Assembly: GCA_963740655.1 (NCBI GenBank)
Contig: CAVUFF010000002.1
Location: 17,790 to 81,789, forward strand
DNA length: 64,000 bases
DNA from: an uncultured Acidobacteriota bacterium
GTDB lineage: Bacteria; Acidobacteriota; Vicinamibacteria; Fen-336
Direction of reading: 5' to 3'
Shown here: piece by piece, positions 1-64,000 of the stretch
Layout of the letters: every line of letters starts with the position of its first letter
How positions within the stretch are numbered: position 1 is the stretch's first letter
The notes under the pieces: generated by a model
Told to the model about the DNA's origin: nothing
Database searches by the model: none
What the model saw: the letters and a program-made list of their open reading frames with translations, nothing else
Made by a program: the position numbers and the translations under genes

Positions 1-795
1 CGACCCAAGTAGCGCCGGAGCCCGCTCGAGTACTCACGCGGCGTCAGCCCGATGTAGCTCGCCAGGTGTCGAGCGGATGGGAAGCGCCTGATGTCTCCGA
101 TGAAGGCGAGTAGCGCTGTAGCGGTCAGCAGGCCGACTCCGGGGATGGTCATCAGCTGAGCCACTACTGGCAGCTGCTGACTCATCGCTTGCAGCTGTCG
201 CTCGACCCGTTCGACACGAGCCTCGATCTCGCGGATCTCCTGGCACAGCTCGGCTAGAAAAGGTCGCAGCGTATCGGGCACCTCGGCCTCCGCATCCTCG
301 ACGAGCGCCCACACCGCGGGGATCACCGCGCGCGCGCCGGTCGGGATGAAGAATCCCAGCTCCCGAAGCAGACCGCGCAGGCAGTTGATGCGGGCGGTGC
401 GCTCACTCATCCAGCCAGAGCGCAGCCGATGCAGCGAGGTCAGGACTTGCTGGGACACCGTCTTGACCGGCACCGGTCGAATGTCCTCGTTGCGGCTGGC
501 CTCTAGGATTCCCTTGGCGTCGGTGCGGTCCGTCTTGTTGCGTCGCACGTACGGACGCACGTGGTAGGGCGGGAGCAACACCACCCGATGCCCCAAGCCT
601 TCGATTCGACGGCCCCAGTAGTGTGCTGAGCCGCACGCTTCCATCACCACGGTGGCGGCAGGGCGCTGGGCGAAGAAGGCTCAAGAACTGAGCCCTCGGC
701 AGCCGCTCGCGCCGCCCAACCCGCCCGGGGCGATCAGACACCGCGATCTCGAAAACAGACTTTGCCAGGTCTACGGCAATGCGCGTATCGTTCTG
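1..795 (-). pseudogene. IS110-family (DEDD) transposase, 3' end off-window, frameshifted near 675-690
   Basis: Minus-strand translation MQNDTRIAVDLAKSVFEIAV...RAQFLS, then in the +1 frame FFAQRPAATVVMEACGSAHYWGRR...MTIPGVGLLTATALLAFIGDIRRFPSARHLASYIGLTPREYSSG. A TGA separates the two frames. Confidence 0.7.
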
Positions 796-879
796 CATGG
801 ATGGGCTCCTCCTTGCCAACACAGCAGCGACTCTGGCACATCGATGCCGACTGAGTCGTTGGAGGAGTCCATCTCATCA
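1..879 (-). mobile_element. IS110-family insertion sequence, partial (runs off the window start), abutting an attC fragment
   Basis: Transposase frame reaches position 1. About 85 bp of 5' leader ends exactly where attC homology (ATGAAGCAGACGAAGCC) starts at 880. Confidence 0.55.
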
Positions 880-920
880 ATGAAGCAGACGAAGCCAGAG
901 CATATTGGAGCTTCGCAGCT
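880..920 (+). repeat. attC fragment (attC-0: L'' remnant, centre and start of right arm), cut on both sides by IS elements
   Basis: ATGAAGCAGACGAAGCCAGAGCATATTGGAGCTTCGCAGCT matches the other attC copies. It continues at 4024. Confidence 0.6.
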
Positions 921-1236
921 GATATGGCACGCCCCCGTGTCAACCCTGTGAGCGGGTCTGTTCGTCGGTCGCTGTTGGTTCTCTAGGCAAGCCTCCGACA
1001 GGACGCCCAGACGGCGGACGAGGCGAAGCGGCGTCGACGACGAGTCACGCTGATATGCGCGGGTTGAGCCGGGAATCGGCTCAGAGCCGCATGACCGTGT
1101 TCCGTCGGGAGTGACCGCGCTCTTAAGACGCGAGTCACGGAGTGAGCCCCGTGTCGCAAAGCTGCGTCGCGGATTCTCCGGATCGTTGCTCGCCTCGTCC
1201 GCCGTCGGGGAGTTCTGTGCACATGAAGAAGGCTAA

Positions 1237-2711
1237 CAGCCCGTGGTGAAGGAGACAGCCCGTGGTGAAAGTCCTGAACGGACCCGCCTTGGATATTACG
1301 TAGTGTAGTTTGCGGGTATGGCGATGGGAAAGAGAAGGAAGCGACCGCAGGAGACGATGTGGGTTGCGACGAGAGACCTGCCGAAGAGCCCTGGGCATCC
1401 CTTCTATAAGCGGTTGAATCAGGTTCTGGCGGCAAACAGCTTCGACGCGTTCGTCGAGGCCGCGTGCCGGCGGTTCTACGCGGCGAAGATGGGTCGGCCG
1501 AGTCTGCCACCGGGGCGGTACTTCCGGCTGATGCTGCTGGGGTACTTCGAGGGTTTGGGTTCGGAGCGCGGGATGGCGTGGCGAGCGGCGGACTCTCTGG
1601 CGATCCGGAGCTTCCTGGGCTTGGAACTGGACGAGGCGGCGCCGGATCATTCGACGATTTCAAGGACGCGTCGGCTGATCGACGTGGGGACGCACGAGCG
1701 AGTGTTCACGTGGGTGCTGGAGCGGCTGGCCAAGCAGGGTCTGTTGGTCGGCGCGACGATCGGGATCGACGCGACGACGCTCGAGGCGAACGCGGCGATG
1801 CGAAGCATCGTGCGACGGGACACGGGAGCGAGCTACGAAGAGTTCCTGAAGGGACTGGCGAAGGCGTCGGGGATCAAGACACCGACGCGGGAAGCGCTGG
1901 CGCGGCTGGATCGGCGGCGCAAGAAGAAGGCTTCCAACGACGACTGGACGAGTCCCTCGGACCCCGACGCGAAGATCACGAAGATGAAGGACGGGCGGAC
2001 GCACTTGGCCCACAAGGCGGAGCACGCGGTTGACGTGGACACGGGTGCGATCGTGGCGGTGACGGTGCAGGGAGCGGATCAAGGCGACACGAGCACGATC
2101 GGCAAGACGCTGGAGGAGGCGCAAGAGCAGCTCGACACGGTGATGGAGAAGGTGGACGAGCTTCACGCTGACGGCCTCTGCGAGGTCGTGGCGGACAAGG
2201 GCTACCAGAGCGATCGGATCATGGTCGAGCTCGAGGAGCAGGGGCTGCGTTCGTACGTGTCGGAGCCGGACCGCGGACGTCGCAAGTGGAAGGACGACAT
2301 CCTTGCTCAGCAAGCGGTGTACGCCAATCGCCGGCGCATCCGCGGTGAGCGAGGCAAGCGGCTACACCGGATGCGAGGCGAACTGATCGAGCGCCCCTTC
2401 GCGCACCTGTACGAAACCGGGGGCATGCGACGCACCCACCTCCGGGGTCACACAAGTATTCTGAAACGCCTGCTGATTCACGCGGCCGGCTTCAACCTGG
2501 GCCTGGTGATGCGGACCTCAATCGGCGTCGGCACTCCGCGAGGACTCCAGGGAGTGCTGCAAGCCCTCCTCTGCTCGCTTGCGCGCCTCACGAGCTCGCT
2601 GGCTGCCGCCTTGGATGGCCTCATCGCCGATTCGGCTGTCGAAACCGCTCCGGCCGCACGCCTGCGAACACATCCGCAGGGCAGGCTGAAGATGGCTTTT
2701 GCCACGGGCTG
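1237..2711 (+). mobile_element. IS1182-family (IS5/IS1182 superfamily) IS nested in IS110-like copy 1
   Basis: Perfect 10-bp terminal inverted repeat CAGCCCGTGG / CCACGGGCTG and a 4-bp target duplication CTAA (1233-1236 and 2712-2715). The uninterrupted site GGCTAAGCGG is seen in copy 2 at 12315-12324. Confidence 0.85.
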
Positions 2712-2715
2712 CTAA
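1318..2715 (+). CDS. IS1182-family DDE transposase
   Basis: 465-aa ORF MAMGKRRKRPQETMWVATRDLPKSPGHPFYKRLN...PDHSTISRTRRL...VADKGYQSD...RPFAHLYETGGMRRTHLRG. The stop lies in the duplicated CTAA. Confidence 0.85.
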   Translation: MAMGKRRKRPQETMWVATRDLPKSPGHPFYKRLNQVLAANSFDAFVEAACRRFYAAKMGRPSLPPGRYFRLMLLGYFEGLGSERGMAWRAADSLAIRSFLGLELDEAAPDHSTISRTRRLIDVGTHERVFTWVLERLAKQGLLVGATIGIDATTLEANAAMRSIVRRDTGASYEEFLKGLAKASGIKTPTREALARLDRRRKKKASNDDWTSPSDPDAKITKMKDGRTHLAHKAEHAVDVDTGAIVAVTVQGADQGDTSTIGKTLEEAQEQLDTVMEKVDELHADGLCEVVADKGYQSDRIMVELEEQGLRSYVSEPDRGRRKWKDDILAQQAVYANRRRIRGERGKRLHRMRGELIERPFAHLYETGGMRRTHLRGHTSILKRLLIHAAGFNLGLVMRTSIGVGTPRGLQGVLQALLCSLARLTSSLAAALDGLIADSAVETAPAARLRTHPQGRLKMAFATGC

Positions 2716-3830
2716 GCGGAACGCAGGGCAGCGAGCGGCGACAGCGCTGCCCAGATGAAGCCCGTGAGCTCTCGGGCCATTGCGACGACGGCCTTCTGGG
2801 GTGACACACCACGCAGGGTCATGGAGTAGTAGCGTCGGTGCAGGCGCAGCATGGCGCGGTCTGCCAAGGCGATCAGCTTTGGCGACTGGCCCTCGCGGCG
2901 ACGACGCAGGGCGCTTCCGACGTGGGGACGATGTCTGTAGTTCCAGGCAGCCTCGATCAACAGGCGCCGGACGTGGCTGTTTCCGGTCTTGGTGATGGAG
3001 CCCTGACGACGAGTGTCGCCCGAGCTGTGCTCGCTCGGCACGAGCCCGACGAAGCCCATAAGGCGGCGCGGCGAAGTGAAGCGTTCGAAGTTGTGCAACT
3101 CGACCGCGAGACCGACGGCGGTCACGGTATCGATGCTGCGGAAACAGCGCAACGCCGCGACGACGGCTGCGTAGCGAGGGTCCTGTGCCAGGCGCTCGAG
3201 GTGAGCGAGCAACGCCAACAGACGTTGTTCGCAGTGATCGATGGCGAGAAGGTAGTCCGAGACGACGACCTTCTCGAAGAGATCGTCGAAGCGAAGGGAC
3301 TCGAGCCAGAGCCGGTGGGTGCTGGTCCACGCGCGCTTGCCCGGAGTGAAGGTGATGCCGCGTCGCAGCAGGTACTTGCTGAGGCGATGGCGAGCACGCA
3401 TCCGGTCCTCACGCAGGTCCTCGCGAGCGCGAGACAGATCGCGCGCCGCCTCGTCCGCCTGGCTGAGCGGCTGGACCTCGGTGAGAAGTCCGGCGCGCAG
3501 CAGCATGGCGAGCTTGCGTGCGTCACGGCGATCGGTCTTGACGCGAGCGCCAGGCTTGGCCGGGATCAGCGACGGAGCGACCAGCATGCAGCTGGCCTCG
3601 CTCCAGGACGTGATCTGGCGCTGCAGCGCATAGCCGCACGGCCCGGCTTCGTAGCAGTAGCGCACCTCGCCCCCCGCCGCCTCCCGCGAGATCCGCTGCA
3701 GCATCCCGCGAATCGGCTTCGGCTCGTTCGCAACCCGCCACTCCAAAGGCCTCTCCTGACCCGGCAGCAGCACAGCTACCTGGATCCACGCTTTGTGCAC
3801 GTCGAGCCCCACGAAGGTGATACCCTGCAT
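2712..3830 (-). CDS. IS110-family transposase (IS110/IS1111-like element, copy 1)
   Basis: 372 aa from MQGITFVGLDVHKAWIQVAVLL...RVKTDRRDARKLA...RSIDTVTAVGLAVELHNFERFTSPRRLMGFVGLVPSEHSSGD..ITKTGNSHVRRLL. Identical to 12317-13435. Confidence 0.85.
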   Translation of the reverse strand: MQGITFVGLDVHKAWIQVAVLLPGQERPLEWRVANEPKPIRGMLQRISREAAGGEVRYCYEAGPCGYALQRQITSWSEASCMLVAPSLIPAKPGARVKTDRRDARKLAMLLRAGLLTEVQPLSQADEAARDLSRAREDLREDRMRARHRLSKYLLRRGITFTPGKRAWTSTHRLWLESLRFDDLFEKVVVSDYLLAIDHCEQRLLALLAHLERLAQDPRYAAVVAALRCFRSIDTVTAVGLAVELHNFERFTSPRRLMGFVGLVPSEHSSGDTRRQGSITKTGNSHVRRLLIEAAWNYRHRPHVGSALRRRREGQSPKLIALADRAMLRLHRRYYSMTLRGVSPQKAVVAMARELTGFIWAALSPLAALRSA

Positions 3831-4023
3831 TGCCGGCTCCTTTCGTATGCGGCTCTGGCGTCTCGCACGCCAATCCGCGCTTTGTGGCGGCCGTTCGCCG
3901 CCTGTGTCGCCAGTTGCTCTAGCGACTTTACGATTCGGAGCCGGCACTTCGCTCTTCCCTAGTTCCCTCGCTCGGCGTACTCTCTGCATGCCACGCCCTC
4001 CTCCAGGGGCGTGCCATATGGTC

Positions 4024-4041
4024 TTATCCTCGGTGTTAGGC
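4024..4041 (+). repeat. attC-0 right arm and R' core (GTTAGGC 4035-4041)
   Basis: TTATCCTCGGTGTTAGGC directly after the IS end. Canonical GTTRRRY. Confidence 0.7.
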
Positions 4042-4095
4042 CGACCATCAGGCAGCGGTCGTGCGGCCGCGCAAACACAACGTACGGAGGGCAAG

Positions 4096-4827
4096 ATGGC
4101 AGCCACGCTAGAGGAGCGATCCCCCGAGGAGACCAAGCGGGTCGCGCGGCTCGCGGGCGCCGTGTATGTGTCGCTCGGGCTCGCGACGGCCTTTGGCTTC
4201 TATCACGCGCCCTTGGTCCAGAGCGACCTCAGCGCCATCGCCCACGGGCTGACAAAGTCCGACCTCCGCTTCCGCATCGGGGTGGTGACCGACGTGCTCT
4301 CCGCGGCGCTGTCGGTACCCTTGGCCCTGCTGCTCTATCAGTTGCTCAAGCCGGTCCACAAGATGCAGGCGGTGCTGATGGCCCTGCTGCTGTTGGTCGC
4401 GATGCCCATCTCATTCGTCGTCGCGCTCAACTACGTCGCGGCGCAATGGCTCCTTAGCGGGGCCCCCGTGGTCGCGGCCCTCGCCAGCGCGGAGCGGGAG
4501 GCGCTTGGGATGCTCTTCCTCCGCCTGCACACGCACGGCGTGCTGGCGGTAGAGATCTTCTGGGGGCTGTGGCTGCTGCCGTTCGGCCTGCTCGTCATGA
4601 AGTCGCGTTTTCTTCCTCGCGTGCTGGGCATCCTACTCGTCATCGCGGGCGTGGCCTATGTGGCGCATAGCGTCGTCTCGCTGCTGCTGGATGGGCCACG
4701 CATCATCCTGTACGAGCGGGTGACGATGTTGGCGCGCGCCGCCGGCGAGTTCCCGATCATGCTTTGGCTCCTGATCAAGGGAGCGGACGTGCGAGGCGAG
4801 CGTGAGAGCGGCCTAACAAGGGGATGA
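4096..4827 (+). CDS. Polytopic membrane protein (DUF4386-like), cassette ORF
   Basis: ATG at 4096 after the attC. 243 aa with several hydrophobic helices. The stop TGA 4825-4827 lies inside GGGGATGAAGC of the next attC. Family call is from memory. Confidence 0.6.
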   Translation: MAATLEERSPEETKRVARLAGAVYVSLGLATAFGFYHAPLVQSDLSAIAHGLTKSDLRFRIGVVTDVLSAALSVPLALLLYQLLKPVHKMQAVLMALLLLVAMPISFVVALNYVAAQWLLSGAPVVAALASAEREALGMLFLRLHTHGVLAVEIFWGLWLLPFGLLVMKSRFLPRVLGILLVIAGVAYVAHSVVSLLLDGPRIILYERVTMLARAAGEFPIMLWLLIKGADVRGERESGLTRG

Positions 4828-4839
4828 AGCAGATGGAAG
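4811..4839 (+). repeat. attC-1 left part (R'' GCCTAAC, class A L'')
   Basis: GCCTAACAAGGGGATGAAGCAGATGGAAG, interrupted at 4840 by an IS3 element. Confidence 0.75.
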
Positions 4840-4851
4840 TGACCCGCTTTC

Positions 4852-5181
4852 GTGGACACCCGAGAAGAGGCGTATATGGGTGTTATGGAGCGATGGAAGC
4901 GACGGTCGTACACGAGGGAGTTCAAGGCCGAGACGGTCCGGCTGGTGGTCGAGGGAGGACGGTCGATCCCGGACGTCGCGCGGGACCTTGAGCTAACCGA
5001 GTCGGCGCTTCGTCTGTGGGTGCATCAGGCGGAGGTCGATGCGGGAAGAGGCAAGCCAGGCGAGCTCACCACTGCAGAACGCCAAGAACTGGCGCAGCTG
5101 CGCCGCGAGGTGAAGACGCTGCGGCTCGAGCGGGAGATCCTGAAAAAAGCGGCGGCCTTCTTCGCGAAGGAGAACGGGTGA
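4852..5181 (+). CDS. IS3 OrfA (HTH transposase subunit); start uncertain (4852, 4876 or 4885)
   Basis: MERWKRRSYTREFKAETVRLVVEGGRSIPDVARDLELTESALRLWV...LRREVKTLRLEREILKKAAAFFAKENG. Confidence 0.8.
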   Translation: MDTREEAYMGVMERWKRRSYTREFKAETVRLVVEGGRSIPDVARDLELTESALRLWVHQAEVDAGRGKPGELTTAERQELAQLRREVKTLRLEREILKKAAAFFAKENG

Positions 5182-6053
5182 AGTTTGCTTTCATCCACGC
5201 GGAGGGGGCCAAGCTGCCCACGAGTCTCCTGTGCCGTGCCTTGAGGGTGTCGCGGAGCGGCTTCTACGCTTGGAGCAAGCGCCCACCGTCGAGACGAGCC
5301 GTCGAGGATTCCAAGCTGGTCCCGGTGATCCGTGCCTGTCACGCCCAGAGTCGGGCGACCTACGGCAGCCCACGTGTGCACAAGGATCTTCAGGCGCTGA
5401 GCTACCGCGTGTCGCGCAAGCGCGTCGCCCGCCTGATGCGTCGCGAGGGCCTTTCGGCGCGGCCGCCGCGACGCTATCGAGCCACGACCGAGTCGAAGCA
5501 CTCCCTGCCGATCGCCCCCAACGTCGTCGCCCGCGAGTTCCACGCCCCGGCGCCAAACCGGGTGTGGGTAACGGACATGACTTACATCTGGACTTGGGAA
5601 GGCTGGTTGTTCCTGGCTGCGATCGTGGATGTCTTCTCGCGTCGCGTGGTCGGCTGGGCAATGGCCGACCACCTGCGCACGGAGCTTCCGCTCGAAGCGC
5701 TCGGGATGGCGCTCGGCATTCGTCAGCCGGAGCGCGGTCTCGTCCACCACTCGGATCGTGGCTGTCAATACGCGAGCGAGATCTATCGGGCCGAGCTCGA
5801 CGCGCGTGGCATCGTCTGCAGCATGAGCCGCGTCGGCGACTGCTGGGACAACGCGGTCGCCGAGAGCTTCTTCGCCACCCTGAAGACGGAGCTCATTCAC
5901 CGACGTCCTTGGCCGACGAAGGCTGAGGCACGCTCGGCCGTCCACGACTACATCGGAGCGTTCTTCAATCCGCACCGGCGTCACTCGTCCCTCGGTTACG
6001 TCAGCCCGATGGACTTCGAACGACAACACGCTGCCGCGACCGTGGCAGCATAG
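5016..6053 (+). CDS. IS3 OrfB frame (DDE integrase-like catalytic domain; expressed as OrfAB)
   Basis: ..PNRVWVTDMTYIWTWEGWLFLAAIVDVFSRRVVGWAM...HHSDRGCQYAS...GDCWDNAVAESFFATLKTE. Confidence 0.85.
   Translation: MGASGGGRCGKRQARRAHHCRTPRTGAAAPRGEDAAARAGDPEKSGGLLREGERVKFAFIHAEGAKLPTSLLCRALRVSRSGFYAWSKRPPSRRAVEDSKLVPVIRACHAQSRATYGSPRVHKDLQALSYRVSRKRVARLMRREGLSARPPRRYRATTESKHSLPIAPNVVAREFHAPAPNRVWVTDMTYIWTWEGWLFLAAIVDVFSRRVVGWAMADHLRTELPLEALGMALGIRQPERGLVHHSDRGCQYASEIYRAELDARGIVCSMSRVGDCWDNAVAESFFATLKTELIHRRPWPTKAEARSAVHDYIGAFFNPHRRHSSLGYVSPMDFERQHAAATVAA
5143..5149 (+). other. Candidate programmed -1 frameshift site (AAAAAAG) joining OrfA to OrfB
   Basis: A6G heptamer in the orfA/orfB overlap, as is typical for IS3-family elements. 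Confidence 0.6.
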
Positions 6054-6078
6054 CGGGGCTGTCCACGGAAACGGGTCA

Positions 6079-6135
6079 ACTCCAAGACGAAACCTGAGCA
6101 TAATGGAGCTTCGCAGCTTATCCCCGGTGTTGGGC
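6079..6135 (+). repeat. attC-1 right part (class A L', R' GTTGGGC 6129-6135)
   Basis: ..AGACGAAACCTGAGCATAATGGAGCTTCGCAGCTTATCCCCGGTGTTGGGC. Confidence 0.75.
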
Positions 6136-6189
6136 AGGCTCTTTTCCTAGCATACTTCGTCGCATACTTCGTAGATCGCTGAGGACAGG

Positions 6190-6603
6190 ATGCCAGAGAC
6201 CTTTGTGGCAGCTCAACCGCGCTGGAGCATCGCACCCTACTTCATAGTCGATGACGTCGTCGCAACGGCCAACTATTACCGCGACAAACTCGGCTTTGCC
6301 TAGGAACGCTTCTGGAACGATCCTCCATCCTTCTGCATGGTTCAACGTCGTGGCGTCGTCATCATGCTGGCCCAACTCGAGCAGCCCGGTGTCATGCGGC
6401 CTAACCGTCTCGTCGATCCGGAGGGCGGAGCCTGGGACACCTATATCTGGGTCGACGATGCGGACGCGCTGAATGCCTCGTTCAAGTTGAAGGGCGTCAA
6501 GATCACGCGAGACATTTGTGATCAACCCTACGGGTGCCGCGACTTCGACGTTGAGGACTGCAACGGCTATCGTCTCTGTGTTGGGCACGACACGGAACGC
6601 TGA
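6190..6603 (+). pseudogene. VOC (glyoxalase/bleomycin-resistance) family cassette gene with an in-frame amber stop
   Basis: MPETFVAAQPRWSIAPYFIVDDVVATANYYRDKLGFA-TAG(6301-6303)-ERFWNDPPSFCMVQRRGVVIMLAQ...GCRDFDVEDCNGYRLCVGHD. One continuous frame of ~137 codons. Confidence 0.65.
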
Positions 6604-6640
6604 AGCCGCTCTCTGCTTACGCTCGGTTCATGGTAGCGCT

Positions 6641-6712
6641 GCCCAACAATGCGTTGCAGCTGACGAAGCCGGCGCAAGCGATGGAGCTTCGCAGCTGAAC
6701 GCAGTGTTCTGC
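6641..6712 (+). repeat. attC-2 (class C arms: AATGCGTT(G)CAGC / GCTGAACGCAGT; R'' GCCCAAC, R' GTTCTGC)
   Basis: Same architecture and central GACGAAGCCGGCGCAAGCGATGGAGCTTCGCAGC as the other copies, but both outer arms are changed in a complementary way. Confidence 0.75.
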
Positions 6713-6753
6713 GGACATGCTGGGTGGAGGAAGCGCTCGCTGAGCCAACCTGC

Positions 6754-7140
6754 ATGAGAACTCGAGTTGCCCACATGGTCGGGGTAGCTGCCTTGGGAAT
6801 CCTGCTCCTGTCGTGTAGTGACGACTGCCGCGGTATCGAGAGCGCGAGTTGTGCCCCGCAGTTGGTGATCAGAGCCACAATTTCGAGTGCCGCTGACGGC
6901 GGGCCGGTACAGAACGTGTTGCTGCAGGTATCGAGTGGTGCCCCGACCATGTGCTCGATTGAAACCAAGGTCACCGTGTGCGATGTGTGGGGCTTTTCAG
7001 GTACCTTTACGCTCGTCGTGGCTGCTCCGGGCTTCCAGAGTACCGAGCGCGACATCACCGTCAAGGGCGAGAACCGCCCATGCAGCTGCCCGATAGCGGT
7101 CAGAGAGAACGTGGCGGTGTCACTGTCACCCATCCCTTGA
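6754..7140 (+). CDS. Hypothetical lipoprotein, cassette ORF
   Basis: MRTRVAHMVGVAALGILLLSC: signal peptide with lipobox. Cys-rich beta-type sequence. No family recognised. Confidence 0.55.
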   Translation: MRTRVAHMVGVAALGILLLSCSDDCRGIESASCAPQLVIRATISSAADGGPVQNVLLQVSSGAPTMCSIETKVTVCDVWGFSGTFTLVVAAPGFQSTERDITVKGENRPCSCPIAVRENVAVSLSPIP

Positions 7141-7190
7141 GGACCAGGTCGAGCTAGTGCAGGTCAGCTCGTCCGTACGAAGACCGAGCC

Positions 7191-7263
7191 GCAGAACAAG
7201 GGGATGAAGCAGACGAAGCCGGCGCAAGCGATGGAGCTTCGCAGCTTATCCCCGGTGTTCGAC
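7191..7263 (+). repeat. attC-3 (class A; R' GTTCGAC)
   Basis: GCAGAACAAGGGGATGAAGCAGACGAAGCCGGCGCAAGCGATGGAGCTTCGCAGCTTATCCCCGGTGTTCGAC. Confidence 0.8.
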
Positions 7264-7301
7264 CGACCGAGAGGACCCCACCGGGCAGGCCGTGCTGCTA
7301 G

Positions 7302-7585
<284 letters not shown>

Positions 7586-7614
<29 letters not shown>

Positions 7615-7852
7615 GGCCTCGGACGATCTCAGGTCCGAGTACTCGTTCGACTATTCCAAGGCGAAGGCAAATCCCTATGCAGCGCAGCTCAAGGGCCGCA
7701 CCGTCGCAGTCGTCCTGGAGCCCGATGTAGCGGCTGCTTTCCCGAACTCGAAGGCCGTCAACACGCAGCTGCGGGCCGTCGTCGCCGCGGTACCGAGACG
7801 CTCGCGAAGACGCGTCGCTCCCCGAAGGCGAGGCGGTCGAACAAGGGGATGA
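7586..7852 (+). CDS. brnA: BrnA-like antitoxin
   Basis: ..DLRSEYSFDYSKAKANPYAAQLKGRTVAVVLEPDVAAAFPNSKAVNTQLRAV. Overlaps the brnT 3' end. The stop lies inside the attC GGGGATGAAGC. Confidence 0.7.
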
Positions 7853-7906
7853 AGCAGACGAGCGTTGAGCGTATTGGACGCTCGCAGCTTATCCCCGGTG
7901 TTGGGC
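7836..7906 (+). repeat. attC-4 (class A outer arms; inner stem variant AGCG/CGCT; R' GTTGGGC)
   Basis: GTCGAACAAGGGGATGAAGCAGACGAGCGTTGAGCGTATTGGACGCTCGCAGCTTATCCCCGGTGTTGGGC. Confidence 0.8.
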
Positions 7907-7923
7907 CGACTTGAGGTGAGGTC

Positions 7924-8394
7924 GTGAAGAAGGCGAAGGCAGATCCGGCAGTCGACAGCAGGCCTCCGAGCGCGCGAGAAGTCTCTACTCTACTTGGCAG
8001 GTCGCACGCCGCGTTCGTCGCCCTCACGCAGCGCGGATCCGGAGTGACGTGCGAATGGAAGCGCTACACTAAGACGTCGCCATGGACCCTGAAGGTCAGC
8101 GAAGGCGATCGGACGCTCCTTTACGCTACTCCCAAGGCCGACGCCTTCGAGGCAACGGTTATTCTGGGCGAGCGCGCGACGGAGGCCGCACTGGGCGGGC
8201 GTGTCTCGAAAAGGCTCCACGCATCTATACGGGCCGCCAAGTCGTATGTAGAGGGGCGTGTCGTGCGTGTCACGGTTAGGGGCCAGGCCGACGTTGCTGC
8301 TGTCGAGGAGCTCGTAGCTGTCAAGCTCAAGCCAACTGGCGGCACAAGTGACGCATCCTCGGGGAAGCGACGGCGCGGCCCAACAAGGGGATGA
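7924..8394 (+). CDS. DUF3788-like protein, cassette ORF (GTG start)
   Basis: 156-aa ORF; ..CEWKRYTKTSPWTLKVSEGDRTLLYATPKADAFEATVILGERA...YVEGRVVRVTV. Family call is from memory. Confidence 0.5.
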   Translation: MKKAKADPAVDSRPPSAREVSTLLGRSHAAFVALTQRGSGVTCEWKRYTKTSPWTLKVSEGDRTLLYATPKADAFEATVILGERATEAALGGRVSKRLHASIRAAKSYVEGRVVRVTVRGQADVAAVEELVAVKLKPTGGTSDASSGKRRRGPTRG

Positions 8395-8450
8395 AGCAGA
8401 CGAAGCCGGCGCAAGCGATGGAGCTTCGCAGCTTATCCCCAGTGTTGGGC
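8378..8450 (+). repeat. attC-5 (class A; R'' GCCCAAC, R' GTTGGGC)
   Basis: GCCCAACAAGGGGATGAAGCAGACGAAGCCGGCGCAAGCGATGGAGCTTCGCAGCTTATCCCCAGTGTTGGGC. Confidence 0.85.
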
Positions 8451-8513
8451 GGACCTCTAGACGAGCGATCGCATGCCGGCCGTCGGGCAGGTGTATTGGT
8501 CGAGGTTAGGCTA

Positions 8514-8987
8514 GTGCGGGTTGTTCGGCGAGTAGGCTACTGGGTGAACGATCGAGAAGAGGACCGCGAACGTTCGCAGGTCGACAGAAGCATCAAGGCA
8601 CCATCCCCTCAAGTCGACTTTCCTCATCCGGCAGCCATCATCGCTGCCCTGGGCGCCCGCCCTCCCGACGTGCGCGTCGTGCAGTACCTTCGCAATGGGA
8701 TTCACGCGGACCTGTGGATGGGCTGTTCCTACTGCCGCCTTCGGTGCGGCGTGCCCGATTCGGAGATGGGCAGCTTCGATCTAACGGACGGACTCTGGCT
8801 GTGGCCTGAGGGGCTTGTTCACTATGTGGAAGTTCACGGGCTTCCGTTGCCCGAGGAGTTTATTGCGACGATGAAGACGAACGCTTGGCAGCCGCCCGTC
8901 GAGCTATCCGACACGGGAGATGGCAAGCTGGACTCGCAGTTCTGGCTCGAGTGGGGTGTTCGGCACTCCAAGGGCAGACTACTGTAG
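8514..8987 (+). CDS. Hypothetical protein, cassette ORF (start GTG 8514 or TTG 8496)
   Basis: ..VVQYLRNGIHADLWMGCSYCRLRCGVPDSEMGSFDLTDGLWLWPEGLVHYVEVHGLPLPEEFI.. No named family recognised. Confidence 0.55.
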   Translation: MRVVRRVGYWVNDREEDRERSQVDRSIKAPSPQVDFPHPAAIIAALGARPPDVRVVQYLRNGIHADLWMGCSYCRLRCGVPDSEMGSFDLTDGLWLWPEGLVHYVEVHGLPLPEEFIATMKTNAWQPPVELSDTGDGKLDSQFWLEWGVRHSKGRLL

Positions 8988-8999
8988 GAGCACGAGGCC

Positions 9000-9070
9000 G
9001 CCCAACAAGGAGTTGAAGCTGACGAAGCATGAGCATATTGGAGCTTCGCAGCTTATCCCCGGTGTTAGGC
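9000..9070 (+). repeat. attC-6, chimeric (class B left arm GGAGTTGAAGC, class A right arm GCTTATCCCC; R' GTTAGGC)
   Basis: GCCCAACAAGGAGTTGAAGCTGACGAAGCATGAGCATATTGGAGCTTCGCAGCTTATCCCCGGTGTTAGGC. Confidence 0.8.
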
Positions 9071-9379
9071 GACTTTCCGCGACTTCGACGAGGCGAACGC
9101 GAGCCGCACGCTGACGCCCAGCCTGGCAAGCATGTCGATCAAGGCATCGGTGCTGAACAGGTCGAGCCTCCCGCGCAGCAGGTCACTGACGCGCGGCTGA
9201 GACACGCGCATGATTCTGGCTGCTTCGGACTGCGTGAGGCCACGGGCCTTCAGTAGCTTCTCGATCTTGATCATGAGTTCCGAGCGAATCGCCAGGTGCT
9301 CTGCCTCTTCGCGTCCGAATCCCAGATCCCTGAAGACGTTCCCGCTCGAGCGCGTGACCTTGCTCTTAGCTCTTTCCAT
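9065..9379 (-). CDS. higA: HigA-like XRE-family HTH antitoxin (cassette inverted relative to the array)
   Basis: MERAKSKVTRSSGNVFRDLGF..EAEHLAIRSELMIKIEKLLKARGLTQSEAARIMRVSQPRVSDLLRGRLDLFSTDALIDMLARLG. The stop TAA is the TTA of the GTTAGGC core. Confidence 0.8.
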   Translation of the reverse strand: MERAKSKVTRSSGNVFRDLGFGREEAEHLAIRSELMIKIEKLLKARGLTQSEAARIMRVSQPRVSDLLRGRLDLFSTDALIDMLARLGVSVRLAFASSKSRKVA

Positions 9380-9713
9380 GGCCTTCCCTCCGCCGATGCT
9401 CCAGCAACTCCCGATAGCGTTTTCGCGCCAGCTCGATGTCGGAAGGAGGGGTCTTCCTGGTGCGTTTCTCGAAGGCGTGCAGTATGTAGATGCCCTCAAG
9501 GAATCGCGCGACGTAGCAGACCCTATGTTCCGTCTCGGTGTGGATTCGTATCTCCTGGACACCCGCCCCTATGCCGGCCATCGGCTTCCAGTCGTTGGGC
9601 TCCAGCCCTTGCTGGACACGAAAGAGTTGGAAGCCGGCTACTCGCCTCGCCGGCCGGGGGAAGCCTCTGATGTCGCGTCGCGACGACCCCAGCCACAGGA
9701 GGCGCTTGGCCAT
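9366..9713 (-). CDS. higB: HigB/Gp49-like (RelE/ParE superfamily) toxin
   Basis: MAKRLLWLGSSRRDIRGFP..AGFQLFRVQQGLEPNDWKPMAGIGAGVQEIRIHTETEHRVCYVARFLEGIYILHAFEKRTRKTP. Lies upstream of the antitoxin and overlaps it. Confidence 0.8.
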   Translation of the reverse strand: MAKRLLWLGSSRRDIRGFPRPARRVAGFQLFRVQQGLEPNDWKPMAGIGAGVQEIRIHTETEHRVCYVARFLEGIYILHAFEKRTRKTPPSDIELARKRYRELLEHRRREGHGKS

Positions 9714-9770
9714 TCGCCCTACTATACAAGTACCAGTATACGATCGTCAAGGCGTAGGATGGACCGCGTC

Positions 9771-9842
9771 GCCTAACAAGGAGTTGAAGCTGACGAAGCC
9801 CGGCAAACTTCGGAGCTTCGCAGCTTAACTCCAGTGTTAGCC
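9771..9842 (+). repeat. attC-7 (class B; R'' GCCTAAC, R' GTTAGCC)
   Basis: GCCTAACAAGGAGTTGAAGCTGACGAAGCCCGGCAAACTTCGGAGCTTCGCAGCTTAACTCCAGTGTTAGCC. Confidence 0.85.
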
Positions 9843-9869
9843 CGACCTGATGCAGGAGACGAGACGGCA

Positions 9870-10454
9870 GTGACCAAAGGGAGGCCTACTGCGGGACGAG
9901 CCGCGACAGCGATCCTTGGCTTTCTCTCAGAGATCCCGACAACGTTAGAGCGGCTCAACTCGTCGCCCAAAGATCGCGCCCGACAAATCGCTAGCGCGGC
10001 CGCGCGCAAGGCCTGCACGATCTCCGGTGCGCTCGCTCTACCTCCAGGTCCCGCAGGCCTCGTGACGATACTGCCGGATCTTGTCGCCGTCTGGCGGGTG
10101 CAGGCGCAGATGGTCGCCGACATCGCGGGCGCCTTTGGCAAGTCAGCCGTTCTGTCTCGCGAGCAAATGCTCTACTGCTTGTTCAAGCACACCGCGGCGC
10201 AGGCCGTGCGCGACTTAGTGGTACGGGTGGGCGAGAGGTATCTCGTTCGGCGCGGGGGCTTGCGCGTCGTCGAAGCCGTAGCTGCCAGGGTGGGTGTTAA
10301 GGTCACCCAGCGCGCGATTGCGACGAGCGTCAGCCGATGGCTTCCTGTCGTCGGGATCGTGGGAGTGGCTGGCTATGCCTACTACGACACAGCTCAAGTT
10401 GGAGCTACAGCGATTTCGTTTTTCGAGAAGCCAGTCTTTTCGGACGGAGCCTGA
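9870..10454 (+). CDS. EcsC-family-like protein, cassette ORF (start uncertain; the ORF is open from 9834, inside the attC)
   Basis: ..RARQIASAAARKACTISGALALPPGPAGLVTILPDLVAVWRVQAQMVADIAGAFGKS..; C-terminal hydrophobic segment. Family call is from memory. Confidence 0.5.
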   Translation: MTKGRPTAGRAATAILGFLSEIPTTLERLNSSPKDRARQIASAAARKACTISGALALPPGPAGLVTILPDLVAVWRVQAQMVADIAGAFGKSAVLSREQMLYCLFKHTAAQAVRDLVVRVGERYLVRRGGLRVVEAVAARVGVKVTQRAIATSVSRWLPVVGIVGVAGYAYYDTAQVGATAISFFEKPVFSDGA

Positions 10455-10499
10455 GCATGATTGCTGTAGCGTCGCCTTGGTCCTCAGGCGGACGGGGCG

Positions 10500-10552
10500 G
10501 GCTAACAAGGAGTTGAAGCTGACGAAGCCAAGCGTATTGGAGCTTCGCAGCT
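10500..10552 (+). repeat. attC-8 left part (class B), interrupted by the IS110/IS1111-like element
   Basis: GGCTAACAAGGAGTTGAAGCTGACGAAGCCAAGCGTATTGGAGCTTCGCAGCT, then the IS end GATATGGCAC. Confidence 0.8.
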
Positions 10553-10614
10553 GATATGGCACGCCCCCGTGTCAACCCTGTGAGCGGGTCTGTTCGTCGG
10601 TCGCTGTTGGTTCT

Positions 10615-12000
10615 CTAGCAGCCCGTGGTAGAACGCCGCTGTTGCGGCGTGTTGATCGCGAAGGAGGGCGGGGAGTTCCGCATCGCGACGTGAGTCGGTG
10701 GAAGGTCGCGTGTGAGCAGCAAGGGTCTCAGGGCGCGATAGAGGCTCAGTAGCAGCGGCAAGAGACGGACGGAACGGCCCTGGAGGCTCCGTGGCGTTCC
10801 GATCCCGAGCATCTCTCGCAGCAGCCGACCCAGATTGAACGCACCCGCGTGGACCAGCAGTCGCTTGAGGATGTTCGAGTGGCCGCGTAGATGCGTCCGG
10901 CGCATTCGACCGGTCTCGTACAGGTGAGCGAACGACCGCTCGACACGCTCGCCCCGCTGGCGCTGTAGACGCCGAGCGCGACCGCTGCGTGCCCGACGGC
11001 GGTTCGCGTAGACCGCCCGCTGGGCCATGACTTGTCCGCGCCAGCGGCGCCGTCCACGCTCGGGCTCCGAGATGTAGGCGCGCAGACCGACCTCGTCGAG
11101 GCCGACCAGCACGTCGTCGCTGTGGTAGCCCTTGTCCGCGACGACCTCCTGCATGTCCTGCGCGAGCGCCTCGCGGCGCAGCTTGAGCAACTGTCCCTCG
11201 GCCTCCGCCAGCGTCTGCATGATCGTCGCGGTGTCGCCGATGCTCGCGTTCTGCACGGTGACCGCCACGATCGCACCCGACTCGTCGTCCACAGCGTGCT
11301 CGGCTTTGTGCGCGAGATGCGTCCGCCCGTCCTTCATCTTCGTGATCTTCGCGTCCGGGTCCGAAGGGCTCTTCCACTCCTCGTTCGAACCCTTCTTCGC
11401 ACGCCGCCGATCCAGCCGTGCCAAAACGGCTCGCGTCGGGGTACGAACTCCTGACGCCTTCGCCAGACCCGTCAGGTACTCCTCGTACTTCTCCCCGCTG
11501 TCACGCCGCACGATGCTCCGCATCGCCGCGTTTGCCTCCAGCGTCGTCCCGTCCACGAGAATCGTCGCGCCCTTCACCAGACCGGCCTCGCCGAGACGCT
11601 CGAGCACCCAAGAGAACACCTCGCGGTGCGTTTCAACGTCGATCAATCGTCGCGTCCGCGAAATCGTCGAGTGGTCCGGACCACGCTCCTCGACTCCCAG
11701 GCTCAGGAAGCTGCGGACCGCCAGCGAGTCGGCAGCGCGCCATGCGATCCCACGCTCCGAGTCGAGCCCTTCGAAGTACCCCAGCAACAGCAGCCGGAAG
11801 TAGCGCCCAGGCAACAGGCTCGGGCGCCCGACTTGCCCCGCGTAGAAGCGCGCGCAGATCCTCTCCGCGAAGCTGTCGAATCCAGATCGCTCCAGCACCG
11901 CATTCAGGCGCTGATAGAACGGGTGTCCGGGGCTCTTCGGCAGCTCGCTCGCCGCGACCCACATCGTCCCTTGCCGCTTCTTCCTCTTGCCCATCGCCAT
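10615..12000 (-). CDS. IS1182-family DDE transposase (paralogue of 1318-2715)
   Basis: MAMGKRKKRQGTMWVAASELPKSPGHPFYQRLN...VADKGYHSD...RSFAHLYETGRMRRTHLRG. The stop lies in the duplicated CTAG. Confidence 0.85.
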   Translation of the reverse strand: MAMGKRKKRQGTMWVAASELPKSPGHPFYQRLNAVLERSGFDSFAERICARFYAGQVGRPSLLPGRYFRLLLLGYFEGLDSERGIAWRAADSLAVRSFLSLGVEERGPDHSTISRTRRLIDVETHREVFSWVLERLGEAGLVKGATILVDGTTLEANAAMRSIVRRDSGEKYEEYLTGLAKASGVRTPTRAVLARLDRRRAKKGSNEEWKSPSDPDAKITKMKDGRTHLAHKAEHAVDDESGAIVAVTVQNASIGDTATIMQTLAEAEGQLLKLRREALAQDMQEVVADKGYHSDDVLVGLDEVGLRAYISEPERGRRRWRGQVMAQRAVYANRRRARSGRARRLQRQRGERVERSFAHLYETGRMRRTHLRGHSNILKRLLVHAGAFNLGRLLREMLGIGTPRSLQGRSVRLLPLLLSLYRALRPLLLTRDLPPTHVAMRNSPPSFAINTPQQRRSTTGC

Positions 12001-12066
12001 ATGCCCACAATCTAGGCACACGGCTTCAGCCTCGCTACTAGTGGCCGTGACTTTCACCACGGGCTG
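10619..12066 (-). mobile_element. Second, diverged IS1182-family IS nested in IS110-like copy 2
   Basis: Terminal inverted repeat CAGCCCGTGG / CCACGGGCTG and target duplication CTAG (10615-10618 and 12067-12070). The empty site TTCTCTAGGCAAGCC is seen in copy 1 at 981-995. Confidence 0.85.
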
Positions 12067-12316
12067 CTAGGCAAGCCTCCGACAGGACGCCCAGACGGCG
12101 GACGAGGCGAAGCGGCGTCGACGACGAGTCACGCTGATATGCGCGGGTTGAGCCGGGAATCGGCTCAGAGCCGCATGACCGTGTTCCGTCGGGAGTGACC
12201 GCGCTCTTAAGACGCGAGTCACGGAGTGAGCCCCGTGTCGCAAAGCTGCGTCGCGGATTCTCCGGATCGTTGCTCGCCTCGTCCGCCGTCGGGGAGTTCT
12301 GTGCACATGAAGAAGG

Positions 12317-13435
12317 CTAAGCGGAACGCAGGGCAGCGAGCGGCGACAGCGCTGCCCAGATGAAGCCCGTGAGCTCTCGGGCCATTGCGACGACGGCCTT
12401 CTGGGGTGACACACCACGCAGGGTCATGGAGTAGTAGCGTCGGTGCAGGCGCAGCATGGCGCGGTCTGCCAAGGCGATCAGCTTTGGCGACTGGCCCTCG
12501 CGGCGACGACGCAGGGCGCTTCCGACGTGGGGACGATGTCTGTAGTTCCAGGCAGCCTCGATCAACAGGCGCCGGACGTGGCTGTTTCCGGTCTTGGTGA
12601 TGGAGCCCTGACGACGAGTGTCGCCCGAGCTGTGCTCGCTCGGCACGAGCCCGACGAAGCCCATAAGGCGGCGCGGCGAAGTGAAGCGTTCGAAGTTGTG
12701 CAACTCGACCGCGAGACCGACGGCGGTCACGGTATCGATGCTGCGGAAACAGCGCAACGCCGCGACGACGGCTGCGTAGCGAGGGTCCTGTGCCAGGCGC
12801 TCGAGGTGAGCGAGCAACGCCAACAGACGTTGTTCGCAGTGATCGATGGCGAGAAGGTAGTCCGAGACGACGACCTTCTCGAAGAGATCGTCGAAGCGAA
12901 GGGACTCGAGCCAGAGCCGGTGGGTGCTGGTCCACGCGCGCTTGCCCGGAGTGAAGGTGATGCCGCGTCGCAGCAGGTACTTGCTGAGGCGATGGCGAGC
13001 ACGCATCCGGTCCTCACGCAGGTCCTCGCGAGCGCGAGACAGATCGCGCGCCGCCTCGTCCGCCTGGCTGAGCGGCTGGACCTCGGTGAGAAGTCCGGCG
13101 CGCAGCAGCATGGCGAGCTTGCGTGCGTCACGGCGATCGGTCTTGACGCGAGCGCCAGGCTTGGCCGGGATCAGCGACGGAGCGACCAGCATGCAGCTGG
13201 CCTCGCTCCAGGACGTGATCTGGCGCTGCAGCGCATAGCCGCACGGCCCGGCTTCGTAGCAGTAGCGCACCTCGCCCCCCGCCGCCTCCCGCGAGATCCG
13301 CTGCAGCATCCCGCGAATCGGCTTCGGCTCGTTCGCAACCCGCCACTCCAAAGGCCTCTCCTGACCCGGCAGCAGCACAGCTACCTGGATCCACGCTTTG
13401 TGCACGTCGAGCCCCACGAAGGTGATACCCTGCAT
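12317..13435 (-). CDS. IS110-family transposase (copy 2)
   Basis: Translation identical to 2712-3830. Confidence 0.85.
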   Translation of the reverse strand: MQGITFVGLDVHKAWIQVAVLLPGQERPLEWRVANEPKPIRGMLQRISREAAGGEVRYCYEAGPCGYALQRQITSWSEASCMLVAPSLIPAKPGARVKTDRRDARKLAMLLRAGLLTEVQPLSQADEAARDLSRAREDLREDRMRARHRLSKYLLRRGITFTPGKRAWTSTHRLWLESLRFDDLFEKVVVSDYLLAIDHCEQRLLALLAHLERLAQDPRYAAVVAALRCFRSIDTVTAVGLAVELHNFERFTSPRRLMGFVGLVPSEHSSGDTRRQGSITKTGNSHVRRLLIEAAWNYRHRPHVGSALRRRREGQSPKLIALADRAMLRLHRRYYSMTLRGVSPQKAVVAMARELTGFIWAALSPLAALRSA

Positions 13436-13628
13436 TGCCGGCTCCTTTCGTATGCGGCTCTGGCGTCTCGCACGCCAATCCGCGCTTTGTGGCGGCCGTT
13501 CGCCGCCTGTGTCGCCAGTTGCTCTAGCGACTTTACGATTCGGAGCCGGCACTTCGCTCTTCCCTAGTTCCCTCGCTCGGCGTACTCTCTGCATGCCACG
13601 CCCTCCTCCAGGGGCGTGCCATATGGTC

Positions 13629-13646
13629 TTAACTCCAGTGTTGGAC
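13629..13646 (+). repeat. attC-8 right arm (class B; R' GTTGGAC)
   Basis: TTAACTCCAGTGTTGGAC directly after the IS end. Confidence 0.75.
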
Positions 13647-13671
13647 AGACCTCGTAGATGGGGCGCTTGGG

Positions 13672-14004
13672 TTGAGAATCACGATCTTCCAGATCAAGCT
13701 GGTCCACACCATCATCTTCTGGATCCTGAGCCTGTGTACCGTCTACGCGCTCTTCAGCGGCATTGCCGACCGAATCAACGTCTGGACTTGGGTCGCCGTG
13801 GCTTTGCTCCTTTTCGAGAGCATCGTCCTCGTAGTGTCCGGCTGGACATGCCCGCTGACGCTCCTCGCCGAGCGTCAGGGGGCGCTACAGGGTTCCGTGA
13901 CGGACATCTTCCTCCCGAAATGGTTTGCCGACCGAATCTTCCCGATATGCGGCACCATGTACGCGGTCGCACTCGTCCTCATTCTCTGGCGCGTATTCCG
14001 GTAG
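13672..14004 (+). CDS. Small 3-4 TM membrane protein with GW-x-CPLT motif (TTG start), cassette ORF
   Basis: 110-aa ORF; ..VVSGWTCPLTLLAERQGALQGSVTDIFLPKWFADRIFPI.. Shares the CPLT motif with 15280-15687. Confidence 0.5.
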   Translation: MRITIFQIKLVHTIIFWILSLCTVYALFSGIADRINVWTWVAVALLLFESIVLVVSGWTCPLTLLAERQGALQGSVTDIFLPKWFADRIFPICGTMYAVALVLILWRVFR

Positions 14005-14084
14005 CATGGCCGGCATGGTTCCGCCGAACGAACAACGGGGCCGACTCAACGGTGCGGCCGAGCGTGTCGTTCAAAGACGGGGCT

Positions 14085-14157
14085 GCCCAACAAGGAGTTG
14101 AAGTGACGAAGGCTGCGCTTCGCGCTGGGTCTTCGCAGCTTAACCCCAGTGTGAGGC
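14085..14157 (+). repeat. attC-9 (class B-like; degenerate R' GTGAGGC)
   Basis: GCCCAACAAGGAGTTGAAGTGACGAAGGCTGCGCTTCGCGCTGGGTCTTCGCAGCTTAACCCCAGTGTGAGGC. Confidence 0.7.
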
Positions 14158-14194
14158 GGACCCCGCAGGGCGCGACGCAGACGTACGGTCGCTC

Positions 14195-14653
14195 ATGCCA
14201 ATCATCTCGACTTTCTTCGGCATCGTGATTCGGATGTACTACAAGGAGCACGCGCCTCCCCACTTCCATGCCGAGTACCAAGGCCAGCAGGGCACCTTCG
14301 ATTTCTCCGGCCAGCAATTGGCGGGCAACGTGAAGTCAGGCACGGCGGGCGTTACTCTTGATCCGCGAGTGGGCGACCGAACCTCTCGAGTGAGGTACCT
14401 CATGAGCTTCTTGCCGAGCGTAGTCAAGGCAGAGTACCGAGGCGGTCACCGCATTCACCTCTGGCTTAATGACGGACAGGAGAAGACCGTGGACTTTGGG
14501 CAGTGGCTCCAAGGACCGGTCTTCGAGCTGCTGAAGGACTCCACCTTCTTTCAGCGATTCTTCGTCGAAGCCGGCACCGTCAGTTGGCCCAACGGGGCTG
14601 ACATCGCGCCCGAGACCCTCTACTCGGCGCAAGGGGTCGAAGAGGCCGCCTAA
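14195..14653 (+). pseudogene. DUF4160-like gene fused by a frameshift (~14328-14340) to a DUF2442-like gene (own ATG at 14402)
   Basis: MPIISTFFGIVIRMYYKEHAPPHFHAEYQGQQGTFDF.. is DUF4160-like. Its expected C-terminus RALLLIREWATEPLE-TGA (14391-14393) sits in another frame. MSFLPSVVKAEYRGGHRIHLWLNDGQEKTVDF..GPVFELLKD..VSWPNGADIAPETLY is DUF2442-like. Confidence 0.65.
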
Positions 14654-14719
14654 CAAGGAGTTGAAGCTGACGAAGTAGGGTCAACTTCGGAGCTTCGCAG
14701 CTTGACTCCGGTGTTCGCC
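14648..14719 (+). repeat. attC-10 (class B-like; R'' GCCTAAC, R' GTTCGCC)
   Basis: GCCTAACAAGGAGTTGAAGCTGACGAAGTAGGGTCAACTTCGGAGCTTCGCAGCTTGACTCCGGTGTTCGCC. Confidence 0.8.
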
Positions 14720-14808
14720 GGACGTCTTGGACGTTCTCGAGCGCGGTCTCTGCGCACACCGTCGTTGCCTGGCAGGCAAGCAGCGCACCGCTCTGGTCGG
14801 CTGCATGG

Positions 14809-15054
14809 TTGCCGTGGCAGAATACGGCCATGGAGAATCGCTACACCGGAGTGTTCGAGCAGGTGGGCGACTGGTGGATCGGGCACGTCGAGGAGTTGCC
14901 TGGGTGCAACGTGCAGGAGCGGTCGCTTGAAGAGGCTCGCGAGAGCCTGAAGGAAGCCATCCAGCTCATCGTTCAAGCCAATCGAGAGCTGGCAAGGCGC
15001 GAATCGGAAGGTCACGAGGTGGTTCGCGAGGCACTCGCCGTTTCGGTTGAATGA
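14809..15054 (+). CDS. hicB: HicB-family antitoxin (start 14809 or 14830)
   Basis: MENRYTGVFEQVGDWWIGHVEELPGCNVQERSLEEARESLKEAIQLIVQANREL. Confidence 0.75.
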   Translation: MPWQNTAMENRYTGVFEQVGDWWIGHVEELPGCNVQERSLEEARESLKEAIQLIVQANRELARRESEGHEVVREALAVSVE

Positions 15055-15242
15055 AGCGCGCAGAGCTGGTTCGCCACCTTACCAGCCAGGGCTGCGAGTT
15101 GTTGCGCGAAGGTGGCCGCCACTCAATCTACTGGAATCCGGCCAATCGCAATACTGCGGCGGTGCCTCGCCACAGCGAGATTCTCACGCCAGTGGTGAAC
15201 CGGATCTGCAAGGATCTTGGTATCCCGCGGCCTGGTGAGTAG
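15051..15242 (+). CDS. hicA: HicA-family toxin
   Basis: MKRAELVRHLTSQGCELLREGGRHSIYWNPANRNTAAVPRHSEILTPVVNRICKDLGIP. 4-nt overlap with hicB. Confidence 0.8.
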   Translation: MKRAELVRHLTSQGCELLREGGRHSIYWNPANRNTAAVPRHSEILTPVVNRICKDLGIPRPGE

Positions 15243-15279
15243 ATCGACGGACGTAGCAACGGAGCGACGCGGACGGCTC

Positions 15280-15687
15280 ATGATCGACCGATGGCTCACC
15301 GACCTGACGGTCACGGCCCACTTCGCGTTCTTGGCATTTGTGGTGGCCGGCGGCCTCTTGACACGACGCCACCGATGGATGAGCGTCCCACACCTGCTGT
15401 CTGTTGCGTGGGCCGTATACGTAGAGGCAACACCAGGCTTGGTGTGTCCACTGACGCCGCTCGAGAACTACTTCGCGGCACGGGCCGGTCGGGCTGGTTA
15501 CGAGGGCAGCTTTATCGAGCACTACCTGGTGCCCATCATCTATCCGGATGGGCTAACGCCAGCTCTGCAGCTCACCTTGGCTGGTGTTGTGTTGGGACTC
15601 AACTTAGCCGTGTACGCCTGGTCACCGCTGCGCCGGTATTTCAGTCGGGAGCGGCGTGGTGCAGCGCACAGCCCCGACCAGGCCTAA
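15280..15687 (+). CDS. DUF2784-like membrane protein
   Basis: ..HFAFLAFVVAGGLL...VEATPGLVCPLTPLENYFAARAGRAGYEGSFIEHYLVPIIYPDGLT.. No attC separates it from hicA. Confidence 0.65.
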   Translation: MIDRWLTDLTVTAHFAFLAFVVAGGLLTRRHRWMSVPHLLSVAWAVYVEATPGLVCPLTPLENYFAARAGRAGYEGSFIEHYLVPIIYPDGLTPALQLTLAGVVLGLNLAVYAWSPLRRYFSRERRGAAHSPDQA

Positions 15688-15709
15688 GAGTTGAGTGGAG
15701 CGCGGCGCC

Positions 15710-15780
15710 GTCGAACAAGGGGATGAAGCAGACAAGCGTTGAGCGTGTTGGACGCTCGCAGCTTATCCCCGGTGTTCGAC
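15710..15780 (+). repeat. attC-11 (class A outer arms; inner stem variant AGCG/CGCT; R' GTTCGAC)
   Basis: GTCGAACAAGGGGATGAAGCAGACAAGCGTTGAGCGTGTTGGACGCTCGCAGCTTATCCCCGGTGTTCGAC. Confidence 0.8.
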
Positions 15781-15826
15781 GGACAGCGGCGAGTGCACTG
15801 GAGGCCGGGCCGTGTAGGAGTGTTCG

Positions 15827-16489
15827 GTGACTGAGTTCCTGAGGCAGTACGGCGCGCACGTGGCGGCCTGGGTACGCGTCGGGTCGATCCTTGTTGCCTG
15901 TGCCAGTCTAGTAGTCCTGGCTTACGTGGTCTGGTCACGCAGAGCACACGCCTGGTCCGCTCGCCGGAGGCGCACTGTCAGACTGCTGAGCCTCAACGGT
16001 CTCGGTATCGCGGTCGGTGGCGTAATCGTGGCGTTCGGTCCAATGAGCCCTCTCTTCGGGACAGCGCGGGTGCTCGACAACCGCGTCGGGACTCCCGCGC
16101 CCGAGATGGTGTTTCGGCTCGTCGAGGGTGGGGTCGAGAGACGGTTGAGCGACTTCCGGGGCAAGGTGGTACTGATCAACCTCTGGGCAACCTGGTGCCC
16201 GCCGTGCCGTCGGGAGTTGCCGGTTCTGAACCGCTTGCATGGCAGCTACTCGGAGCGCGGTCTTGTGGTCGTGACACTAACGGACGAGTCAGCCGAGCAA
16301 GCGCGTGCGGTACTTCATAGCCAGGCGCCCGAGACCGTAAACGGCACCATCGACTCCTTTGGCTGGCTTGCGATCAGGGACTTTCGGCCCTTCACGCTGA
16401 TCGTGGATCGGAACGGAGTTCTCCGCGAGTACCTGTTTGGGGATCAGGCGTACGAAGCGTTCGAGTCTCGGATCCGTCCGTATCTGTAG
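15827..16489 (+). CDS. Membrane-anchored TlpA/ResA-like thiol:disulfide oxidoreductase, cassette ORF (GTG start)
   Basis: N-terminal TM segments, then ..FRGKVVLINLWATWCPPCRRELPVLNRL.. (WCPPC thioredoxin motif). Confidence 0.8.
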   Translation: MTEFLRQYGAHVAAWVRVGSILVACASLVVLAYVVWSRRAHAWSARRRRTVRLLSLNGLGIAVGGVIVAFGPMSPLFGTARVLDNRVGTPAPEMVFRLVEGGVERRLSDFRGKVVLINLWATWCPPCRRELPVLNRLHGSYSERGLVVVTLTDESAEQARAVLHSQAPETVNGTIDSFGWLAIRDFRPFTLIVDRNGVLREYLFGDQAYEAFESRIRPYL

Positions 16490-16503
16490 ATAGCGAGGGA
16501 GCT

Positions 16504-16576
16504 GTCGAACAAGGGGATGAAGCAGACTAAGCCGGCGCAAGCGATGGAGCTTCGCAGCTTGTCCCCAGTGTTGTCC
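16504..16576 (+). repeat. attC-12 (class A; R' GTTGTCC)
   Basis: GTCGAACAAGGGGATGAAGCAGACTAAGCCGGCGCAAGCGATGGAGCTTCGCAGCTTGTCCCCAGTGTTGTCC. Confidence 0.8.
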
Positions 16577-16629
16577 CGATTCCTCAAGGGCGACGCGCTG
16601 TCCTGACGTGACAAGGCATTTGCCCGAGT

Positions 16630-17025
16630 GTGCATGTGGACCTCCTGCTCGAGATCCTGTTTCAGCTCATCATCGAGGTCGGGTTGGACGCAGGTCTCGA
16701 GATGCTTACCGACAGCGGCGGCGCCAAGTCCCGCAGCGTTCCCGAGGTAACGGATAGCTGGCTCTTCGTCATCACTCGTCTCTTCGTTGTAGGGGCGCTC
16801 TTGGGTGGGCTGAGCTTACTGTTCTGGCCAAAACGAACTGTGTCACCAGGACCCATCCCCGGCCTAAGCTTGATACTGGCTCCCGCTGCCGTCGGTGCCG
16901 TCATGCACCTCTGGGGTAAGTATCGAACTGCGCGTGGCCACGCCACGACTACGCTCGCCACGTTCGCAGGCGGTGCCGCATTCGCTCTCGGGACCGCGGT
17001 GGTACGCTTCCTTGGTGCGCACTAG
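16630..17025 (+). CDS. Hypothetical small membrane protein, cassette ORF
   Basis: 131-aa ORF with about 4 hydrophobic helices. No family recognised. Confidence 0.5.
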   Translation: MHVDLLLEILFQLIIEVGLDAGLEMLTDSGGAKSRSVPEVTDSWLFVITRLFVVGALLGGLSLLFWPKRTVSPGPIPGLSLILAPAAVGAVMHLWGKYRTARGHATTTLATFAGGAAFALGTAVVRFLGAH

Positions 17026-17062
17026 GCGATGCAGATCATGAAGGTCGCCTGAACACGATGCG

Positions 17063-17132
17063 GGACAACAAGGAGTTGAAGCTGACGAAGCCAAGCGTAT
17101 TGGAGCTTCGCAGCTTATCCCCGGTGTTGTGC
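17063..17132 (+). repeat. attC-13, chimeric (class B left arm, class A right arm; R' GTTGTGC)
   Basis: GGACAACAAGGAGTTGAAGCTGACGAAGCCAAGCGTATTGGAGCTTCGCAGCTTATCCCCGGTGTTGTGC. Confidence 0.8.
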
Positions 17133-17163
17133 GGACTTCCGCGAGTGCCAGCAGGCGGCTAGA

Positions 17164-17391
17164 ATGGCTAGCGGAGGTGGCTGGGTGACGTTCCAGGTTG
17201 AACTCGAGCGCGAAGCAGACGGGCGCTGGATCGCCGAGGTCACCGACTTGCCTGGTGTCCTCGCCTACGGCGCCACGCAGGACGAAGCCCAAGCCAAGGT
17301 GCAAGCCCTCGCCCTACGAGTTATGGCCGAGCGACTTGAGCATGGCGAAGCCGGCCCTCAACTTCTGGACATCTCCTTTCGAGCGGCGTGA
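17164..17391 (+). CDS. hicB: HicB-like (UPF0150) antitoxin
   Basis: ..WVTFQVELEREADGRWIAEVTDLPGVLAYGATQDEAQAKVQALALRVMAERLEHGE. Confidence 0.7.
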   Translation: MASGGGWVTFQVELEREADGRWIAEVTDLPGVLAYGATQDEAQAKVQALALRVMAERLEHGEAGPQLLDISFRAA

Positions 17392-17601
17392 CCAACTGGC
17401 CGAGCACCAAGGCGCAGAGGGTGCTCGCAGCGCTGCTGCGTATCGGCTGGACCGTAAAGCGTCAATCGGCTTCGCATCGCACGCTTTCTCGGGAAGGCTG
17501 GCCCGACTTCGTTATTCGCCTTTCATGATGGCGACGAAATCGGTCCGCAAATGCTGGCCCGCATCGCCAAGCGAACTGGGTTGACCCCTGGTGATCTCTA
17601 G
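17388..17601 (+). pseudogene. hicA: HicA/YcfA-like toxin, frameshifted near 17513-17515
   Basis: GTGA overlap with hicB. VTNWPSTKAQRVLAALLRIGWTVKRQSASHRTLSREGWPDFV, then after a 1-nt shift FAFHDGDEIGPKMLARIAKRTGLTPGDL-TAG. Confidence 0.65.
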
Positions 17602-17612
17602 AACACGATGCC

Positions 17613-17684
17613 GCACAACAAGGAGTTGAACCTGACGAAACCCGGTAAACTTCGGAGCTTCGCAGCTTAACTCCAGTGTTGGGC
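17613..17684 (+). repeat. attC-14 (class B; R' GTTGGGC)
   Basis: GCACAACAAGGAGTTGAACCTGACGAAACCCGGTAAACTTCGGAGCTTCGCAGCTTAACTCCAGTGTTGGGC. Confidence 0.8.
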
Positions 17685-17727
17685 GGACAATTGGGGAGTT
17701 GATCGGCGAAGCCGGCCGAGGGCTGTT

Positions 17728-18084
17728 GTGGCGAAGAAACCACGTACGATCGACGAGTATCTGGCTGGTCAGGACCCCGAGAGTCGCGCCGCCCTACAGA
17801 AGGTGCGCCGAGCGATCCTGGCGGTGGCACCCAAGGCCGAGGAATGCATCAGCTACGGCATGCCCGCGTTCCGGCTGAACGGGAAGCTGATCGCCGGTTT
17901 CCGCGCCGCGGCAAACCACTGCTCCTTTCATCCGATGAGCGGCACTACGGTGGCGACACTATGGGCAGAGTTGTCGGAGTACGACACGAGCCCCGGGACC
18001 ATCCGATTCTCGGCGCGCGATCCATTGTCAGCCACCCTTGTTCGCAAGCTGGTGAAGGCGAGACTCGCGGAACTCGCCGGGTGA
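17728..18084 (+). CDS. DUF1801 (YdhG-like) protein, cassette ORF (GTG start)
   Basis: MAKKPRTIDEYLAGQDPESRAALQKVRRAILAVAPKAEECISYGMPAFRLNGKLIAGFRAAANHCSFHP. Confidence 0.7.
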   Translation: MAKKPRTIDEYLAGQDPESRAALQKVRRAILAVAPKAEECISYGMPAFRLNGKLIAGFRAAANHCSFHPMSGTTVATLWAELSEYDTSPGTIRFSARDPLSATLVRKLVKARLAELAG

Positions 18085-18099
18085 CATGGCTGGGCCCCG

Positions 18100-18133
18100 C
18101 TGGAGGCTTCGCAGCTTATCCCCGGTGCTAGGC
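18100..18133 (+). repeat. Truncated attC-15 (right arm only, class A; mutated core GCTAGGC)
   Basis: ..TGGAGGCTTCGCAGCTTATCCCCGGTGCTAGGC. No R''/L'' is present upstream. Confidence 0.6.
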
Positions 18134-18153
18134 GGACCTGTGTTGGGGGCGGG

Positions 18154-18684
18154 ATGAAGGCATCGGTCTTTGTAGGGGCGAGCGTGGATGGCTTTATCGC
18201 TCGGCTGAATGGCGACCTCGATTGGCTACCGCAAGATGCTGAGCCTCACGGCTACGACGAGTTCATTGCATCCGTCGACACCATCGTCATCGGCCGGAAG
18301 ACGTTTGAGATCGTTCTCGGTTTCGACACGTGGCCATACGGCAAGAAGCTGGTTGTGGTCCTGAGCAGCCAGCATGTCGACTTGTCGGTCGCGGTTGCCC
18401 GCGGAGGCGTCGTGGAGCAAATGGGGGGGTCGCCGACAGACATCGCGTCGAGCCTCATTGCTCGTGGAGTGCAGCACGTCTACGTAGACGGCGGCATCAC
18501 GATTCAACGCTTCCTACGGGCCGGCCTTGTCAACCGTCTGGTCATCACGCGCGTGCCGGTGCTCATTGGCGCGGGCATTCCGTTGTTCGGGCCCGTGCCG
18601 AAGGACATCCGATTGCGTCACGTCGCGACCCGGTCCTATCCGAGTGGCCTCGTCCAGAGCGAGTATGAAGTGGGAGCCGCCTAA
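18154..18684 (+). CDS. Dihydrofolate-reductase-like protein (RibD C-terminal domain family), cassette ORF
   Basis: MKASVFVGASVDGFIARLNGDLDWL..DTIVIGRKTFE...VYVDGGITIQRFLRAGLVNRLVITRVPVLIGAGIPLF. Confidence 0.75.
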   Translation: MKASVFVGASVDGFIARLNGDLDWLPQDAEPHGYDEFIASVDTIVIGRKTFEIVLGFDTWPYGKKLVVVLSSQHVDLSVAVARGGVVEQMGGSPTDIASSLIARGVQHVYVDGGITIQRFLRAGLVNRLVITRVPVLIGAGIPLFGPVPKDIRLRHVATRSYPSGLVQSEYEVGAA

Positions 18685-18744
18685 CAAGGAGCAGCAGACG
18701 AAGCCGAGCCAATGGCGCATCGCAGGCTTATCCCCGTGGTGGGC
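18679..18744 (+). repeat. attC-16 (degenerate; R'' GCCTAAC, R' eroded to GGTGGGC)
   Basis: GCCTAACAAGGAGCAGCAGACGAAGCCGAGCCAATGGCGCATCGCAGGCTTATCCCCGTGGTGGGC. Confidence 0.6.
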
Positions 18745-18844
18745 GGACATCGTAGGCTCTGGCCGGCCAGTCAGGCACCGCGAATCGTGGGGGACGTGCC
18801 GTGCGGAATGCTACACTAGCGTTCGTACTTAGAGAGGTAGCCAC

Positions 18845-19222
18845 ATGACAGCTGCAGCGAGTCCCTCACTCCGCTTCTCCTACTCGGCGGCGCTGCAAAA
18901 GCGTACGAAGGCGGTTGTGGCGCGAATAGAGCGTGACGACGACGCTACTCAGCACGCAGCTGCGTTGTCGAGCATTGTCAGCGAGCTAACCCGAGCCGGG
19001 TTGGATTACTACTTCCTGCGTCCGCTCGAGCAAGCGAAGTTCAGCTTCGTGGCTCGACAGACGGCCAAGCTTGGTGTCGCTGGAGCCCTGCACTTCATAT
19101 CGCCGATGGTCGGCAGAATCCTGGCGGGCGCAGACACACCTCAGCTGCGCGGCGTGGCCGCGCACATCCGCCACCTGACGGAGAGCTCTCGCGGGGAGCG
19201 GCGCCGCCCAACAAGGGAATGA
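18845..19222 (+). CDS. Hypothetical protein, cassette ORF
   Basis: 125-aa ORF, predicted helical, no family recognised. The stop TGA lies inside AACAAGGGAATGAAGC. Confidence 0.5.
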   Translation: MTAAASPSLRFSYSAALQKRTKAVVARIERDDDATQHAAALSSIVSELTRAGLDYYFLRPLEQAKFSFVARQTAKLGVAGALHFISPMVGRILAGADTPQLRGVAAHIRHLTESSRGERRRPTRE

Positions 19223-19273
19223 AGCTGGCCGTCATAACGCGGCATGGTCGGCCTGCTGGTGTCCTTGTTGGGT
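19206..19273 (+). repeat. Possible atypical attC-17 (GCCCAACAAGGGA...TCCTTGTTGGGT), or only a left arm joined to a gene remnant
   Basis: The outer 11 nt are complementary and end in GTTGGGT, but the right arm lies within codons of a Phd-like remnant. Confidence 0.35.
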
Positions 19274-19401
19274 GTGGTACGGAAGAAGACTGGTTCGACT
19301 ACCGCCCAGCCCATCACCCCGACTTCGTCCGTCGCATCCGCAAGGCTAGGGCGGACATCGCGAGCGGCCGTGGCACCAGGCTCGGGGATCTCCCCGCGTG
19401 A
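19219..19401 (+). pseudogene. Phd/YefM-like antitoxin remnant (N-terminally truncated)
   Basis: ..AVITRHGRPAGVLVG..EEDWFDY.. matches the Phd/YefM core. The usual ~25 N-terminal residues are absent and no toxin follows. Confidence 0.45.
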
Positions 19402-19411
19402 TCATGCGGCG

Positions 19412-19440
19412 GTGCAACAAGGAGGTGAAGTTGATGAAGC
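19412..19440 (+). repeat. Terminal attC left-arm remnant
   Basis: GTGCAACAAGGAGGTGAAGTTGATGAAGC with no matching right arm. This is the last attC-like sequence in the window. Confidence 0.45.
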
Positions 19441-19680
19441 GGGAGCGCGTCCCAGGGGAGCTGTCCTGAGAGAAGGTGAGCCGACCGACAACATGGGGTC
19501 CATGGATCGAGATGGTAAGGACGGCGATCTTCGGAGGCGACATCGACGGAGCGATCGCAAGAGCCAGGAAACGACTGAAGCAGATCCAGTGCAACTGACG
19601 GTCCCTACCGGCCGAGGTAAACTCCACTCAATCGGTGACTGTCGGGCGCGGTTGGTTCAAAGCCCGGACGGCTCGAGCCG

Positions 19681-20151
19681 ATGAGTTCCATGCACTTCTT
19701 CAAGCGTTCAGCGATCTGCTCGACACGACGCCTCCTGCAGGCGTTGGCTGTGTTTTGTCTCGCCGCTCTTGGCCGCGGTCTTGCGGCGGCGCCGCCACAG
19801 CACTCAGACGAGCTCCTGCAAGCTGCCGCGGGCTTCGACCAGTTCTTTCTGCACGACATGTGCACGGCGCCATATCCGCCGCAGCCCGATACCTGTCTCC
19901 ACGAACGGCTCCACGAGCGGTCGTTCACCTTTGGTGGAAAGAGTGGAACGGTCTACGACGTCACGCTGCGCATTCGTGGCATCTTCGAGCCCACCACGAT
20001 CACCGGCGGCGACACGCCCGACCCCGAGCACCCCTACTTCAAGGTAGGCAAGAGCGCACCGGATCGGCAGCAGATCATCGCAGGTGTGGTCGACCATCCG
20101 CTCCCGGGCCAGATGCTGCGCCTGGACGTCGTCCGCATCAAGGCAAGGTAG
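19681..20151 (+). CDS. Secreted hypothetical protein
   Basis: Signal-peptide-like N-terminus (..LAVFCLAALGRGLAAAPP). 156 aa. Confidence 0.5.
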   Translation: MSSMHFFKRSAICSTRRLLQALAVFCLAALGRGLAAAPPQHSDELLQAAAGFDQFFLHDMCTAPYPPQPDTCLHERLHERSFTFGGKSGTVYDVTLRIRGIFEPTTITGGDTPDPEHPYFKVGKSAPDRQQIIAGVVDHPLPGQMLRLDVVRIKAR

Positions 20152-20161
20152 CAGGTTTCGA

Positions 20162-20596
20162 GTGATCACAGCCGACCGGCCGGTTGGGCCACCATCACGC
20201 CGCTGCGTCGCTGTGGTCGCGTCGGTCGCCATCATGATGGCGGCATGTGCGCACGAGGCGCCTCGCCAATCCAAGCTGACGACGCAACTGACCGTGGCGT
20301 CGCTGCGGGTGGGCATGACGGAGCAGGAGGTCACGTCCCGTCTCGGCGAGCCGGTCACGCGGCTTGCTCCGCCGCACGACAGCGGTGAGCGGGTGTTCAG
20401 TCGCTATTCGGAGGTGGGAGGCTGGCGCCTGGCGAGGCGTGAGCGGCGGTTCTTCCAAACAGGCTTCAGGCTGTCCGTGGAGTTCCGCTCCGGTCGGCTG
20501 TCGGAGGCATGGCTGAGCGATCCTGAAAAGGGTCTCTGCGCCTGCGTGGCTGGTCGTTGCGCACCCGACTGGGCCGCGCAGTGCGGAAGAAAGTAG
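20162..20596 (+). CDS. Lipoprotein with BamE/SmpA_OmlA-like domain (GTG start)
   Basis: ..VVASVAIMMAAC lipobox; LRVGMTEQEVTSRLGEP motif. Confidence 0.5.
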   Translation: MITADRPVGPPSRRCVAVVASVAIMMAACAHEAPRQSKLTTQLTVASLRVGMTEQEVTSRLGEPVTRLAPPHDSGERVFSRYSEVGGWRLARRERRFFQTGFRLSVEFRSGRLSEAWLSDPEKGLCACVAGRCAPDWAAQCGRK

Positions 20597-20800
20597 AAGG
20601 ATGCGCCCATGCGCGCCATACGGGTCCTGACCGTCATCGGAGGGACTCTTCCCGGGTGCGCTGCGGGCGTGGTGGGCAAAGGACTCGATCAGATCGTCGC
20701 CTGGGGTGAGGCTCAGTCCCGCCGATTGGTCTCGCCGACAGAAGCGTCTTGCCTCGGGCTGGAAGCCGGTCGCGAGCCAGCTCAGACACGGTGATGGCAT

Positions 20801-21358
20801 GTGACTGAGCGCGAGTGGGACAAGATGCTGCGTGGCGACTCGTACCTGGCGAGCGACTCGGAGCTCGTGGCGGCGCGAGTGCGGGCCAGGCGGTTGTGGG
20901 CGGAGTTCAACCGGAGTGACCCGGCGGACGGCTCGCTGCGCGCCCGAGTGCTCGGCGAGCTGCTCGGCGGCCTCGGCTCGCGCTCCTGGATCGAGCCACC
21001 TTTCTACTGCGACTACGGATCCAACATCGTGGTTGGTGACGATGTCTTCGTCAATTTCGGAGCAGTGTTCCTGGACCCTGGGCGAATCACGCTCGGCCAT
21101 CAGGTGCAGCTCGGGCCCTCCGTCCAGCTGCTGACGGCCGATCATCCGCGAGAGGCGGCCTCGAGAGTCGCGGGCCCGGAGCTCGCTCGGGCAATCACGA
21201 TAGGCTCGCGGGCCTGGCTTGGCGGCGGCGTGATCGTGTGCCCTGGCGTCACGATTGGCGAGGAGGCTGTCGTTGGTGCTGGCAGCGTCGTCGTGCGGGA
21301 CGTGCCGGCCGGAGTCGTCGCAGCCGGGAATCCCTGCCGCGTCATCAAGAAGATCTGA
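20801..21358 (+). CDS. Maltose/galactoside O-acetyltransferase family (left-handed beta-helix)
   Basis: ..MLRGDSYLASDSELVAARVRARRLWAEFN...PPFYCDYGSNIVVGDDVFVNFGAVFLD...IGSRAWLGGGVIVCPGVTIGEEAVVGAGSVVVRDVPAGVVAAGNPCRVI. Confidence 0.85.
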   Translation: MTEREWDKMLRGDSYLASDSELVAARVRARRLWAEFNRSDPADGSLRARVLGELLGGLGSRSWIEPPFYCDYGSNIVVGDDVFVNFGAVFLDPGRITLGHQVQLGPSVQLLTADHPREAASRVAGPELARAITIGSRAWLGGGVIVCPGVTIGEEAVVGAGSVVVRDVPAGVVAAGNPCRVIKKI

Positions 21359-21362
21359 CCGA

Positions 21363-21632
21363 ATGGCCGAGGCGACGAAGCATCCCAAGGCCGGGCATGA
21401 GCGGCGCGTCACGGTCGTCCGACGCCAGGACTGTTCTCACAGCCAGCAGGCCGTTGCTGCCATCGAGAGGCTAGCGGACCGCCTCGCGATTCGGATTCGG
21501 CTGGAGGACGTCGTCATTCAGAGCGACGACGAAGCCCACCTCGGGCGGTGCCTCGGCAGCCCGACAGTGCTGGTGGCGGGTCTTGATGTCGAGCCGAGCG
21601 CACGCGAGCGCACCGGCTTCGGCGTGACCTGA
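21363..21632 (+). CDS. Small thioredoxin-fold-like protein (degenerate CxxC)
   Basis: ..VTVVRRQDCSHSQQA....GSPTVLVAGLDVEP.. Weak family recollection. Confidence 0.4.
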   Translation: MAEATKHPKAGHERRVTVVRRQDCSHSQQAVAAIERLADRLAIRIRLEDVVIQSDDEAHLGRCLGSPTVLVAGLDVEPSARERTGFGVT

Positions 21633-21759
21633 CGGATCTATCCCGGCCCCGAGCCGGGGAGTCCCGGGGTTCCCGGTGACACGATGCTGTTGGCAGCGTT
21701 TCGCGAAGCGGGGTGGATCGAAGCAGAAGGCGGGGGGCCGCCCGATCTACGATGAGCGC

Positions 21760-22131
21760 ATGCCGGTAACGTGGGAGTTCCGAGGAACCGTCCTCTGGCT
21801 TTCGGTCATAGCATCGGTCACCAACCAGGAGATCGAGCGGGCGATCTCCGAGGCCCTGGCAAGCGCACCAAACCTGCGCGACCTGCGGTTGCTCTGGGAC
21901 GCTCGCCAGACCGAGACGGCAGTGACCTCCGATGACATGGCGTGGCGTTTCAACCTGGTGTCCTCGCTCGCCGCGCGCGGCGTCATCTCTCGCGCCGCAC
22001 TACTGCTCGAGAGTCGTGATCGCGCGCTCTTTGAAGTCAGCCGGCTGGAGATCCAAAAGGCGCTCTGGGAGGCGCTTCCCTGTGATGTATTTGCCGACGC
22101 GTCGGAGGCGTTGGCGTGGCTGGAGAGATAA
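21760..22131 (+). CDS. Hypothetical protein (STAS-like?)
   Basis: MPVTWEFRGTVLWLSVIASVTNQEIERAISEAL.. ORF with plausible codon bias. Confidence 0.45.
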   Translation: MPVTWEFRGTVLWLSVIASVTNQEIERAISEALASAPNLRDLRLLWDARQTETAVTSDDMAWRFNLVSSLAARGVISRAALLLESRDRALFEVSRLEIQKALWEALPCDVFADASEALAWLER

Positions 22132-22148
22132 GGGCAGGGAGTCACGGA

Positions 22149-22559
22149 ATGGCGCTGCTGGTCGGAGCACTTCCCGCCTTCGCAGTGGGGCTGTTTGCCA
22201 CGGTGTCCGGGCTGGATCGTGATCGCGGGTTCTATCCAACCGTGGCGATCGTGATCGCGTCCTACTATGCCTTGTTTGCCGTCATGGGAGCCTCGACGCG
22301 TGCGCTTGTTCTCGAGTCGCTGGTCGCTTTGGCGTTCCTCGCGGTCGCAGCCCTCGGGTTCCGGTCGTCGCTCTGGCTTGTCGTGGTGGCGCTCGGTGCG
22401 CACGGAGTCTTCGATCTGGGCCACGGCGCAGTCATTTCCAATCCCGGGGTCCCGAGCTGGTGGCCAGCGTTCTGCCTCACGTACGACGGCACGGCAGCCG
22501 CGTACCTGGCGTGGCTGCTTGGGAGCGGGCGTGTGCGCGCGTCTTTGGAGCGAGCGTGA
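22149..22559 (+). CDS. Hypothetical 4-TM membrane protein
   Basis: MALLVGALPAFAVGLFATV.. with hydrophobic helices throughout. Confidence 0.55.
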   Translation: MALLVGALPAFAVGLFATVSGLDRDRGFYPTVAIVIASYYALFAVMGASTRALVLESLVALAFLAVAALGFRSSLWLVVVALGAHGVFDLGHGAVISNPGVPSWWPAFCLTYDGTAAAYLAWLLGSGRVRASLERA

Positions 22560-23071
22560 TCTGCAGAATCCGGCTGTATCAGGCGACAGACGCCAGGGGT
22601 CTCTTCGAAGCCGCGCGGGAGTCGATCGCCGAGGTGTCGCGCTGGCTTCCGTGGTGTCATCCGGAGTACTCGATGGCGGAGGCCGTGGAGTGGACATCGA
22701 TTCAGGCTCGACTCGCTGCGGACGGCCGTGAGTTCGCCTTCGCGGTGGTCGGGCCCAACGACGAGCTCCTTGGCGGCTGCGGCGTGAACCAGATCAACCC
22801 CATCCACCGGCTCGGCAACCTGGGGTACTGGGTTCGCACCTCGGCGACCGGCCGAGGCGTGGCCCGCGAAGCCGTGCGCCAGACCGCGGAGTTCGCGTTC
22901 CGGAATACAGACCTCGTTCGCCTGGAGATCGTGTGCGCCGTCGAGAATCGGCGGAGCCAGCGTGTGGCGGAGGCCGTCGGTGCGGTCCGGGAAGGCGTGT
23001 TGCGCAACCGCCTGCAGTTGCACGGCCAGTCGACGGACGCCGTGATGTACAGCCTCGTGCGACCCTGTTAG
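22556..23071 (+). CDS. GNAT N-acetyltransferase (RimJ/RimL-like)
   Basis: GTGA overlap with the previous gene. ..LGNLGYWVRTSATGRGVAREAVRQTAEFAFRNTDLVRLEIVCAVENRRSQRVAEAVGAVREGVLRN. Confidence 0.8.
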   Translation: MICRIRLYQATDARGLFEAARESIAEVSRWLPWCHPEYSMAEAVEWTSIQARLAADGREFAFAVVGPNDELLGGCGVNQINPIHRLGNLGYWVRTSATGRGVAREAVRQTAEFAFRNTDLVRLEIVCAVENRRSQRVAEAVGAVREGVLRNRLQLHGQSTDAVMYSLVRPC

Positions 23072-23160
23072 CTGGACTCGAAGACACGAGCCTTTCTCCA
23101 GAATCGCGCCTTCGTGAGAAGGTGAGCCGGGCGGCAACCGCTGCGCAGGAGGCGAGGTCG

Positions 23161-23538
23161 ATGGAGCGAGCGGCCGGGCTGATGGTCCTGATTGCCGGGC
23201 CCTATCGGTCGGGGACGGGCGGCGACCCGAACAAGTTGGCCGCCAACGTCCGCGCGATGGAGGCGTACGCGCTGCCGCTGTTTCGGGCGGGACACATTCC
23301 GGTCGTGGGTGAGTGGTTCGCGCTGCCCCTCGTCGCACTGGCCGGCTCGCAGCGCGCGGGGGACGCCGCATTCGAAGAGATCTTCCATCCCATCGCCGAG
23401 CGCCTGCTCGAGCGCTGCGATGCGGTCCTCCGCGTCGGCGGACCCTCGCAAGGCGCCGATCTCATGGTGCGCATCGGCAAGGAGCGGGGCCTCAGGGTGT
23501 TCAACGGGCTCGAGGAAGTGCCGGGCTGCGCCTCGTGA
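23161..23538 (+). CDS. DUF4406 / nucleoside-deoxyribosyltransferase-like protein
   Basis: ..MVLIAGPYRSGTGGDPNKLAANVRAMEAYALPLFRAGHIPVVGEW.. Family call is from memory. Confidence 0.45.
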   Translation: MERAAGLMVLIAGPYRSGTGGDPNKLAANVRAMEAYALPLFRAGHIPVVGEWFALPLVALAGSQRAGDAAFEEIFHPIAERLLERCDAVLRVGGPSQGADLMVRIGKERGLRVFNGLEEVPGCAS

Positions 23539-24188
23539 CGGCCGAGCTCGATCACGTCTTCATCTGCTGTTCCGTCGGCGGTGGCGAGGCGGACGCGCTT
23601 CGCCGTGCCGGGCTGACCGAGGGCAGCTCGAACACGCATCCGGGGCAGGGGACCGAATGCCGGCGCTTCTTCTTCTCGAACGCGTACCTGGAGCTCTTCT
23701 GGGTGAGCGACGCGGCGTTGGCGCAGTCCGAGGGCGTCGCGCGCACCCGGCTCTGGGAGCGCTGGTCGAAGCGAGGCGGCGGCGCCTGTCCGTTCGCTCT
23801 GATCCTGCGACCGGCGCCGGACGCGCCGGCGGTGCCTCCTTTCCCGAGCTGGCCGTACCGGCCTCGGTACATGCCGAAGGACGTCGCCATCGACATCGCT
23901 GTCGACACGCCCATCGAAGGCCCCGAGCTCTTCTACCTCGGGTTTCAAAGCGGGCGGCCACGAGTCGGCCGGGAGCCGATCGATCACGTCCTCGGCTGCC
24001 GTCGGCTGACGGGCGTCACGTTGTTCCGGCCGCGCGCCGGGCAGTCGGCGGCCGCGGCGGCCGTCGAGCAGGCGGGGATCGCGTCGTTCCGGGACGCCGA
24101 CGTTTGCCTGCTCGAGCTTGGCTTCGACGACGCCGCTCGAGGGACGACCGACCTGCGGCCGGAGCTGCCGCTGGTCTTGCGGTGGTAG
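23535..24188 (+). CDS. Glyoxalase-like (VOC superfamily) domain protein
   Basis: GTGA overlap. VTAELDHVFICCSVGGGEADALRRAGLTEGSSNTHPGQGTECRRFFFSNAYLELFWV. Confidence 0.6.
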   Translation: MTAELDHVFICCSVGGGEADALRRAGLTEGSSNTHPGQGTECRRFFFSNAYLELFWVSDAALAQSEGVARTRLWERWSKRGGGACPFALILRPAPDAPAVPPFPSWPYRPRYMPKDVAIDIAVDTPIEGPELFYLGFQSGRPRVGREPIDHVLGCRRLTGVTLFRPRAGQSAAAAAVEQAGIASFRDADVCLLELGFDDAARGTTDLRPELPLVLRW

Positions 24189-24210
24189 GCGGATCGATCG
24201 AGGAGGAGTG

Positions 24211-24699
24211 ATGGCGGCAGAAGGGCGTGGGAAGGGGAATCCCGAAAGCCAGCTTCGAGGCTTCATCGGCAAGTTCGACCCGGAGAACCAGCGGCTGATA
24301 CGCGCCGTGCGCAAGGCGCTCCGCGCGCGCTTCTCGACCGCCTTCGAGCTGGCGTACGACAACTACAACTTCTTCGTGCTGGGCTACTCGCCGACCGAAC
24401 GGCCGTCCGACGCCGTCGTGTCGATGGCGGCCGGCGCGAGCGGCGTGGGCCTGTGCTTCATCCGCGGCGCGGGGCTCCCCGATCCCAGGAAGATCCTGCT
24501 CGGCTCCGGAAGCCAGACGCGATTCATCCGGCTGCCGTCGGCCGACGTGCTGAGGCGGCCGGAGGTCAAGACCTTGATCGCGGCCGCCGTGGCGCAGTCA
24601 CGCGCGCCGTTCCGGAAAGCCGGCAGGCCGACGCTCGTGATCCGCTCGATCTCGGCCAAGCAGCGGCCGCGGCGCAGGCCCGCCGGCCGCAAGAGCTAG
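24211..24699 (+). CDS. DUF1801-like protein
   Basis: ..FDPENQRLIRAVRKALRARFSTAFELAYDNYNFFVLGYSP.. Confidence 0.45.
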   Translation: MAAEGRGKGNPESQLRGFIGKFDPENQRLIRAVRKALRARFSTAFELAYDNYNFFVLGYSPTERPSDAVVSMAAGASGVGLCFIRGAGLPDPRKILLGSGSQTRFIRLPSADVLRRPEVKTLIAAAVAQSRAPFRKAGRPTLVIRSISAKQRPRRRPAGRKS

Positions 24700-24707
24700 A
24701 GGCGGGC

Positions 24708-25298
24708 GTGCTGACCCAGCCGGAGCGAGAGGCGATCGGACGGATCTGGGCGGAGAAGCTGTCGCAGGACGAGCGCGAGCTTCCGAAGGGTGAGCGTCAC
24801 CGCAACCTGGAGCCCGTGTCGGCCGAGTTCGTGTGCACGCTGGCGGCGGGATGCGGGGCGCGCCGCCTGCTGGAGATCGGAGGCTCGAGCGGGTTGTCGA
24901 CGATCGCGCTGGCCGCGGCCGCGCGGCAGACGGACGGGCGCCTCGTCTCGATCGAGATCGAGCCGGCGCGACAGGCTCAGGCGAAGGAGCGCCTGGCGGC
25001 GCTCGGCCTCGCAGCTCACGTCGACTTCGTGCGGGCCGATGCGGGCGAGGTGCTGGGACGCTACGACGCGCTGGAGCTCGTGCTGATCGACTGCGAGAAG
25101 GACGACTACGAGCGATTCCTGGCGATGCTGCGGCTCTCGCCCGGCGCCGTGGTTGTGGCGGACAACATCCTGTCGCACGCTATGGGGCAGTACGTGAGGA
25201 CCGTCCGGAGCTATCCGGGTGTCGAGTCGGTGACGCTGGCAATCGGCAAGGGGCTGGAGGTCAGCCGCTTCGTGACGGGCTCGAGCGGACGCGGCTGA
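24708..25298 (+). CDS. Class I SAM-dependent O-methyltransferase (family 3-like)
   Basis: ..ARRLLEIGGSSGLSTIALAAAARQTDGRLVSIEIEPARQAQAKERL...LVLIDCEKDDY. Confidence 0.75.
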   Translation: MLTQPEREAIGRIWAEKLSQDERELPKGERHRNLEPVSAEFVCTLAAGCGARRLLEIGGSSGLSTIALAAAARQTDGRLVSIEIEPARQAQAKERLAALGLAAHVDFVRADAGEVLGRYDALELVLIDCEKDDYERFLAMLRLSPGAVVVADNILSHAMGQYVRTVRSYPGVESVTLAIGKGLEVSRFVTGSSGRG

Positions 25299-25337
25299 GC
25301 GGGGCCTTCGGCCGTCGACGGTCGCGGGAGGTGTGCG

Positions 25338-25730
25338 GTGGCGGAGAAGTCGGTCGCGCAGAAGGCTCGGGTGAAGCCGGAGACGGCGATCGCCGTCGTC
25401 AACCGCGTGCCGGGCATCGTCGAGGGCCTCGGCCTTCCAAAGGGAGTCGAGTTCGTTCGGCCGGCCAAGGCGGATCTGGTGCTCCTGTTCGTTCGCTCGC
25501 GCGCCGAGCTCGACACGCTGATGCCGCGGACGGTCGCGGGCCTTCGGCCCGACGCCGCGATCTGGGTGTTCTTCCGGAAGGGCTCGAAGGAGTCCGGGCT
25601 CGACATGAATCGCAACAGCGTCTGGGCTGTCGCCGAGACTCTGGGCCTGCGGCCGCTGGGGATCGTCGGCGTGGACGAGACGTGGTCCGCCTTCCGACTG
25701 CGGCCGGGGCGTGAGGGAGATCGACGCTGA
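25338..25730 (+). CDS. DUF3052-like protein
   Basis: 130-aa ORF (GTG start); ..ADLVLLFVRSRAELDTLMPRTVAGLRPDAAIWVFFRKGSK.. Confidence 0.45.
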   Translation: MAEKSVAQKARVKPETAIAVVNRVPGIVEGLGLPKGVEFVRPAKADLVLLFVRSRAELDTLMPRTVAGLRPDAAIWVFFRKGSKESGLDMNRNSVWAVAETLGLRPLGIVGVDETWSAFRLRPGREGDRR

Positions 25731-25762
25731 GCGCAGGCCGCCGCAACCCGACTTGTCCCCTC

Positions 25763-26260
25763 GTGTTCTTCTGCGGTGCAGCGCTGCTGCTCGGGGCGAG
25801 CGCCGCCCACGCCGCGCCGGCTCCGCTCCGCTGCCAGGCCGATGCGCCGGGTGTCCGACAGGTTCGAGCCGTCGCGATCGGGATCGTCGAGGCCGACAAC
25901 CGGCGCGACCTCGAGCAGGTGCTTTCCTACTACGCGGCCGACGCGATCCTGCTGCCGCCGGGCGAAGCGCCCGTCGCTGGCCGCCGCAAGATCCGCCCCC
26001 GTTACGAGGCGCTATTCGCGGGCTCTTCACCCGAGATCGAGCCGCGAATCGACGAGGCGTGCGTCGCGGAGAGCCTCGGGTTCGTCCGCGGGCACAACGG
26101 CGGCCGGCTGGTTCCGCGCTCGGTCGGTGAGCCGCGCGCTCTCGACGACGCGTTCGTCATGCTGCTTCGCCTCGAGCCGGACGGCGCGTGGCGCATCAGC
26201 CACCTGATCTGGCATCGCCAGAGCCCGCCTGGCGCGGCACCCGGGCCCACCTTGCGCTAG
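25763..26260 (+). CDS. Secreted SnoaL/NTF2-like (DUF4440-like) protein
   Basis: Signal peptide MFFCGAALLLGASAAHA; ..DLEQVLSYYAADAILLPPGEAPVAGRRKIRPRYEALF. Confidence 0.55.
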   Translation: MFFCGAALLLGASAAHAAPAPLRCQADAPGVRQVRAVAIGIVEADNRRDLEQVLSYYAADAILLPPGEAPVAGRRKIRPRYEALFAGSSPEIEPRIDEACVAESLGFVRGHNGGRLVPRSVGEPRALDDAFVMLLRLEPDGAWRISHLIWHRQSPPGAAPGPTLR

Positions 26261-26289
26261 GCTTCCCGAACGAGGAGTGGAGGTGACGG

Positions 26290-26784
26290 GTGCGTGAGCT
26301 GATCGGGTCGCTCGAGCGCGAGTACCGTCGCTACAAGGCTTACGCGGAGGCGACCTTCGACCAGCTGTCGGACGAGCAGCTCGCCCACGTCCCGGCCGCC
26401 GAGGGGAACTCCGTGGCGGTGCTCGTGTGGCACGTCTCCGGCAACCTCAAGTCGCGCTTCACGGAGTTCCTGACGACGGACGGCGAGAAGCCGTGGCGCC
26501 AGCGCGAGTCCGAGTTCGACGAGCGGCGCGTGAGCCAGACGGAGCTGCGAGCGAAGTGGGACGAAGGCTGGGGCGTGCTGTTCGCCGCGCTCGGATCGCT
26601 CGCGGACGCCGACCTCGCGAAGACGGTCGCGATCCGGGGAGAGTCGATGCCCGTCCACGAGGCGCTGCACCGCTCGCTGGCGCATACCTCCTCGCACGTC
26701 GGGCAGATCGTGTTGCTGGGCAAGACGCTGCGCGGGGCAGGCTGGCGGACGCTCACCATCCCGCGCGCCGCGCGGCCCGGCTGA
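26290..26784 (+). CDS. DinB-family / DUF1572 protein
   Basis: ..NSVAVLVWHVSGNLKSRFTEFLTTDGEKPWRQRESEF...HRSLAHTSSHVGQIVLLGK. Confidence 0.7.
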   Translation: MRELIGSLEREYRRYKAYAEATFDQLSDEQLAHVPAAEGNSVAVLVWHVSGNLKSRFTEFLTTDGEKPWRQRESEFDERRVSQTELRAKWDEGWGVLFAALGSLADADLAKTVAIRGESMPVHEALHRSLAHTSSHVGQIVLLGKTLRGAGWRTLTIPRAARPG

Positions 26785-26805
26785 CGGGTGCTGCACGGGG
26801 GAGGA

Positions 26806-26958
26806 ATGACGAACGCTCCGGCGAACGCCGCCGCGGCACGGCGGCTGGAAACCGTCCTGAATCACATCCGGCTCGAGAACCGCCACGACCTCGCGGGCGT
26901 GATGGAGACGTTCCGCATCGCCTCGGCGTGGCTTCGCGGCGGCTCGGGCCGCCGATGA
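26806..26958 (+). pseudogene. 50-aa ORF resembling the N-terminus of a SnoaL-like cyclase (fragment?)
   Basis: MTNAPANAAAARRLETVLNHIRLENRHDLAGVMETF.. ATGA overlap with the next gene. Confidence 0.3.
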
Positions 26959-27344
26959 GCATCCGCGTCGTGCGGCTCGGCAGCCCGCGGGGCGCGGACG
27001 AAGGGCTGCGCATCGGGACCGTGCGGCGGCCGCCGCGCGGCGTGCCGAAGGCCGAGCACGCCGCGCGCGACTTCTACGACGTGTGGCTGCCCGAGCTGGC
27101 GCCGTCCGAAGCGCTCGTGACGCAGGCGCTGCGCGCGTCCGACGAGCGCTCGTGGCGCGCCTTCGAGCGCCGCTATCGCGGCGAGATGAAGCGGCCGGAA
27201 GCGAGCCGGCTGCTCGACCTGCTGGCGGCGCTCTCGCACCGGACGCCGCTCGCGGTCGGCTGCTACTGCGCGGACGAGTCGCGCTGCCACCGCTCGGTGC
27301 TGCGCGCGCTGCTGCGCGAGCACGGCGCGCGCGTGGCGCCCTGA
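26955..27344 (+). CDS. DUF488 family protein
   Basis: MSIRVVRLGSPRGADEGLRIGTVRRPPRGVPKAEHAARDFYDVWLPELAPS...LAVGCYCADESRCHRSVL. Confidence 0.75.
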   Translation: MSIRVVRLGSPRGADEGLRIGTVRRPPRGVPKAEHAARDFYDVWLPELAPSEALVTQALRASDERSWRAFERRYRGEMKRPEASRLLDLLAALSHRTPLAVGCYCADESRCHRSVLRALLREHGARVAP

Positions 27345-27357
27345 CGCGGGTCGCGCG

Positions 27358-27960
27358 ATGAAGCCCGTGATCCGCACGGCCTCGGCGGAAGACGCCCCGG
27401 CCATCGCCGCGATCTATCGGCCCTTCTGCGAAGCCACGACCGTCTCGTTCGAAAACGAGGCACCCTCCGCGAGAGAGATGGCCGAGCGGATCCGCACGAC
27501 GGGCGAGCGCTTCCCGTGGCTGGTGCTGGACGACGGCGGGACCCTCGCGGGCTACGCCTACGCGAGCCGCCACCGCGAGCGTGCGGCCTACGGCTGGTCG
27601 GCCGACGTCACGGTCTACGTCGCTCCCACGCACCTTCGGCAGGGCGTGGGGCGGGCGCTCTACACGTCGCTCCTCGAGCTGCTGCGGCTCGCCGGCTACT
27701 ACAAGGTCCACGCCGGAGTCACGCTGCCGAACCCGTCGAGCGTCGGGCTGCACGAGGCCATGGGCTTCGAGCTCGTCGGCGTCTACAAGGGCGTGGGCTA
27801 CAAGCTCGGTGCGTGGCGCGACGTGGCGCACTACCAGCGCGCGCTCCAGCCCGAGCAGCCGGAGCCGGCGCCGCCGCGGCCGCCGTCCGCGCTCGCCGGC
27901 TCGCCGGAGTGGAGCGCTGCGCTTGCGCTGGGAGCGCAGCTCTATCGGGGCGGGGCCTGA
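27358..27960 (+). CDS. GNAT acetyltransferase, phosphinothricin-N-acetyltransferase (PAT)-like
   Basis: MKPVIRTASAEDAPAIAAIYRPFCEATTVSFENEAPSAREMAERI....YAYASRHRERAAYGWSADVTVYVAP...GVGRALYTSLLELL. Confidence 0.75.
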   Translation: MKPVIRTASAEDAPAIAAIYRPFCEATTVSFENEAPSAREMAERIRTTGERFPWLVLDDGGTLAGYAYASRHRERAAYGWSADVTVYVAPTHLRQGVGRALYTSLLELLRLAGYYKVHAGVTLPNPSSVGLHEAMGFELVGVYKGVGYKLGAWRDVAHYQRALQPEQPEPAPPRPPSALAGSPEWSAALALGAQLYRGGA

Positions 27961-28469
27961 GGAACGGTCGAGCGCAGCGCGCGGAAGATCACGAGGTGCC
28001 CGGCGAGGGCCGCGAGCACCATCACCGCCGGCAGCCAGACGTAGGGCGCGTACGCGACGAAGCCGCTCAGCTGGTCGGGGCCGAAGTAGCGCAGGCGGGG
28101 CGTCGAGAGGATCGCGACCGCCACGACGTTAGCGAGCAGCGCGAGACCCATCAGGTTCCACGCCGCGACCAGCCGCCGCGCGCCGCCCGAGTGCGCGATC
28201 GCGGGGACGGGGAGCGCGGTCGCGCCGGCGAAGTTGCGGCCGGAGTAGCTCATCTGCCACGGCATGATGCCGCGCAGATAGAGTGCGTGCATGGCGAGCT
28301 CGAGCGGCAGGCGGAAGGCCTGGGCGAGGACGAGCGCCCAGAGCGGCACGAAGCGCGCGAGGCGGTCGCCGAGCGGCGAGAACGCGAGGACGAGCGCGAG
28401 CGCGAGCGTGGCGGCGATCAGGAGGGCGAAGGGCGGCGGCGACCGCCGGGTCGGAATAGTCGGCAGCAT
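27942..28469 (-). CDS. Hypothetical membrane protein
   Basis: 175-aa ORF with multiple hydrophobic helices. The only minus-strand gene in this block. Confidence 0.55.
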   Translation of the reverse strand: MLPTIPTRRSPPPFALLIAATLALALVLAFSPLGDRLARFVPLWALVLAQAFRLPLELAMHALYLRGIMPWQMSYSGRNFAGATALPVPAIAHSGGARRLVAAWNLMGLALLANVVAVAILSTPRLRYFGPDQLSGFVAYAPYVWLPAVMVLAALAGHLVIFRALRSTVPQAPPR

Positions 28470-28471
28470 CC

Positions 28472-28867
28472 ATGGCGCCCGATTCTAGCGGCTGGGATAC
28501 GATCGGCCGCGTGGACACGAAAGCGCCGATCAAGCCCGTCGTGACGGTCGCCGACGTGGAGAAGCTCGACGTCCGCGTCGGAACCATCCTGGCCGTGGAC
28601 GACCTGCCCAAGTCGTCGAAGCTCGTCAGGCTGACGGTGGACTTCGGCGACCACACCCGCACGATCCTGGCCGGGATCAAGGCCGAGCGGAGCGACCCGC
28701 AGGAGATTCGCGGGCGCCAGGCGCTCTTCGTCGTGAACCTCGAGCCGAAGCGGATGGCGGGCGAGGTGTCCGAGGGCATGTTGTTCGACATCGGCTTCGC
28801 CGACGGGATCGAGCCCGCGCTCGCCGTGCCGGAGCGGCCGGTGCCGAACGGCGTCCGCGCCGGCTGA
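28472..28867 (+). CDS. tRNA-binding (CsaA/EMAP-like OB-fold) domain protein
   Basis: ..LDVRVGTILAVDDLPKSSKLVRLTVDFGDHTRTILAGIKAE...ALFVVNLEPKRMAGEVSEGMLFD. Confidence 0.75.
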   Translation: MAPDSSGWDTIGRVDTKAPIKPVVTVADVEKLDVRVGTILAVDDLPKSSKLVRLTVDFGDHTRTILAGIKAERSDPQEIRGRQALFVVNLEPKRMAGEVSEGMLFDIGFADGIEPALAVPERPVPNGVRAG

Positions 28868-28938
28868 GGGAGCCCCCGGCTCGCGCGACGCTGCGGGCGA
28901 TAGAATCGCCGGCAGGGGCACGCGGGGAAGGAGCCGCC

Positions 28939-29304
28939 GTGGCGACGCCGGAGAAGGTGAACCTCGCCGAGAAGCTCGGCCGCATCGGAGAGCACTGGAG
29001 CCCGAAGGCGATCGGAGCGGTCAACGACTTCCACGTCAAGCTCGTGAAGCTGCAGGGCGAGTTCGTGTGGCACTCGCACGAGGTCGAGGACGAGCTGTTC
29101 CTGGTGCTGAAGGGCCGGCTGCGCATGCAGTTCCGGGACCGCGAGGTGGTCGTGGAGCCCGGCGAGCTGATCGTGGTCCCGCACGGCACCGAGCACCGCC
29201 CGGTGGGCGACGACGAGGTCCACGTGCTGCTGCTGGAGCCCGCGACGACCGTGAACACCGGCACGGCCGGCGGCGAGCGCACGCGCGCCGTCGAGTGGAT
29301 CTGA
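28939..29304 (+). CDS. Cupin domain protein
   Basis: ..FHVKLVKLQGEFVWHSHEVEDELFLVLKGRLRMQFRDREVVVEPGELIVVPHGTEHRP. Confidence 0.75.
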   Translation: MATPEKVNLAEKLGRIGEHWSPKAIGAVNDFHVKLVKLQGEFVWHSHEVEDELFLVLKGRLRMQFRDREVVVEPGELIVVPHGTEHRPVGDDEVHVLLLEPATTVNTGTAGGERTRAVEWI

Positions 29305-29314
29305 CGGGCCGCCG

Positions 29315-29692
29315 ATGGCGGGCACGGCCCGCGGCACCACCTGGCAGCGGCTGTGCGCGGACGCCGCGCGCCTGCCGGGCGTCGAGACCGGGACGAGCTA
29401 CGCGACGCCGGCGCTCTTCGTGCGCAAGAAGCTGCTGGCGCGGCTACGCGAGGACGGCGAGAGCGTCGCGCTGCGGATCGACCTCATGGACCGCGACGTG
29501 CTCCTCGAGGCGGACCCGACGGCGTTCTTCCTGACGGATCACTACCGGCCGCATCCCTGGGTGCTCATGCGGCTCGCCGCCGTGCGCCACGCGAGCGCGC
29601 TCGAGCTGCTGGAGAGCGCGTGGCGCGCGGCCGCGCCGCGGAGGCTCGTCGCCGGGCTCGGCTCGCCGCGCCGCCCGAGCGGCCGGCGCTAG
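29315..29692 (+). CDS. MmcQ/YjbR-family protein
   Basis: ..LPGVETGTSYATPALFVRKKLLARLREDGESVALRID..DHYRPHPWVLMRL. Confidence 0.55.
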   Translation: MAGTARGTTWQRLCADAARLPGVETGTSYATPALFVRKKLLARLREDGESVALRIDLMDRDVLLEADPTAFFLTDHYRPHPWVLMRLAAVRHASALELLESAWRAAAPRRLVAGLGSPRRPSGRR

Positions 29693-29706
29693 GGAAGGAC
29701 GCGAGC

Positions 29707-30106
29707 GTGAAGCGTCCGGCGCCCACGCGCCTGCCGCTGGGGCCGGAGCGCGTCGAGACGGAGCGGCTGGTGCTGCGCCGGCCGCGTCGCGGCGACGCGC
29801 AGGCGATCTTCGACCGCTACGCGAGCGATCCGGAGGTGGCGCGCGACCACGGGCTACGTGCTCGCTCGCGACGCCTGGGGCCAGGGCTACGCGACCAAGG
29901 CGCTGCGAGCGATCGTGGAGGTGGCGCGCGGCGCAGGCGCGCTGCGGCTGCAGGCGTTCTGCCATCCTGATCACGCCGCGTCCAGGCGCGTGCTCGAGAA
30001 GGCCGGCTTCGCTCGCGAGGGGACGTTGCGCCGCTACGCCGAGTTCCCGAACCTGAGCCCTGGCGAGCTGCTCGACGTGGTGTGCTTCGCCGTCGTGCTG
30101 GGGTGA
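29707..30106 (+). pseudogene. GNAT (RimJ-like) acetyltransferase with internal deletion plus frameshift (~29845-29855)
   Basis: VETERLVLRRPRRGDAQAIFDRYASDPEVAR is joined out of frame to GYVLARDAWGQGYATKALRAIVE...FCHPDHAASRRVLEKAGFAREGTLRRY. About 60 expected residues are missing. Confidence 0.6.
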
Positions 30107-30696
30107 GGGCGGGCATCGCCCGACGGCGCGTTCTCGGCGAGGCGTGCCAGGTAGCGGTGAAGCGCACGCGAGCGCGTGAGCTCGGGATGGAAGGTGGCGG
30201 CCACGACCCTGCCCTGGCGCACCAGCACTGGCTCGCCCGCGTGGCGCGCCAGCACCTCGACCTCGGGGAAGAGCGCGCGGAAACGCGGGGCGCGGATGAA
30301 GACGGCGTCGAGCGATCCGCCGAGAGCCGGCGCCTCGATCCGCGCCTCGAACGAGTCGACCTGGCGGCCGAAGGCGTTGCGCTCGATCACAGCGTCCAGG
30401 AGCGCGAGGCTCGGCTGGCGCGGGCGCACCTCGCGCGACAGCAGGATCGCGCCGGCACAGGTGCCCGCGAGCATGCCGCCCCGCGCGTGGAGCGCGCGCA
30501 GCGCCTCGAACCACGGCTCGTCGCGCATCAGGTTGAGGAGCGTCGTGCTCTCGCCGCCCGGGATCACGAGCCCGGCGAGGCCCTGCAGCTCGGCCACGCG
30601 GCGCACCTCGCGTGCGGGCACGCCGACGTCGGCGAACGCCGCCTTGTGCGCGGCGAAGTCGCCCTGGAGCGCCAGGACGCCGAGCGTGCCGGCCAT
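30034..30696 (-). CDS. pdxT: Pyridoxal 5'-phosphate synthase glutaminase subunit PdxT
   Basis: [21 protein letters not shown]...LVIPGGESTT...GTCAGAILL...ERNAFGRQVDSFE...ATFHPELT. ATGA overlap with pdxS. Confidence 0.9.
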   Translation of the reverse strand: MAGTLGVLALQGDFAAHKAAFADVGVPAREVRRVAELQGLAGLVIPGGESTTLLNLMRDEPWFEALRALHARGGMLAGTCAGAILLSREVRPRQPSLALLDAVIERNAFGRQVDSFEARIEAPALGGSLDAVFIRAPRFRALFPEVEVLARHAGEPVLVRQGRVVAATFHPELTRSRALHRYLARLAENAPSGDARPHPSTTAKHTTSSSSPGLRFGNSA

Positions 30697-31586
30697 CACC
30701 AGCCCCGGGTCGCGAGCCTCTCGCCCTCGGGGATCTGCGGGATCTCGAGGCCGGCCATCGCCTCGCCGAGGCCGCGCGAAACCTCGGCCACGACCTTGGC
30801 GTCCTGCCAGTGCGTGGTCGCGCGGACCACGGCCTTGGCGCGCGGCGCCGGGTCCTTCGACTTGAAGATGCCCGAGCCGACGAACACCGACTCGGCGCCG
30901 AGCGCCATCATGAGCGCCGCGTCCGCCGGTGTCGCGATGCCGCCGGCGGCGAAGTTCGGCACCGGCAGCTTGCCGGTCTCGGCCACGAGGCGCACGAGCT
31001 CGTAAGGCGCGCCGAGCGTCTTCGCCTCCGCCATGCGCTCCTCGGGCTGGAGCAGCGTGAGACGGCGAATGCCGGACTGGACCGCGCGCATGTGGCGCAC
31101 GGCCTCGACCACGTTGCCGGTGCCGGCCTCGCCCTTGGTGCGCACGAGCGCCGCGCCCTCGCCGATCCGGCGCAGCGCCTCGCCGAGGTCGCGGCAGCCG
31201 CACACGAACGGGACCTTGAACGCCAGCTTGTCGACGTGGTGCGCGTCGTCGGCGGGCGTCAGCACCTCGCTCTCGTCGATGAAGTCGACGCCGAGCGCCT
31301 CGAGCACGCGCGCCTCGGCGAAGTGGCCGATGCGGCACTTCGCCATCACCGGGATCGAGACGGTGTCCATGATGCGCGTGACGACCTCGGGGTCGGCCAT
31401 GCGCGCGACGCCGCCGTCCCTGCGGATGTCGGCGGGAACGCGCTCGAGCGCCATCACGGCCACGGCGCCGGCGTCCTCGGCGATCCGCGCCTGCTCCGGG
31501 GTCGTCACGTCCATGATCACGCCGCCCTTCAGCATCTCGGCGAGGCCGGTCTTCAGCGTCAGCGTGCCCGTCTTCTTCTCGTCCAT
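30696..31586 (-). CDS. pdxS: Pyridoxal 5'-phosphate synthase lyase subunit PdxS
   Basis: ..[48 protein letters not shown]...[12 protein letters not shown]...[19 protein letters not shown]. Confidence 0.95.
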
Positions 31587-31610
31587 CCGCGTGCTCCTGG
31601 CTCCAGTCGA

Positions 31611-31624
31611 TTGTATCGATACAA
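31611..31624. promoter_or_regulatory. Perfect 14-bp palindrome TTGTATCGATACAA in the AT-rich pdxS / MocR-regulator divergent intergenic region (candidate operator)
   Basis: Seen directly. It lies 25 bp upstream of the pdxS start in a 111-bp, locally low-GC spacer. Confidence 0.4.
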
Positions 31625-31697
31625 GAACTTCGAATTGGATCAGCTACTTGCCAATTTAGAACTGGTCGATCTGGGTGTCAACCGCTATATTGTCCCC

Positions 31698-33077
31698 ATG
31701 ACAATCTGGCGCCCCCGCCTGGAAGGCCGAAAGGGGCCTCGCTACCTCGCGATCGTCGCGGCGCTCGCGGACGACTTCGCGGCGGGGGAGCTGCAGCAGG
31801 GCGCGCGGCTGCCCACGCACCGGGACCTGGCCGACGCGCTCGGCGTCACGGTCGGGACCGTGAGCCGGGCGTACGCCGAGGCCGCGCGGCGCGGCTTGAT
31901 TTCCGGCGAGGTGGGGCGGGGCACGTTCGTGCGCCGTCCCGCCGCGGAGGCCGAGGCGGAGGACGGCGAGCTCGCCGACCTGAGCCAGAACCACCCGCCC
32001 GAGCCCCGGTCGCGCCCGCAGCGAGCGGCGCTCGTGTCGGCGCTCGGGAGGCTCACGGCGAGCGGCGACGTCGGCCGGCTGCTCGACTATCCCGCGGCGG
32101 GCGGCGGAGCCCTCGACCGCGAAGCGGGCGCGTCGTGGATCGCGCGCTCGGGCCTGCGCGTGGCGCCCGAGGAGGTGCTCGTCTGCACCGGCAGCCAGCA
32201 CGGCCTCACGATCGTGCTCGCGACGCTGCTCGAGCCGGGGGACGTGCTGCTCACCGAGTCGCTCACCTACGCGGGGCTCCAGCCGGTCGCGGGCCTGCTG
32301 CGGCTGCGGCTGCGGGGCCTCGCGATCGACGGCCACGGCCTGCGCCCCGACGCGCTTGAGGAGGCGTGCCGCGAGGGCGGGGCGAAGGCGCTCTACCTGA
32401 TCCCCACGCTCCACAACCCCACGACGGCCGTGATGCCGCTCGCGCGGCGGCGCCAGATCGCGGACATCGCGCGCCTTTACGGGCTGCGGGTCGTGGAGGA
32501 CGACGTGCACGGGCTCGTCCCGTCCGAGCGGCCCGCGCCGATCGCGACGCTCCTGCCCGAGCGCTCGTACTACCTGACGAGCACCTCGAAGACGCTCGCC
32601 CCCGGCCTGCGCATCGCCTACGTCGCGGCGCCACCCGCCGACGTGCCGCGGCTCGCCGCCAGCCTGCGCGCGACCACCTGGGCGGTCGCGCCGCTCACGG
32701 CGGCCGTCGCCTCGCACTGGATCCGCGAAGGCACGGCGGATGCGATCGTGGCGGCGCGCCGCGCGGAGGCGCGCGAGCGCCAGGCGCTCGCCCGCGAGCG
32801 GCTCTCTGGCTTCGACTTCGACTCGCAGCCGGAGGCCTACTACCTCTGGCTCCGGCTGCCCGCGCCGTGGCGCGGCGAGAGCTTCGCCGCGGAGGCGCGC
32901 GCGCGCGGCGTGCTGGTGACGCCGGCCGAGGCGTTCACGGTCGATCGCGCGCAGCCGCCGCACGCCGTGCGGATCTGCATAGGCGCCGCCCGCTCGCGCG
33001 GCACGCTCGCGCGCGGGCTCGACACCGTGGCGGCGCTGCTGCGGGACGGCGCGGCGTCCGGCCGGGCCGTCGTCTAG
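31698..33077 (+). CDS. pdxR: MocR-type GntR regulator with aminotransferase-like domain (PdxR-like by context)
   Basis: N-terminal wHTH ..RLPTHRDLADALGVTVGTVSRAYAEA.., C-terminal fold-type I domain ..YLIPTLHNPTTAVM...YYLTSTSKTLAPGLRIAY. Divergent from pdxST. Confidence 0.75.
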   Translation: MTIWRPRLEGRKGPRYLAIVAALADDFAAGELQQGARLPTHRDLADALGVTVGTVSRAYAEAARRGLISGEVGRGTFVRRPAAEAEAEDGELADLSQNHPPEPRSRPQRAALVSALGRLTASGDVGRLLDYPAAGGGALDREAGASWIARSGLRVAPEEVLVCTGSQHGLTIVLATLLEPGDVLLTESLTYAGLQPVAGLLRLRLRGLAIDGHGLRPDALEEACREGGAKALYLIPTLHNPTTAVMPLARRRQIADIARLYGLRVVEDDVHGLVPSERPAPIATLLPERSYYLTSTSKTLAPGLRIAYVAAPPADVPRLAASLRATTWAVAPLTAAVASHWIREGTADAIVAARRAEARERQALARERLSGFDFDSQPEAYYLWLRLPAPWRGESFAAEARARGVLVTPAEAFTVDRAQPPHAVRICIGAARSRGTLARGLDTVAALLRDGAASGRAVV

Positions 33078-35629
33078 CGCCGCTTCGCGCGCGGCTTGTC
33101 GTCCCGGTCGCGCGCGCGCTCCCGTGCCTCCTCGGCGTCGTCGTCCGCGTCGTCGCCGTTGTGCGGCCGCACGAAGGCGGCGCGCACCGGGGCCGGCATG
33201 ACCGAGTCCGCGCCGCGCACCGACCGCCAGACGATCTCGTTGAGCTCGCGCTCGGGGGCGAGGTCGGCCTCGATCAGGTTCATGCGCAGCGAGGCCGAGG
33301 CACCCGGCGCGTCGGGGCGGTTCGTCTCGTCGAGCGGGACGCGCGCCGGATGCGCCGCGAAGGGCGCCGCGTCGGGCTTCGAAGCGAACGCGGCGAAGGC
33401 CGGCGTCGCGGCCGCGTCGTACTGGCTCATCGGCGGCAGGCCCAGTACGAGCTCGATCGTGCGCAGGACGCCCGTGGTGGTGTAGAGCGTCGAGTCCACG
33501 CTGCCCCGCTTCGCCCACGGGCTCGCCACGAGCAGCACCGAGCGGTGCGCGTCCACGTGGTCGGGGCCGTTCTGGGCGTCGTCCTCCAGCACGAACACGA
33601 CCGACTCGGGCCAGAAGCGGCTCTTCGAGATCGCCTCGACCAGGCGGCCGAGCGCCAGGTCGTTCTCGGCCACGAACGCGCGCGGGGTCGGGCGGCCGGG
33701 AGAGGTGCCGGCGGTGTGGTCGTTGCCGAGCCTGACGATGTTGAGGCGCGGAAGCCCGCCCTCCTTCTCGAAGCGGCGGAACTCCTCGAGCCAGACGTCC
33801 ACGCGCTCGTTGTCGCGAATCGAGAGGTCGTAGGGCGGATAGCTCGGGTGGACCTTGCCGACCAGGCCCGGCACCGTCGCCGTGACCGGGCCGCCCTTCG
33901 TCTGCCACGAGGCGAACTCGCCGTAGCTGCGGACCGAGACGCCGGCACGGCCCGCGAAGTCCCAGAGGTAGCCGTCGGCCGGCGCCGCTAGGTTGCCGTA
34001 GTTGTTGCGGATCTCGTGGCCGCCCTCGCTCAGGTAGAGCCCGCCGCGCTGGCCGTAGAGCGTGGGCCACAGCTTCTCGACGGCGTCGGTGGCGTAGGCT
34101 GCGGTCGAGAACGCGTGGCCGTCGTTGCTCACCTCGGCGTCCACGTAGAAGTTGTCGAGGAGGACGAACTCGCGCGCGAGGGCGTGCGCGTTCGGCGTCA
34201 CGTCGTCGCCGAAGAGCGTGAGGTTGGGATCGCCGTTGCCCTGCGGCAGGTCGCCGAGCACCTGGTCGTAGGTGCGGTTCTCGCGGATCACGTAGAACAC
34301 GTGCCGGATCGGCGAGGGCTCGCCCACGCGGCCGGGGATCGGCGAGCCCTCGGGCCTTCCGGGTGGCGCTTCCCGCCGGCCCTCGTTGTAGGCGCTCAAT
34401 GCGAACACGCGGGCGGTCTGCGTCGCGAGCTCGGCGGCGTCGGGGCGCTTCAGGATCGAGAGCGCCCCGTTCAGCAGCGCCGCGATGTAGCTCGAGTCGT
34501 CGCGCGTGGCGACGGGCTGCGGACCTCTCGGGTTGGCGACCGGCGTCAGGCCCTTGCCCGACAGCACGAGCAGGTTCTCGCCCCCGTGGTCGAAGGCGAC
34601 ACCGGTCGGATACCAGCCGGTGGGGACGAAGCCCTGGAAGCGGCTGTCGCCCGGCCGACCGACGTCCACCACCGCGACCGAGTTGTTGTCGGCGTTGGCG
34701 ACCAGGAGCGTCGCGCCGTCCGGCGAGAGCGCGAGCGCGTTGGGCGTCGAGCCCGGAGGGGCGTTCGGCGACAGCGCGACGCCGATGCGCTCCTCGACCT
34801 GGCGCGTCTTCAGGTCCACGACGTAGACGTGGTTGGTGTTGGCGCAGGCGACGAACAGCCGGCGCGCGTCCTTCGAGAACAGCATCGCGTTCGGGTGCTC
34901 GCCGACCGCGATCAGGGCGACGGGCGCGAGTGTCGCCGGGTCGAGAACGGCGACCTTGGCGCCGCCCCAGACGGAGACGTAGAGAAGGCGCCCGTCGGGC
35001 GCGAGCGCCACGCTGTAGGCCTCGGCGGCGAGGTCGCGGCGCGCGACCACGCGGCCGGACTGGAGCTCGAGCGAGACGACGGCCTTGCCGTAGACCTGGG
35101 CCGCGTAGAGCGTACGGCCGTCCGGCGAGACGGCCAGGCCGCCCATGAAGCCCGCGTTCATGAGCAGCATTTCGTCCTGCGTGGTCTGCGGCGGCGAAAC
35201 CACGAGCTTGCGCCCGAGCACCAGCTTGTCGCCCTTCCACTCGACCTCCTGGATCGAGTTGTCGGCAGCGCCCGAAGAGTAGAGCCGCTTGCCGTCCGGG
35301 TGCCAGGCGAGCCCGAGCCAGGCGTTGTCGAGCGGGAGCTTCTGGATCACCTCGCGCCGCTTCACGTCCACGACGCGCAGGCTCGGCTTCGACCAGCCGT
35401 TGTTCGTGATCACGAGGTGGCGCCCGTCCGGGTGCAGGGCCATGGCGAGCGGGAGGTCGCCGACGTCGAGGTGGCGGCCGGCGGGCGCGATGCGCCAGCC
35501 GTTCGGGAGCAGCGTCACGCCCCCGCCAAGCGGGCCGGGACGCGCGGCTTGCGGGGGAGCAGCGGAAACGGAAGCGACGGACAGAAGGAATGGGCCAAGG
35601 ACCGCCAAGCGCGAGCCACGAGGTTTCAA
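33074..35629 (-). CDS. Secreted bifunctional YncE-like beta-propeller / phosphoesterase (AcpA/PLC family) protein
   Basis: 851 aa. Signal peptide, repeated ..HPDGRHL..SPDG..L propeller motifs, then ..FYVIRENRTYDQVLGDL...FVLLDNFYVDAEVSNDGH....FVLEDDAQNGPDHVDAHRS. Confidence 0.8.
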   Translation of the reverse strand: MKPRGSRLAVLGPFLLSVASVSAAPPQAARPGPLGGGVTLLPNGWRIAPAGRHLDVGDLPLAMALHPDGRHLVITNNGWSKPSLRVVDVKRREVIQKLPLDNAWLGLAWHPDGKRLYSSGAADNSIQEVEWKGDKLVLGRKLVVSPPQTTQDEMLLMNAGFMGGLAVSPDGRTLYAAQVYGKAVVSLELQSGRVVARRDLAAEAYSVALAPDGRLLYVSVWGGAKVAVLDPATLAPVALIAVGEHPNAMLFSKDARRLFVACANTNHVYVVDLKTRQVEERIGVALSPNAPPGSTPNALALSPDGATLLVANADNNSVAVVDVGRPGDSRFQGFVPTGWYPTGVAFDHGGENLLVLSGKGLTPVANPRGPQPVATRDDSSYIAALLNGALSILKRPDAAELATQTARVFALSAYNEGRREAPPGRPEGSPIPGRVGEPSPIRHVFYVIRENRTYDQVLGDLPQGNGDPNLTLFGDDVTPNAHALAREFVLLDNFYVDAEVSNDGHAFSTAAYATDAVEKLWPTLYGQRGGLYLSEGGHEIRNNYGNLAAPADGYLWDFAGRAGVSVRSYGEFASWQTKGGPVTATVPGLVGKVHPSYPPYDLSIRDNERVDVWLEEFRRFEKEGGLPRLNIVRLGNDHTAGTSPGRPTPRAFVAENDLALGRLVEAISKSRFWPESVVFVLEDDAQNGPDHVDAHRSVLLVASPWAKRGSVDSTLYTTTGVLRTIELVLGLPPMSQYDAAATPAFAAFASKPDAAPFAAHPARVPLDETNRPDAPGASASLRMNLIEADLAPERELNEIVWRSVRGADSVMPAPVRAAFVRPHNGDDADDDAEEARERARDRDDKPRAKRR

Positions 35630-35683
35630 AAGGATCTCCGCGAAGAATTCAGGAACGCAAACATAACACCGCGACTGCCAGAT

Positions 35684-35720
35684 CCTTCAGGTCGCGCGCT
35701 CGACGGGCGCGACCTGAAGG
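35684..35720. terminator. 14-bp perfect-stem hairpin (CCTTCAGGTCGCGC-gctcgacgg-GCGCGACCTGAAGG) just after the ABC operon
   Basis: Seen directly, 4 nt downstream of the minus-strand stop at 35725. No U-tract. Confidence 0.5.
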
Positions 35721-35724
35721 GGAA

Positions 35725-36920
35725 TCACTCCGCGCGCAGCGCTTCGATCGGGTCGAGCGTGGCGGCGCGGCGCGCCGGCGCGACGCCGGCCACGACACCG
35801 GTCACGATGCTCGTGACGACGCCCGCGACCACGAAGCGCAGCGGCGTTTCGACCGGCAGGCCGGGGACCAGCACGCGCGCGAGCGCGCCCAGCCCGAGCC
35901 CGATCCCTATCCCGAGCGTCCCGCCCGCGGTCGCGAGCGCCACCGCCTCGGCCAGGAACAGCGACTGCACCTGCGCGGTCGTCGCGCCGAGCGCGCGCAA
36001 CAGGCCGATCTCGCCGGTGCGCTCGCCGACCGCGATCCACATCATCGTCAGGATCCCGATCGCCCCGACCAGGAGCGAGATCGATGCGATCGCGCCCACG
36101 GCCACGTCACCACGTCCATGACGTTGCCGAACACGTCGAGCATCTCCGCCTGGGTCGTGACCGTGAAGTCCTCGTCCCCGTGGCGCGAGGCGAGCACGCG
36201 CCGCACCTCGGCCGCGACGCGCTCGGCCACGCTCATGTTGCCGTAGATGAGGTCGATCTCGAACAGCTCGTCCTGGTTGAAGAGCCGCAGCGCGCTCGCC
36301 ACCGGCACGATCGCGATGTCGTCGACGTCGAAGCCGAGCATCTGGCCCTTCGGCTCCATCACGCCCGATGACGCGGAAGCGCGCCCCGGCGATCCGCACC
36401 CGCTCGCCGAGCGGGCTCGTCTCGCCGAACAGCTCGCGCGCGAGCTTCGGGCCCAGCACGGCGACGGCGGCCCCCCGGCGCGGGTCGCCCTTCGGCCAGG
36501 AACGAGCCCTGGCGCGCTCCGAACTTCCACAGCGCGGGCAGGTCGGGCGTGACGCCGAGCACCGAGACGCTGCGCCCGCGCTCGCCGGCCTCGACGCGCG
36601 CGAGGCCCATGGTCACCGGCACCATGGTCTCGACGCCCGGGATGCGCGCGAGCGCCTCGGCGTCGTCGATGGTGAGCTTGCGCGTCGTGCCGCCGAGGAC
36701 GCCCGGGATGCCGAGGGTCTCGACCTTGCCGGGGTTGACCGCCAGGATGTTGGTGCCGAACTGCGTGAACTCGCGAAGCACGTAGACGCGCGTGCCCTCG
36801 CCGATCGAGGTCAGCAGGATCACCGACGGCGACGCCGATCGCGATCCCGAGCATCGAGAGGAACGTGCGCAGGCGGTGCGCGGCGAGGGCGCCGGACGCG
36901 AGCCGGACGAGGTCGCTCAC
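35725..36920 (-). pseudogene. MacB/FtsX-type ABC permease 2, at least 4 frameshifts
   Basis: Homologous segments hop frames: MSDLVRLASGALAAHRLRTFLSMLGIAIGVA / ILLTSIGEGTRVYVLREFTQFGTNILAVNPG.. / LGPKLARELFGETSPLGERVRIAGARFRVIG / VMEPKGQMLGFDVDDIAIVPV.. / AIASISLLVGAIGILTMMWIAVGERTGEIGLLRALGA..LDPIEALRAE. Confidence 0.7.
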
Positions 36921-38135
36921 GCGCTCACCGCCCCGCGAGCGCGCGCCACCGGGTCGAGCCGCATCGCGCGCCGCGCGGGCAGCACGCCGAAGACCGCGCC
37001 GACCGCGACCGAGACGCGCGAAGCGCGGCCGCGACCGCCCAGATGGGCGGCGAGGCGGGCAGCGCCGGGTAGACCGCGACCAGCGCCAGCACGGCGGCCC
37101 ATCCGAGGCCGAGCCCGAGCAGACCGCCCGCCGCGGAGAGGAGCACCGCCTCCGCGAGGAACAGCCGACAGGATCTGGCCGCGCCCGGCGCCGAGCGCCT
37201 TCAGCAGGCCGATCTCGCGCGTGCGCTCGGAGACCGAGACGAGCATCACGTTCATGATCCCGATGCCGGCGACCGCGAGCGAGATCGCGGCGATGCCGGC
37301 GAGCGCCAGCGTCAGCGCGGCGAGGATCGAGTCGAGGGCCGAGACACCGCGTCCTGCGTGATGACGGTGACGTCCTCCTCGCCGTGGCGCTCGGTCAGCA
37401 GGCGCAGCACCGCCTGCTTCGCGGCGCCGAGGTCGGCGTAGCCCGCTCACCTGGATCACGAGCCGGAAGAGCCCCGAGCGGTTGAACATGCTGCATGGCG
37501 GTGGCGACCGGCACGAACACGACGTCGTCCATGTCCATGCCGAGCTGCGTGGCCGCGGGGCTCGAGCACGCCGATCACGCGCATGCGCCAGTCGCCCACG
37601 CGCACCACCTGGCCCAGCGGGATCGTCGGCGGGGAAGAGCTCGTGCGCCAGCTTGCAGCCGAGCACGGCGACCGGCGCGCCGCGGTCCCACGGGATCGCG
37701 GGCAGGAAACGCCCGCGCGACATCGACAGGCGGCGGACCTCGAGCGCCTCGTTCGACGAGCCGAAGAGCGACCACCTGCCGGCGCCGCTCGCCCGTAGGC
37801 CACGGTCTCGTTGCCCATCGACCATGGGCGCCAGCTCGTCCACCTCGCGCACGCCGCGTGCGACGGCGAGCGCGTCGTCGAGCGTGAAGTCGTTGCGGCA
37901 CGCCGCCGAACCCCGGCATGGCGCCCGTGGTCTCGGTCTTGCCGGGCAGCACGAGCGACCAGGTTGGTGCCGAGCGGCGGCGAACTGGCCGAGCACGTAG
38001 CGGCGCGCGCCCTCGCCGAGCGCGGTCAGCGACGACGGCGGCGACGCCGATCGCGACGCCCGAGCAGGCTGAGCGCGGTGCGCAGGCGATGCCCGCGCAA
38101 GCGCCCGCGCGCGAACAGCAGGAGGTCGAGCAAGC

Positions 38136-38139
<4 letters not shown>
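36917..38139 (-). pseudogene. MacB/FtsX-type ABC permease 1, multiple frameshifts
   Basis: [27 protein letters not shown].. / ..[17 protein letters not shown].. / [25 protein letters not shown].. / ..[39 protein letters not shown].. lie in different frames. GTGA overlap with permease 2. Confidence 0.7.
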
Positions 38140-38881
<742 letters not shown>

Positions 38882-38885
<4 letters not shown>

Positions 38886-40078
38886 CCGGGCACCGGCTGC
38901 GCCGGTCGGCCTCCGCCACGGTGGCGCGCGCGCCGGCCTTGACCTCGGGCCGGTCGAGCGAGGTCACGACGCGGTCGCCGGCCGCGAGCCCTGAGGCGAC
39001 CTCGGTCCAGTCCCAGTTGCGCAGGCCCACCGCGAGCGTCCGCCCGACCAGCCGGTCGCCTTCCAGCACCAGCACGCGCCCGCCCTCGAGCAGGGCCTGC
39101 GGTCGGCACGCGCAGCACGTCGTCGCGCGCGCTCAGGATCACCTCGACGTCGGCCGAGGTGCCGGGCAGCAGGCCGCCGGTGGCGCGGGGTCGTCGAGCT
39201 CGACCTCGATCTCGACCGTGCGGTTCTGCTCCGCCGGTCGAGCACGTAGGGCGCCACCCGACGACGTGAGCCGGGAAGTGCTTGCCGGGCTGCGGGTCGA
39301 CGCTGACGCGCGCCGGCTGGCCCTTCTTGATCCGACCCGAGTCGACCTCGTCCATCGGCGCGCTCACGTAGATCGAGCGCGTGTCGATCAGGTCGAGCAC
39401 CGGCGGGATCGGCAGCGCCGGGGGCGAGGGCGCCGTCCACTCGCCCTCCTCGATGAAGGTGTCGGCCACCACGCCGTCGAACGGCGCACGGAGCGCCGTC
39501 TTGTCGAGCTGGGCGCGGGCCAGCGCCACGGCGGAATCGGAGCGTTCGGCAGTGGCGCGGGCGGCGCGGCAGGCGGCCTCGGTTGTGCGCGCCTGGCTGT
39601 CGACGCCGTCGACCAGGTCGGGCGAGACGATGCCCTGGGCGGCGAGCGAGCGCGTCCGGTCCCGCTCGCGCACGGCGCGCTCCGCGGCGAGGCAGGCCTG
39701 GTCGGCCTGGGCGAGCGCGGCCTGGCGCTCGTCCTGGGACAGCCGGAGCTGCGCCTTCTGGAGCGCGTCGTCCACCCGCAGCAGCAGCTCGCCTTTCCTG
39801 ACGCGGGCGCCGCGGCGGTGGGGCAGCTCGAGCACGCGGCCCCCGATCTCCGGCGCGAGCTTCGCCCGGCGGCGGGCCTTGACCGTCCCGGCGCGGGAAT
39901 TCGTGACCGTCTCCTCGACCCGGCCCCGCTCGACCGCGGCGACCCGCACCGGCAGGACCTTGGGGGCGAAGAAGGTGGCGCGCAGGAGGAGCGCCGCTCC
40001 CAGGAGCGCGGCGGCGAGAGCCGCGCGTCCGAGCACGCCCTTGGTTGTCATGGCGGACGCCATTGTCCACCAAGCCAT
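38882..40078 (-). pseudogene. HlyD/MacA-type membrane-fusion (periplasmic adaptor) protein, at least 4 frameshifts in the 3' third
   Basis: Intact to ..SVDPQPGKHFPAHVV, then RVAPYVLDR, EQNRTVEIEVELDDP, ATGGLLPGTSADVEVILSARDDVLRVPT and LVLEGDRLVGRTLAVGLRNWDWTEV.. in shifting frames. ATGA overlap with the ATPase. Confidence 0.75.
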
Positions 40079-40208
40079 GCCAGGCCCGTAGCCGCAGGTG
40101 TCGTCCGTTGTCTCGGGCCGGTGTGATGCGCGCTACGTGTGCGACAACGTGACGTTTTTTGTGCTGGCGTTCGGAGCGAGGAGGGGCCTATATTCGCGCT
40201 GACAGGAG

Positions 40209-40669
40209 GTGAGCGTGAACGCCACCTTCGATGCTCCGATCCGCGCGAGCGCGTCCGTCCTGGAGCGCATCCTGGCGTCGGGCCACCCGGCGCTCGTCGT
40301 GTTCGAGACCCCGGGCTGCAGGCCGTGCGAGGCGCTGCGTCCCGCGCTCGAGGCGCTGGCGCACGAGTTCCACCGCCGCGCCGTCGTGGTGCGCGTCGCG
40401 GACGCGGCCGAGGGGTGGCTCGCCGCCCGCTACCACCTCACCTGCGTGCCGACGCTCGCCTTCTGGCGGGGCGGGCTCGAGCGGGCGCGCATCCGCGGCA
40501 ACCCCGGAACGGCTTCGATCCGCGCGCATCTCGACTTCCTTCTGACGGGCGAAGGGCGGCCCGATCACGCCGAGGGCGAGCAGCACACGCTCACGGCCCG
40601 CTTCGGCGCGGCGCCTGCGGCCGCGGCGCCCGCGCCCACGACGCCCCGAGCGCTGCTCGCGCGCCCGCT

Positions 40670-40673
<4 letters not shown>
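40209..40673 (+). CDS. Thioredoxin-like protein (CRPC active site)
   Basis: ..HPALVVFETPGCRPCEALRPALEALAHEF....CVPTLAFWRGG. Confidence 0.7.
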
Positions 40674-42106
<1,433 letters not shown>

Positions 42107-42160
42107 CCGCCCTCGTTGCGCTGCTCACGCCGCGCGCGGCTTCGCCCTTAGCATGGCGCC

Positions 42161-43258
42161 GTGGCCTCCAGCGGTCCCGTGCCCGCCCCGTGCTTCCGGT
42201 TCGGCGCGTTCCGCCTCTCGCCCGCGCGGCGCCAGCTGCTCGAGGGCGAGCGCGAGGTGCCGCTCATCCCGCGCTACTTCGACCTGCTGCTGCTGCTCGT
42301 CGAAAGGCGCGGCGAAGCCGTCAGCCGCCGCGTGATCTTCGACCGCGTCTGGCCCGACGTCGTCGTCTCGGACGGCGCGCTCAGCCAGGCCGTGCGCACG
42401 CTGCGCCGGGCACTCGGCGACGACCCGCGCGAGCCGCGCTTCATCCGCACGGTCTCGCGCCACGGCTACCAGTTCGTGTTCCCGGACGTGAGCGAAGCGG
42501 CCGAGCCGGGACCCGCGCCGGCGCCGTCCGCGGCATCCTCGCCTTCGCGCGACGGGGCCTCGGGCCTGCCGCTCGGGCGCGCGGCCTCGGCCGCGGGCGG
42601 CGGAGCGCTCGCCGGGCTCGTCGGCGGCCTGGGCGGCGGGCTGCTGCTGCGCTGGGCCGGCGACTGGAACGTCCCGGCGACGGTCGGCGCCGCGCTCGGC
42701 CTGGTGGGAGCGGCAACCGGGGCGCTCGGCGGCCTCGGGGTCGGCGCCGGTCTGGCGCTCGGCGAGTCGAGAGGGCGCGGCTTGCGGCCGCTCGTGCTCA
42801 TGGCGTGCGCCTCGCTCGGCGGCGGCGCGATCGGGCTCGTCGCCCACGCGCTCTGGCGCTGGACGATCGAGGGTGTGTTCGGGCACGCGGTGCCCGACGT
42901 GGGAGGAGCCGTCGAGGGCGTCGCGATCGGGGCGATCGTCGGGCTGGCCTACGGGCTCGCCGCGCCGCCGCCGCAGGGCAGCGGGCTCGACCGCGCGTCG
43001 CGCGCGCGCGCCGCGGCCGCGACCGGGCTCGCGACGGCGCTCGGCTGCTCCGCGATCTCGCTCCTCGGCGCGACGCTCGCCGGAGCGAGCCTCAACGCGA
43101 TCGCGCGCGCGTTCGAGGGCTCGCAGGTCGCCCTCGCGCCGCTCGCCCGCCGCCTCGGCGAGCCCGACATCGGGCCGCTCACGCGCGCGGCGCTCGGCGC
43201 GTGGGAGGGGATGCTGTTCGGCGCCGGCGTGGTGCTGGGCTTCACGCGGCGGCGCTGA
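42161..43258 (+). CDS. ToxR/CadC-like membrane-tethered OmpR-type winged-helix regulator
   Basis: ..FRFGAFRLSPARRQLLEGEREVPLIPRYFDLLLLLVERRGEAVSRRVIFDRVWPDVVVSDGALSQAVRTLRRALGD...IRTVSRHGYQF, followed by Gly/Ala-rich TM segments. Confidence 0.75.
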   Translation: MASSGPVPAPCFRFGAFRLSPARRQLLEGEREVPLIPRYFDLLLLLVERRGEAVSRRVIFDRVWPDVVVSDGALSQAVRTLRRALGDDPREPRFIRTVSRHGYQFVFPDVSEAAEPGPAPAPSAASSPSRDGASGLPLGRAASAAGGGALAGLVGGLGGGLLLRWAGDWNVPATVGAALGLVGAATGALGGLGVGAGLALGESRGRGLRPLVLMACASLGGGAIGLVAHALWRWTIEGVFGHAVPDVGGAVEGVAIGAIVGLAYGLAAPPPQGSGLDRASRARAAAATGLATALGCSAISLLGATLAGASLNAIARAFEGSQVALAPLARRLGEPDIGPLTRAALGAWEGMLFGAGVVLGFTRRR

Positions 43259-43262
43259 TAGA

Positions 43263-43550
43263 GTGAAGGACGGAGGACGAGCATTGTCAGCGACAACGGG
43301 ACGCAACGATCCCTGCCACTGCGGTTCGGGGAAGAAGTACAAGCAGTGCCACCTCGCCGCCGACGAGGCCAAGGCGCGCCAGGCGCGCGAGAAGGCCGCC
43401 GCCGCGGCGCCCGCGCCAGCGGCGGCGGAGACGGCGAAGGCCGCGAGCGCACCGCCGCGCCACAAGACGCACCAGCCCTGGAAGAAGACCGCCACGAACA
43501 CGCAGGGCTTCGGCAAGACGAGCCTGCCCCGCAAGGTGGGCGGCAGTTAG
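43263..43550 (+). CDS. SEC-C motif (zinc-binding) domain protein; start uncertain
   Basis: ..GRNDPCHCGSGKKYKQCH.. followed by an Ala/Lys-rich tail. Confidence 0.6.
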   Translation: MKDGGRALSATTGRNDPCHCGSGKKYKQCHLAADEAKARQAREKAAAAAPAPAAAETAKAASAPPRHKTHQPWKKTATNTQGFGKTSLPRKVGGS

Positions 43551-43552
43551 GA

Positions 43553-44401
43553 GTGGCCGGGGGCCGGCTGGCCGCGGCGCTCGCCGCCGCGCTCGCCCTC
43601 GGCTGCGCCTCCGCGCACAACTACCTCGATCCCGGCGGGCCGCGCTACGAGTACGGCCGCGAGGCCGCTGCGCCTCCGGCTCCTTCGGCAGCCGCTCCGC
43701 TCCGCGTCGTCAGCTTCAACATCGCCTACGCGATCGAGATCGACCGCGCGCTCGAGGTGCTGCGCGGCACCCCGGCGCTGCGCCAGCTCGACCTGCTCGC
43801 GCTGCAGGAGATGGACGCCCCGGGCACCGAGCGCATCGCGAAGGCGCTCGGCTTGAACGCCGTCTACTTCCCGAGCGGCGTGCACCCGAAGCACGAGCGC
43901 GACTTCGGCTGCGCGCTCTTGTCGCCGTGGCCGCTCGTCGAGCCGCGCAAGCTCGTCCTGCCCCACGGGGCGCGCGGCAGCGGGCTGCGCCGCGCGGTGA
44001 CGATCGCCACCCTGGTCCGCGGCTCCGAGCGGTTCCGCGCCTACTCGGTGCACCTGCCCTCGCCGCTCGCGGTCTCGGGCGGCTCGCGGCGTGAGGAGCT
44101 GCGCGTCCTGGCTGCGGACGCGTCCGCGTCGACGGATCCGGTGGTGATCGCCGGCGACTTCAACTCGCACGACAAGGTCGAGGAGCTCGAGCGCGCGGGT
44201 CTCGAGTGGCTGACGCGCCGGCTCGGGGACACGACGCGTTTCAAGCTGCTCGGGATCCCGATCACGGGGCTCAGCTACGACCACTTCATCGTGCGGGGAC
44301 TGCGGCTGGCCGAAGGCGACGCGGCGCTCGGCGTCGTCAAGGACAACCGCGGCGCGAGCGACCACCTGCCGATCTGGGCGGTGCTGACGCTGCGTCCGTA
44401 G
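43553..44401 (+). CDS. Endonuclease/exonuclease/phosphatase (EEP) family lipoprotein
   Basis: ..AAALALGCAS lipobox; LRVVSFNIAY...LLALQEMD...VIAGDFNS...ASDHLPIWAVL. Confidence 0.8.
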   Translation: MAGGRLAAALAAALALGCASAHNYLDPGGPRYEYGREAAAPPAPSAAAPLRVVSFNIAYAIEIDRALEVLRGTPALRQLDLLALQEMDAPGTERIAKALGLNAVYFPSGVHPKHERDFGCALLSPWPLVEPRKLVLPHGARGSGLRRAVTIATLVRGSERFRAYSVHLPSPLAVSGGSRREELRVLAADASASTDPVVIAGDFNSHDKVEELERAGLEWLTRRLGDTTRFKLLGIPITGLSYDHFIVRGLRLAEGDAALGVVKDNRGASDHLPIWAVLTLRP

Positions 44402-44553
44402 CCGTCAACCTTCGTCGCCGAGGTCGATGTCTTCCGCGGCGACCGGGATCCCGTGACGCGTCAGCCGCCCGGATCGGACCCGCCCCGGGAGCCCTCCGGC
44501 TCGCCGCTACCCGTGGCCACCCCGGCGACCCGTCGCGGGGCCGTGCGGGCGAG

Positions 44554-45087
44554 TCAGGGCTTCGGCGGGGGGTACTTGCCGATCAGCAGCCTCACGGCGG
44601 AGGCGGTCTCGGCGTCGATCTTCTGCTTGTCGATCGCCTTGTACTCGGTGGCCGCGCGCCAGACCGCGATGCCGTCCGAGCTGCGCTGCAGCTCGACGAG
44701 CAGCGTCCCCTCGACCACCTTCTGGAAGTCGACGCCCGTCGTGAGCTGCCCGGCGCCGCCGGGCAGCGTCGTCTGCCCCTGGGTCGGCGTGCCCTTGAAG
44801 CTCTCCTGCTTCTTCGTGTAGTAGCGCACCAGCAGGTCGCCCGGGCCGTCCTTCGCCTTCTTCAGCCCCTTCTTCTCGAGCTCGCGCTCCACGTACCAGA
44901 CGATGCGCGCGTGCATCCCGGGGTCGGTCGCGACCGCTTCGGTGTCCTTCCAGCTGAAGGTCTTGAAGCTCGCGAAGTCGACCTGCTTGTCGTAGTCGAG
45001 GTCGACGCGCGGCATCTTGAACTGCTGCGCGCCGGCCCCGGCGACGACGAGCGTCGCGGCCACCGCCACGAGCGCGAGTCTGCGCAC
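44554..45087 (-). CDS. DUF4136-like lipoprotein/periplasmic protein (GTG start)
   Basis: VRRLALVAVAATLVVAGAGA..; ..DLLVRYYTKKQES.....GTLLVELQRSSDGIAVWRAATEYKAID. Confidence 0.55.
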   Translation of the reverse strand: MRRLALVAVAATLVVAGAGAQQFKMPRVDLDYDKQVDFASFKTFSWKDTEAVATDPGMHARIVWYVERELEKKGLKKAKDGPGDLLVRYYTKKQESFKGTPTQGQTTLPGGAGQLTTGVDFQKVVEGTLLVELQRSSDGIAVWRAATEYKAIDKQKIDAETASAVRLLIGKYPPPKP

Positions 45088-45104
45088 GTGTGGCCTCGCC
45101 CGCT

Positions 45105-45314
45105 TCAGCGCTTCTTGGCGCTCTTGCGCCGGGCCGCCTTCTTCTTGCCCTTGCCCTTGCGCTTGGCGGCTTCCGCCTTCGACGTCTTGGCGAGGTCGGC
45201 GCGCTGGGCGCGCTCGTAGGTCTGGATGTCCTTGAATTGGCCGCTCGCGTCGCGGACCGCGTAGAGCTTCTTGCCCTTGCTGCTGCGGTGAGTCGTGCGC
45301 CTCGCCTTCGCCAT
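45105..45314 (-). CDS. Small Lys/Arg-rich basic protein
   Basis: MAKARRTTHRSSKGKKLYAVRDASGQFKDIQTYERAQRADLAKTSKAEAAKRKGKGKKKAARRKSAKKR. Confidence 0.45.
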   Translation of the reverse strand: MAKARRTTHRSSKGKKLYAVRDASGQFKDIQTYERAQRADLAKTSKAEAAKRKGKGKKKAARRKSAKKR

Positions 45315-45378
45315 CGAGCCCCTCCCTTTGTCGCCCGGCATCATGCGCGATCCGCGGGACCGAGCGCAAGCGCGGCGC

Positions 45379-46821
45379 TCAGTCGAGCTTCTTCAGGATC
45401 TCCGGGTCCTTCTCGTCCTGCGCGAGCAGCGAGTGGCAGAGACCGCAGTCCTGCGAGACGGTCTTGCCGTCCGCGGCCTTGTGCTGCTCGTCGTGGCAGC
45501 GGAAGCAGCCGACCTCGGCGTTCATGTCCGGGTGGCCGAGGTGGTTCGGGTAGCTGCCCCACTTCACGTTCATCGCCGGGAACACGTTCCACGCCCAGAT
45601 GTCGCCGAGCGCGCGGCCCGCGGCGGCCACCTGGTCCTTCTTCTCCGCGGCGAGCTTGGGGTAGGAGGCCGCGTAGAAGCCGGTGATCGCCTTCGCGATC
45701 CCGGCGCGCGCCGCCTCGTGGCTCGGGTAGTCGGCGAGGAGCGCCTGCAGCCCCTCGCGGCGGACGAACGGCAGCGTGGGATCGATGCGGCGGTCGACGA
45801 GCGCGGCGTCGAGCTCGCCCGCGGGCTCGCGGTAGACGTGGGTCGGACGGTTGTGGCAGTCGACGCAGTCCATCGTGCGCCACTCGGCCGCGGGCGCGCC
45901 GGCAGGCGGCTCGACCGGCCCCTTGTAGCGGTGGACGGTGCCGTCCTTCGCGGCCATCTCGATCTCGTAGACCGTCTGGCGCCTGGAGTCGGCGCGGTAG
46001 CGCACGACGTGGTCGGGATCGACGTGCCAGTGGATGCCTTGGCTGCGGCCGGCCTGGTGGCCGCCGACCTTCACGACCAGCACGGTCTTCGTCTCCGTGT
46101 TCGCCTCGTCCTCGGAGAAGTGCGTGTTGACCTTGAAGCGGTCGCCCACGAACTTGTTCGGCCAGTGGCACTGCTCGCAGGTCTCGCGCGCGGGCCGCAG
46201 GCTGTGGACCGGCGTCGCGATCGGGCGCGGGTAGAGGTTGAACGCCACCGACACGAGCTGCCACGAGCCGGAGATCTTCGACTTCACGAACCAGTTGGCG
46301 CCCTCGCCGATGTGGCACTCGACGCACTTGACGCGCGCGTGGGGCGAGCGCTTGTAGGTCGTGTACTCGGGCTCCATCACGGTGTGGCAGGCGGCGCCGC
46401 AGAACGGCGTCGACTCCATCACCTCGACGCCCTTGTAGGTCGCCGTCGCGAGGATCACGACGTTGACGACCGACAGCAGCAGGAACACCAGCACGTTGCG
46501 GCGCACGCGATCGACGTTCAGGTCCCAGACCGGCAGCACTTCGTCCGCGTCGCCGCCGGCTGCGAGCGCGCGGCGGTGACGGACCCGCTCGCGCCACAGC
46601 CCGAGCGGGATCAGGACCAGCCCGAGCAGGAACAGGCCAGGAATGATCAGGAACGCGAGGATCCCGGCATACGGCCCGCCGTGGTAGCCGACGAGGTCGA
46701 GCGCGAACAGCGTGAGGAAGAGCACCGCGCTCACCGTCGTGAGGACGGCGCCCGCCATTCCGAAGACGTTGCGAGTGATGTGCGCGAGGAAGCGGGTGAA
46801 CGCACCGACGACGTTCTTCAT
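45379..46821 (-). CDS. Membrane-anchored hexahaem c-type cytochrome (NapC/NirT-family-like)
   Basis: N-terminal TM helices. Six CxxCH motifs: CGAACH, CVECH, CEQCH, CVDCH, CFRCH, CGLCH. Confidence 0.85.
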   Translation of the reverse strand: MKNVVGAFTRFLAHITRNVFGMAGAVLTTVSAVLFLTLFALDLVGYHGGPYAGILAFLIIPGLFLLGLVLIPLGLWRERVRHRRALAAGGDADEVLPVWDLNVDRVRRNVLVFLLLSVVNVVILATATYKGVEVMESTPFCGAACHTVMEPEYTTYKRSPHARVKCVECHIGEGANWFVKSKISGSWQLVSVAFNLYPRPIATPVHSLRPARETCEQCHWPNKFVGDRFKVNTHFSEDEANTETKTVLVVKVGGHQAGRSQGIHWHVDPDHVVRYRADSRRQTVYEIEMAAKDGTVHRYKGPVEPPAGAPAAEWRTMDCVDCHNRPTHVYREPAGELDAALVDRRIDPTLPFVRREGLQALLADYPSHEAARAGIAKAITGFYAASYPKLAAEKKDQVAAAGRALGDIWAWNVFPAMNVKWGSYPNHLGHPDMNAEVGCFRCHDEQHKAADGKTVSQDCGLCHSLLAQDEKDPEILKKLD

Positions 46822-47006
46822 TCGGCTCCTCAGGGCTCCAGTGTGGCTCGCATCCTAGGGCAAGCTCCGTTGCTCGTAAAGCTCGATTCGCCCGACATGG
46901 TCAATTCGCTCTGGCTGCCATGAGCCGTTCGCCTCTTGGCTCGACCCCGGTTCTTTTGGACACTTAACGCCGTTCGGAGCTCTTGGGCGCGGGGATCGGG
47001 GGTGGA

Positions 47007-47489
47007 ATGAATCGTCTCCTGGGGCACAGGGAACACCTCGTTCGCGTCGCGGGGCTTTTCCTGGCCGGCATCGTCTGCTTCGTCGTGCTGCAGGCGCTGC
47101 TGACCCCGGAGGGCTTCGGCCGCTACGGCCACTACCGTGCCGGCGCGCTCGACGACGCGCGCGCCCGCGGGCTCACCTACGCGGGGCGGGCGGCTTGCCT
47201 CGCGTGCCACGCGGACGCCGCCCAAGCGGCGAAGGGAAGCGGGCATGCCGCGGTCCGGTGCGAGGCTTGCCACGGCCCGCTCGCCGCACACGCCGCGGAT
47301 CCCGCGAAGCAGAAGGCGGTGAAGCCCGACTCGAAGGTGCTCTGCGTTCGTTGCCACCAGGCGAGCGTGGCCCGCCCGGTCTCGTTCCCCCAGAAGGACG
47401 CCGCCGAGCACGCGGGGGGCGAGGCCTGCACCACCTGCCACGTCGCGCATCACCCGGCGATGGGCGGGGAGGAGGCGAAGACGCCGTGA
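47007..47489 (+). CDS. Membrane-anchored tetrahaem cytochrome c
   Basis: One TM helix, then CLACH, CEACH, CVRCH, CTTCH. Confidence 0.8.
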   Translation: MNRLLGHREHLVRVAGLFLAGIVCFVVLQALLTPEGFGRYGHYRAGALDDARARGLTYAGRAACLACHADAAQAAKGSGHAAVRCEACHGPLAAHAADPAKQKAVKPDSKVLCVRCHQASVARPVSFPQKDAAEHAGGEACTTCHVAHHPAMGGEEAKTP

Positions 47490-48253
47490 CTGCCGACCGA
47501 CGCGAGTTCCTGGGCCGCGCGACGCACCTCTTGTGGTTGAGCGGCGCGGCGCAACTGGCCTGGAGCGCGGTCGCGCGCGGCGAGCCCGCGGCCGCACCCA
47601 ACTACACCACCACCGACCACTGGTGGGCGATGACGATCGACGTCGAGAAGTGCATCGGCTGCGGCAACTGCGTGCGCGCCTGCAAGGAGGAGAACGACGT
47701 CCTGCGCGAGCCCTTCTACTTCCGCACCTGGGTCGAGCGCTACCACGTCCCGGAGGGCGACGTCGAGCACCCGGAGGTGGACTCGCCGAACGGCGGCTAC
47801 GACGGCTTCCCCGAGAAGTACCGCGCCGGAGACGCTTCGAAGAGCTTCTTCGTGCCGAAGCTCTGCAACCACTGCGCGCACTCGCCCTGCGTGCAGGTGT
47901 GCCCGGTCGGGGCGACCTTCGAGAGCCCCGACGGCGTCGTGCTGGTGGACAAGAGCTACTGCCTCGGCTGCCGCTACTGCGTGCAGGCCTGCCCGTACGG
48001 CTGCCGCTTCATCGACCCGCGCACCAACACCGTCGACAAGTGCATCGCTCTGCTACCACCGCATCACGAAGCGGGCTCACGACCGCCTGCTGCGAGGCCT
48101 GCCCGACCGGGCCCGCGGGTGCTGGGCGACCTCAAGGACCCGAAGGACCCGATCCACGAGTTCCTGCGCACCCACAAGGTGCAGGTCCTGAAGCCGCAGA
48201 TGGCGACAGGCTCGAAGACCTACTACAACGGGCTCGACGGCTCGGTCAGGTAG
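47486..48253 (+). pseudogene. Tat-exported 4Fe-4S ferredoxin-type subunit (NrfC/PsrB/HybA-like) with three closely spaced frameshifts (48044-48118), or assembly indels
   Basis: RREFLGRA Tat motif; CIGCGNCVRACKEEN, CNHCAHSPCVQVCP, CLGCRYCVQACPYG. The 4th cluster DKC..CYHRITK..LTTACCEACPTG..RVLGDLKDP is split over three frames and returns to the original frame. Confidence 0.75.
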
Positions 48254-48258
48254 GCGCT

Positions 48259-49450
48259 ATGGAAACCATCCTGCACGGCGTCGAAGGCTACATGTACCCG
48301 AACGAGGTGGAGCTGCAGTGGAGCATCCTGATCGTGCTCTACCCGTACATCACCGGCCTGGTAGCCGGCGCCTTCATCCTCGCCTCGCTCGAGCGCGTGT
48401 TCCGCGTCGAGAGCGTGAAGCCGACCTACCGGCTGGCGCTGCTCACGGCGCTCGCGTTCCTGCTCGTCGCGCCGCTGCCGCTGCAGCTGCACCTCGGGCA
48501 TCCCGAGCGCTCCTTGGAGATGTACCTCACGCCACACACGTCGTCGGCGATGGCGATGTTCGGATTCGTCTACCTCTGGTACCTGATGGCGGTGCTGCTG
48601 CTCGAGATCTGGCTGGAGTACCGCAAGGACATCGTGCTGCTCGCGCGCAGCACGGTCGGGCCTCTGCGCGGCGTCTACCGGGTCCTCACGCTGGGCTCCG
48701 ACGACGTCAGCGAGGAAGCTCTGCGGGTGGACGAGCGCGCGAGCTGGTTCGTCAGCCTGATCGGCATCCCCTCCGCCTTCCTGCTCCACGGCTACGTGGG
48801 GTTCATCTTCGGCTCGGTCAAGGCCAACCCCTGGTGGTCGACGCCGCTCATGCCGATCGTGTTCCTGTTCTCGGCGATCGTCTCCGGGATCGCGATGGTG
48901 CTGCTGCTCTACATGCTGGCGTGCTGGCTGCGCGGGCACGAGATCGAGATGCCCTGCCTCGACACGATTGGCCGCTACCTGCTGTACGCCTTCATCATCG
49001 ACTTCTCGCTCGAGATGCTCGACCTGCTCCACCGGATCTACGAGGCCGACGAGTCGTTCAAGAGCCTCGACTTCATGGTGCACACCCGGCTCTACACCTC
49101 GCAGGTCATCCTCCAGATCGTGCTGGGGACCGTGCGTGCCCATCGCCCTGCTCGCGCTCACCCAGATCGTGACCCTCACCGAGCGGGCGCGGCGCGGGAT
49201 CTACGTACTCGTCGGCGATCCTGACCCTGATCGGGATCTTCGCCATGCGCTGGAACGTCGTGATCGGCGGTCAGCTCTTCTCGAAGAGCTTCCTCGGCTA
49301 CACCACGCTACAAGATGGGACTTCGCCACCCGGGAGGGCCTGCTGCCGGCGGTGGCGCTCATGGTGCTGCCGTTTGCGATCCTCTGGGGGCTGCTGAGGC
49401 TGCTGCCGCCCTGGGCGGAAGCACGCGAGGCGGAGCAGGCGGCCGGGTGA
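48259..49450 (+). pseudogene. NrfD/PsrC-family integral membrane quinone-interacting subunit, about 3 frameshifts in the last 320 nt, or assembly indels
   Basis: METILHGVEGYMYPNEVELQWSILIVLYPYITGLVAGAF.. is intact to ..LQIVLGTV. Then VPIALLALTQIVTLTERARRGIYVLVG, ILTLIGIFAMRWNVVIGGQLFSKSFLGYTT and DFATREGLLPAVALMVLPF.. lie in alternating frames. Confidence 0.75.
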
Positions 49451-49911
49451 GCGACACGGGCACCGTGCAAGTCGGGCAGGACCGCAGGGCGGTCCTCGAC
49501 TGGCTGCTCGGGCTCTCGGCGGTCGGAGCGATGCTCGCGATCGTCTACCCCGTCTTCCACTTCGTCTTCCCGCCGCCGCGCCCCCGCGGCAAGAGCAAGG
49601 GGGCGGTGCTGGCCGCTCGCGTGGACCAGATGCCCGCCGGCAGTGGCCTGGTGTTCCCGCTCGGCTCGAAGCCGGCGATCCTGATCCACACCCCGGATGG
49701 CAAGTGGCGGGCGTTCTCCGCGCGCTGCACGCACCTCTCCTGCACGGTGCGCTACCGCCAGGACCTCGGTCTCATGTGGTGCCCCTGTCATGACGGGCGG
49801 TTCGACCTGACCGGGAAGAACGTCGCCGGCCCACCGCCGCGGCCGCTGCCTGAGCACATGGTGGTCCTCAAGGGAAACGAGGTCTACGTGGCAGAGGCGG
49901 AGGTGGGATAG
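49447..49911 (+). CDS. Rieske [2Fe-2S] protein (cytochrome bc/b6f-type)
   Basis: GTGA overlap with the previous gene. TM helix, then ..FSARCTHLSCTVRY....WCPCHDGRFDLTGKNVAGPPPRPL. Confidence 0.9.
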   Translation: MSDTGTVQVGQDRRAVLDWLLGLSAVGAMLAIVYPVFHFVFPPPRPRGKSKGAVLAARVDQMPAGSGLVFPLGSKPAILIHTPDGKWRAFSARCTHLSCTVRYRQDLGLMWCPCHDGRFDLTGKNVAGPPPRPLPEHMVVLKGNEVYVAEAEVG

Positions 49912-49917
49912 CGCCCC

Positions 49918-50994
49918 ATGGGAATGGCGAGGACGACACTCGCGGGGCTGGGGGCCTGGCTCGACGAGCGCGTCGGCCTCGAAGCGCTCCGCCACCTGGC
50001 CGAGGTCAAGGTCGTCCCGCGCCACCGCTTCTCGGTCTTCTACTACCTGGGGGGCCTCGCCCTCTTCCTGTTCCTGATCCAGCTCGGAACGGGCCTGCTG
50101 CTCCTCCTCTATTACGAGCCCGGGACCGCGACCGCCTACGAGAGCGTCAAGCGCATCTCGGGGGAGATCCCCTTCGGCTGGCTCGTGCGCTCGATCCACC
50201 GCTGGTCGGCGGACATCTTCATCGGGGTCGTGGCGCTGCACATGCTCACGGCGTTTGTGATGAAAGCCTACCGGCGTCCGCGCGAGCTGACGTGGCTCAC
50301 CGGCGCGGCCATGCTCGGGATAGCGCTCGGCTTTGGTTTCTCGGGCTACCTGCTGCCGTGGGACGAGATCGCCTTCTTCGCCACCTCGGTGGGAACGGCC
50401 GTCGCGGGCTCCGTTCCCGTCGCGGGCCAGGCGCTGCTCTCACTGATGCGCGGCGGCGAGGACGTGACCGGCGCGACGCTCGCCCGCTTCTTCGCGCTCC
50501 ACGTGGTCGTGTTGCCCTTCGCCGCGCTCGCGGTGCTGGGCGCCCACCTGCTGCTCGTGCAGCGCCACGGCATGAGCATTCCGCCGGGCGTGCCGGAGAG
50601 CGGGCCGCCACGCCGCTTCGTCCCCGACTTCCTGCTCCACGATCTCGTGGGATGGACGCTCGCGCTCGCTCTGCTCGCAGCACTCGCCGCGCTCGTCCCG
50701 GCCGAGCTCGGGTCGAAAGCCAACCCGTTCGCCTCGGCGCCGCCCGGCATCAAGCCCGAGTGGTACTTCTACGCGCCGTTTCAGCAGCTCAAGCTGATCC
50801 CGTCCCACGTGGGGCCGATCGAGGGCGAAGCCCTGGGAGCGCTCGGCTTCATGCTGCTCGGCCTCGTCTTTGCCTTCGTTCCCTTCCTCGACCGTCGAGC
50901 GGCGCGTGGCGAACGCAGCCCGGCGTTCACGCTCGCCGGGCTTCTCGTCTTCGCGTACTTCGCGGTGCTCACATGCTACGTCTGGCTGCACTGA
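49918..50994 (+). CDS. Cytochrome b (fused b6 and subunit-IV-like)
   Basis: ..FYYLGGLALFLFLIQLGTGLLLLLYYEP....SIHRWSADIFIGVVALHML....GYLLPWD....FFALHVVVLPF...PEWYFYAPFQ. Confidence 0.9.
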   Translation: MGMARTTLAGLGAWLDERVGLEALRHLAEVKVVPRHRFSVFYYLGGLALFLFLIQLGTGLLLLLYYEPGTATAYESVKRISGEIPFGWLVRSIHRWSADIFIGVVALHMLTAFVMKAYRRPRELTWLTGAAMLGIALGFGFSGYLLPWDEIAFFATSVGTAVAGSVPVAGQALLSLMRGGEDVTGATLARFFALHVVVLPFAALAVLGAHLLLVQRHGMSIPPGVPESGPPRRFVPDFLLHDLVGWTLALALLAALAALVPAELGSKANPFASAPPGIKPEWYFYAPFQQLKLIPSHVGPIEGEALGALGFMLLGLVFAFVPFLDRRAARGERSPAFTLAGLLVFAYFAVLTCYVWLH

Positions 50995-52226
50995 TCCTCG
51001 CGGTCTCGACGCTCCGCGCCGCGCCCGCGACGAGCGCGCCCGCCCCGGCTGGGCCCGCGGCGAAGAACACTTGTGTGGACTGCCACGGCGACCTGCTCGA
51101 AGAGGCGGGCCTCGACGTCCATCGCCGCGCGGGGCTCTCGTGCGTGAACTGCCACGGCGGCGACCCGACAGCCGAGGATCCGGAGCGTGCCAAGAGCCGG
51201 AGCAAGGGCTTCGTGGGGAAGCCCAAGGGCTGGGCGGTGGCGCAGATGTGCGGGAGCTGCCACTCGGACATCGAGCGCATGCGCGTGATCAACCCGCGGC
51301 TTCCCACCGACCAGCTCGCCCAGTACCGCACCAGCGAGCACGGCAAGCGCGCGCAGAAGGGCAACGAGCGCGTGGCGACCTGCGCCAGCTGCCACGGCTT
51401 CCACGGGATCCGCCCGGTCTCCGACCCTGGCTCGCCCGCGAACAAGACGCGGATCGTCGGGACCTGCACGGGCTGCCACAACCCCGAGTACATGAAAGGC
51501 GTCGGGATCCCCACCGACCAGCTCGAGCGCTACAAGCGCAGCGTGCACGGGAAGAAGCGGCTGGAAGAGCGCGACCTCGCCGCGCCCGCCTGCACCGACT
51601 GCCACGGCAACCACGGCGCCGCCCCGCCCGGGGTCTACGCGGTGACCCACGTCTGCGGCAAGTGCCACGTGACGCAGGCGGAGCTGTTCGGGGCCTCGAG
51701 CCACGCGACCTATTTCCGGGACGGCGGCATGGCGCCCTGCACGACCTGCCACGACCACCACGAGATCCTTCCGACGAGCGACGAGATGCTTGGAATCGGG
51801 CCGCGGGGCGTGTGCGCGACGTGTCACTCGCCGGGAGACCGCTGTGATCAGGCCACCACCGCGATGCGGCAGGGGCTCGTTTCGCTCGCCGCCGGCGCCG
51901 ACAAGGCGCGCGCCGCGCTCGCCCACGCCGAGCGCCTCGGGATGGACGTCGAGCGGCCCACCTACGAGCTCTCCGGCGCCGCTGACGCTCTCGTGCGCGC
52001 CCGTGTGGTCGTGCACACCTTCTCCGCCGACGAGTTCGGGAAGGTGATCAACGAAGGACAGTCGATCGCGGCCGAGGTCGACAAGGCGGCACAGGCCCGG
52101 CTCGGGGAGTACCGCTACCGCCGCGAGGGCCTCGCCGTCGCGTCTGTGGTGCTGCTGGCGTTCGCCGGGCTGCTCGCGCTCAAGGCGCGGCGCCTGGACG
52201 CAGCGCGCCGGCGCAGCGGCGGCTGA
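50973..52226 (+). CDS. Nonahaem c-type cytochrome with C-terminal TM anchor
   Basis: Signal peptide. Nine CxxCH motifs (CVDCH, CVNCH, CGSCH, CASCH, CTGCH, CTDCH, CGKCH, CTTCH, CATCH). Overlaps the cytochrome b 3' end by 22 nt. Confidence 0.85.
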   Translation: MLRLAALILAVSTLRAAPATSAPAPAGPAAKNTCVDCHGDLLEEAGLDVHRRAGLSCVNCHGGDPTAEDPERAKSRSKGFVGKPKGWAVAQMCGSCHSDIERMRVINPRLPTDQLAQYRTSEHGKRAQKGNERVATCASCHGFHGIRPVSDPGSPANKTRIVGTCTGCHNPEYMKGVGIPTDQLERYKRSVHGKKRLEERDLAAPACTDCHGNHGAAPPGVYAVTHVCGKCHVTQAELFGASSHATYFRDGGMAPCTTCHDHHEILPTSDEMLGIGPRGVCATCHSPGDRCDQATTAMRQGLVSLAAGADKARAALAHAERLGMDVERPTYELSGAADALVRARVVVHTFSADEFGKVINEGQSIAAEVDKAAQARLGEYRYRREGLAVASVVLLAFAGLLALKARRLDAARRRSGG

Positions 52227-52239
52227 GGGAGCTGCGCTC

Positions 52240-53934
52240 GTGGTCGAGCTCCAGGAACCGCTGCAGTCTGCGGTCGAGGAGCTCACGGAGCGGCTGCGAC
52301 GGCTCGAGCAGCGGGTGGCGGAGCTCGAGGCCCGCCGGTCTTCTGCGGCCGCCAGCGTCGAGGAGGATGTCCCGCCCCTTCCGTCCCTGCCTCGCGGCGC
52401 TGTCGCCTTTCTCGGCCGGACGCTGCTCGTCCTCGCCGGGGCCTACCTGATCCGGGCGTTGACCGACGGCCACGTGCTGCCCGCGACCGTCGGCTTGACG
52501 CTGGGCCTCGTGTACGCCGCCGTCTGGCAGCTGGTGGCCGACCGCGAGGCGCGACTCGGGCGGCGCGACAGCGCGGCGTTCCACGACCTCGCGAGCAGCC
52601 TGATCGCGTTCGCCCTGATCTGGGAGACCGCGACCCGCCTGGGCCTGCTGGGGCCGCGGGCCGCCTACGCCGCCCTCGTCGCCTTCTTCACGCTCGGCCT
52701 CGGGGTCGCCGTGCACCGCAAGCTGGTGGTGAACGCCACGCTCACCACGGCGCTCGCGCTCGTGACCGGCGTCGCCCTGCTCGTGTCCGCGCACGACCTG
52801 CTGGCCGCGCTCGGTGCGCTCGCCGCCGTCGCCGTCGTGCTGGAGTGGCTCGCCTTTCGCGACGCCTGGCTGGGCCTGCGCTGGGGCGCGGCGCTCGTAC
52901 TCGACGCCGTGGCCTTGCTGATGATCGCCGTGGTGACGCGGCCGCAGCTGCCCGAGGGCTACGTCCCGCTCTCGCACGGCACGGCGGCGCTCGCCCTGCT
53001 GGCGCTGCCCGCGCTCTACGTCGTGAGCGTGGCCGCTCGCACTCTGCATCACGGCCGCCCGGTGACCTTCTTCGAGGCCGCGCAGGGCACGGTCGCGGTG
53101 CTGCTCGGCTTCGGTGGCGCCCTCCGGGTCCTGACCGCCGAGGGCGGCCACGCCCCGGCGCCCGGCGCGCTCGCAGCGTTGCTGGGAGCGCTCTGCTACG
53201 CGGTCGCTTTCGCGCACGCGGAGCGCCGGCCGGGGCAGGGTCGCAACTTCTACTTCTACGCGACCGCAGGCGGGCTGCTGCTTCTGGGCGGCACGCTCGC
53301 ACTCGGGCTCGGGTCCGCGCTGCCGCTGGTGTGGCTTGGCCTGGGCGCCGCGGGGGTCGGGCTCGGGCGCCGCTTCGAGCGCACGACGCTGGGCGTGCAT
53401 GGCGCGCTGTACTTGGGGGCCGCCGCGCTCGGGACGGGCCTCGTCGCGGCGGGCGCCTTGGCGCTCGTCGGCCTGCCAGCTCGGGGGCTGACGGGTGTGG
53501 CCTGGGTGGCCGCCGCGGTGGCAGCGCTGGCCTGGGCGCTGCTCATCAGCGAGCGCGGTGCCAGGTCGCCCGAGGGAGCCCGGTTCCCGCGGTTGTTGCT
53601 GGCCCTCGTCTCGGTGCTCTCGCTCGCCGCTGCGATCCATGCGGGGATCGCCTCGGCACTCGGTCGCCCCCTCGCGGCAGACCCGGGCGCCCAGGCGGTC
53701 GCGTGCTCCGCGGTGCTGGTCGGCCTGGTCATCGGTCTCGCATGGCTCGTTTCGCGCGGCATGCCGGAGCTCGTCTGGCTGGTCTACCCGCTCGCGGCCG
53801 TCGGGGGCTTGAAGCTCCTGCTGCAGGACGTCCGCCAAGGGCGGTCGGCGACGTTGGTGCTGAGCCTCGCCCTCTACGGAGCGCTCCTGGTCCTGCTCCC
53901 GAGGCTGCTGCGGACTCGCGAACGGCCCGGTTGA
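52240..53934 (+). CDS. Large polytopic membrane protein with N-terminal coiled coil (DUF2339-like)
   Basis: 564 aa; LTERLRRLEQRVAELEARR, then more than 12 hydrophobic helices. Family call is from memory. Confidence 0.6.
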   Translation: MVELQEPLQSAVEELTERLRRLEQRVAELEARRSSAAASVEEDVPPLPSLPRGAVAFLGRTLLVLAGAYLIRALTDGHVLPATVGLTLGLVYAAVWQLVADREARLGRRDSAAFHDLASSLIAFALIWETATRLGLLGPRAAYAALVAFFTLGLGVAVHRKLVVNATLTTALALVTGVALLVSAHDLLAALGALAAVAVVLEWLAFRDAWLGLRWGAALVLDAVALLMIAVVTRPQLPEGYVPLSHGTAALALLALPALYVVSVAARTLHHGRPVTFFEAAQGTVAVLLGFGGALRVLTAEGGHAPAPGALAALLGALCYAVAFAHAERRPGQGRNFYFYATAGGLLLLGGTLALGLGSALPLVWLGLGAAGVGLGRRFERTTLGVHGALYLGAAALGTGLVAAGALALVGLPARGLTGVAWVAAAVAALAWALLISERGARSPEGARFPRLLLALVSVLSLAAAIHAGIASALGRPLAADPGAQAVACSAVLVGLVIGLAWLVSRGMPELVWLVYPLAAVGGLKLLLQDVRQGRSATLVLSLALYGALLVLLPRLLRTRERPG

Positions 53935-53959
53935 TACACTCCCAGCGGAGCGTCTGCTG

Positions 53960-55042
53960 ATGCGAGTGTCCGAACGCGTGGTGACGCTCGCGCTTGCGGC
54001 GGTCTCCTCGGCGTGGACGGCGGGCGTCGCCGCGGCCGCGCCGGCCGCACCGCCCGTCGCCGTCGTCTTCTCGGGTCCGACGATGGGCAGCCGCTACACC
54101 GTGCGCGTGGTGATGGCGGGGGGCGACGAGGCCGCCGACGAGAAGGTGCGCGCCGCGATCGAGCGCGAGCTGACGCTCGTGGACCAGCTGCTGTCCGGCT
54201 GGAACCCGCGCTCGGAGATCTCCCGCCTGAACGCGCACGCCTCGACCGCGCCCTTCCCGGTCTCCGCGGCCACGCTCGAGGCGCTCCAGCTCTGCCGGCG
54301 GGCGAGCGACGCGAGCTGGGGAGCGTTCGACGTCACCGTGCAGCCGCTCGTCCTGGCCTGGGGCTTCGGCCCGGGAGGCGGCACGCACCGCGTCCCCGGC
54401 GACGACGAGCTCGCGACGCTTCGCGCCCGCGTCGGTTACCGCATGCTCGCCCTCGACCCCGAGCGGGCCGAGGTCAGCAAGGCGCGGGCCGACCTCGCCT
54501 GCGACCTCACGTCGATCGGCGACGGCTGGGCGGCGGACCGGATCGCGAGCGCCATCGTGGCGCTCGGGCACCATGACGTCCTGGTGGACGTGGCCGGCGA
54601 GGTGGCGACGCGGGGCCGGCGCGCGGACGGCGGGCGTTGGCGGGTGGCGGTCGAGTGGCCAGACGGATCGCCCGAGCGCACGCTGCTGCTCGAGCTCGCG
54701 GACGAGGGCGTCTCGACCTCGGGTGACTACCGCAAGTCCTGGACCGACGCCCAGGGACGGCGCCGGAGCCACATCATCGACCCGCGCAGCGGCCGCCCGA
54801 TCGAGCACGGGCTCGCGTCCGTCAGCGTCGTCCACCGGGACCTCGCGTGGGCCGACGCGCTGTCGACCGCGCTCATGGTGCTCGAGCCCGAGGCGGGCCG
54901 CGCGCTGGCGGTCCGCGAGCGGCTGGCCGCGCGCTTCGTCAGGCGGCTCCCCGACGGCAGCCTAGCCGAGTGGTCGACGCCCGAGTTCGAGCGTTCGGTG
55001 GCGCAACCGAGCGAGGCTGCGGGCGCGCAGCGCAAGCCGTAG
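53960..55042 (+). CDS. apbE: FAD:protein FMN transferase (ApbE family)
   Basis: ..MGSRYTVRVV....SEISRLN......FDVTVQPLVLAWGFG....DLTSIGDGWAADRIA....VSTSGDYRK.......HIIDPRSGRP. Confidence 0.85.
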   Translation: MRVSERVVTLALAAVSSAWTAGVAAAAPAAPPVAVVFSGPTMGSRYTVRVVMAGGDEAADEKVRAAIERELTLVDQLLSGWNPRSEISRLNAHASTAPFPVSAATLEALQLCRRASDASWGAFDVTVQPLVLAWGFGPGGGTHRVPGDDELATLRARVGYRMLALDPERAEVSKARADLACDLTSIGDGWAADRIASAIVALGHHDVLVDVAGEVATRGRRADGGRWRVAVEWPDGSPERTLLLELADEGVSTSGDYRKSWTDAQGRRRSHIIDPRSGRPIEHGLASVSVVHRDLAWADALSTALMVLEPEAGRALAVRERLAARFVRRLPDGSLAEWSTPEFERSVAQPSEAAGAQRKP

Positions 55043-55051
55043 CTTTTCGGT

Positions 55052-55543
55052 ATGCTAGCCGCCACCCCCTGGCCCGTCAGCCGGGACGAGGCCACGGACA
55101 TGAGCGACGAGCGCAACGGCTGCGACTTCGACCCCGGCGAGCTGCAGGTGGTCGTGCGCAAAGAGGTGCCGGGACGGCTCGAGGCGCTCACGCCCGCCGT
55201 CGAAGAGGTCATGGCGCAGGCGCGCGAGCTCGAGTGCTCGCGCGGCAAGGAGTTCGAGATCGAGACGGCGCTGCGCGAGGCGCTCGCCAACGCGATCCGC
55301 CACGGCTGCGGCAACAACGCGGACAAGCTCGTCGAGGTGTGCGTCGCCTGCGACCCGGCGCGCGGAATGCTGATCGTGGTGCGTGACCCGGGCCCCGGCT
55401 TCGACCCGGGGGCGATCCCGAGCCCGGTGCGCGGACGTAACCTGTTCCGCCACCACGGACGCGGCATCTACCTGATCAACCAGCTGATGGACGAGGTCTC
55501 GTTCGACAAGGGCGGCACCGAGATCCGGATGCTGAAGCGTTGA
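55052..55543 (+). CDS. Anti-sigma-factor-type serine kinase (RsbW/SpoIIAB-like HATPase)
   Basis: ..ETALREALANAIRHGCGNNADKLVEVCV....LIVVRDPGPGFDP......HGRGIYLINQLMDEVSF. Confidence 0.7.
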   Translation: MLAATPWPVSRDEATDMSDERNGCDFDPGELQVVVRKEVPGRLEALTPAVEEVMAQARELECSRGKEFEIETALREALANAIRHGCGNNADKLVEVCVACDPARGMLIVVRDPGPGFDPGAIPSPVRGRNLFRHHGRGIYLINQLMDEVSFDKGGTEIRMLKR

Positions 55544-55568
55544 GAGCCAGCCCCTTTCTCCCGCTCCC

Positions 55569-57917
55569 ATGACGCCCGCCGCACGCAGGCGCGCCCTGGC
55601 CTTGCTCGCCGCCGTCCTGGTCGCGCTCGCGCTCGGCGTCGTGCTGATGCTGCCTCCGCCCCAACAGGGCACGGCGATGGGCCCGCCGCCGCTCGACTAC
55701 GTCGGCGTTGCGGCCTGCGAGGGCTGTCATCCCGCCGAGACGAAGCGCTGGCGCGGCTCCCAGCACGAGCGCGCGATGCAGCGGGCGGACGAGCGCAGCG
55801 TGCAGGGGGACTTCTCGGGCCGCAGCTTCGAGCACCAGGGCACGCTCACGACCTTCTCGCGTCGCGGCGGCCGCTACCTGGTCCGCACCGACGGCCCCGA
55901 CGGGCAGATGGCCGAGTTCCAGGTCGCCTTCGTGTTCGGCGTCACGCCGCTCGAGCAGTACCTGATCGAGCAGCCCGGTGGCCGGCTGCAGGCGCTCGGA
56001 GTCGCGTGGGACAGCCGGCCGAAGCGGGACGGCGGCCAGCGCTTCTTCCACCTCTACCCGGGCGAGCGGGTGCCGTCGACCGACGTGTTGCACTGGACGA
56101 AGCCCTCGCAGAACTGGAACAGCCAGTGCGCGGAGTGCCACTCCACCAACCTGCGCAAGGGCTACGATCCCGTTGCGCGCGTGTTCCACACCACCTACTC
56201 GGAGCTGAGCGTCTCCTGCGAGGCGTGCCACGGCCCCGGCTCGCGCCACGTGGAGTGGGCGAGCGCGGCGCGCGAGCGCGGCCGCGCCCCCGAGGGAGAC
56301 CCGGGGCTGGTGGTGCGCTTCGACGAGCGCAAGGGGCGCAAATTCAAGCTCGACCCGGAGAGCGGCAGCGCCGAGCCGTCGAAGGTCGCCGCCGAGCGGC
56401 CGGAGGTCGAGAGCTGCGCGCGCTGCCACGCCCGCCGCGGCGTCCTGAGCGAGGACTACAAGCCGGGCCGACCGCTGGCCGAGACGCATCGCCCAGCGCT
56501 GCTCGAGGCGGGCCTCTACTACGCCGACGGGCAGATGCGCGACGAGGTCTACAACTGGGGCTCGTTCCTGCAGAGCCGGATGTACGCCAAGGGCGTCACC
56601 TGCTCGGACTGCCACGACCCGCACTCCGCGAGCTTGCACGCCGACCCCGACCTCGTCTGCGGCGCCTGCCACGCGAGCGAGCGCTTCGCGACGCGCAAGC
56701 ACCACCTCCACCGCGAGAAGAGCAAGGGCGCCTCGTGCGTGGCCTGCCACATGCGGCACGAGACCTACATGGTGGTCGACGTGCGGCACGACCACTCTTT
56801 CCGCGTGCCGCGGCCCGACCTGACGGCGGCGCTCGGCGCCGACCAGGCGCCCAACGCCTGCTCGGACTGCCACAAGGACAGGAGCGCCGAGTGGGCTGCG
56901 CGCGCGGTGCGCCGCGCCTACCCGGAAGGACGCCAGACGCGGCCGCACTACGCGACGGCGCTTCACGCCGGACGCACCTTCCAGCCGGACGCCGAGCGCG
57001 CGCTGGTGGCCGTCGTGCAGAACAAGGCGCAGCCCGGCATCGTCCGGGGTACGGCCGTCTCGCTCTTGCCGCCCTTCCTGGGGCCGGACTCGCTGCGCGC
57101 GCTCGAGGCCGCGGCGGCGGACCCCGACCGGCTGGTGCGGCTCGGCGCCGCGGCGGCGCTCGACGCGCTGCCGCCGCGCGAGCGCGTGCGCATCGGGGCG
57201 AAGCTGCTCTGGGACCGCGTGCGCGCCGTTCGCGTCGAGGCCGTGGCCGCGTTCCTCGACGTGCCCGACGCCGAGCTCGAGAGCGAGGCGCGCGCCGCCT
57301 TCGATCGCGCGCTCGACGAGTACCGGCAGGCCCAGCGAGCCAGCGCCGAGCGGCCCGAGGCGCAGGTCAACCTGGGAGTCGTCAACGTCAAGCGCGGCGA
57401 CCTCGAGGCCGCGCGGCGCGACTACGACACCGCGACGGCGCTCGCGCCGTGGTTCGTGCCGGCCTGGGTCAACCTGGCCGACCTGCTGCGGATGCAGGGG
57501 AAGGACGACGAGGGCGCACAGGCGCTGCGCAAGGCGCTCGCGGCGGCCCCGCAGGACGCTTCGGTTCACCACGCGCTCGGGCTGCTGCTGGTGCGCCAGA
57601 AGCGCATGGCCGAGGCGCTCGGCGAGCTCGCGCGCGCGGCCGAGCTCGCCCCCGGGACGCCCGACTTCGCGTACGCCTACGCGATCGGGCTGCACTCCGC
57701 GGCGCGCACGGACGAGGCGCTCGCTGTGCTGCGCAAGGCCAGCACCGCGAATCCCGGCGCGCGCAACCTGCTCGTGGCGCTCGTCACGATCAACCGCGAG
57801 CGCGGCGCCCTCGGCGAGGCCCGCCGTTACGCGGAGAAGCTGGTCGCGGCCGCCCCGTCCGACCCCGCGGCGCGCGCGCTGCTGGCCTCACTCGGAGAAC
57901 AAACAGCCGGCCCTTAA
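55569..57917 (+). CDS. Multihaem cytochrome (cytochrome c554-like family) fused to C-terminal TPR repeats
   Basis: 782 aa; CEGCH, CAECH, CEACH, CARCH, CSDCH, CGACH, CVACH, CSDCH. C-terminal ..NLGVVNVKRGDLEAARRDYDTATALAPWFVPAWVNLADLL.. TPR units. Confidence 0.85.
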   Translation: MTPAARRRALALLAAVLVALALGVVLMLPPPQQGTAMGPPPLDYVGVAACEGCHPAETKRWRGSQHERAMQRADERSVQGDFSGRSFEHQGTLTTFSRRGGRYLVRTDGPDGQMAEFQVAFVFGVTPLEQYLIEQPGGRLQALGVAWDSRPKRDGGQRFFHLYPGERVPSTDVLHWTKPSQNWNSQCAECHSTNLRKGYDPVARVFHTTYSELSVSCEACHGPGSRHVEWASAARERGRAPEGDPGLVVRFDERKGRKFKLDPESGSAEPSKVAAERPEVESCARCHARRGVLSEDYKPGRPLAETHRPALLEAGLYYADGQMRDEVYNWGSFLQSRMYAKGVTCSDCHDPHSASLHADPDLVCGACHASERFATRKHHLHREKSKGASCVACHMRHETYMVVDVRHDHSFRVPRPDLTAALGADQAPNACSDCHKDRSAEWAARAVRRAYPEGRQTRPHYATALHAGRTFQPDAERALVAVVQNKAQPGIVRGTAVSLLPPFLGPDSLRALEAAAADPDRLVRLGAAAALDALPPRERVRIGAKLLWDRVRAVRVEAVAAFLDVPDAELESEARAAFDRALDEYRQAQRASAERPEAQVNLGVVNVKRGDLEAARRDYDTATALAPWFVPAWVNLADLLRMQGKDDEGAQALRKALAAAPQDASVHHALGLLLVRQKRMAEALGELARAAELAPGTPDFAYAYAIGLHSAARTDEALAVLRKASTANPGARNLLVALVTINRERGALGEARRYAEKLVAAAPSDPAARALLASLGEQTAGP

Positions 57918-57932
57918 CTCGCGGGCGGCAAT

Positions 57933-58042
57933 GCCGAGGTCGCCACGGGTAGCGGCGTCCGGAGGGCTCCCGGGACGGATCTCTTATCTCGTTTCTGGAT
58001 CCGGCACGGGATCCCGGCGCCGCGGAAGGCTGCGACCTCGGC
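57933..58042. other. About 110-nt extended imperfect hairpin in a convergent intergenic region
   Basis: The outer 11-bp stem GCCGAGGTCGC / GCGACCTCGGC encloses nested stems (GCGGCGTCCGG/CCGGCGCCGC; CCCGGGACGGATC/GATCCGGCACGGG) and an AT-rich loop TCTTATCTCGTTTCT. Confidence 0.4.
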
Positions 58043-58097
58043 CAAAGAACGAGACGAACCGAACAGAAACGGAGGCAGGGTTCTCTGGACTGAACTG

Positions 58098-58120
58098 ACG
58101 GGGGGCTTAGCGCCCCCCGT
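58098..58120 (-). terminator. GC-rich hairpin (ACGGGGGGC-ttagc-GCCCCCCGT) 12 nt after the OMP gene stop
   Basis: Seen directly. 9-bp stem. Confidence 0.5.
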
Positions 58121-58131
58121 GCCCCCGCTAA

Positions 58132-59451
58132 CTAGAATGCGTATTCGATGCCGACCAGGGGCGTGAAGCTGTCGCGCAGCCCGTTGCTGTCGAGCTTCAA
58201 CAGCATGTTGAAGTCGATCAGCAGCTTGCCCGCGGGGTTGAACTTCAGGCCGACGGCTGCGTTCGACAGGCTGTAGGAGTCCTTTTCGAAGCTGATCTGC
58301 TTGAACGCCTGCCCGTTCGCCGTGGTGAAGGTGCCCACGCTCATGCGGGGCGAGTCGATGATGTAGGTCCCGAGGAAGTCGAAGGCGAGCGTCAGCCGCT
58401 TCGTGGCGCCGATGTCGATGCCGATCGCGTAGGTGACCTGGTCCGGCATGTCCTCCTTGCTGCCCGTGGCGGGGTCGCCGGCGAGGACGCTCTTGCCGTT
58501 CCAGAGGTACGCGAGGTTCACGTGGCTGGCCGCGCGGCCGTGGCTGAACGAGGCCGCCATGAACGGCTTGACGCCGTAGGCGCCCAGACCGAGGAAGTCG
58601 TTCTCGTCGCCAGTCGGGAAGCGAACGTCGAAGCCGAACGCCAGCGCGCCCGCCTCGCCGCGTACCGGCGCGCCCTTGAAGCGCAGCACGAGATCGCCGA
58701 TGCCGCTCGCCGAGCCCGACTTGGCGAACGTGTGCGTCGTGCCGAACCCGCCGCTGCCGTCGTCGAAGTAGTGGGTCGCGGGGCTGGTGGACGTGCCCAC
58801 GCGGTCGATGACCGCGTCCGAGCGCGCGCTCAGGTCGACCGAGACGAAGGGGACGCCCAGCGACAGGTCCGCGTGGCTGCCGACGCCGTAGGTGACGAAC
58901 AGCACCGACTGGTTGACGTTGGCCGTGATCGAGTTCGTGGTGCTGACGACGTCGGAGCGGCCGCCGCCCAGGTTGGCGCTGTCGTGCGTGAACACGGCCG
59001 GGATTTCGTCGAGCGACACGCCCTCCAGGGTGTCGAAGGTGAAGTGCTGGTAGCTGATGCCGGAGGTCAGCTTGCCCTTGCCGATGGTCTCCGCGCGCTC
59101 GGTGAGGATCGGACCGAAGCTCTGGGTCGAGCGCTGGAAGACGCCGAGCGAGCTATCGAAGGTGTAGGTGAAGCCGGAGGCGGGCGAGGGCAGCGGCACC
59201 GCCGCGAGCTGGCTCGCGAGCGCGATGTTGAACTGCGTGAACTCGGCCTGGAAGGCGTTGTTGAAGTGCGCCGAGTGGTCGCAGGGCGAGCAGGGTTGGG
59301 GCAGCTGTGCCTGGCTCTGCACGAACAGCCCGTTGTCGCCGAACAGCGTGGGGATCAACAGCGAGAGCTTCTGGTCCGAGCTCTGAGCCGAGACGGCCGG
59401 CGCCAGCATGCTCGCGCCGATCAGCATCCAAGCGGCCTTGCGCAACATCAA
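58132..59451 (-). CDS. Outer-membrane beta-barrel protein (MetA-pathway/transport-type OMP-like)
   Basis: Signal peptide MMLRKAAWMLIGASMLAPAVSAQ, alternating beta-strand pattern, C-terminal ..LVGIEYAF. Confidence 0.75.
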   Translation of the reverse strand: MMLRKAAWMLIGASMLAPAVSAQSSDQKLSLLIPTLFGDNGLFVQSQAQLPQPCSPCDHSAHFNNAFQAEFTQFNIALASQLAAVPLPSPASGFTYTFDSSLGVFQRSTQSFGPILTERAETIGKGKLTSGISYQHFTFDTLEGVSLDEIPAVFTHDSANLGGGRSDVVSTTNSITANVNQSVLFVTYGVGSHADLSLGVPFVSVDLSARSDAVIDRVGTSTSPATHYFDDGSGGFGTTHTFAKSGSASGIGDLVLRFKGAPVRGEAGALAFGFDVRFPTGDENDFLGLGAYGVKPFMAASFSHGRAASHVNLAYLWNGKSVLAGDPATGSKEDMPDQVTYAIGIDIGATKRLTLAFDFLGTYIIDSPRMSVGTFTTANGQAFKQISFEKDSYSLSNAAVGLKFNPAGKLLIDFNMLLKLDSNGLRDSFTPLVGIEYAF

Positions 59452-59554
59452 ACCCTCCTTCGCGGCGACGCGGGCGAACGCGACCCGCTGCTCGCGGCCG
59501 ACGACCGCGCGACCGGAAAACCTTGGCGGAGATTATAGGGCGAAAGGGCAGGCG

Positions 59555-61864
59555 CTACTGGCCCATCGACTGGATCTGCCAGCCGGAGCCGGAGCGGACG
59601 AGGTGGAAGGTCTGGGAAAAGCGCGGCGTCGGGCGCCCGTTCACGATGTCCTGCCGCGACACCTTGACGGTGGCGCGCTCGCCGCCCGGATCGACCTGCA
59701 CCGACTCCTCCGTAAGGCCGACCACCTGCGACTTGATCGCCTTGAACGACTCGCGCAGTGCCTTCTCCTCGTTCGTCGTGAGATCGGGCTTGAGCGAGCG
59801 GAAGAGGGCGATGTCCTGGCTCTCGATCGCGCGTCTGTAGCTCTCGAAGACCGTGCGGCGCACGGCCATCTGGGCCGCGTCCCCGGACGACGCCGCGGCC
59901 GTGGGCGCGAGCGTCGCATAGGGCGACGCCGAAGGCGCGAAGGACGGCGACGGGCTGAGCGCGGCGCTCGGCGCCGGCAGCGGGCTCGTGGCGACCGGGG
60001 CGGAACTCGGCGAGGGCGACGAGCCGAGCGGGGAGGCGGACGTCGCGGGGGCCACCTGCGCGTCGGCGCCGTTCGGCCGCGTCGTGGGGACCGGCCGCAC
60101 CTGCGCTTGCGCTTGAGCCGCCGCGGCGCGCGCGGCGGCGGCGGCGCGCGTCTCGTCGGCCTCGCGCTTCGCGGCCTCGAATCCGATCCGGGACTGCTCG
60201 TATTTCTGCGCCGCCGCGGTGAACTCCTCTCGCTTGAAGGCGGTGTCCGCGGCGGTGAGCAGCTGGCTGGCCTGGACGAAGCCGCCGAGCGTCGTGGCAC
60301 GCGCCTGCTCGGCCGCGACGCGGGCCGCGCCCGCCTGCCGCCGGCTGTCGTCGGCCTGGCGCCTGAAGGCCTTGCTGAGGTTGTCCGACAGCTCGTCGAC
60401 CACCGGGTTGCGGGAGTCGAGCAGGATCACGCGCTGCAGCGCCTCGGCCGCCGCCGCGGTGTCGCCGCGGCGGTACGCCGTGCGCGCCTCGCCCGCGGCC
60501 GCTTCGAGCTTCTGCTGCGAGTCGTGCGCCTGGTCGAGGATCTCCCTGGCGTCGGCGTTGGCGTTGCTCAGCTTCAGGGCATCCTCGGCGTGCTTCGCGG
60601 CGGAGGCGTAGTCGTGGTTCGCGAGGTCCGTCCGGGCGAGCTCGACCTGGCTCGTCACCAGCGCGTCGGTGAGGATGCCGAGCTGCTGCTGCTGCACCTC
60701 CGCGGGCGGCGGCGCGGCCGGGGCGGGCTGGGAGCGCCTGAGCAGAACGACGCCCGCGCCGCCCAGCACGACCACGGCTCCGATCGCGGCCGAGGCGACG
60801 AGCCAGGTGCGCGAGCCCTGGCGCGCGGCCGTGACGCTCCCGGAGAGCGTCGGCTCCGGTCGCACCGTCTGCGGCAGGTGGGTCTGGCCGGAACGCGCCG
60901 GCGTGCGCGCGAGCGTGAGCGCGGTGGCGCCGCGGATGCTCGCCTGTGCGGCAGCGATCGAGGGCTCGACGAGCGTCGCGTCGCCGCCCTGGAGCAGCGT
61001 CTGCTCGGCGCCCGACGGCCCGAGCATCGTCTCGCCGCCGATCGCCTCGCGCACCTCGATGAGCGCCCGCAGCATCTCGCCCGCGTCCGGGTAGCGCTTC
61101 GTGGCGTCCTTCGAGATCGCGCGCTCGACGAGCGCGACGAGGCCCGCCGGTATCTCGGGCTCCCACTTGCGCATCGGATCCGGCTCGTGGTCGGTGATCT
61201 GCAGCAGCACGCCGTGCACGGACTCGGCCTCGAACGGACGGTGGTTGGACAGGAGCTCGTAGAAGACAGAGCCGAGCGAGAACACGTCGGAGCGCGCGTC
61301 GGCCTTCTGGCCGCGCACCTGCTCCGGCGACATGTAGTGCGGCGTGCCCATGACCGTGCCCGTCTTGGTCATGTCCGAGGCGCCGAGCCGCGCCAGCCCG
61401 AAGTCGAGGATCTTCACGTGCCCGCTCGGCTGCAGGTGGAGGTTGCCCGGCTTGAGGTCGCGGTGCACGACGCCGCGCGAGTGCGCGAAGGCCAGGCCCT
61501 CGAGGATCTGCACCATCACCTCGAGCTTGCGGCCGAGGTGCCCGAGGGCGCGGCTGCGGATCGCCTCGCGCAGGTCGACGCCCTCGAGCAGCTCCATCGC
61601 CATGAAGGTGAGGCCCTGCTCCTCGCCGAAGTCGTAGACGGTGATGATGTTCGGATGGTTGAGCCCGGCGGCGGACTGGGCCTCACGATGGAAGCGCTTC
61701 TTGAAGTCGGGATCGGCGGCGAGCGTCGGCGAGATCGTCTTGAGCGCGACGAAGCGGTTGAGGAGCGGGTCTTTGGCCTTGTAGACCTCGCCCATCGCTC
61801 CTTTGCCGATCTTCCCTACCACTCGGTACTTACCGATGTGGTCCAGGTTCAGCACTGACCGCAC
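59555..61864 (-). CDS. Hanks-type Ser/Thr protein kinase with TM segment, helical repeat region and C-terminal NTF2/SnoaL-like domain
   Basis: GKGAMGEVYKAKD..VALK; HRDLKPGNL; DFGLAR; GTPHYMSPEQ. One TM helix near residue 350. Confidence 0.9.
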   Translation of the reverse strand: MRSVLNLDHIGKYRVVGKIGKGAMGEVYKAKDPLLNRFVALKTISPTLAADPDFKKRFHREAQSAAGLNHPNIITVYDFGEEQGLTFMAMELLEGVDLREAIRSRALGHLGRKLEVMVQILEGLAFAHSRGVVHRDLKPGNLHLQPSGHVKILDFGLARLGASDMTKTGTVMGTPHYMSPEQVRGQKADARSDVFSLGSVFYELLSNHRPFEAESVHGVLLQITDHEPDPMRKWEPEIPAGLVALVERAISKDATKRYPDAGEMLRALIEVREAIGGETMLGPSGAEQTLLQGGDATLVEPSIAAAQASIRGATALTLARTPARSGQTHLPQTVRPEPTLSGSVTAARQGSRTWLVASAAIGAVVVLGGAGVVLLRRSQPAPAAPPPAEVQQQQLGILTDALVTSQVELARTDLANHDYASAAKHAEDALKLSNANADAREILDQAHDSQQKLEAAAGEARTAYRRGDTAAAAEALQRVILLDSRNPVVDELSDNLSKAFRRQADDSRRQAGAARVAAEQARATTLGGFVQASQLLTAADTAFKREEFTAAAQKYEQSRIGFEAAKREADETRAAAAARAAAAQAQAQVRPVPTTRPNGADAQVAPATSASPLGSSPSPSSAPVATSPLPAPSAALSPSPSFAPSASPYATLAPTAAASSGDAAQMAVRRTVFESYRRAIESQDIALFRSLKPDLTTNEEKALRESFKAIKSQVVGLTEESVQVDPGGERATVKVSRQDIVNGRPTPRFSQTFHLVRSGSGWQIQSMGQ

Positions 61865-62012
61865 CCCCCACGCTGCCCCACGGACGGCGTAGCGTCCCGC
61901 CGGCCGTTCGCCCCGAGGCAGGGCCCCAACCCCCGGAAAAAGCTCGGCAATCGTAGCATTAGAGCCGCCCGGGCTGCACGCACAACCCGGGAGCCCCCGC
62001 TCGCGACGGGCG

Positions 62013-63626
<1,614 letters not shown>

Positions 63627-63725
63627 GCTGTCGGCCGCGCTTCGCCTCCCGGAAAAACAGGGCCGGAGGCCGCTACGGTTTGCGGGATGATAGCACGCGG
63701 CGCGCGGGGCGCCGCCCGACGCGGT

Positions 63726-63995
63726 CTACCAGGCGTTCCGCGTCAGCTGCCAGCCGTCCAGCGGGATCTCGCGCACGCGCTCGCGCAGGCTCTCGATGCG
63801 GGCCTGCGCCGCCGCCGCCTGCCCGCTGCAGTGGCCGGTGCGCAGCACGTTGAGCGCCTCGGCGAGCGAGGCCTCGCGAGCGTCCGCGAGGGGGTGGTCG
63901 ACGTCGTCCGCGGCGGCGCAGTCGGCGGGGATGCCGTTGAAATAGTCCGCCTGGCCGTTCGCGTTCGTCACCGCGAACACCACCGGGTAGAGCAC
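63726..63995 (-). CDS. Hypothetical protein (5' end may lie beyond the window)
   Basis: Open frame to the window edge. No family recognised. Confidence 0.3.
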   Translation of the reverse strand: MLYPVVFAVTNANGQADYFNGIPADCAAADDVDHPLADAREASLAEALNVLRTGHCSGQAAAAQARIESLRERVREIPLDGWQLTRNAW

Positions 63996-64000
63996 CTTGT

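Follow-up and report, generated by a model that had tools for sequence, protein, structure and literature searches.

The block of repeats and short genes at the left of the window (the whole 64-kb stretch of DNA that was analysed) is very probably the distal part of the cassette array of a chromosomal integron. In integrons the attC site's bottom strand folds into an imperfect hairpin that the integron integrase, a tyrosine recombinase, binds and cuts at a conserved triplet, and the enzyme uses attC x attC recombination to release cassettes, which it then inserts again at attI, beside the integrase gene and its promoter. Each unit in the window would be such a mobile gene cassette, in which an attC site follows a single ORF or a toxin-antitoxin pair (Table 1).

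A covariance model (R1) built from 13 sites, with which both strands of the window were scanned with filters off, returned 17 matches at E < 1e-5. Every one is on the + strand and within 880-19274; the remaining 44.7 kb of the window has none. The best match outside this block reached 14.9 bits (E 0.08, whole window, both strands), and minus-strand matches were only weak mirror images of the + strand palindromes. An earlier note on this DNA had counted about 19 co-oriented repeats after short ORFs, and this was borne out as 14 intact attC sites, three split by insertion sequences, one reduced to its right arm and two left-arm remnants. Its motif positions (GTTAGGC at 4035 and 9064; GTTGGGC at 6129, 7900, 8444 and 17678) were correct on the sequence, the unpaired left-arm base proved to be an extra G in every intact site (GGGGAT[G]AAGC vs GCTTATCCCC), and the four ORFs said to stop inside the repeat (ends 4827, 7852, 8394 and 19222) do use a TGA within L''. 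The unit length of 0.55-1.1 kb was roughly right, although the measured range is slightly wider (449-1061 bp, insertion sequences removed); similarly, the span of 880-19440 holds all strong sites, but eroded cassettes run on to at least ~21.4 kb. As had been noted, the array is lower in GC (0.620 without insertion sequences) than 19274-24000 (0.668) or 24001-64000 (0.725).

Imperfect palindromes of ~70 bp between genes could instead be REP- or MITE-like elements, unrelated to integrons and following genes by chance, and REP sequences, like attC sites, are known targets of the IS1111 family (PMC11187229). In the window, however, the repeats formed one cluster in one strict orientation, and in large related contigs matches lay in one or two co-oriented blocks, not genome-wide. 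Together with the linkage to integron integrases, the register test that shows G/TT recombination and the exchange of whole cassettes between genomes (all described below), this essentially refutes an origin as REP or MITE palindromes, which we consider very improbable.

The geometry of the sites is that of canonical attC: R'' (7 nt), 5 nt and L'' (8 nt with one extra base), followed after the centre by L' (7 nt), 6 nt and R' (7 nt, GTT...), with a total length of 67-73 nt in the window family. On the bottom strand a 6-bp stem lies between an unpaired T and the base that bulges out at position 16, the same arrangement as described for attC (PMC5027507). In the proposed fold 85.7% of cells pair, compared with 31-40% in slid registers, double-sided changes occur at nine pairs and, across 150 related sites, columns 19/170 (G:C ~106, A:T ~37), columns 21/167 (A:T 109, T:A 37) and stem columns 38-40/153-155 covary. 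Bottom-strand folding, another of the proposed checks, showed stable folds for five well-conserved sites (A2, A5, A7, A11 and A17; -18 to -25 kcal/mol, z -3.1 to -6.5, with A17 at -18.2 kcal/mol and z -5.4); the folds of the divergent A9 and A16 were not distinct from those of shuffled sequence. R1 also picked up, in the correct register and strand, the aac(6')-IIa cassette's attC from a class 1 integron (28.9 bits, E 6e-06). That site (plasmid NZ_CP131874.1) shares the box order, spacing and L' core GCTTAA with the window family, whereas its extra top-strand base is C (bottom G) and its central spacer is unpaired. In the window family the extra top-strand base is G in 150/150 sites, so that bottom-strand position 16 has an extrahelical C where a G is usual. 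Apart from a 1x2 loop, almost the whole central spacer is paired, and the two strands therefore have about the same folding stability, a departure from the best-studied attC sites.

Stable hairpins directly after ORFs, some with the stop codon inside, might also be expected of Rho-independent terminators or of another transcript-level RNA structure common to a small-gene family. However, no T-run follows the hairpins, their sequence is kept across unrelated genes with the asymmetric bulge and AAC/GTT boxes conserved, and no Rfam family matches the repeats. This explanation, which is scarcely credible, is contradicted by the reverse-oriented cassette 7, which still has a + strand site, and by the register of the cassette ends.

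That register is the strongest evidence for the integron reading. R'' of a given cassette is complementary to R' of the preceding site, at its upstream boundary, at 90 of 96 variable positions, whereas it matches R' of its own site at only 60 of 96. Random R''/R' pairing gave 58.2 +/- 3.8 of 96, and none of 20,000 permutations reached 90; the complementarity across the upstream boundary is therefore the footprint of G/TT crossovers.

Table 1. Features of the array and its distal end (R1, covariance model of the repeat; L numbers denote related loci).
Feature	Position	Strand	Details
IS-L, IS110/IS1111-type	1-879	-	cut by window edge; transposase frameshifted
attC A0, middle part	880-920	+	L'' remainder, stem, loop, L' up to GCAG-CT; R1 880-923, 33.7 bits, E 4.6e-07, model positions 19-62; left arm off window, beyond IS-L
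ISa copy 1, IS110-family	921-4022	-	~1.63 kb without nested insert; transposase 2712-3824(-), 229 bits on NF033542
IS1182/IS5-like element in ISa copy 1	1237-2710	+	ORF 1318-2715, DUF772 + DDE_Tnp_1; terminal repeats CAGCCCGTGG; 4-bp target duplication CTAA; best NCBIfam match IS1182, below cut-off
attC A0, right end	4023-4041	+	CT-TATCCTC-GGT-GTTAGGC
Cassette 1	4036-6129	+	DUF4386 membrane protein 4096-4827 (Pfam DUF4386, 122.6 bits)
attC A1	4811-4837 / 6093-6135	+	split by IS3-family element; R1 4806-4862, 6056-6140
IS3-family element in A1	4838-6092		3-bp duplication AGA; orfB 359 bits on NF033516
Cassette 2	6130-6706	+	ORF 6337-6603, 88 aa, no family match; attC A2 6641-6712, R1 72.8 bits
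Cassette 3	6707-7257	+	ORF 6724-7140, 138 aa, no family match; attC A3 7191-7263, R1 89.3 bits
Cassette 4	7258-7900	+	toxin-antitoxin pair: BrnT toxin 7317-7535, frameshifted (Pfam BrnT_toxin); small ORF 7586-7852 in antitoxin position; whole cassette 94% identical to L002 1146-421
attC A4	7836-7906	+	R1 89.1 bits
Cassette 5	7901-8444	+	DUF3788 protein 7924-8394 (Pfam, 64.3 bits); attC A5 8378-8450, R1 96.4 bits
Cassette 6	8445-9064	+	ORF ending 8987, weak DUF7919 match only; attC A6 9000-9070 (R1)
Cassette 7	9065-9836	-	reverse toxin-antitoxin pair: Gp49/HigB-like 9366-9713(-), Pfam Gp49 75.1 bits; HTH_37 antitoxin within 9065-9562(-), Pfam 81.2 bits; 86-93% identical to L053, L054, L020
attC A7	9771-9842	+	strand opposite to cassette genes
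Cassette 8	9837-13640	+	ORF 9834-10454, weak EcsC match
attC A8	10500-10552 / 13628-13646	+	split by ISa copy 2; R1 10495-10582, 40.1 bits
ISa copy 2	10553-13627		duplicate of ISa copy 1; splits A8
Second IS1182/IS5-like element, in ISa copy 2	10619-12066	-	target duplication CTAG
Cassette 9	13641-14151	+	membrane ORF 13672-14004, 110 aa; attC A9 14085-14157, R1 70.6 bits
Cassette 10	14152-14713	+	DUF4160 + DUF2442 ORF 14195-14653 (Pfam); attC A10 14648-14719, R1 85.7 bits
Cassette 11	14714-15774	+	HicB/UPF0150-like 14809-15054 and DUF2784 15217-15687 (Pfam)
attC A11	15710-15780	+	R1 92.8 bits
Cassette 12	15775-16570	+	AhpC/TSA-redoxin-like protein 15827-16489 (Pfam); attC A12 16504-16576, R1 79.1 bits; 74% identical to L051
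Cassette 13	16571-17126	+	ORF 16630-17025, 131 aa, no family match; attC A13 17063-17132, R1 86.5 bits
Cassette 14	17127-17678	+	HicB-like ORF 17164-17391, weak Pfam matches; attC A14 17613-17684, R1 85 bits
Cassette 15	17679-18127	+	DUF1801 protein 17728-18084 (Pfam); jointly with cassette 14, 82% identical to L051, where the attC is intact
attC A15	~18100-18133	+	right arm alone left, R' GCTAGGC; R1 only 10.6 bits
Cassette 16	18128-18739	+	RibD_C (dihydrofolate-reductase-like) protein 18154-18684, Pfam 60.9 bits; 90% identical to first cassette beside intI in L050
attC A16	18679-18745	+	R1 58.9 bits
Cassette 17	18740-19267	+	ORF 18845-19222, no family match
attC A17, divergent	19206-19273	+	R1 33.2 bits, E 6.4e-07
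attC remnant, left arm only	19411-19440	+	GTGCAAC-AAGGA-GGTGAAG...GATGAAGC, read from sequence; no matching right arm; not significant for R1
Fossil cassette	20797-21400	+	hexapeptide O-acetyltransferase 20801-21358 (NCBIfam maltose O-acetyltransferase-like, below cut-off), then L''-like remnant CGAGGCGACGAAGCA (~21364-21400), no right arm

The cargo of DUF proteins, small membrane proteins and BrnT, Gp49/HTH_37 and HicB-like modules is typical of chromosomal integrons, and the claim that the array is rich in toxin-antitoxin cassettes is supported. At the distal end, the fossil cassette shares 89% nucleotide identity with a cassette in L054 that is flanked by two intact attCs, and the alignment shows its attC to be eroded in the window. 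The split and eroded sites and the frameshifted BrnT fit a partly decaying array.

Three IS110/IS1111-type elements lie inside attC sites, an unusual detail of this array. IS-L is inserted in the L'' arm of A0 (GGGGA/TGAAGC) and shares 90% nucleotide identity with L059 1523-2445, where an intact copy (322 bits on NF033542, IS110 family RNA-guided transposase) occupies the same point of an attC; as that copy is ~1.39 kb, the window element should end ~510 bp left of position 1. ISa, with sub-terminal inverted repeats ATATGGCACGCCCC, entered the L' of A0 between duplicated CT dinucleotides in its first copy and, like IS1111 members (PMC11187229), has its longer non-coding region downstream of tnp. 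A search for guide-RNA complementarity to the target gave only an 8-nt match, which is not significant. The IS1111-attC group (ISPst6, ISKpn4; Tetu & Holmes 2008; Post & Hall 2009) shares with these elements the IS110-family DEDD transposases, fixed insertion points inside attC in one orientation and the longer region downstream of tnp (seekRNA mechanism in PMC11187229); the sub-terminal repeats and flanking CT dinucleotides of ISa are a further likeness. The window differs from that group in having two different elements at two target positions (L'' arm, L' arm) of its attC family.

The right-arm pattern of the attC family was found in 65 loci of other MAGs, overwhelmingly of Acidobacteriota, in which R1 gave 254 matches in co-oriented arrays. 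Single cassettes are 75-94% identical in nucleotide sequence to ones in other arrays, with different neighbours. IntI is encoded in 10 of the 65 loci, and in nine of these the gene immediately precedes the array and shares its strand; four tested IntIs scored 387-420 bits on TIGR02249 (cut-off 265), and one is 49.8% identical to IntI1. The earlier description of an attC-type array with + strand cassettes is thus upheld by geometry, covariation, the register test, IntI-linked relatives and the class 1 attC match.

The 64-kb window shows no integrase, attI or Pc promoter, in agreement with the earlier note, and the best match in a tblastn search of the window with the IntI of a relative had an E of 1.9. 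This would suit a CALIN, the alternative that the earlier note had named: a real attC cluster in a replicon whose adjoining functional integrase may have been lost or separated by IS-mediated rearrangement, and whose cassettes would move only with IntI supplied in trans. CALINs are reportedly a recognised and common category in the IntegronFinder surveys of Cury and colleagues in 2016. The five IS insertions in 19 kb of array (three inside attC, two nested in ISa copies), the eroded distal sites and the frameshifted or degenerate intI of some relatives (e.g. L002, L050), which could reflect long-read sequencing errors, point the same way. Against this, the attC sites differ little from one another and are for the most part intact, and both large related arrays with their upstream end in view (CAWHRC010000016.1 and CAVUTB010000009.1) carry intI there. 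Moreover, since the array runs off the left edge, its polarity would place attI and intI on that unseen side. A CALIN is a real possibility, if the less likely one. By analogy with the nine related loci, and as the earlier note had inferred, the integrase and attI would be found left of position 1; they would be on the + strand (an 'inverted integrase'), with the IS110-type element and one further cassette or more in between.

The host had been taken as Myxococcota-like, but it is a soil Acidobacteriota, probably of the class Vicinamibacteria: PdxS in the window is 92-94% identical to proteins labelled Vicinamibacteria (Acidobacteriota), and the attC family occurs mainly in MAGs of that phylum. 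In two close relatives, the same pdxST locus has no recognisable attC within 10 kb, which shows that the array is not fixed in the lineage. The host context is also less poorly explored than had been supposed: there is a published report of integrons in Acidobacteriota (PMC8618304), and Ghaly et al. 2021 (PMC8352920) built a taxon-specific covariance model of chromosomal attCs for Acidobacteria, the same phylum, whose attC family is presumably identical to that of the window.

The array shares with the sedentary chromosomal integrons of Vibrio cholerae (the superintegron with VCR) and Xanthomonas a long, chromosomal, co-oriented arrangement with homogeneous attCs, cassettes for small proteins of unknown function and toxin-antitoxin pairs, some reversed, and a GC content below that of the backbone. 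It differs in its host phylum, in its attC length (VCR are roughly 120-130 nt) and in an integrase on the cassette strand, known here from the window's relatives only. As an element it is not of a new kind, but it adds a good new case to a known system. The three IS-split attC sites would no longer be able to recombine, past 19.3 kb the array would decay into fossil cassettes with eroded attCs, and cassettes this far from the promoter may be mostly silent, except those with promoters of their own, such as the reverse HigBA-like pair.

The palindromes of about 70 bp that the earlier note had described in the window, all in one orientation, are confirmed as real. Anchoring on two arm motifs recognised a family of repeats 67–73 nt long, and a covariance model (R1) was made from an alignment of 13 of these sites (mean column identity 71%) and a hand-drawn hairpin, then run over both strands of the whole 64-kb window with filters off. 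The model returned 17 matches with E below 1e-5, all on the + strand and all within 880–19274, while the best match elsewhere in the window reached 14.9 bits (E 0.08) and the minus-strand matches were only weak mirror images of the same palindromes. With the weaker matches read by eye, the inventory comprised 14 intact attC sites and three split by insertion sequences, together with the partial sites listed in the table. Generic repeat finding missed most of the sites, and a strict RYYYAAC...GTTRRRY expression found only three, because the outer box positions deviate; an Rfam scan of the window gave nothing at the gathering threshold, Rfam having no attC family. The heptamer positions quoted from the first reading are correct, the extra left-arm base is a G in every intact site, four ORFs do stop at the TGA inside the repeat, and the GC content of the array, insertion sequences excluded, is indeed lower (0.620 vs 0.725 in 24–64 kb). 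Unit lengths without insertion sequences were 449–1061 bp.

Features of the window with their positions, and window cassettes with related loci in other genomes (L numbers)
Feature	Position	Strand	Remarks
IS-L (IS110/IS1111-type)	1-879		cut by window edge; transposase frameshifted; 90% identity to L059 element
ISa, first copy	921-4022		in L' arm of an attC; same orientation as second copy
ISa, second copy	10553-13627		in L' arm of a different attC
IS1182/IS5-like element nested in first ISa	1237-2710		orientation opposite to the other nested element, different position
IS1182/IS5-like element nested in second ISa	10619-12066		as above
IS3-family element	4838-6092		duplication AGA; splits attC A1
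Cassette 4 (BrnT)			L002, 94% nucleotide identity
BrnT gene, cassette 4	7317-7535		split over two frames, going on in frame of 7204-7614
ORF downstream of BrnT	7586-7852		intact
Cassette 7 (HigBA-like)			L053, L054, L020, 86-93% nucleotide identity
Cassettes 14-15 (HicB + DUF1801 pair)			L051, 82% nucleotide identity
Cassette 16 (RibD_C)			L050, first cassette beside intI there, 90% nucleotide identity
attC, right arm only	about 18100-18133	+	sequence reading
attC left-arm remnant	19411-19440		sequence reading
Acetyltransferase gene	20801-21358		89% identity to L054 cassette flanked by intact attCs
attC left-arm remnant	about 21364-21400		sequence reading
Backbone shared with L069 and L070	26961-43173		syntenic, 84-86% nucleotide identity
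DUF488 gene	about 26.96-27.33 kb		
PdxS gene	30696-31586	-	
Respiratory gene cluster	45379-57917		
NapC/NirT-type multihaem cytochrome	45379-46821	-	
Cytochrome b	49918-50994	+	
782-aa multihaem cytochrome with TPR repeats	55569-57917	+	
Ser/Thr protein kinase	59555-61864	-	
Ser/Thr protein kinase	62013-63626	-	

On the top strand, the sites read R'' (7 nt, e.g. GCCCAAC), 5 nt (AAGGG), L'' (8 nt, GAT[G]AAGC), a 6-bp stem and a loop, followed by L' (7 nt, GCTTATC), 6 nt and R' (GTTGGGC), which is the order and spacing of canonical attC sites. All 16 readable R'' boxes contain AAC, and 15 of 18 R' boxes contain GTT (the exceptions being GTGAGGC, GCTAGGC and GTGGGCG), and the outer positions of R'' often stray from strict RYYY, as in GTCGAAC or GCAGAAC. 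The proposed hairpin has 85.7% of cells paired, compared with 31–40% in slid registers; nine of its pairs are changed on both sides in the window alignment, and compensatory changes were also seen among 150 related sites. The most telling evidence for attC identity is a test of register. Integron crossover falls between the G and the TT of R', so that the remaining six bases of R' are carried by the following cassette, whose own R'' should then complement the R' at its upstream boundary. Cassette R'' boxes agreed with the R' of the upstream boundary at 90 of 96 variable positions and with their own R' at 60 of 96, against 58.2 ± 3.8 under random pairing, and none of 20,000 permutations reached 90. 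The original interpretation as an integron attC array is supported, its guess at the host excepted.

Of seven bottom strands folded as single-stranded DNA, those of five well-conserved sites (A2, A5, A7, A11 and A17) gave -18 to -25 kcal/mol with z scores of -3.1 to -6.5 relative to shuffled sequences, and those of the divergent sites A9 and A16 were indistinct from shuffles (z -1.1 and +0.9). The bottom-strand 3' arm reads GCTT[C]ATCCCC[T]TGTTGGGC, with a bulged base and an unpaired T on either side of a 6-bp stem. In published attC sites (PMC5027507), position 16 carries an extrahelical base, 'usually a G', the last extrahelical base is a conserved T, and a stem of 6 bp separates the two; position and spacing agree in the window family, but the base at 16 is a C. 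The extra top-strand base is a G in 150 of 150 related sites, and the bottom-strand extrahelical base is consequently C instead of the usual G throughout. The central spacer is paired through GGG/CCC, leaving only a 1x2 internal loop, so that this unpaired feature is reduced, not absent, and neither strand folds markedly better than the other.

Three plasmid class 1 integrons, fetched with an IntI relative as probe, served as controls. In the aac(6')-IIa cassette, the attC was located by R1, a model made from the window alone, with correct strand and register (28.9 bits, E 6e-06). The remaining attCs to be expected from the cassettes of these loci, which are longer or more divergent, were not picked out, and near aadA5 there was only an 8.3-bit match (E 3.6). 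In one control (L067, plasmid NZ_KP056256.1), a group II intron reverse transcriptase gene (ltrA, 3584–4933) directly follows the aadA25 cassette. This element is presumably a group IIC-attC intron inside the aadA25 attC, which would account for the lack of an R1 match there.

The array is heavily colonised by insertion sequences, and its attC sites are themselves targets of insertion. IS-L and the related L059 element lie at the same attC point (between GGGGA and TGAAGC), and the transposase of the L059 element scored 322 bits on the IS110 family model (NF033542). With the 1.39-kb L059 copy as a guide, some 510 bp of IS-L are expected to lie left of position 1, with the absent left arm of A0 (the site left of cassette 1) beyond them, and so the array continues past the window. 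The two copies of ISa have CT on both flanks (GCAG-CT/IS/CT-TATCC) and a transposase scoring 229 bits on NF033542, and show the IS1111 traits of inverted repeats in sub-terminal position and a longer non-coding stretch after tnp. Members of the IS1111 group reach attC sites via a guide RNA (PMC11187229), and the features by which IS1111-attC elements are recognised, an IS110-family transposase and a fixed position and orientation in attC, are present in both ISa and IS-L. Two different IS lineages, presumably RNA-guided, target different arms of one attC family, and IS110/IS1111 elements specialised on this family are documented here.

Complementarity between the downstream non-coding region of ISa and its attC target was not significant, amounting to one 8-nt and one 7-nt match, with about 0.3 such 8-mers estimated by chance. 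The matching segments, in the downstream non-coding part at 921–1236, are AAAGCTGCG and GCGAAGC, the reverse complements of CGCAGCTT and GCTTCGC around the CT insertion point; they could represent a guide candidate, the 8-mer match being close to chance expectation. The nested IS1182/IS5-like elements share 72.6% nucleotide identity, are bordered by 4-bp duplications (CTAA and CTAG) and both fall downstream of the ISa transposase, in the non-coding region. Since this is the region encoding the guide RNA in IS1111 members, both ISa copies may be disabled.

Searching 185,579 species-representative genomes for the right-arm pattern gave 65 loci, the window's own genome not being among them. Most are Acidobacteriota MAGs (Vicinamibacteria, Terriglobia, Thermoanaerobaculaceae and Pyrinomonadaceae), and the labels of the remainder include NC10/Methylomirabilota, Myxococcota, Gammaproteobacteria, Anaerolineae and others. 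R1 gave 254 matches in the 65 loci, in co-oriented arrays, exemplified by CAWHRC010000016.1 (five consecutive 8-kb blocks, all + strand) and CAVUTB010000009.1 (three blocks, all - strand); on large contigs the matches lie within one or two blocks only, and the repeat is therefore not scattered. The same attC family was also seen on short contigs binned as Saccharibacteria (L005), Woesearchaeota (L024), Frigidibacter (L010/L020), Firestonebacteria (L016) and Gaiellaceae (L046), which reflects either cross-phylum spread of cassettes or mis-binned integron contigs.

An integrase is encoded in 10 of the 65 loci. Four of the ten IntI proteins, when tested, scored 387–420 bits on the TIGR02249 'integron integrase' model (cut-off 265), and the IntI of one relative shares 49.8% identity with IntI1. 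The gene immediately precedes the array in nine of the ten loci and is co-oriented with the attCs, an 'inverted integrase' arrangement already known according to a passage of PMC13323075, which cites IntegronFinder 2.0. In L032, an attC lies upstream of intI. Two tandem integron-integrase genes (L047, 140–2242 on CAWHRC010000016.1) stand at the start of an array spanning about 40 kb; the first is split over several frames, and the second, downstream, is intact (341 aa). The integrase genes of L002 (1776–2939) and L050 (6100–7250) appear frameshifted, that of L002 just before the catalytic C-terminus; genuine pseudogenes or homopolymer errors of long-read MAGs could account for this.

No IntI-like sequence was detected in the 64-kb window (best tblastn E 1.9), and the array runs off its left edge. 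Such a picture would fit a cluster of attC sites lacking an integrase (CALIN), defined as two or more attC sites on a replicon with no neighbouring intI, and this is what the window itself contains; the upstream side of the array, however, lies beyond the window edge. A CALIN is the less likely reading. An intI upstream of the array on the + strand, to the left of the window, is favoured and appears fairly probable, because the relatives have their integrase there and the array leaves the window on its integrase-proximal side.

Several window cassettes recur in foreign arrays among different neighbours (table), and this recurrence in changed company amounts to cassette-by-cassette mobility. 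Recent cassette exchange is clearly evidenced by nucleotide identity of up to 94% between arrays of different MAGs. The cargo identified with Pfam includes DUF4386, DUF3788, DUF2784, DUF1801, DUF4160+DUF2442, an AhpC/TSA redoxin and RibD_C, along with toxin-antitoxin proteins, namely a frameshifted BrnT, a reverse-strand pair of Gp49/HigB and HTH_37 antitoxin, and two HicB-like proteins; several cassette ORFs had no family match. Sedentary chromosomal integrons usually carry such cargo. The split BrnT gene is either a pseudogene or the product of a sequencing error.

Past 19273, the array gives way to decayed cassettes. A left-arm-only attC remnant is followed by an acetyltransferase gene related to an intact cassette of L054, after which the window has an L''-like stub only, and GC climbs gradually (0.668 in 19.3–24 kb, 0.725 beyond). 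The right boundary of the array should therefore be taken as the 'last intact attC' and not as the end of cassette-derived DNA. The host had been thought Myxococcota-like, which is not borne out, PdxS being 92–94% identical to proteins labelled Vicinamibacteria; by this comparison, the host is an acidobacterium, probably of the Vicinamibacteria. The flanking backbone carries pdxST, kinases and cytochromes, and the window shows the marks of a sedentary chromosomal integron: a chromosomal backbone, at least 18 sites in view and 71% mean column identity. A respiratory gene cluster and two Ser/Thr protein kinase genes lie to the right (table).

The two environmental contigs with a related pdxST backbone (L069 and L070) are without recognisable attC, at R1 significance, within 10 kb of pdxT. 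In L069, uvrC comes directly after the DUF488 gene, and the window stretch between DUF488 and the array has no counterpart. In L070, that place is taken by some 9 kb of small genes in one orientation, with no attC recognised among them, and these may be an old, fully eroded cassette tract. An unfiltered tblastx of the right flank gave compositional noise only, and a cut-off of at least 70 bits was applied; L021 was the one MAG with attCs near pdxT, about 3 kb away and with the relative orientation unchanged. The idea that the array is fixed at the pdxST locus across the lineage was dropped, there being no significant attC there in two close relatives. With attCs at pdxST in L021 but not in L069 or L070, the locus is variable within the lineage.

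Integrons have been reported in Acidobacteriota (PMC8618304), and Acidobacteria have a published attC model of their own, specific to the taxon (PMC8352920); inverted-integrase integrons, sedentary arrays rich in toxin-antitoxin cassettes and attC-targeting IS1111 elements have likewise all been described already. The integron concept is unchanged by these results, which add one long and well-resolved array of cassettes from a soil phylum that is poorly represented in culture. More tentatively, and with less expectation of being right than wrong, the attC family might be a distinct recognition variant, marked by an invariant C at position 16, a near-fully paired spacer and a co-oriented integrase, widespread in soil Acidobacteriota and spilling into other phyla, and serving two or more RNA-guided IS110/IS1111 lineages as their dedicated target, on different arms. 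If this were true, strand choice and integrase contacts would differ from the Vibrio/class 1 paradigm. The C at 16 and the paired spacer alter two of the three 'unpaired features' believed to direct strand selection, and the family offers a natural test case for models of attC recognition.

Follow-up and report, generated by a model that had tools for sequence, protein, structure and literature searches.

Integron attC sites are invaded near their 5′ end (PMC3001079) by insertion sequences of the IS1111-attC group (ISPst6, ISPa21, ISKpn4 and ISPa25; Tetu & Holmes 2008, Post & Hall 2009). The transposases of this group are DEDD enzymes of the IS110 superfamily, as is that of the element described here, and the group is delimited as a monophyletic ISPst6/ISPa21/ISKpn4 transposase subset (Tetu & Holmes 2008, as cited in PMC3001079 and PMC11187229). 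A seekRNA has been demonstrated for ISKpn4 and ISPst6, and narrow-sense IS1111 transposases form a tight clade of proteins that are typically 330–350 aa long (Siddiquee et al. 2024, PMC11187229). According to the identity table of the same study, ISSso6 and ISEc45 are 15–25% identical to IS1111 members. Supplementary Table 5 of Durrant et al. 2024 (PMC11208160) assigns these two elements and ISCARN28 to the IS1111 group and lists a right-end bridge RNA for them. Group IIC-attC introns resemble the element described here in being mobile and in homing to attC in one orientation (PMC3001079). Unlike it, they are retroelements that employ a ribozyme, a reverse transcriptase and other chemistry, and they insert near the attC 5′ end.

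We use the name IS-X for the 1624-bp element that is left at 921–4023 (copy A) and 10553–13628 (copy B) of the window, the 64,000-nt stretch of Acidobacteriota DNA analysed here, once nested IS1182-like elements are removed. We computed its anatomy, copies and flanks, the conservation and covariation of its RNA, the match between guide and flank, and its phylogeny. In BLAST and direct string comparison, positions 921–1236 plus 2716–4023 and 10553–10618 plus 12071–13628 proved to be one 1624-bp sequence (100% identity), as the first-pass annotation of this DNA had claimed. Counting the right copy of a CT core (4023–4024 and 13628–13629, respectively), copy A spans 921–4024 and copy B 10553–13629, both on the minus strand; the former comprises 1625 bp of IS-X, the nested element and a 4-bp duplication. 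The transposase and guide RNA of copy A are both encoded on the minus strand. The 14-bp subterminal inverted repeat that had been reported, ATATGGCACGCCCC / GGGGCGTGCCATAT, was located at 922–935, in the right (RNA-side) end, and at 4007–4020, 1 nt and 3 nt from the IS-X ends. The 5′ non-coding end is short (3831–4022, minus strand; 193 nt when counted to 4023) and includes the repeat at 4007–4020. The right (3′) non-coding end is longer and encodes the predicted guide RNA.

Copy A is interrupted by an IS1182/IS5-like element of 1475 bp (1237–2711, plus strand) that encodes a 465-aa DDE transposase (1318–2715) and has terminal repeats CAGCCCGTGG. Its target duplication, CTAA, occupies 1233–1236 and 2712–2715, and its insertion point is the exact stop codon of the IS-X transposase gene, which is thereby parted from the guide RNA. 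The corresponding element in copy B (1448 bp; 10619–12066, minus strand) encodes a 461-aa transposase and is 75% identical to the first. Flanked by the duplication CTAG (10615–10618 and 12067–12070), it sits 66 bp from the IS-X end and cuts the terminal 66 bp off the rest of copy B. Broken in this way by nested elements, both copies may be immobile on their own.

The first-pass annotation had proposed searching the genome for further copies and tabulating their flanks. This search yielded two more identical copies, both uninterrupted (C2:4830–6453 and C11:336325–337948), to give four in the genome, and a fifth element, a relative with 62% amino-acid identity at approximately C11:326620–328117; all lie in attC sites. 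Classification of this relative as a pseudogene was rejected, as its lone TAG is its stop codon. Four identical copies in four attC sites agree with recent activity of IS-X, which had been deduced from the identity of the first two. The source genome is a MAG from whose assembly rpoB is missing. It is 86% complete and bears signs of indel errors, and the 100% identity of the copies might therefore be partly a product of assembly or polishing.

The five genomic insertions are distributed over two integrons, each in an attC at GCAG-CT|TA(T/A)C, with the transposase antisense to the cassettes, the orientation originally described. In the window, attC is divided between ...GGAGCTTCGCAGCT and TA(T/A)C...; copy A occupies a TTATCC-type site and copy B a TTAACTCC-type site, with its left core CT at 10551–10552. 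The left part of the attC hit by copy A (ATGAAGCAGAC...GGAGCTTCGCAG-CT; 880–920, plus strand) ends in the left core CT at 919–920, and the right part (TATCCTCGGTG|TTAGGC; 4025–4041, plus strand) contains the remainder of L′ and the R′ core. CT is present on either side of all IS-X copies, and the intact attC reads GCAGCTTATCC. What had been described as no obvious target duplication is better put as a 2-bp core, CT, that flanks the element at either end (919–920 and 4023–4024 in copy A), such that insertion adds 1625 bp. The insertion point lies in the L′ arm, near the attC 3′ end, 11 nt 5′ of G|TT, which corrects the earlier figure of approximately 12 nt.

Nine further insertions, from two genomes of the same genus, one of the same family, one other MAG and four metagenome contigs, brought the total at the identical nucleotide to 14, all in agreement with the claim of a single position in different attC sites and a fixed orientation. 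Carriers of the IS-X lineage include a same-genus Acidobacteriota MAG and metagenome contigs from soil. Of the 50 occurrences of the target word, CGCAGCTTA, in 5 Mb, 43 are within arrays, indicating that the placement of IS-X is not due to chance. Three integron-integrase genes scoring above the TIGR02249 cut-off adjoin the two arrays, and the array repeats are genuine attC sites. The suggestion that the presence of IS-X independently supports reading the repeats as attC is borne out.

The IS-X transposase gene is intact in copy A (2712–3830, minus strand) and identical and intact in copy B (12317–13435, minus strand). The 372-aa product contains DEDD_Tnp_IS110 (PF01548) and Transposase_20 (PF02371) domains and scored 229 bits against NCBIfam NF033542 (cut-off, 140). 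Residues D10, E61, D100, D103 and S270 were invariant among 24 relatives. These domains, together with site-specific insertion at a short shared core without a long target duplication, identify IS-X as a member of the IS110 superfamily. The motif GLVPSEHSSG fits the GL-P----S(T)G pattern of the narrow-sense IS1111 family. At 372 aa, with 24–29% identity over partial alignments to ISKpn4, ISPa21, ISPa25, IS5075, IS5708 and ISShdy1 and a position in a separate clade, the transposase nevertheless falls outside the narrow-sense IS1111 clade. It is 41–42% identical to ISSso6 and ISEc45, which with ISCARN28 (identity judged by eye) are its closest named relatives; their targets differ from that of IS-X, and attC insertions have not been reported for those three elements.

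Maximum-likelihood analysis united the named IS1111 elements in one clade (99/99) with IS-Y, a second element described below, and placed IS-X, which groups with ISSso6 and ISEc45, in a separate clade (100/100), with other IS110-family sequences intervening. Sub-lineages that target attC, 58–100% identical to IS-X, formed their own subclades. The tree was anchored with named elements as plasmid loci and with the IS110-group founders IS110, IS621 and ISEc21 left out; because IS110-group anchors were few, how deeply the ISSso6-like clade lies with respect to IS1111 proper is judged from limited sampling and published identity tables. IS-X fits the broad-sense IS1111 label of ISfinder, per Durrant et al. 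2024, in that its 14-bp subterminal repeat is within the 7–17 bp range of that group and its predicted guide RNA is encoded in the right end, the longer of the two. The IS1111-type architecture recognized in the first-pass annotation therefore stands: a 14-bp subterminal repeat and a long 3′ non-coding end in which a guide RNA is encoded. That annotation had also taken a transposase outside the IS1111 clade as evidence against its own reading. This placement is true of the narrow clade but untrue of the broad label.

In both IS-X and the IS1111-attC group, the inverted repeats are subterminal and a guide RNA (predicted in IS-X) is encoded on the 3′ side of the transposase gene; both insert at one fixed attC position, in antisense orientation relative to the cassettes, and produce no long target duplication. 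Their transposases, however, are only 26–28% identical and belong to different clades. The arm that is cut is L″, 6 nt past the AAC of R″, in the IS1111-attC group and L′, 11 nt ahead of G|TT, in IS-X. Their terminal repeats also differ (ATATGGCACGCCCC versus TGGACTCCTCC), as do their RNA families. IS-X thus shares the attC target and the antisense orientation, but neither the ISPst6/ISPa21/ISKpn4 clade nor insertion in the 5′ arm. It is IS1111-type in ISfinder's broad sense but outside the IS1111-attC group, contrary to the initial assignment.

An element of the classical type is present in the same array as IS-X. The right-hand part of IS-Y copy 2 (C2:17278–18674), a comparator that is separate from IS-X, occupies 1–879 of the window (minus strand). 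The IS-Y transposase is 48–52% identical to ISKpn4, ISPa21 and ISPa25, and IS-Y lies 6 nt 3′ of the AAC of R″, within the L″ arm, as do ISKpn4 and ISPa25 in class 1 integrons. IS-Y is a true member of the IS1111-attC group. With its end at 879, it additionally interrupts the L″ arm of the attC that holds IS-X copy A, and the two lineages occupy one and the same attC in two genomes. A PDB sequence search did not discriminate between them: it returned weak C-terminal matches to ISCro4 and IS621 alone, for IS-X and IS-Y alike.

Covariance model R1 placed a conserved, predicted 198-nt bridge/seekRNA 3′ of the transposase gene, at 1009–1206 in copy A and at 12093–12290 in copy B (C2:29882–30079), both on the minus strand. 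In copy B, no nested element breaks it or parts it from the transposase gene. The RNA structure covaries over approximately 85 relatives, and the loop sequences follow each element's own flanks. Of the cells, 89.6% were paired, versus 72.7% in shuffles and no more than 44% with slid partners; compensatory changes were found in 58 of 64 pairs, and the observed values were reached by none of 500 shuffles. The model found no match in the ISKpn4, ISPa25, IS5075 or IS-Y loci. An Rfam 15 scan of window positions 1–16000 at E ≤ 1 matched no family, indicating that the IS-X RNA is absent from Rfam. ISSso6 and IS-X share a 3′ RNA with a conserved ...AUGCGG...CCGCGAAUAUCAGCGUG region, and their ends are of the ...ATATC-AG type.

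In the predicted fold, the 5′ target guide CGCAGCUU (1159–1166 in copy A, minus strand) and the 3′ target guide UUAAG (1122–1126, minus strand) are on opposite sides of one internal loop and match the two strands of the attC target. In the orientation of the element itself, the top strand (A-AG-CTGCG) is complementary to the 5′ side and has the same sequence as the 3′ side. The segment predicted to pair with the top strand is thus 5′ of that predicted to pair with the bottom strand, which is the narrow-sense IS1111 order. Across the family, the reverse complement of the 5′ loop matched the element's own right flank in identical runs averaging 6.1 nt (n = 70; 2.6 nt when loci were shuffled), and the 3′ loop matched the left flank over a mean of 4.7 nt (n = 57; shuffled, 3.0 nt). 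Relatives that occupy CTTAT sites carry AUAAG, and IS-X, found twice in CTTAA sites, carries UUAAG; the distal base of the latter is mismatched at two of the four IS-X sites, those of the TTATCC type. In an element of the same family, the guide CGCCGCU corresponds to an attC arm AGCGGCG.

The donor-binding part of the RNA is less clear than the target loop. The candidate donor guides in copy A are ACGGUC (1093–1098) and CAUAUCAG (1050–1057), both on the minus strand. The latter equals the IS-X right end plus core and covaries with it in ISX2: IS-X has CAUAUCAG with the end CCATATC-AG, and ISX2 has UAUAUGAG with the end CCATATG-AG. ACGGUC matches the left end of relatives, with one mismatch to the left end of IS-X itself. 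RNAalifold places ACGGUC in a helix and pairs ACGGUCAU into an invariant helix. As to a possible junction promoter, nearly all relatives share a conserved TTGACA 8–16 nt before the right end; across the joined ends, no convincing −10 sequence was present at 17 bp from it.

The shared attC target, antisense orientation, subterminal repeats, 3′ non-coding region and GLxPxxxxSG motif could suggest that IS-X is a divergent member of the classical group (ISPst6, ISPa21, ISKpn4, ISPa25), and its nearest named relatives carry the label IS1111 in Table S5 of Durrant et al. (PMC11208160). However, its low identity extends to all named IS1111 elements tested, IS-Y being 48–52% identical to three of them, and its separate clade has 99–100% support. 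The opposite attC arm, the unlike terminal repeats and the lack of an RNA-model match in the ISKpn4, ISPa25 and IS-Y loci point the same way. Classical membership is already largely refuted, and we regard it as very improbable.

We also accord little probability to the identical copies having arisen by segmental duplication or homologous recombination of cassette-plus-IS blocks instead of repeated site-specific transposition. The arrays are rich in repeats, the copies form direct repeats inside one array, and the attC at the C11 copy appears mismatched (L″ AAAGAGAT versus L′ TTATCCCC), as recombination between elements would give. Yet left flank, right flank and neighbouring cassettes differ among all four copies, which lie in two integrons on two contigs; identity ends exactly at the CT cores and extends past the element ends in no pair. 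Moreover, relatives in other genomes and metagenomes are at the same nucleotide of unrelated attC sites, and guides match flanks family-wide. A further alternative is that the protein reads attC as a folded single-stranded hairpin, much as attC structure is used by integron integrases or group IIC-attC introns, with incidental RNA matches. This would accommodate the structure of attC, the cutting of its stem by both lineages nearly opposite one another, and the one-base mismatch of the 3′ guide at some occupied sites. Nevertheless, the loops follow the flanks in approximately 70 relatives with unrelated, non-hairpin targets, guide and target change in compensation among attC targeters, and experiments with ISKpn4, ISEc11 and IS621 show RNA-guided target choice (PMC11187229, PMC11208160). 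Hairpin recognition is accordingly a most unlikely basis for the specificity of IS-X.

Overall, these data make it likely that IS-X is an active or recently active, RNA-guided IS of the IS110 superfamily, ISSso6/ISEc45/ISCARN28-like and native to the L′ arm of attC in its host lineage, soil Acidobacteriota, and that attC targeting was gained a second time. For such an RNA-guided element, we infer transcription of the RNA, circle formation, catalysis and an effect on cassette mobility. By homology with ISEc11, ISKpn4 and IS621, IS-X would be excised as a circle joining ...CCATATC-AG-ACCATATGG...., and the transposase would be bound by the 198-nt RNA. One internal loop would pair with both strands of the double-stranded target around the CT/AG core, through CGCAGCUU on its 5′ side and UUAAG on its 3′ side, and a second region (ACGGUC ... 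CAUAUCAG) would pair with the joined ends. IS-X would then be placed, by strand exchange at the 2-bp core, between GCAG-CT and TA(T/A)C, invariably in antisense orientation relative to the cassettes. Insertion would separate L′-R′ from R″-L″, such that attC would be unable to fold as an integrase substrate, and two neighbouring cassettes would be welded until IS-X departs.

The same mechanism, with an RNA target loop that pairs with opposite strands, would link IS-X to IS621 and ISCro4 (IS110 group; PDB 8WT6 and 9T56); the 2-bp core is CT in IS621 and CT/AG in IS-X. The proteins are, however, very distant (phmmer E = 1e-9 to 1e-3, C-terminal domain only). In addition, the IS621 RNA is encoded in the 5′ end, whereas IS-X has long subterminal repeats and a donor-binding part that is no simple loop.

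As IS-X is of a different lineage from the IS1111-attC group and occupies the opposite attC arm, attC targeting probably arose at least twice, the second time through a guide RNA. We lean, by a small measure, towards a broader reading, in which IS-X represents a guild of RNA-guided elements whose attC targeting is independent of IS1111-attC, which home to the L′ arm and whose guides co-evolve with attC classes found in the chromosomal integrons of soil Acidobacteriota; UUAAG/TTAA, AUAAG/TTAT and CGCCGCU/GCGGCG would be the co-evolving pairs. If so, IS-X and the classical IS of the L″ arm could form a reversible cassette lock and provide portable homology for array reshuffling. More generally, attC sites have probably served as a safe harbour for two deeply separated RNA-guided lineages on opposite arms of one hairpin, a natural case of convergent retargeting via guide RNA. 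For integron biology, the data point to IS insertions that may weld cassettes in large chromosomal arrays beyond Proteobacteria. They also caution that not every IS110-type element in attC is IS1111-attC. The comparative set, approximately 85 orthologues with decodable RNA and approximately 70 with guide-target pairs, includes single-base guide changes that follow attC classes and could aid decoding of the guide code in a little-studied bridge-recombinase branch.

Assembled contigs of four public runs were searched with window positions 700–4300 and contained neither a circle junction nor a convincing empty site. The sole joint in these runs, 1231 to 2711, corresponds to IS-X without the nested element; the other, intact copies account for it. 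In these contigs, loose ends at positions 920 and 4026 come from other attC sites or other IS-X copies.

Self-comparison of window positions 1-16000 revealed three blocks that were 100% common to the two stretches, and the junctions between them resolved to a single IS110-superfamily element, IS-X. The first-pass annotation had described the same element inserted twice, and the reconstructed copies A and B are indeed an identical 1624-bp string. Copy A occupies 921-1236 and 2716-4023 and copy B 10553-10618 and 12071-13628, each with an intact, identical 372-aa transposase encoded on the minus strand (2712-3830 and 12317-13435, respectively). IS-X has a 14-bp subterminal repeat; its non-coding ends measure 193 nt on the 5' side and 312 nt on the 3' side, the latter containing the predicted RNA.

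Two different IS1182/IS5-like elements lie within the 3' non-coding region, one in each copy. The element nested in copy A (1237-2711; 1475 bp) has terminal repeats CAGCCCGTGG and is inserted exactly at the transposase stop codon, which is retained by the duplicated CTAA; the transposase gene is therefore split from the 3' non-coding region that carries the RNA. The element nested in copy B (10619-12066; 1448 bp) is 75% identical to the first, is flanked by a CTAG duplication and splits the last 66 bp (the right end) from the remainder of IS-X. The CTAG word of the 3' non-coding region is kept in IS-X relatives. Each nested element codes for a DDE transposase (461-465 aa) whose matches to IS1182 and IS5 models fell short of the equivalog cut-offs. 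Relatives of the copy A element, at 91-96% identity, occur at other places in the genome, in which the copy B element is unique.

The repeats that IS-X interrupts are real attC sites, with RYYYAAC ... GTTRRRY cores and paired L'' (5') and L' (3') arms. An nhmmer profile found 57 such sites, nearly all within three stretches of array that together form two integrons. Array 1 runs from C11:894766 to the end of that contig and probably carries on as C2:1-36544, the contig that includes the window (C2:17790-81789); array 2 lies at C11:325756-340091. Three integron-integrase genes scored above the TIGR02249 cut-off, each directly adjoining an array: a tandem pair (C11:892262-894204) directly upstream of the large array and in the same direction, and a third (C11:341389-342339) divergent from the second C11 array. 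Since intI genes stand beside two arrays, the genome contains two integrons, with about 55 attC sites.

Two further copies of IS-X, uninterrupted and identical to those of the window, were found at C2:4830-6453 and C11:336325-337948, and could act in trans as a source of protein and RNA for the interrupted copies. A relative, ISX2 (about C11:326620-328117; ORF intact), encodes a transposase with 62% aa identity. All five insertions share one point within attC, ...GGAGCTTCGCAG-CT / TA(T/A)C.....GTGTT; the proposal that IS-X targets attC sites was correct. Unoccupied sites read GCAGCTTATCC; CT therefore flanks the element on both sides, an inserted copy lengthens the site by 1625 bp, and the cut is 11 nt 5' of the G|TT integron crossover. 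The word CGCAGCTTA occurs 50 times in the genome, with 43 of the 50 occurrences within the arrays, which constitute ~1% of the genome; in this genome-wide count, none of the seven occurrences outside the arrays was occupied by an element.

The identity of the four IS-X copies is qualified by their source, a metagenome-assembled genome (4.99 Mb, 71% G+C, 86% complete) whose gyrB region has frame breaks typical of indel errors. The gyrB reading (C9:101207-103557) spans several frames and contains an internal TGA, and no rpoB was found; the assembly probably contains indel errors, so single-base frameshifts here need care. At the C11 copy of IS-X, the flanking attC halves (C11:337949-338004 and C11:336270-336324) pair poorly, with L'' reading AAAGAGAT and L' reading TTATCCCC. 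This attC looks chimeric at the insertion point, an outcome that might stem from two IS copies recombining, or from an excision followed by reinsertion.

The array also contains a classical attC-targeting element, IS-Y, of which weak IS110-family matches at C2:14891-15499 and C2:17729-18334 are parts. Copy 1 of IS-Y spans C2:14440-15835 and copy 2 spans C2:17278-18674, ending at window position 879 (window part 1-879). The ORF of copy 2 is truncated by a 1-nt indel, which may be an assembly error. The IS-Y transposase is 48-52% identical to those of ISPa25, ISPa21 and ISKpn4, its subterminal repeat is TGGACTCCTCC, and its insertion point, AACAAGGGG|...|ATGAAGCAG, is 6 nt past the R'' AAC. In class 1 integrons, ISKpn4 (qacL attC) and ISPa25 (blaOXA-17 attC) occupy exactly this position, also antisense. 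This agrees with the published description of a monophyletic IS1111-attC subgroup whose members lie antisense to the cassettes, close to the 5' end of attC (PMC3001079). A single attC is interrupted by both IS-X copy A and IS-Y copy 2. Each lineage cuts one arm of the hairpin, opposite the other but ~3 nt out of register. Double occupancy of this kind, with an IS-X-type element and an IS-Y-type end (TGATGAGATGGACTCCTCC) in one attC, was also observed in another genus of the same family (locus L135; G024:C100:32223-34133).

The IS-X protein contains both IS110 Pfam domains and passes the NCBIfam 'IS110 family RNA-guided transposase' model. It is 42% identical to the transposase of ISSso6 and 41% identical to that of ISEc45. 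In an IQ-TREE phylogeny of 27 transposases, ISX2 and two relatives of 75-77% identity grouped with IS-X (100/98), inside a clade of 14 members (100/100) that also contains ISSso6 and ISEc45. ISKpn4, ISPa21, ISPa25, IS-Y, IS5075, IS884, IS5708 and ISShdy1 formed another clade (99/99), and other IS110-family sequences fell between the two. The class to which IS-X is assigned depends on the authority followed. Durrant et al. place ISSso6, ISEc45 and ISCARN28 in an 'IS1111 group, bridge RNA in the right end' (PMC11208160), and IS-X shares all structural marks of that group (subterminal repeat, end lengths and 3' RNA). In the identity values tabulated by Siddiquee et al., ISSso6 and ISEc45 reach 15-25% against a tight IS1111 family, which makes them as remote from it as the IS110-type ISEc21; transposases of the tight family are 330-350 aa, shorter than the 372 aa of IS-X (PMC11187229). 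Under either authority, IS-X is outside the IS1111-attC group. Its membership of that group, suggested in the first-pass annotation, was not borne out: IS-X falls in a separate clade, inserts in the opposite attC arm and, in partial alignments, is 24-29% identical to ISKpn4, ISPa21, ISPa25, ISShdy1, IS5075, IS5708 and IS-Y. A literature search, with the two founding papers and ISfinder outside its scope, yielded no published description of a lineage targeting the attC L' arm.

The 312-nt 3' region of IS-X is predicted to fold into a long closing stem with two substructures. In the model, substructure 1 is an internal loop whose 5' side, CGCAGCUUU, is identical to the attC top strand CGCAG-CT-T, and whose 3' side, GUCUUAAGA, includes UUAAG, the bottom strand of CT-TAA. 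Predicted substructure 2 contains ACGGUC and CAUAUCAG, the latter identical to the IS-X right end plus core. A covariance model of the putative 198-nt bridge/seekRNA (copy A: 1009-1206, minus strand) matched exactly five copies in the genome and had no credible match in the ISKpn4, ISPa21, ISPa25, IS5075, IS5708, IS884, ISShdy1 or IS-Y loci. In six close relatives, the RNA was alignable, with compensatory changes. Over 84 distinct sequences, 89.6% of cells paired, versus 72.7% in shuffles and ≤44% with slid partners, and changes on both sides were found in 58 of 64 pairs; fitting the alignment to the model works in favour of the structure, but the margin is large. The observed scores were reached by none of 500 shuffles. 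Together, these comparisons indicate that the predicted 3' RNA is a conserved family. The 3' region of ISSso6 carries the same donor-type RNA motif (CGAAUAUCAGCGUG); ISSso6 lies ~270 bp downstream of the ISEc20 transposase gene in Shigella sonnei pINV (NZ_CP109776.1:56664-59261).

We then compared both sides of the first loop, taken per locus from the model alignment, with the flanks of each element, whose right end was located by the conserved TTGAC...CATATC motif and left end by the subterminal repeat. The reverse complement of the 5' side matched its own right flank, core included, with a mean identical run of 6.1 nt (n=70), versus a mean of 2.6 and a maximum of 3.0 in 200 shuffles of the loci. 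For the 3' side and its own left flank, the mean run was 4.7 nt (n=57), versus 3.0 for shuffled loci. Targets are diverse among the relatives (AGCGATC, AGCCTTG, GGAATGAC, AACGGGGG) and the loops track them, indicating that the loop sequences are the putative guides. Carriers of AUAAG (L021, L022, L023, L051, L054 and ISX2) lie in ...GGGGATA-AG sites; of the IS-X copies (UUAAG), two are in ...GAGTTA-AG sites and two in TTAT-type sites. The IS-X-type element of L135 has the guide CGCCGCU and its attC arm is AG-CGGCGAAGC; the predicted guide is retuned to the arm (GCGGCG) of its own genome. Guide and target changes within the attC targeters are compensatory. For the candidate donor region, ISX2 has UAUAUGAG with the end CCATATG-AG, versus CAUAUCAG with CCATATC-AG in IS-X. 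The predicted geometry is the same in target and donor.

By homology with ISEc11, ISKpn4 and IS621 (PMC11187229, PMC11208160), IS-X would excise as a circle with the predicted junction ...CCATATC-AG-ACCATATGG..., and the transposase would be bound by the 3' RNA. In both the target and the donor region, top-strand pairing by the 5' side would fall to the right of the core, and bottom-strand pairing by the 3' side to its left. The predicted IS-X RNA has the same order as IS1111-type seekRNAs, top-strand match first (Siddiquee et al., PMC11187229). Strand exchange at the CT/AG core would then insert IS-X in a single orientation. An attC interrupted in this way should no longer serve the integrase, and the cassettes on either side should be welded together. 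In the assembled contigs of public runs, no circle junction and no convincing empty site were found. Near the right end of almost every locus from L021 to L130, 8-16 nt ahead of the terminal ...CCATATC, is a conserved TTGAC(A) (window 943-948 on the minus strand, for example). This may be the −35 sequence of a promoter that the circle junction completes; no convincing −10 was found at the usual spacing from it.

Public data contain >120 protein clusters at 61-99% identity, mostly on IS-sized contigs. The attC-type guide, CGCAGCU, was found in the source genome, in G012 and G008 (both congeneric) and on four metagenome contigs, as well as on a 1.9-kb contig whose binning as Actinomycetota is not to be trusted. 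A tree of 61 taxa divides the attC targeters into two subclades, one of which has a sister with another target, and the attC-targeting label requires two changes; attC targeting may have had a single origin within the IS-X relatives. The public runs containing IS-X are metagenomes of soil, bog and sediment, and a bog run of a separate study has a variant with 15 differences over about 1.5 kb (about 99% identical).
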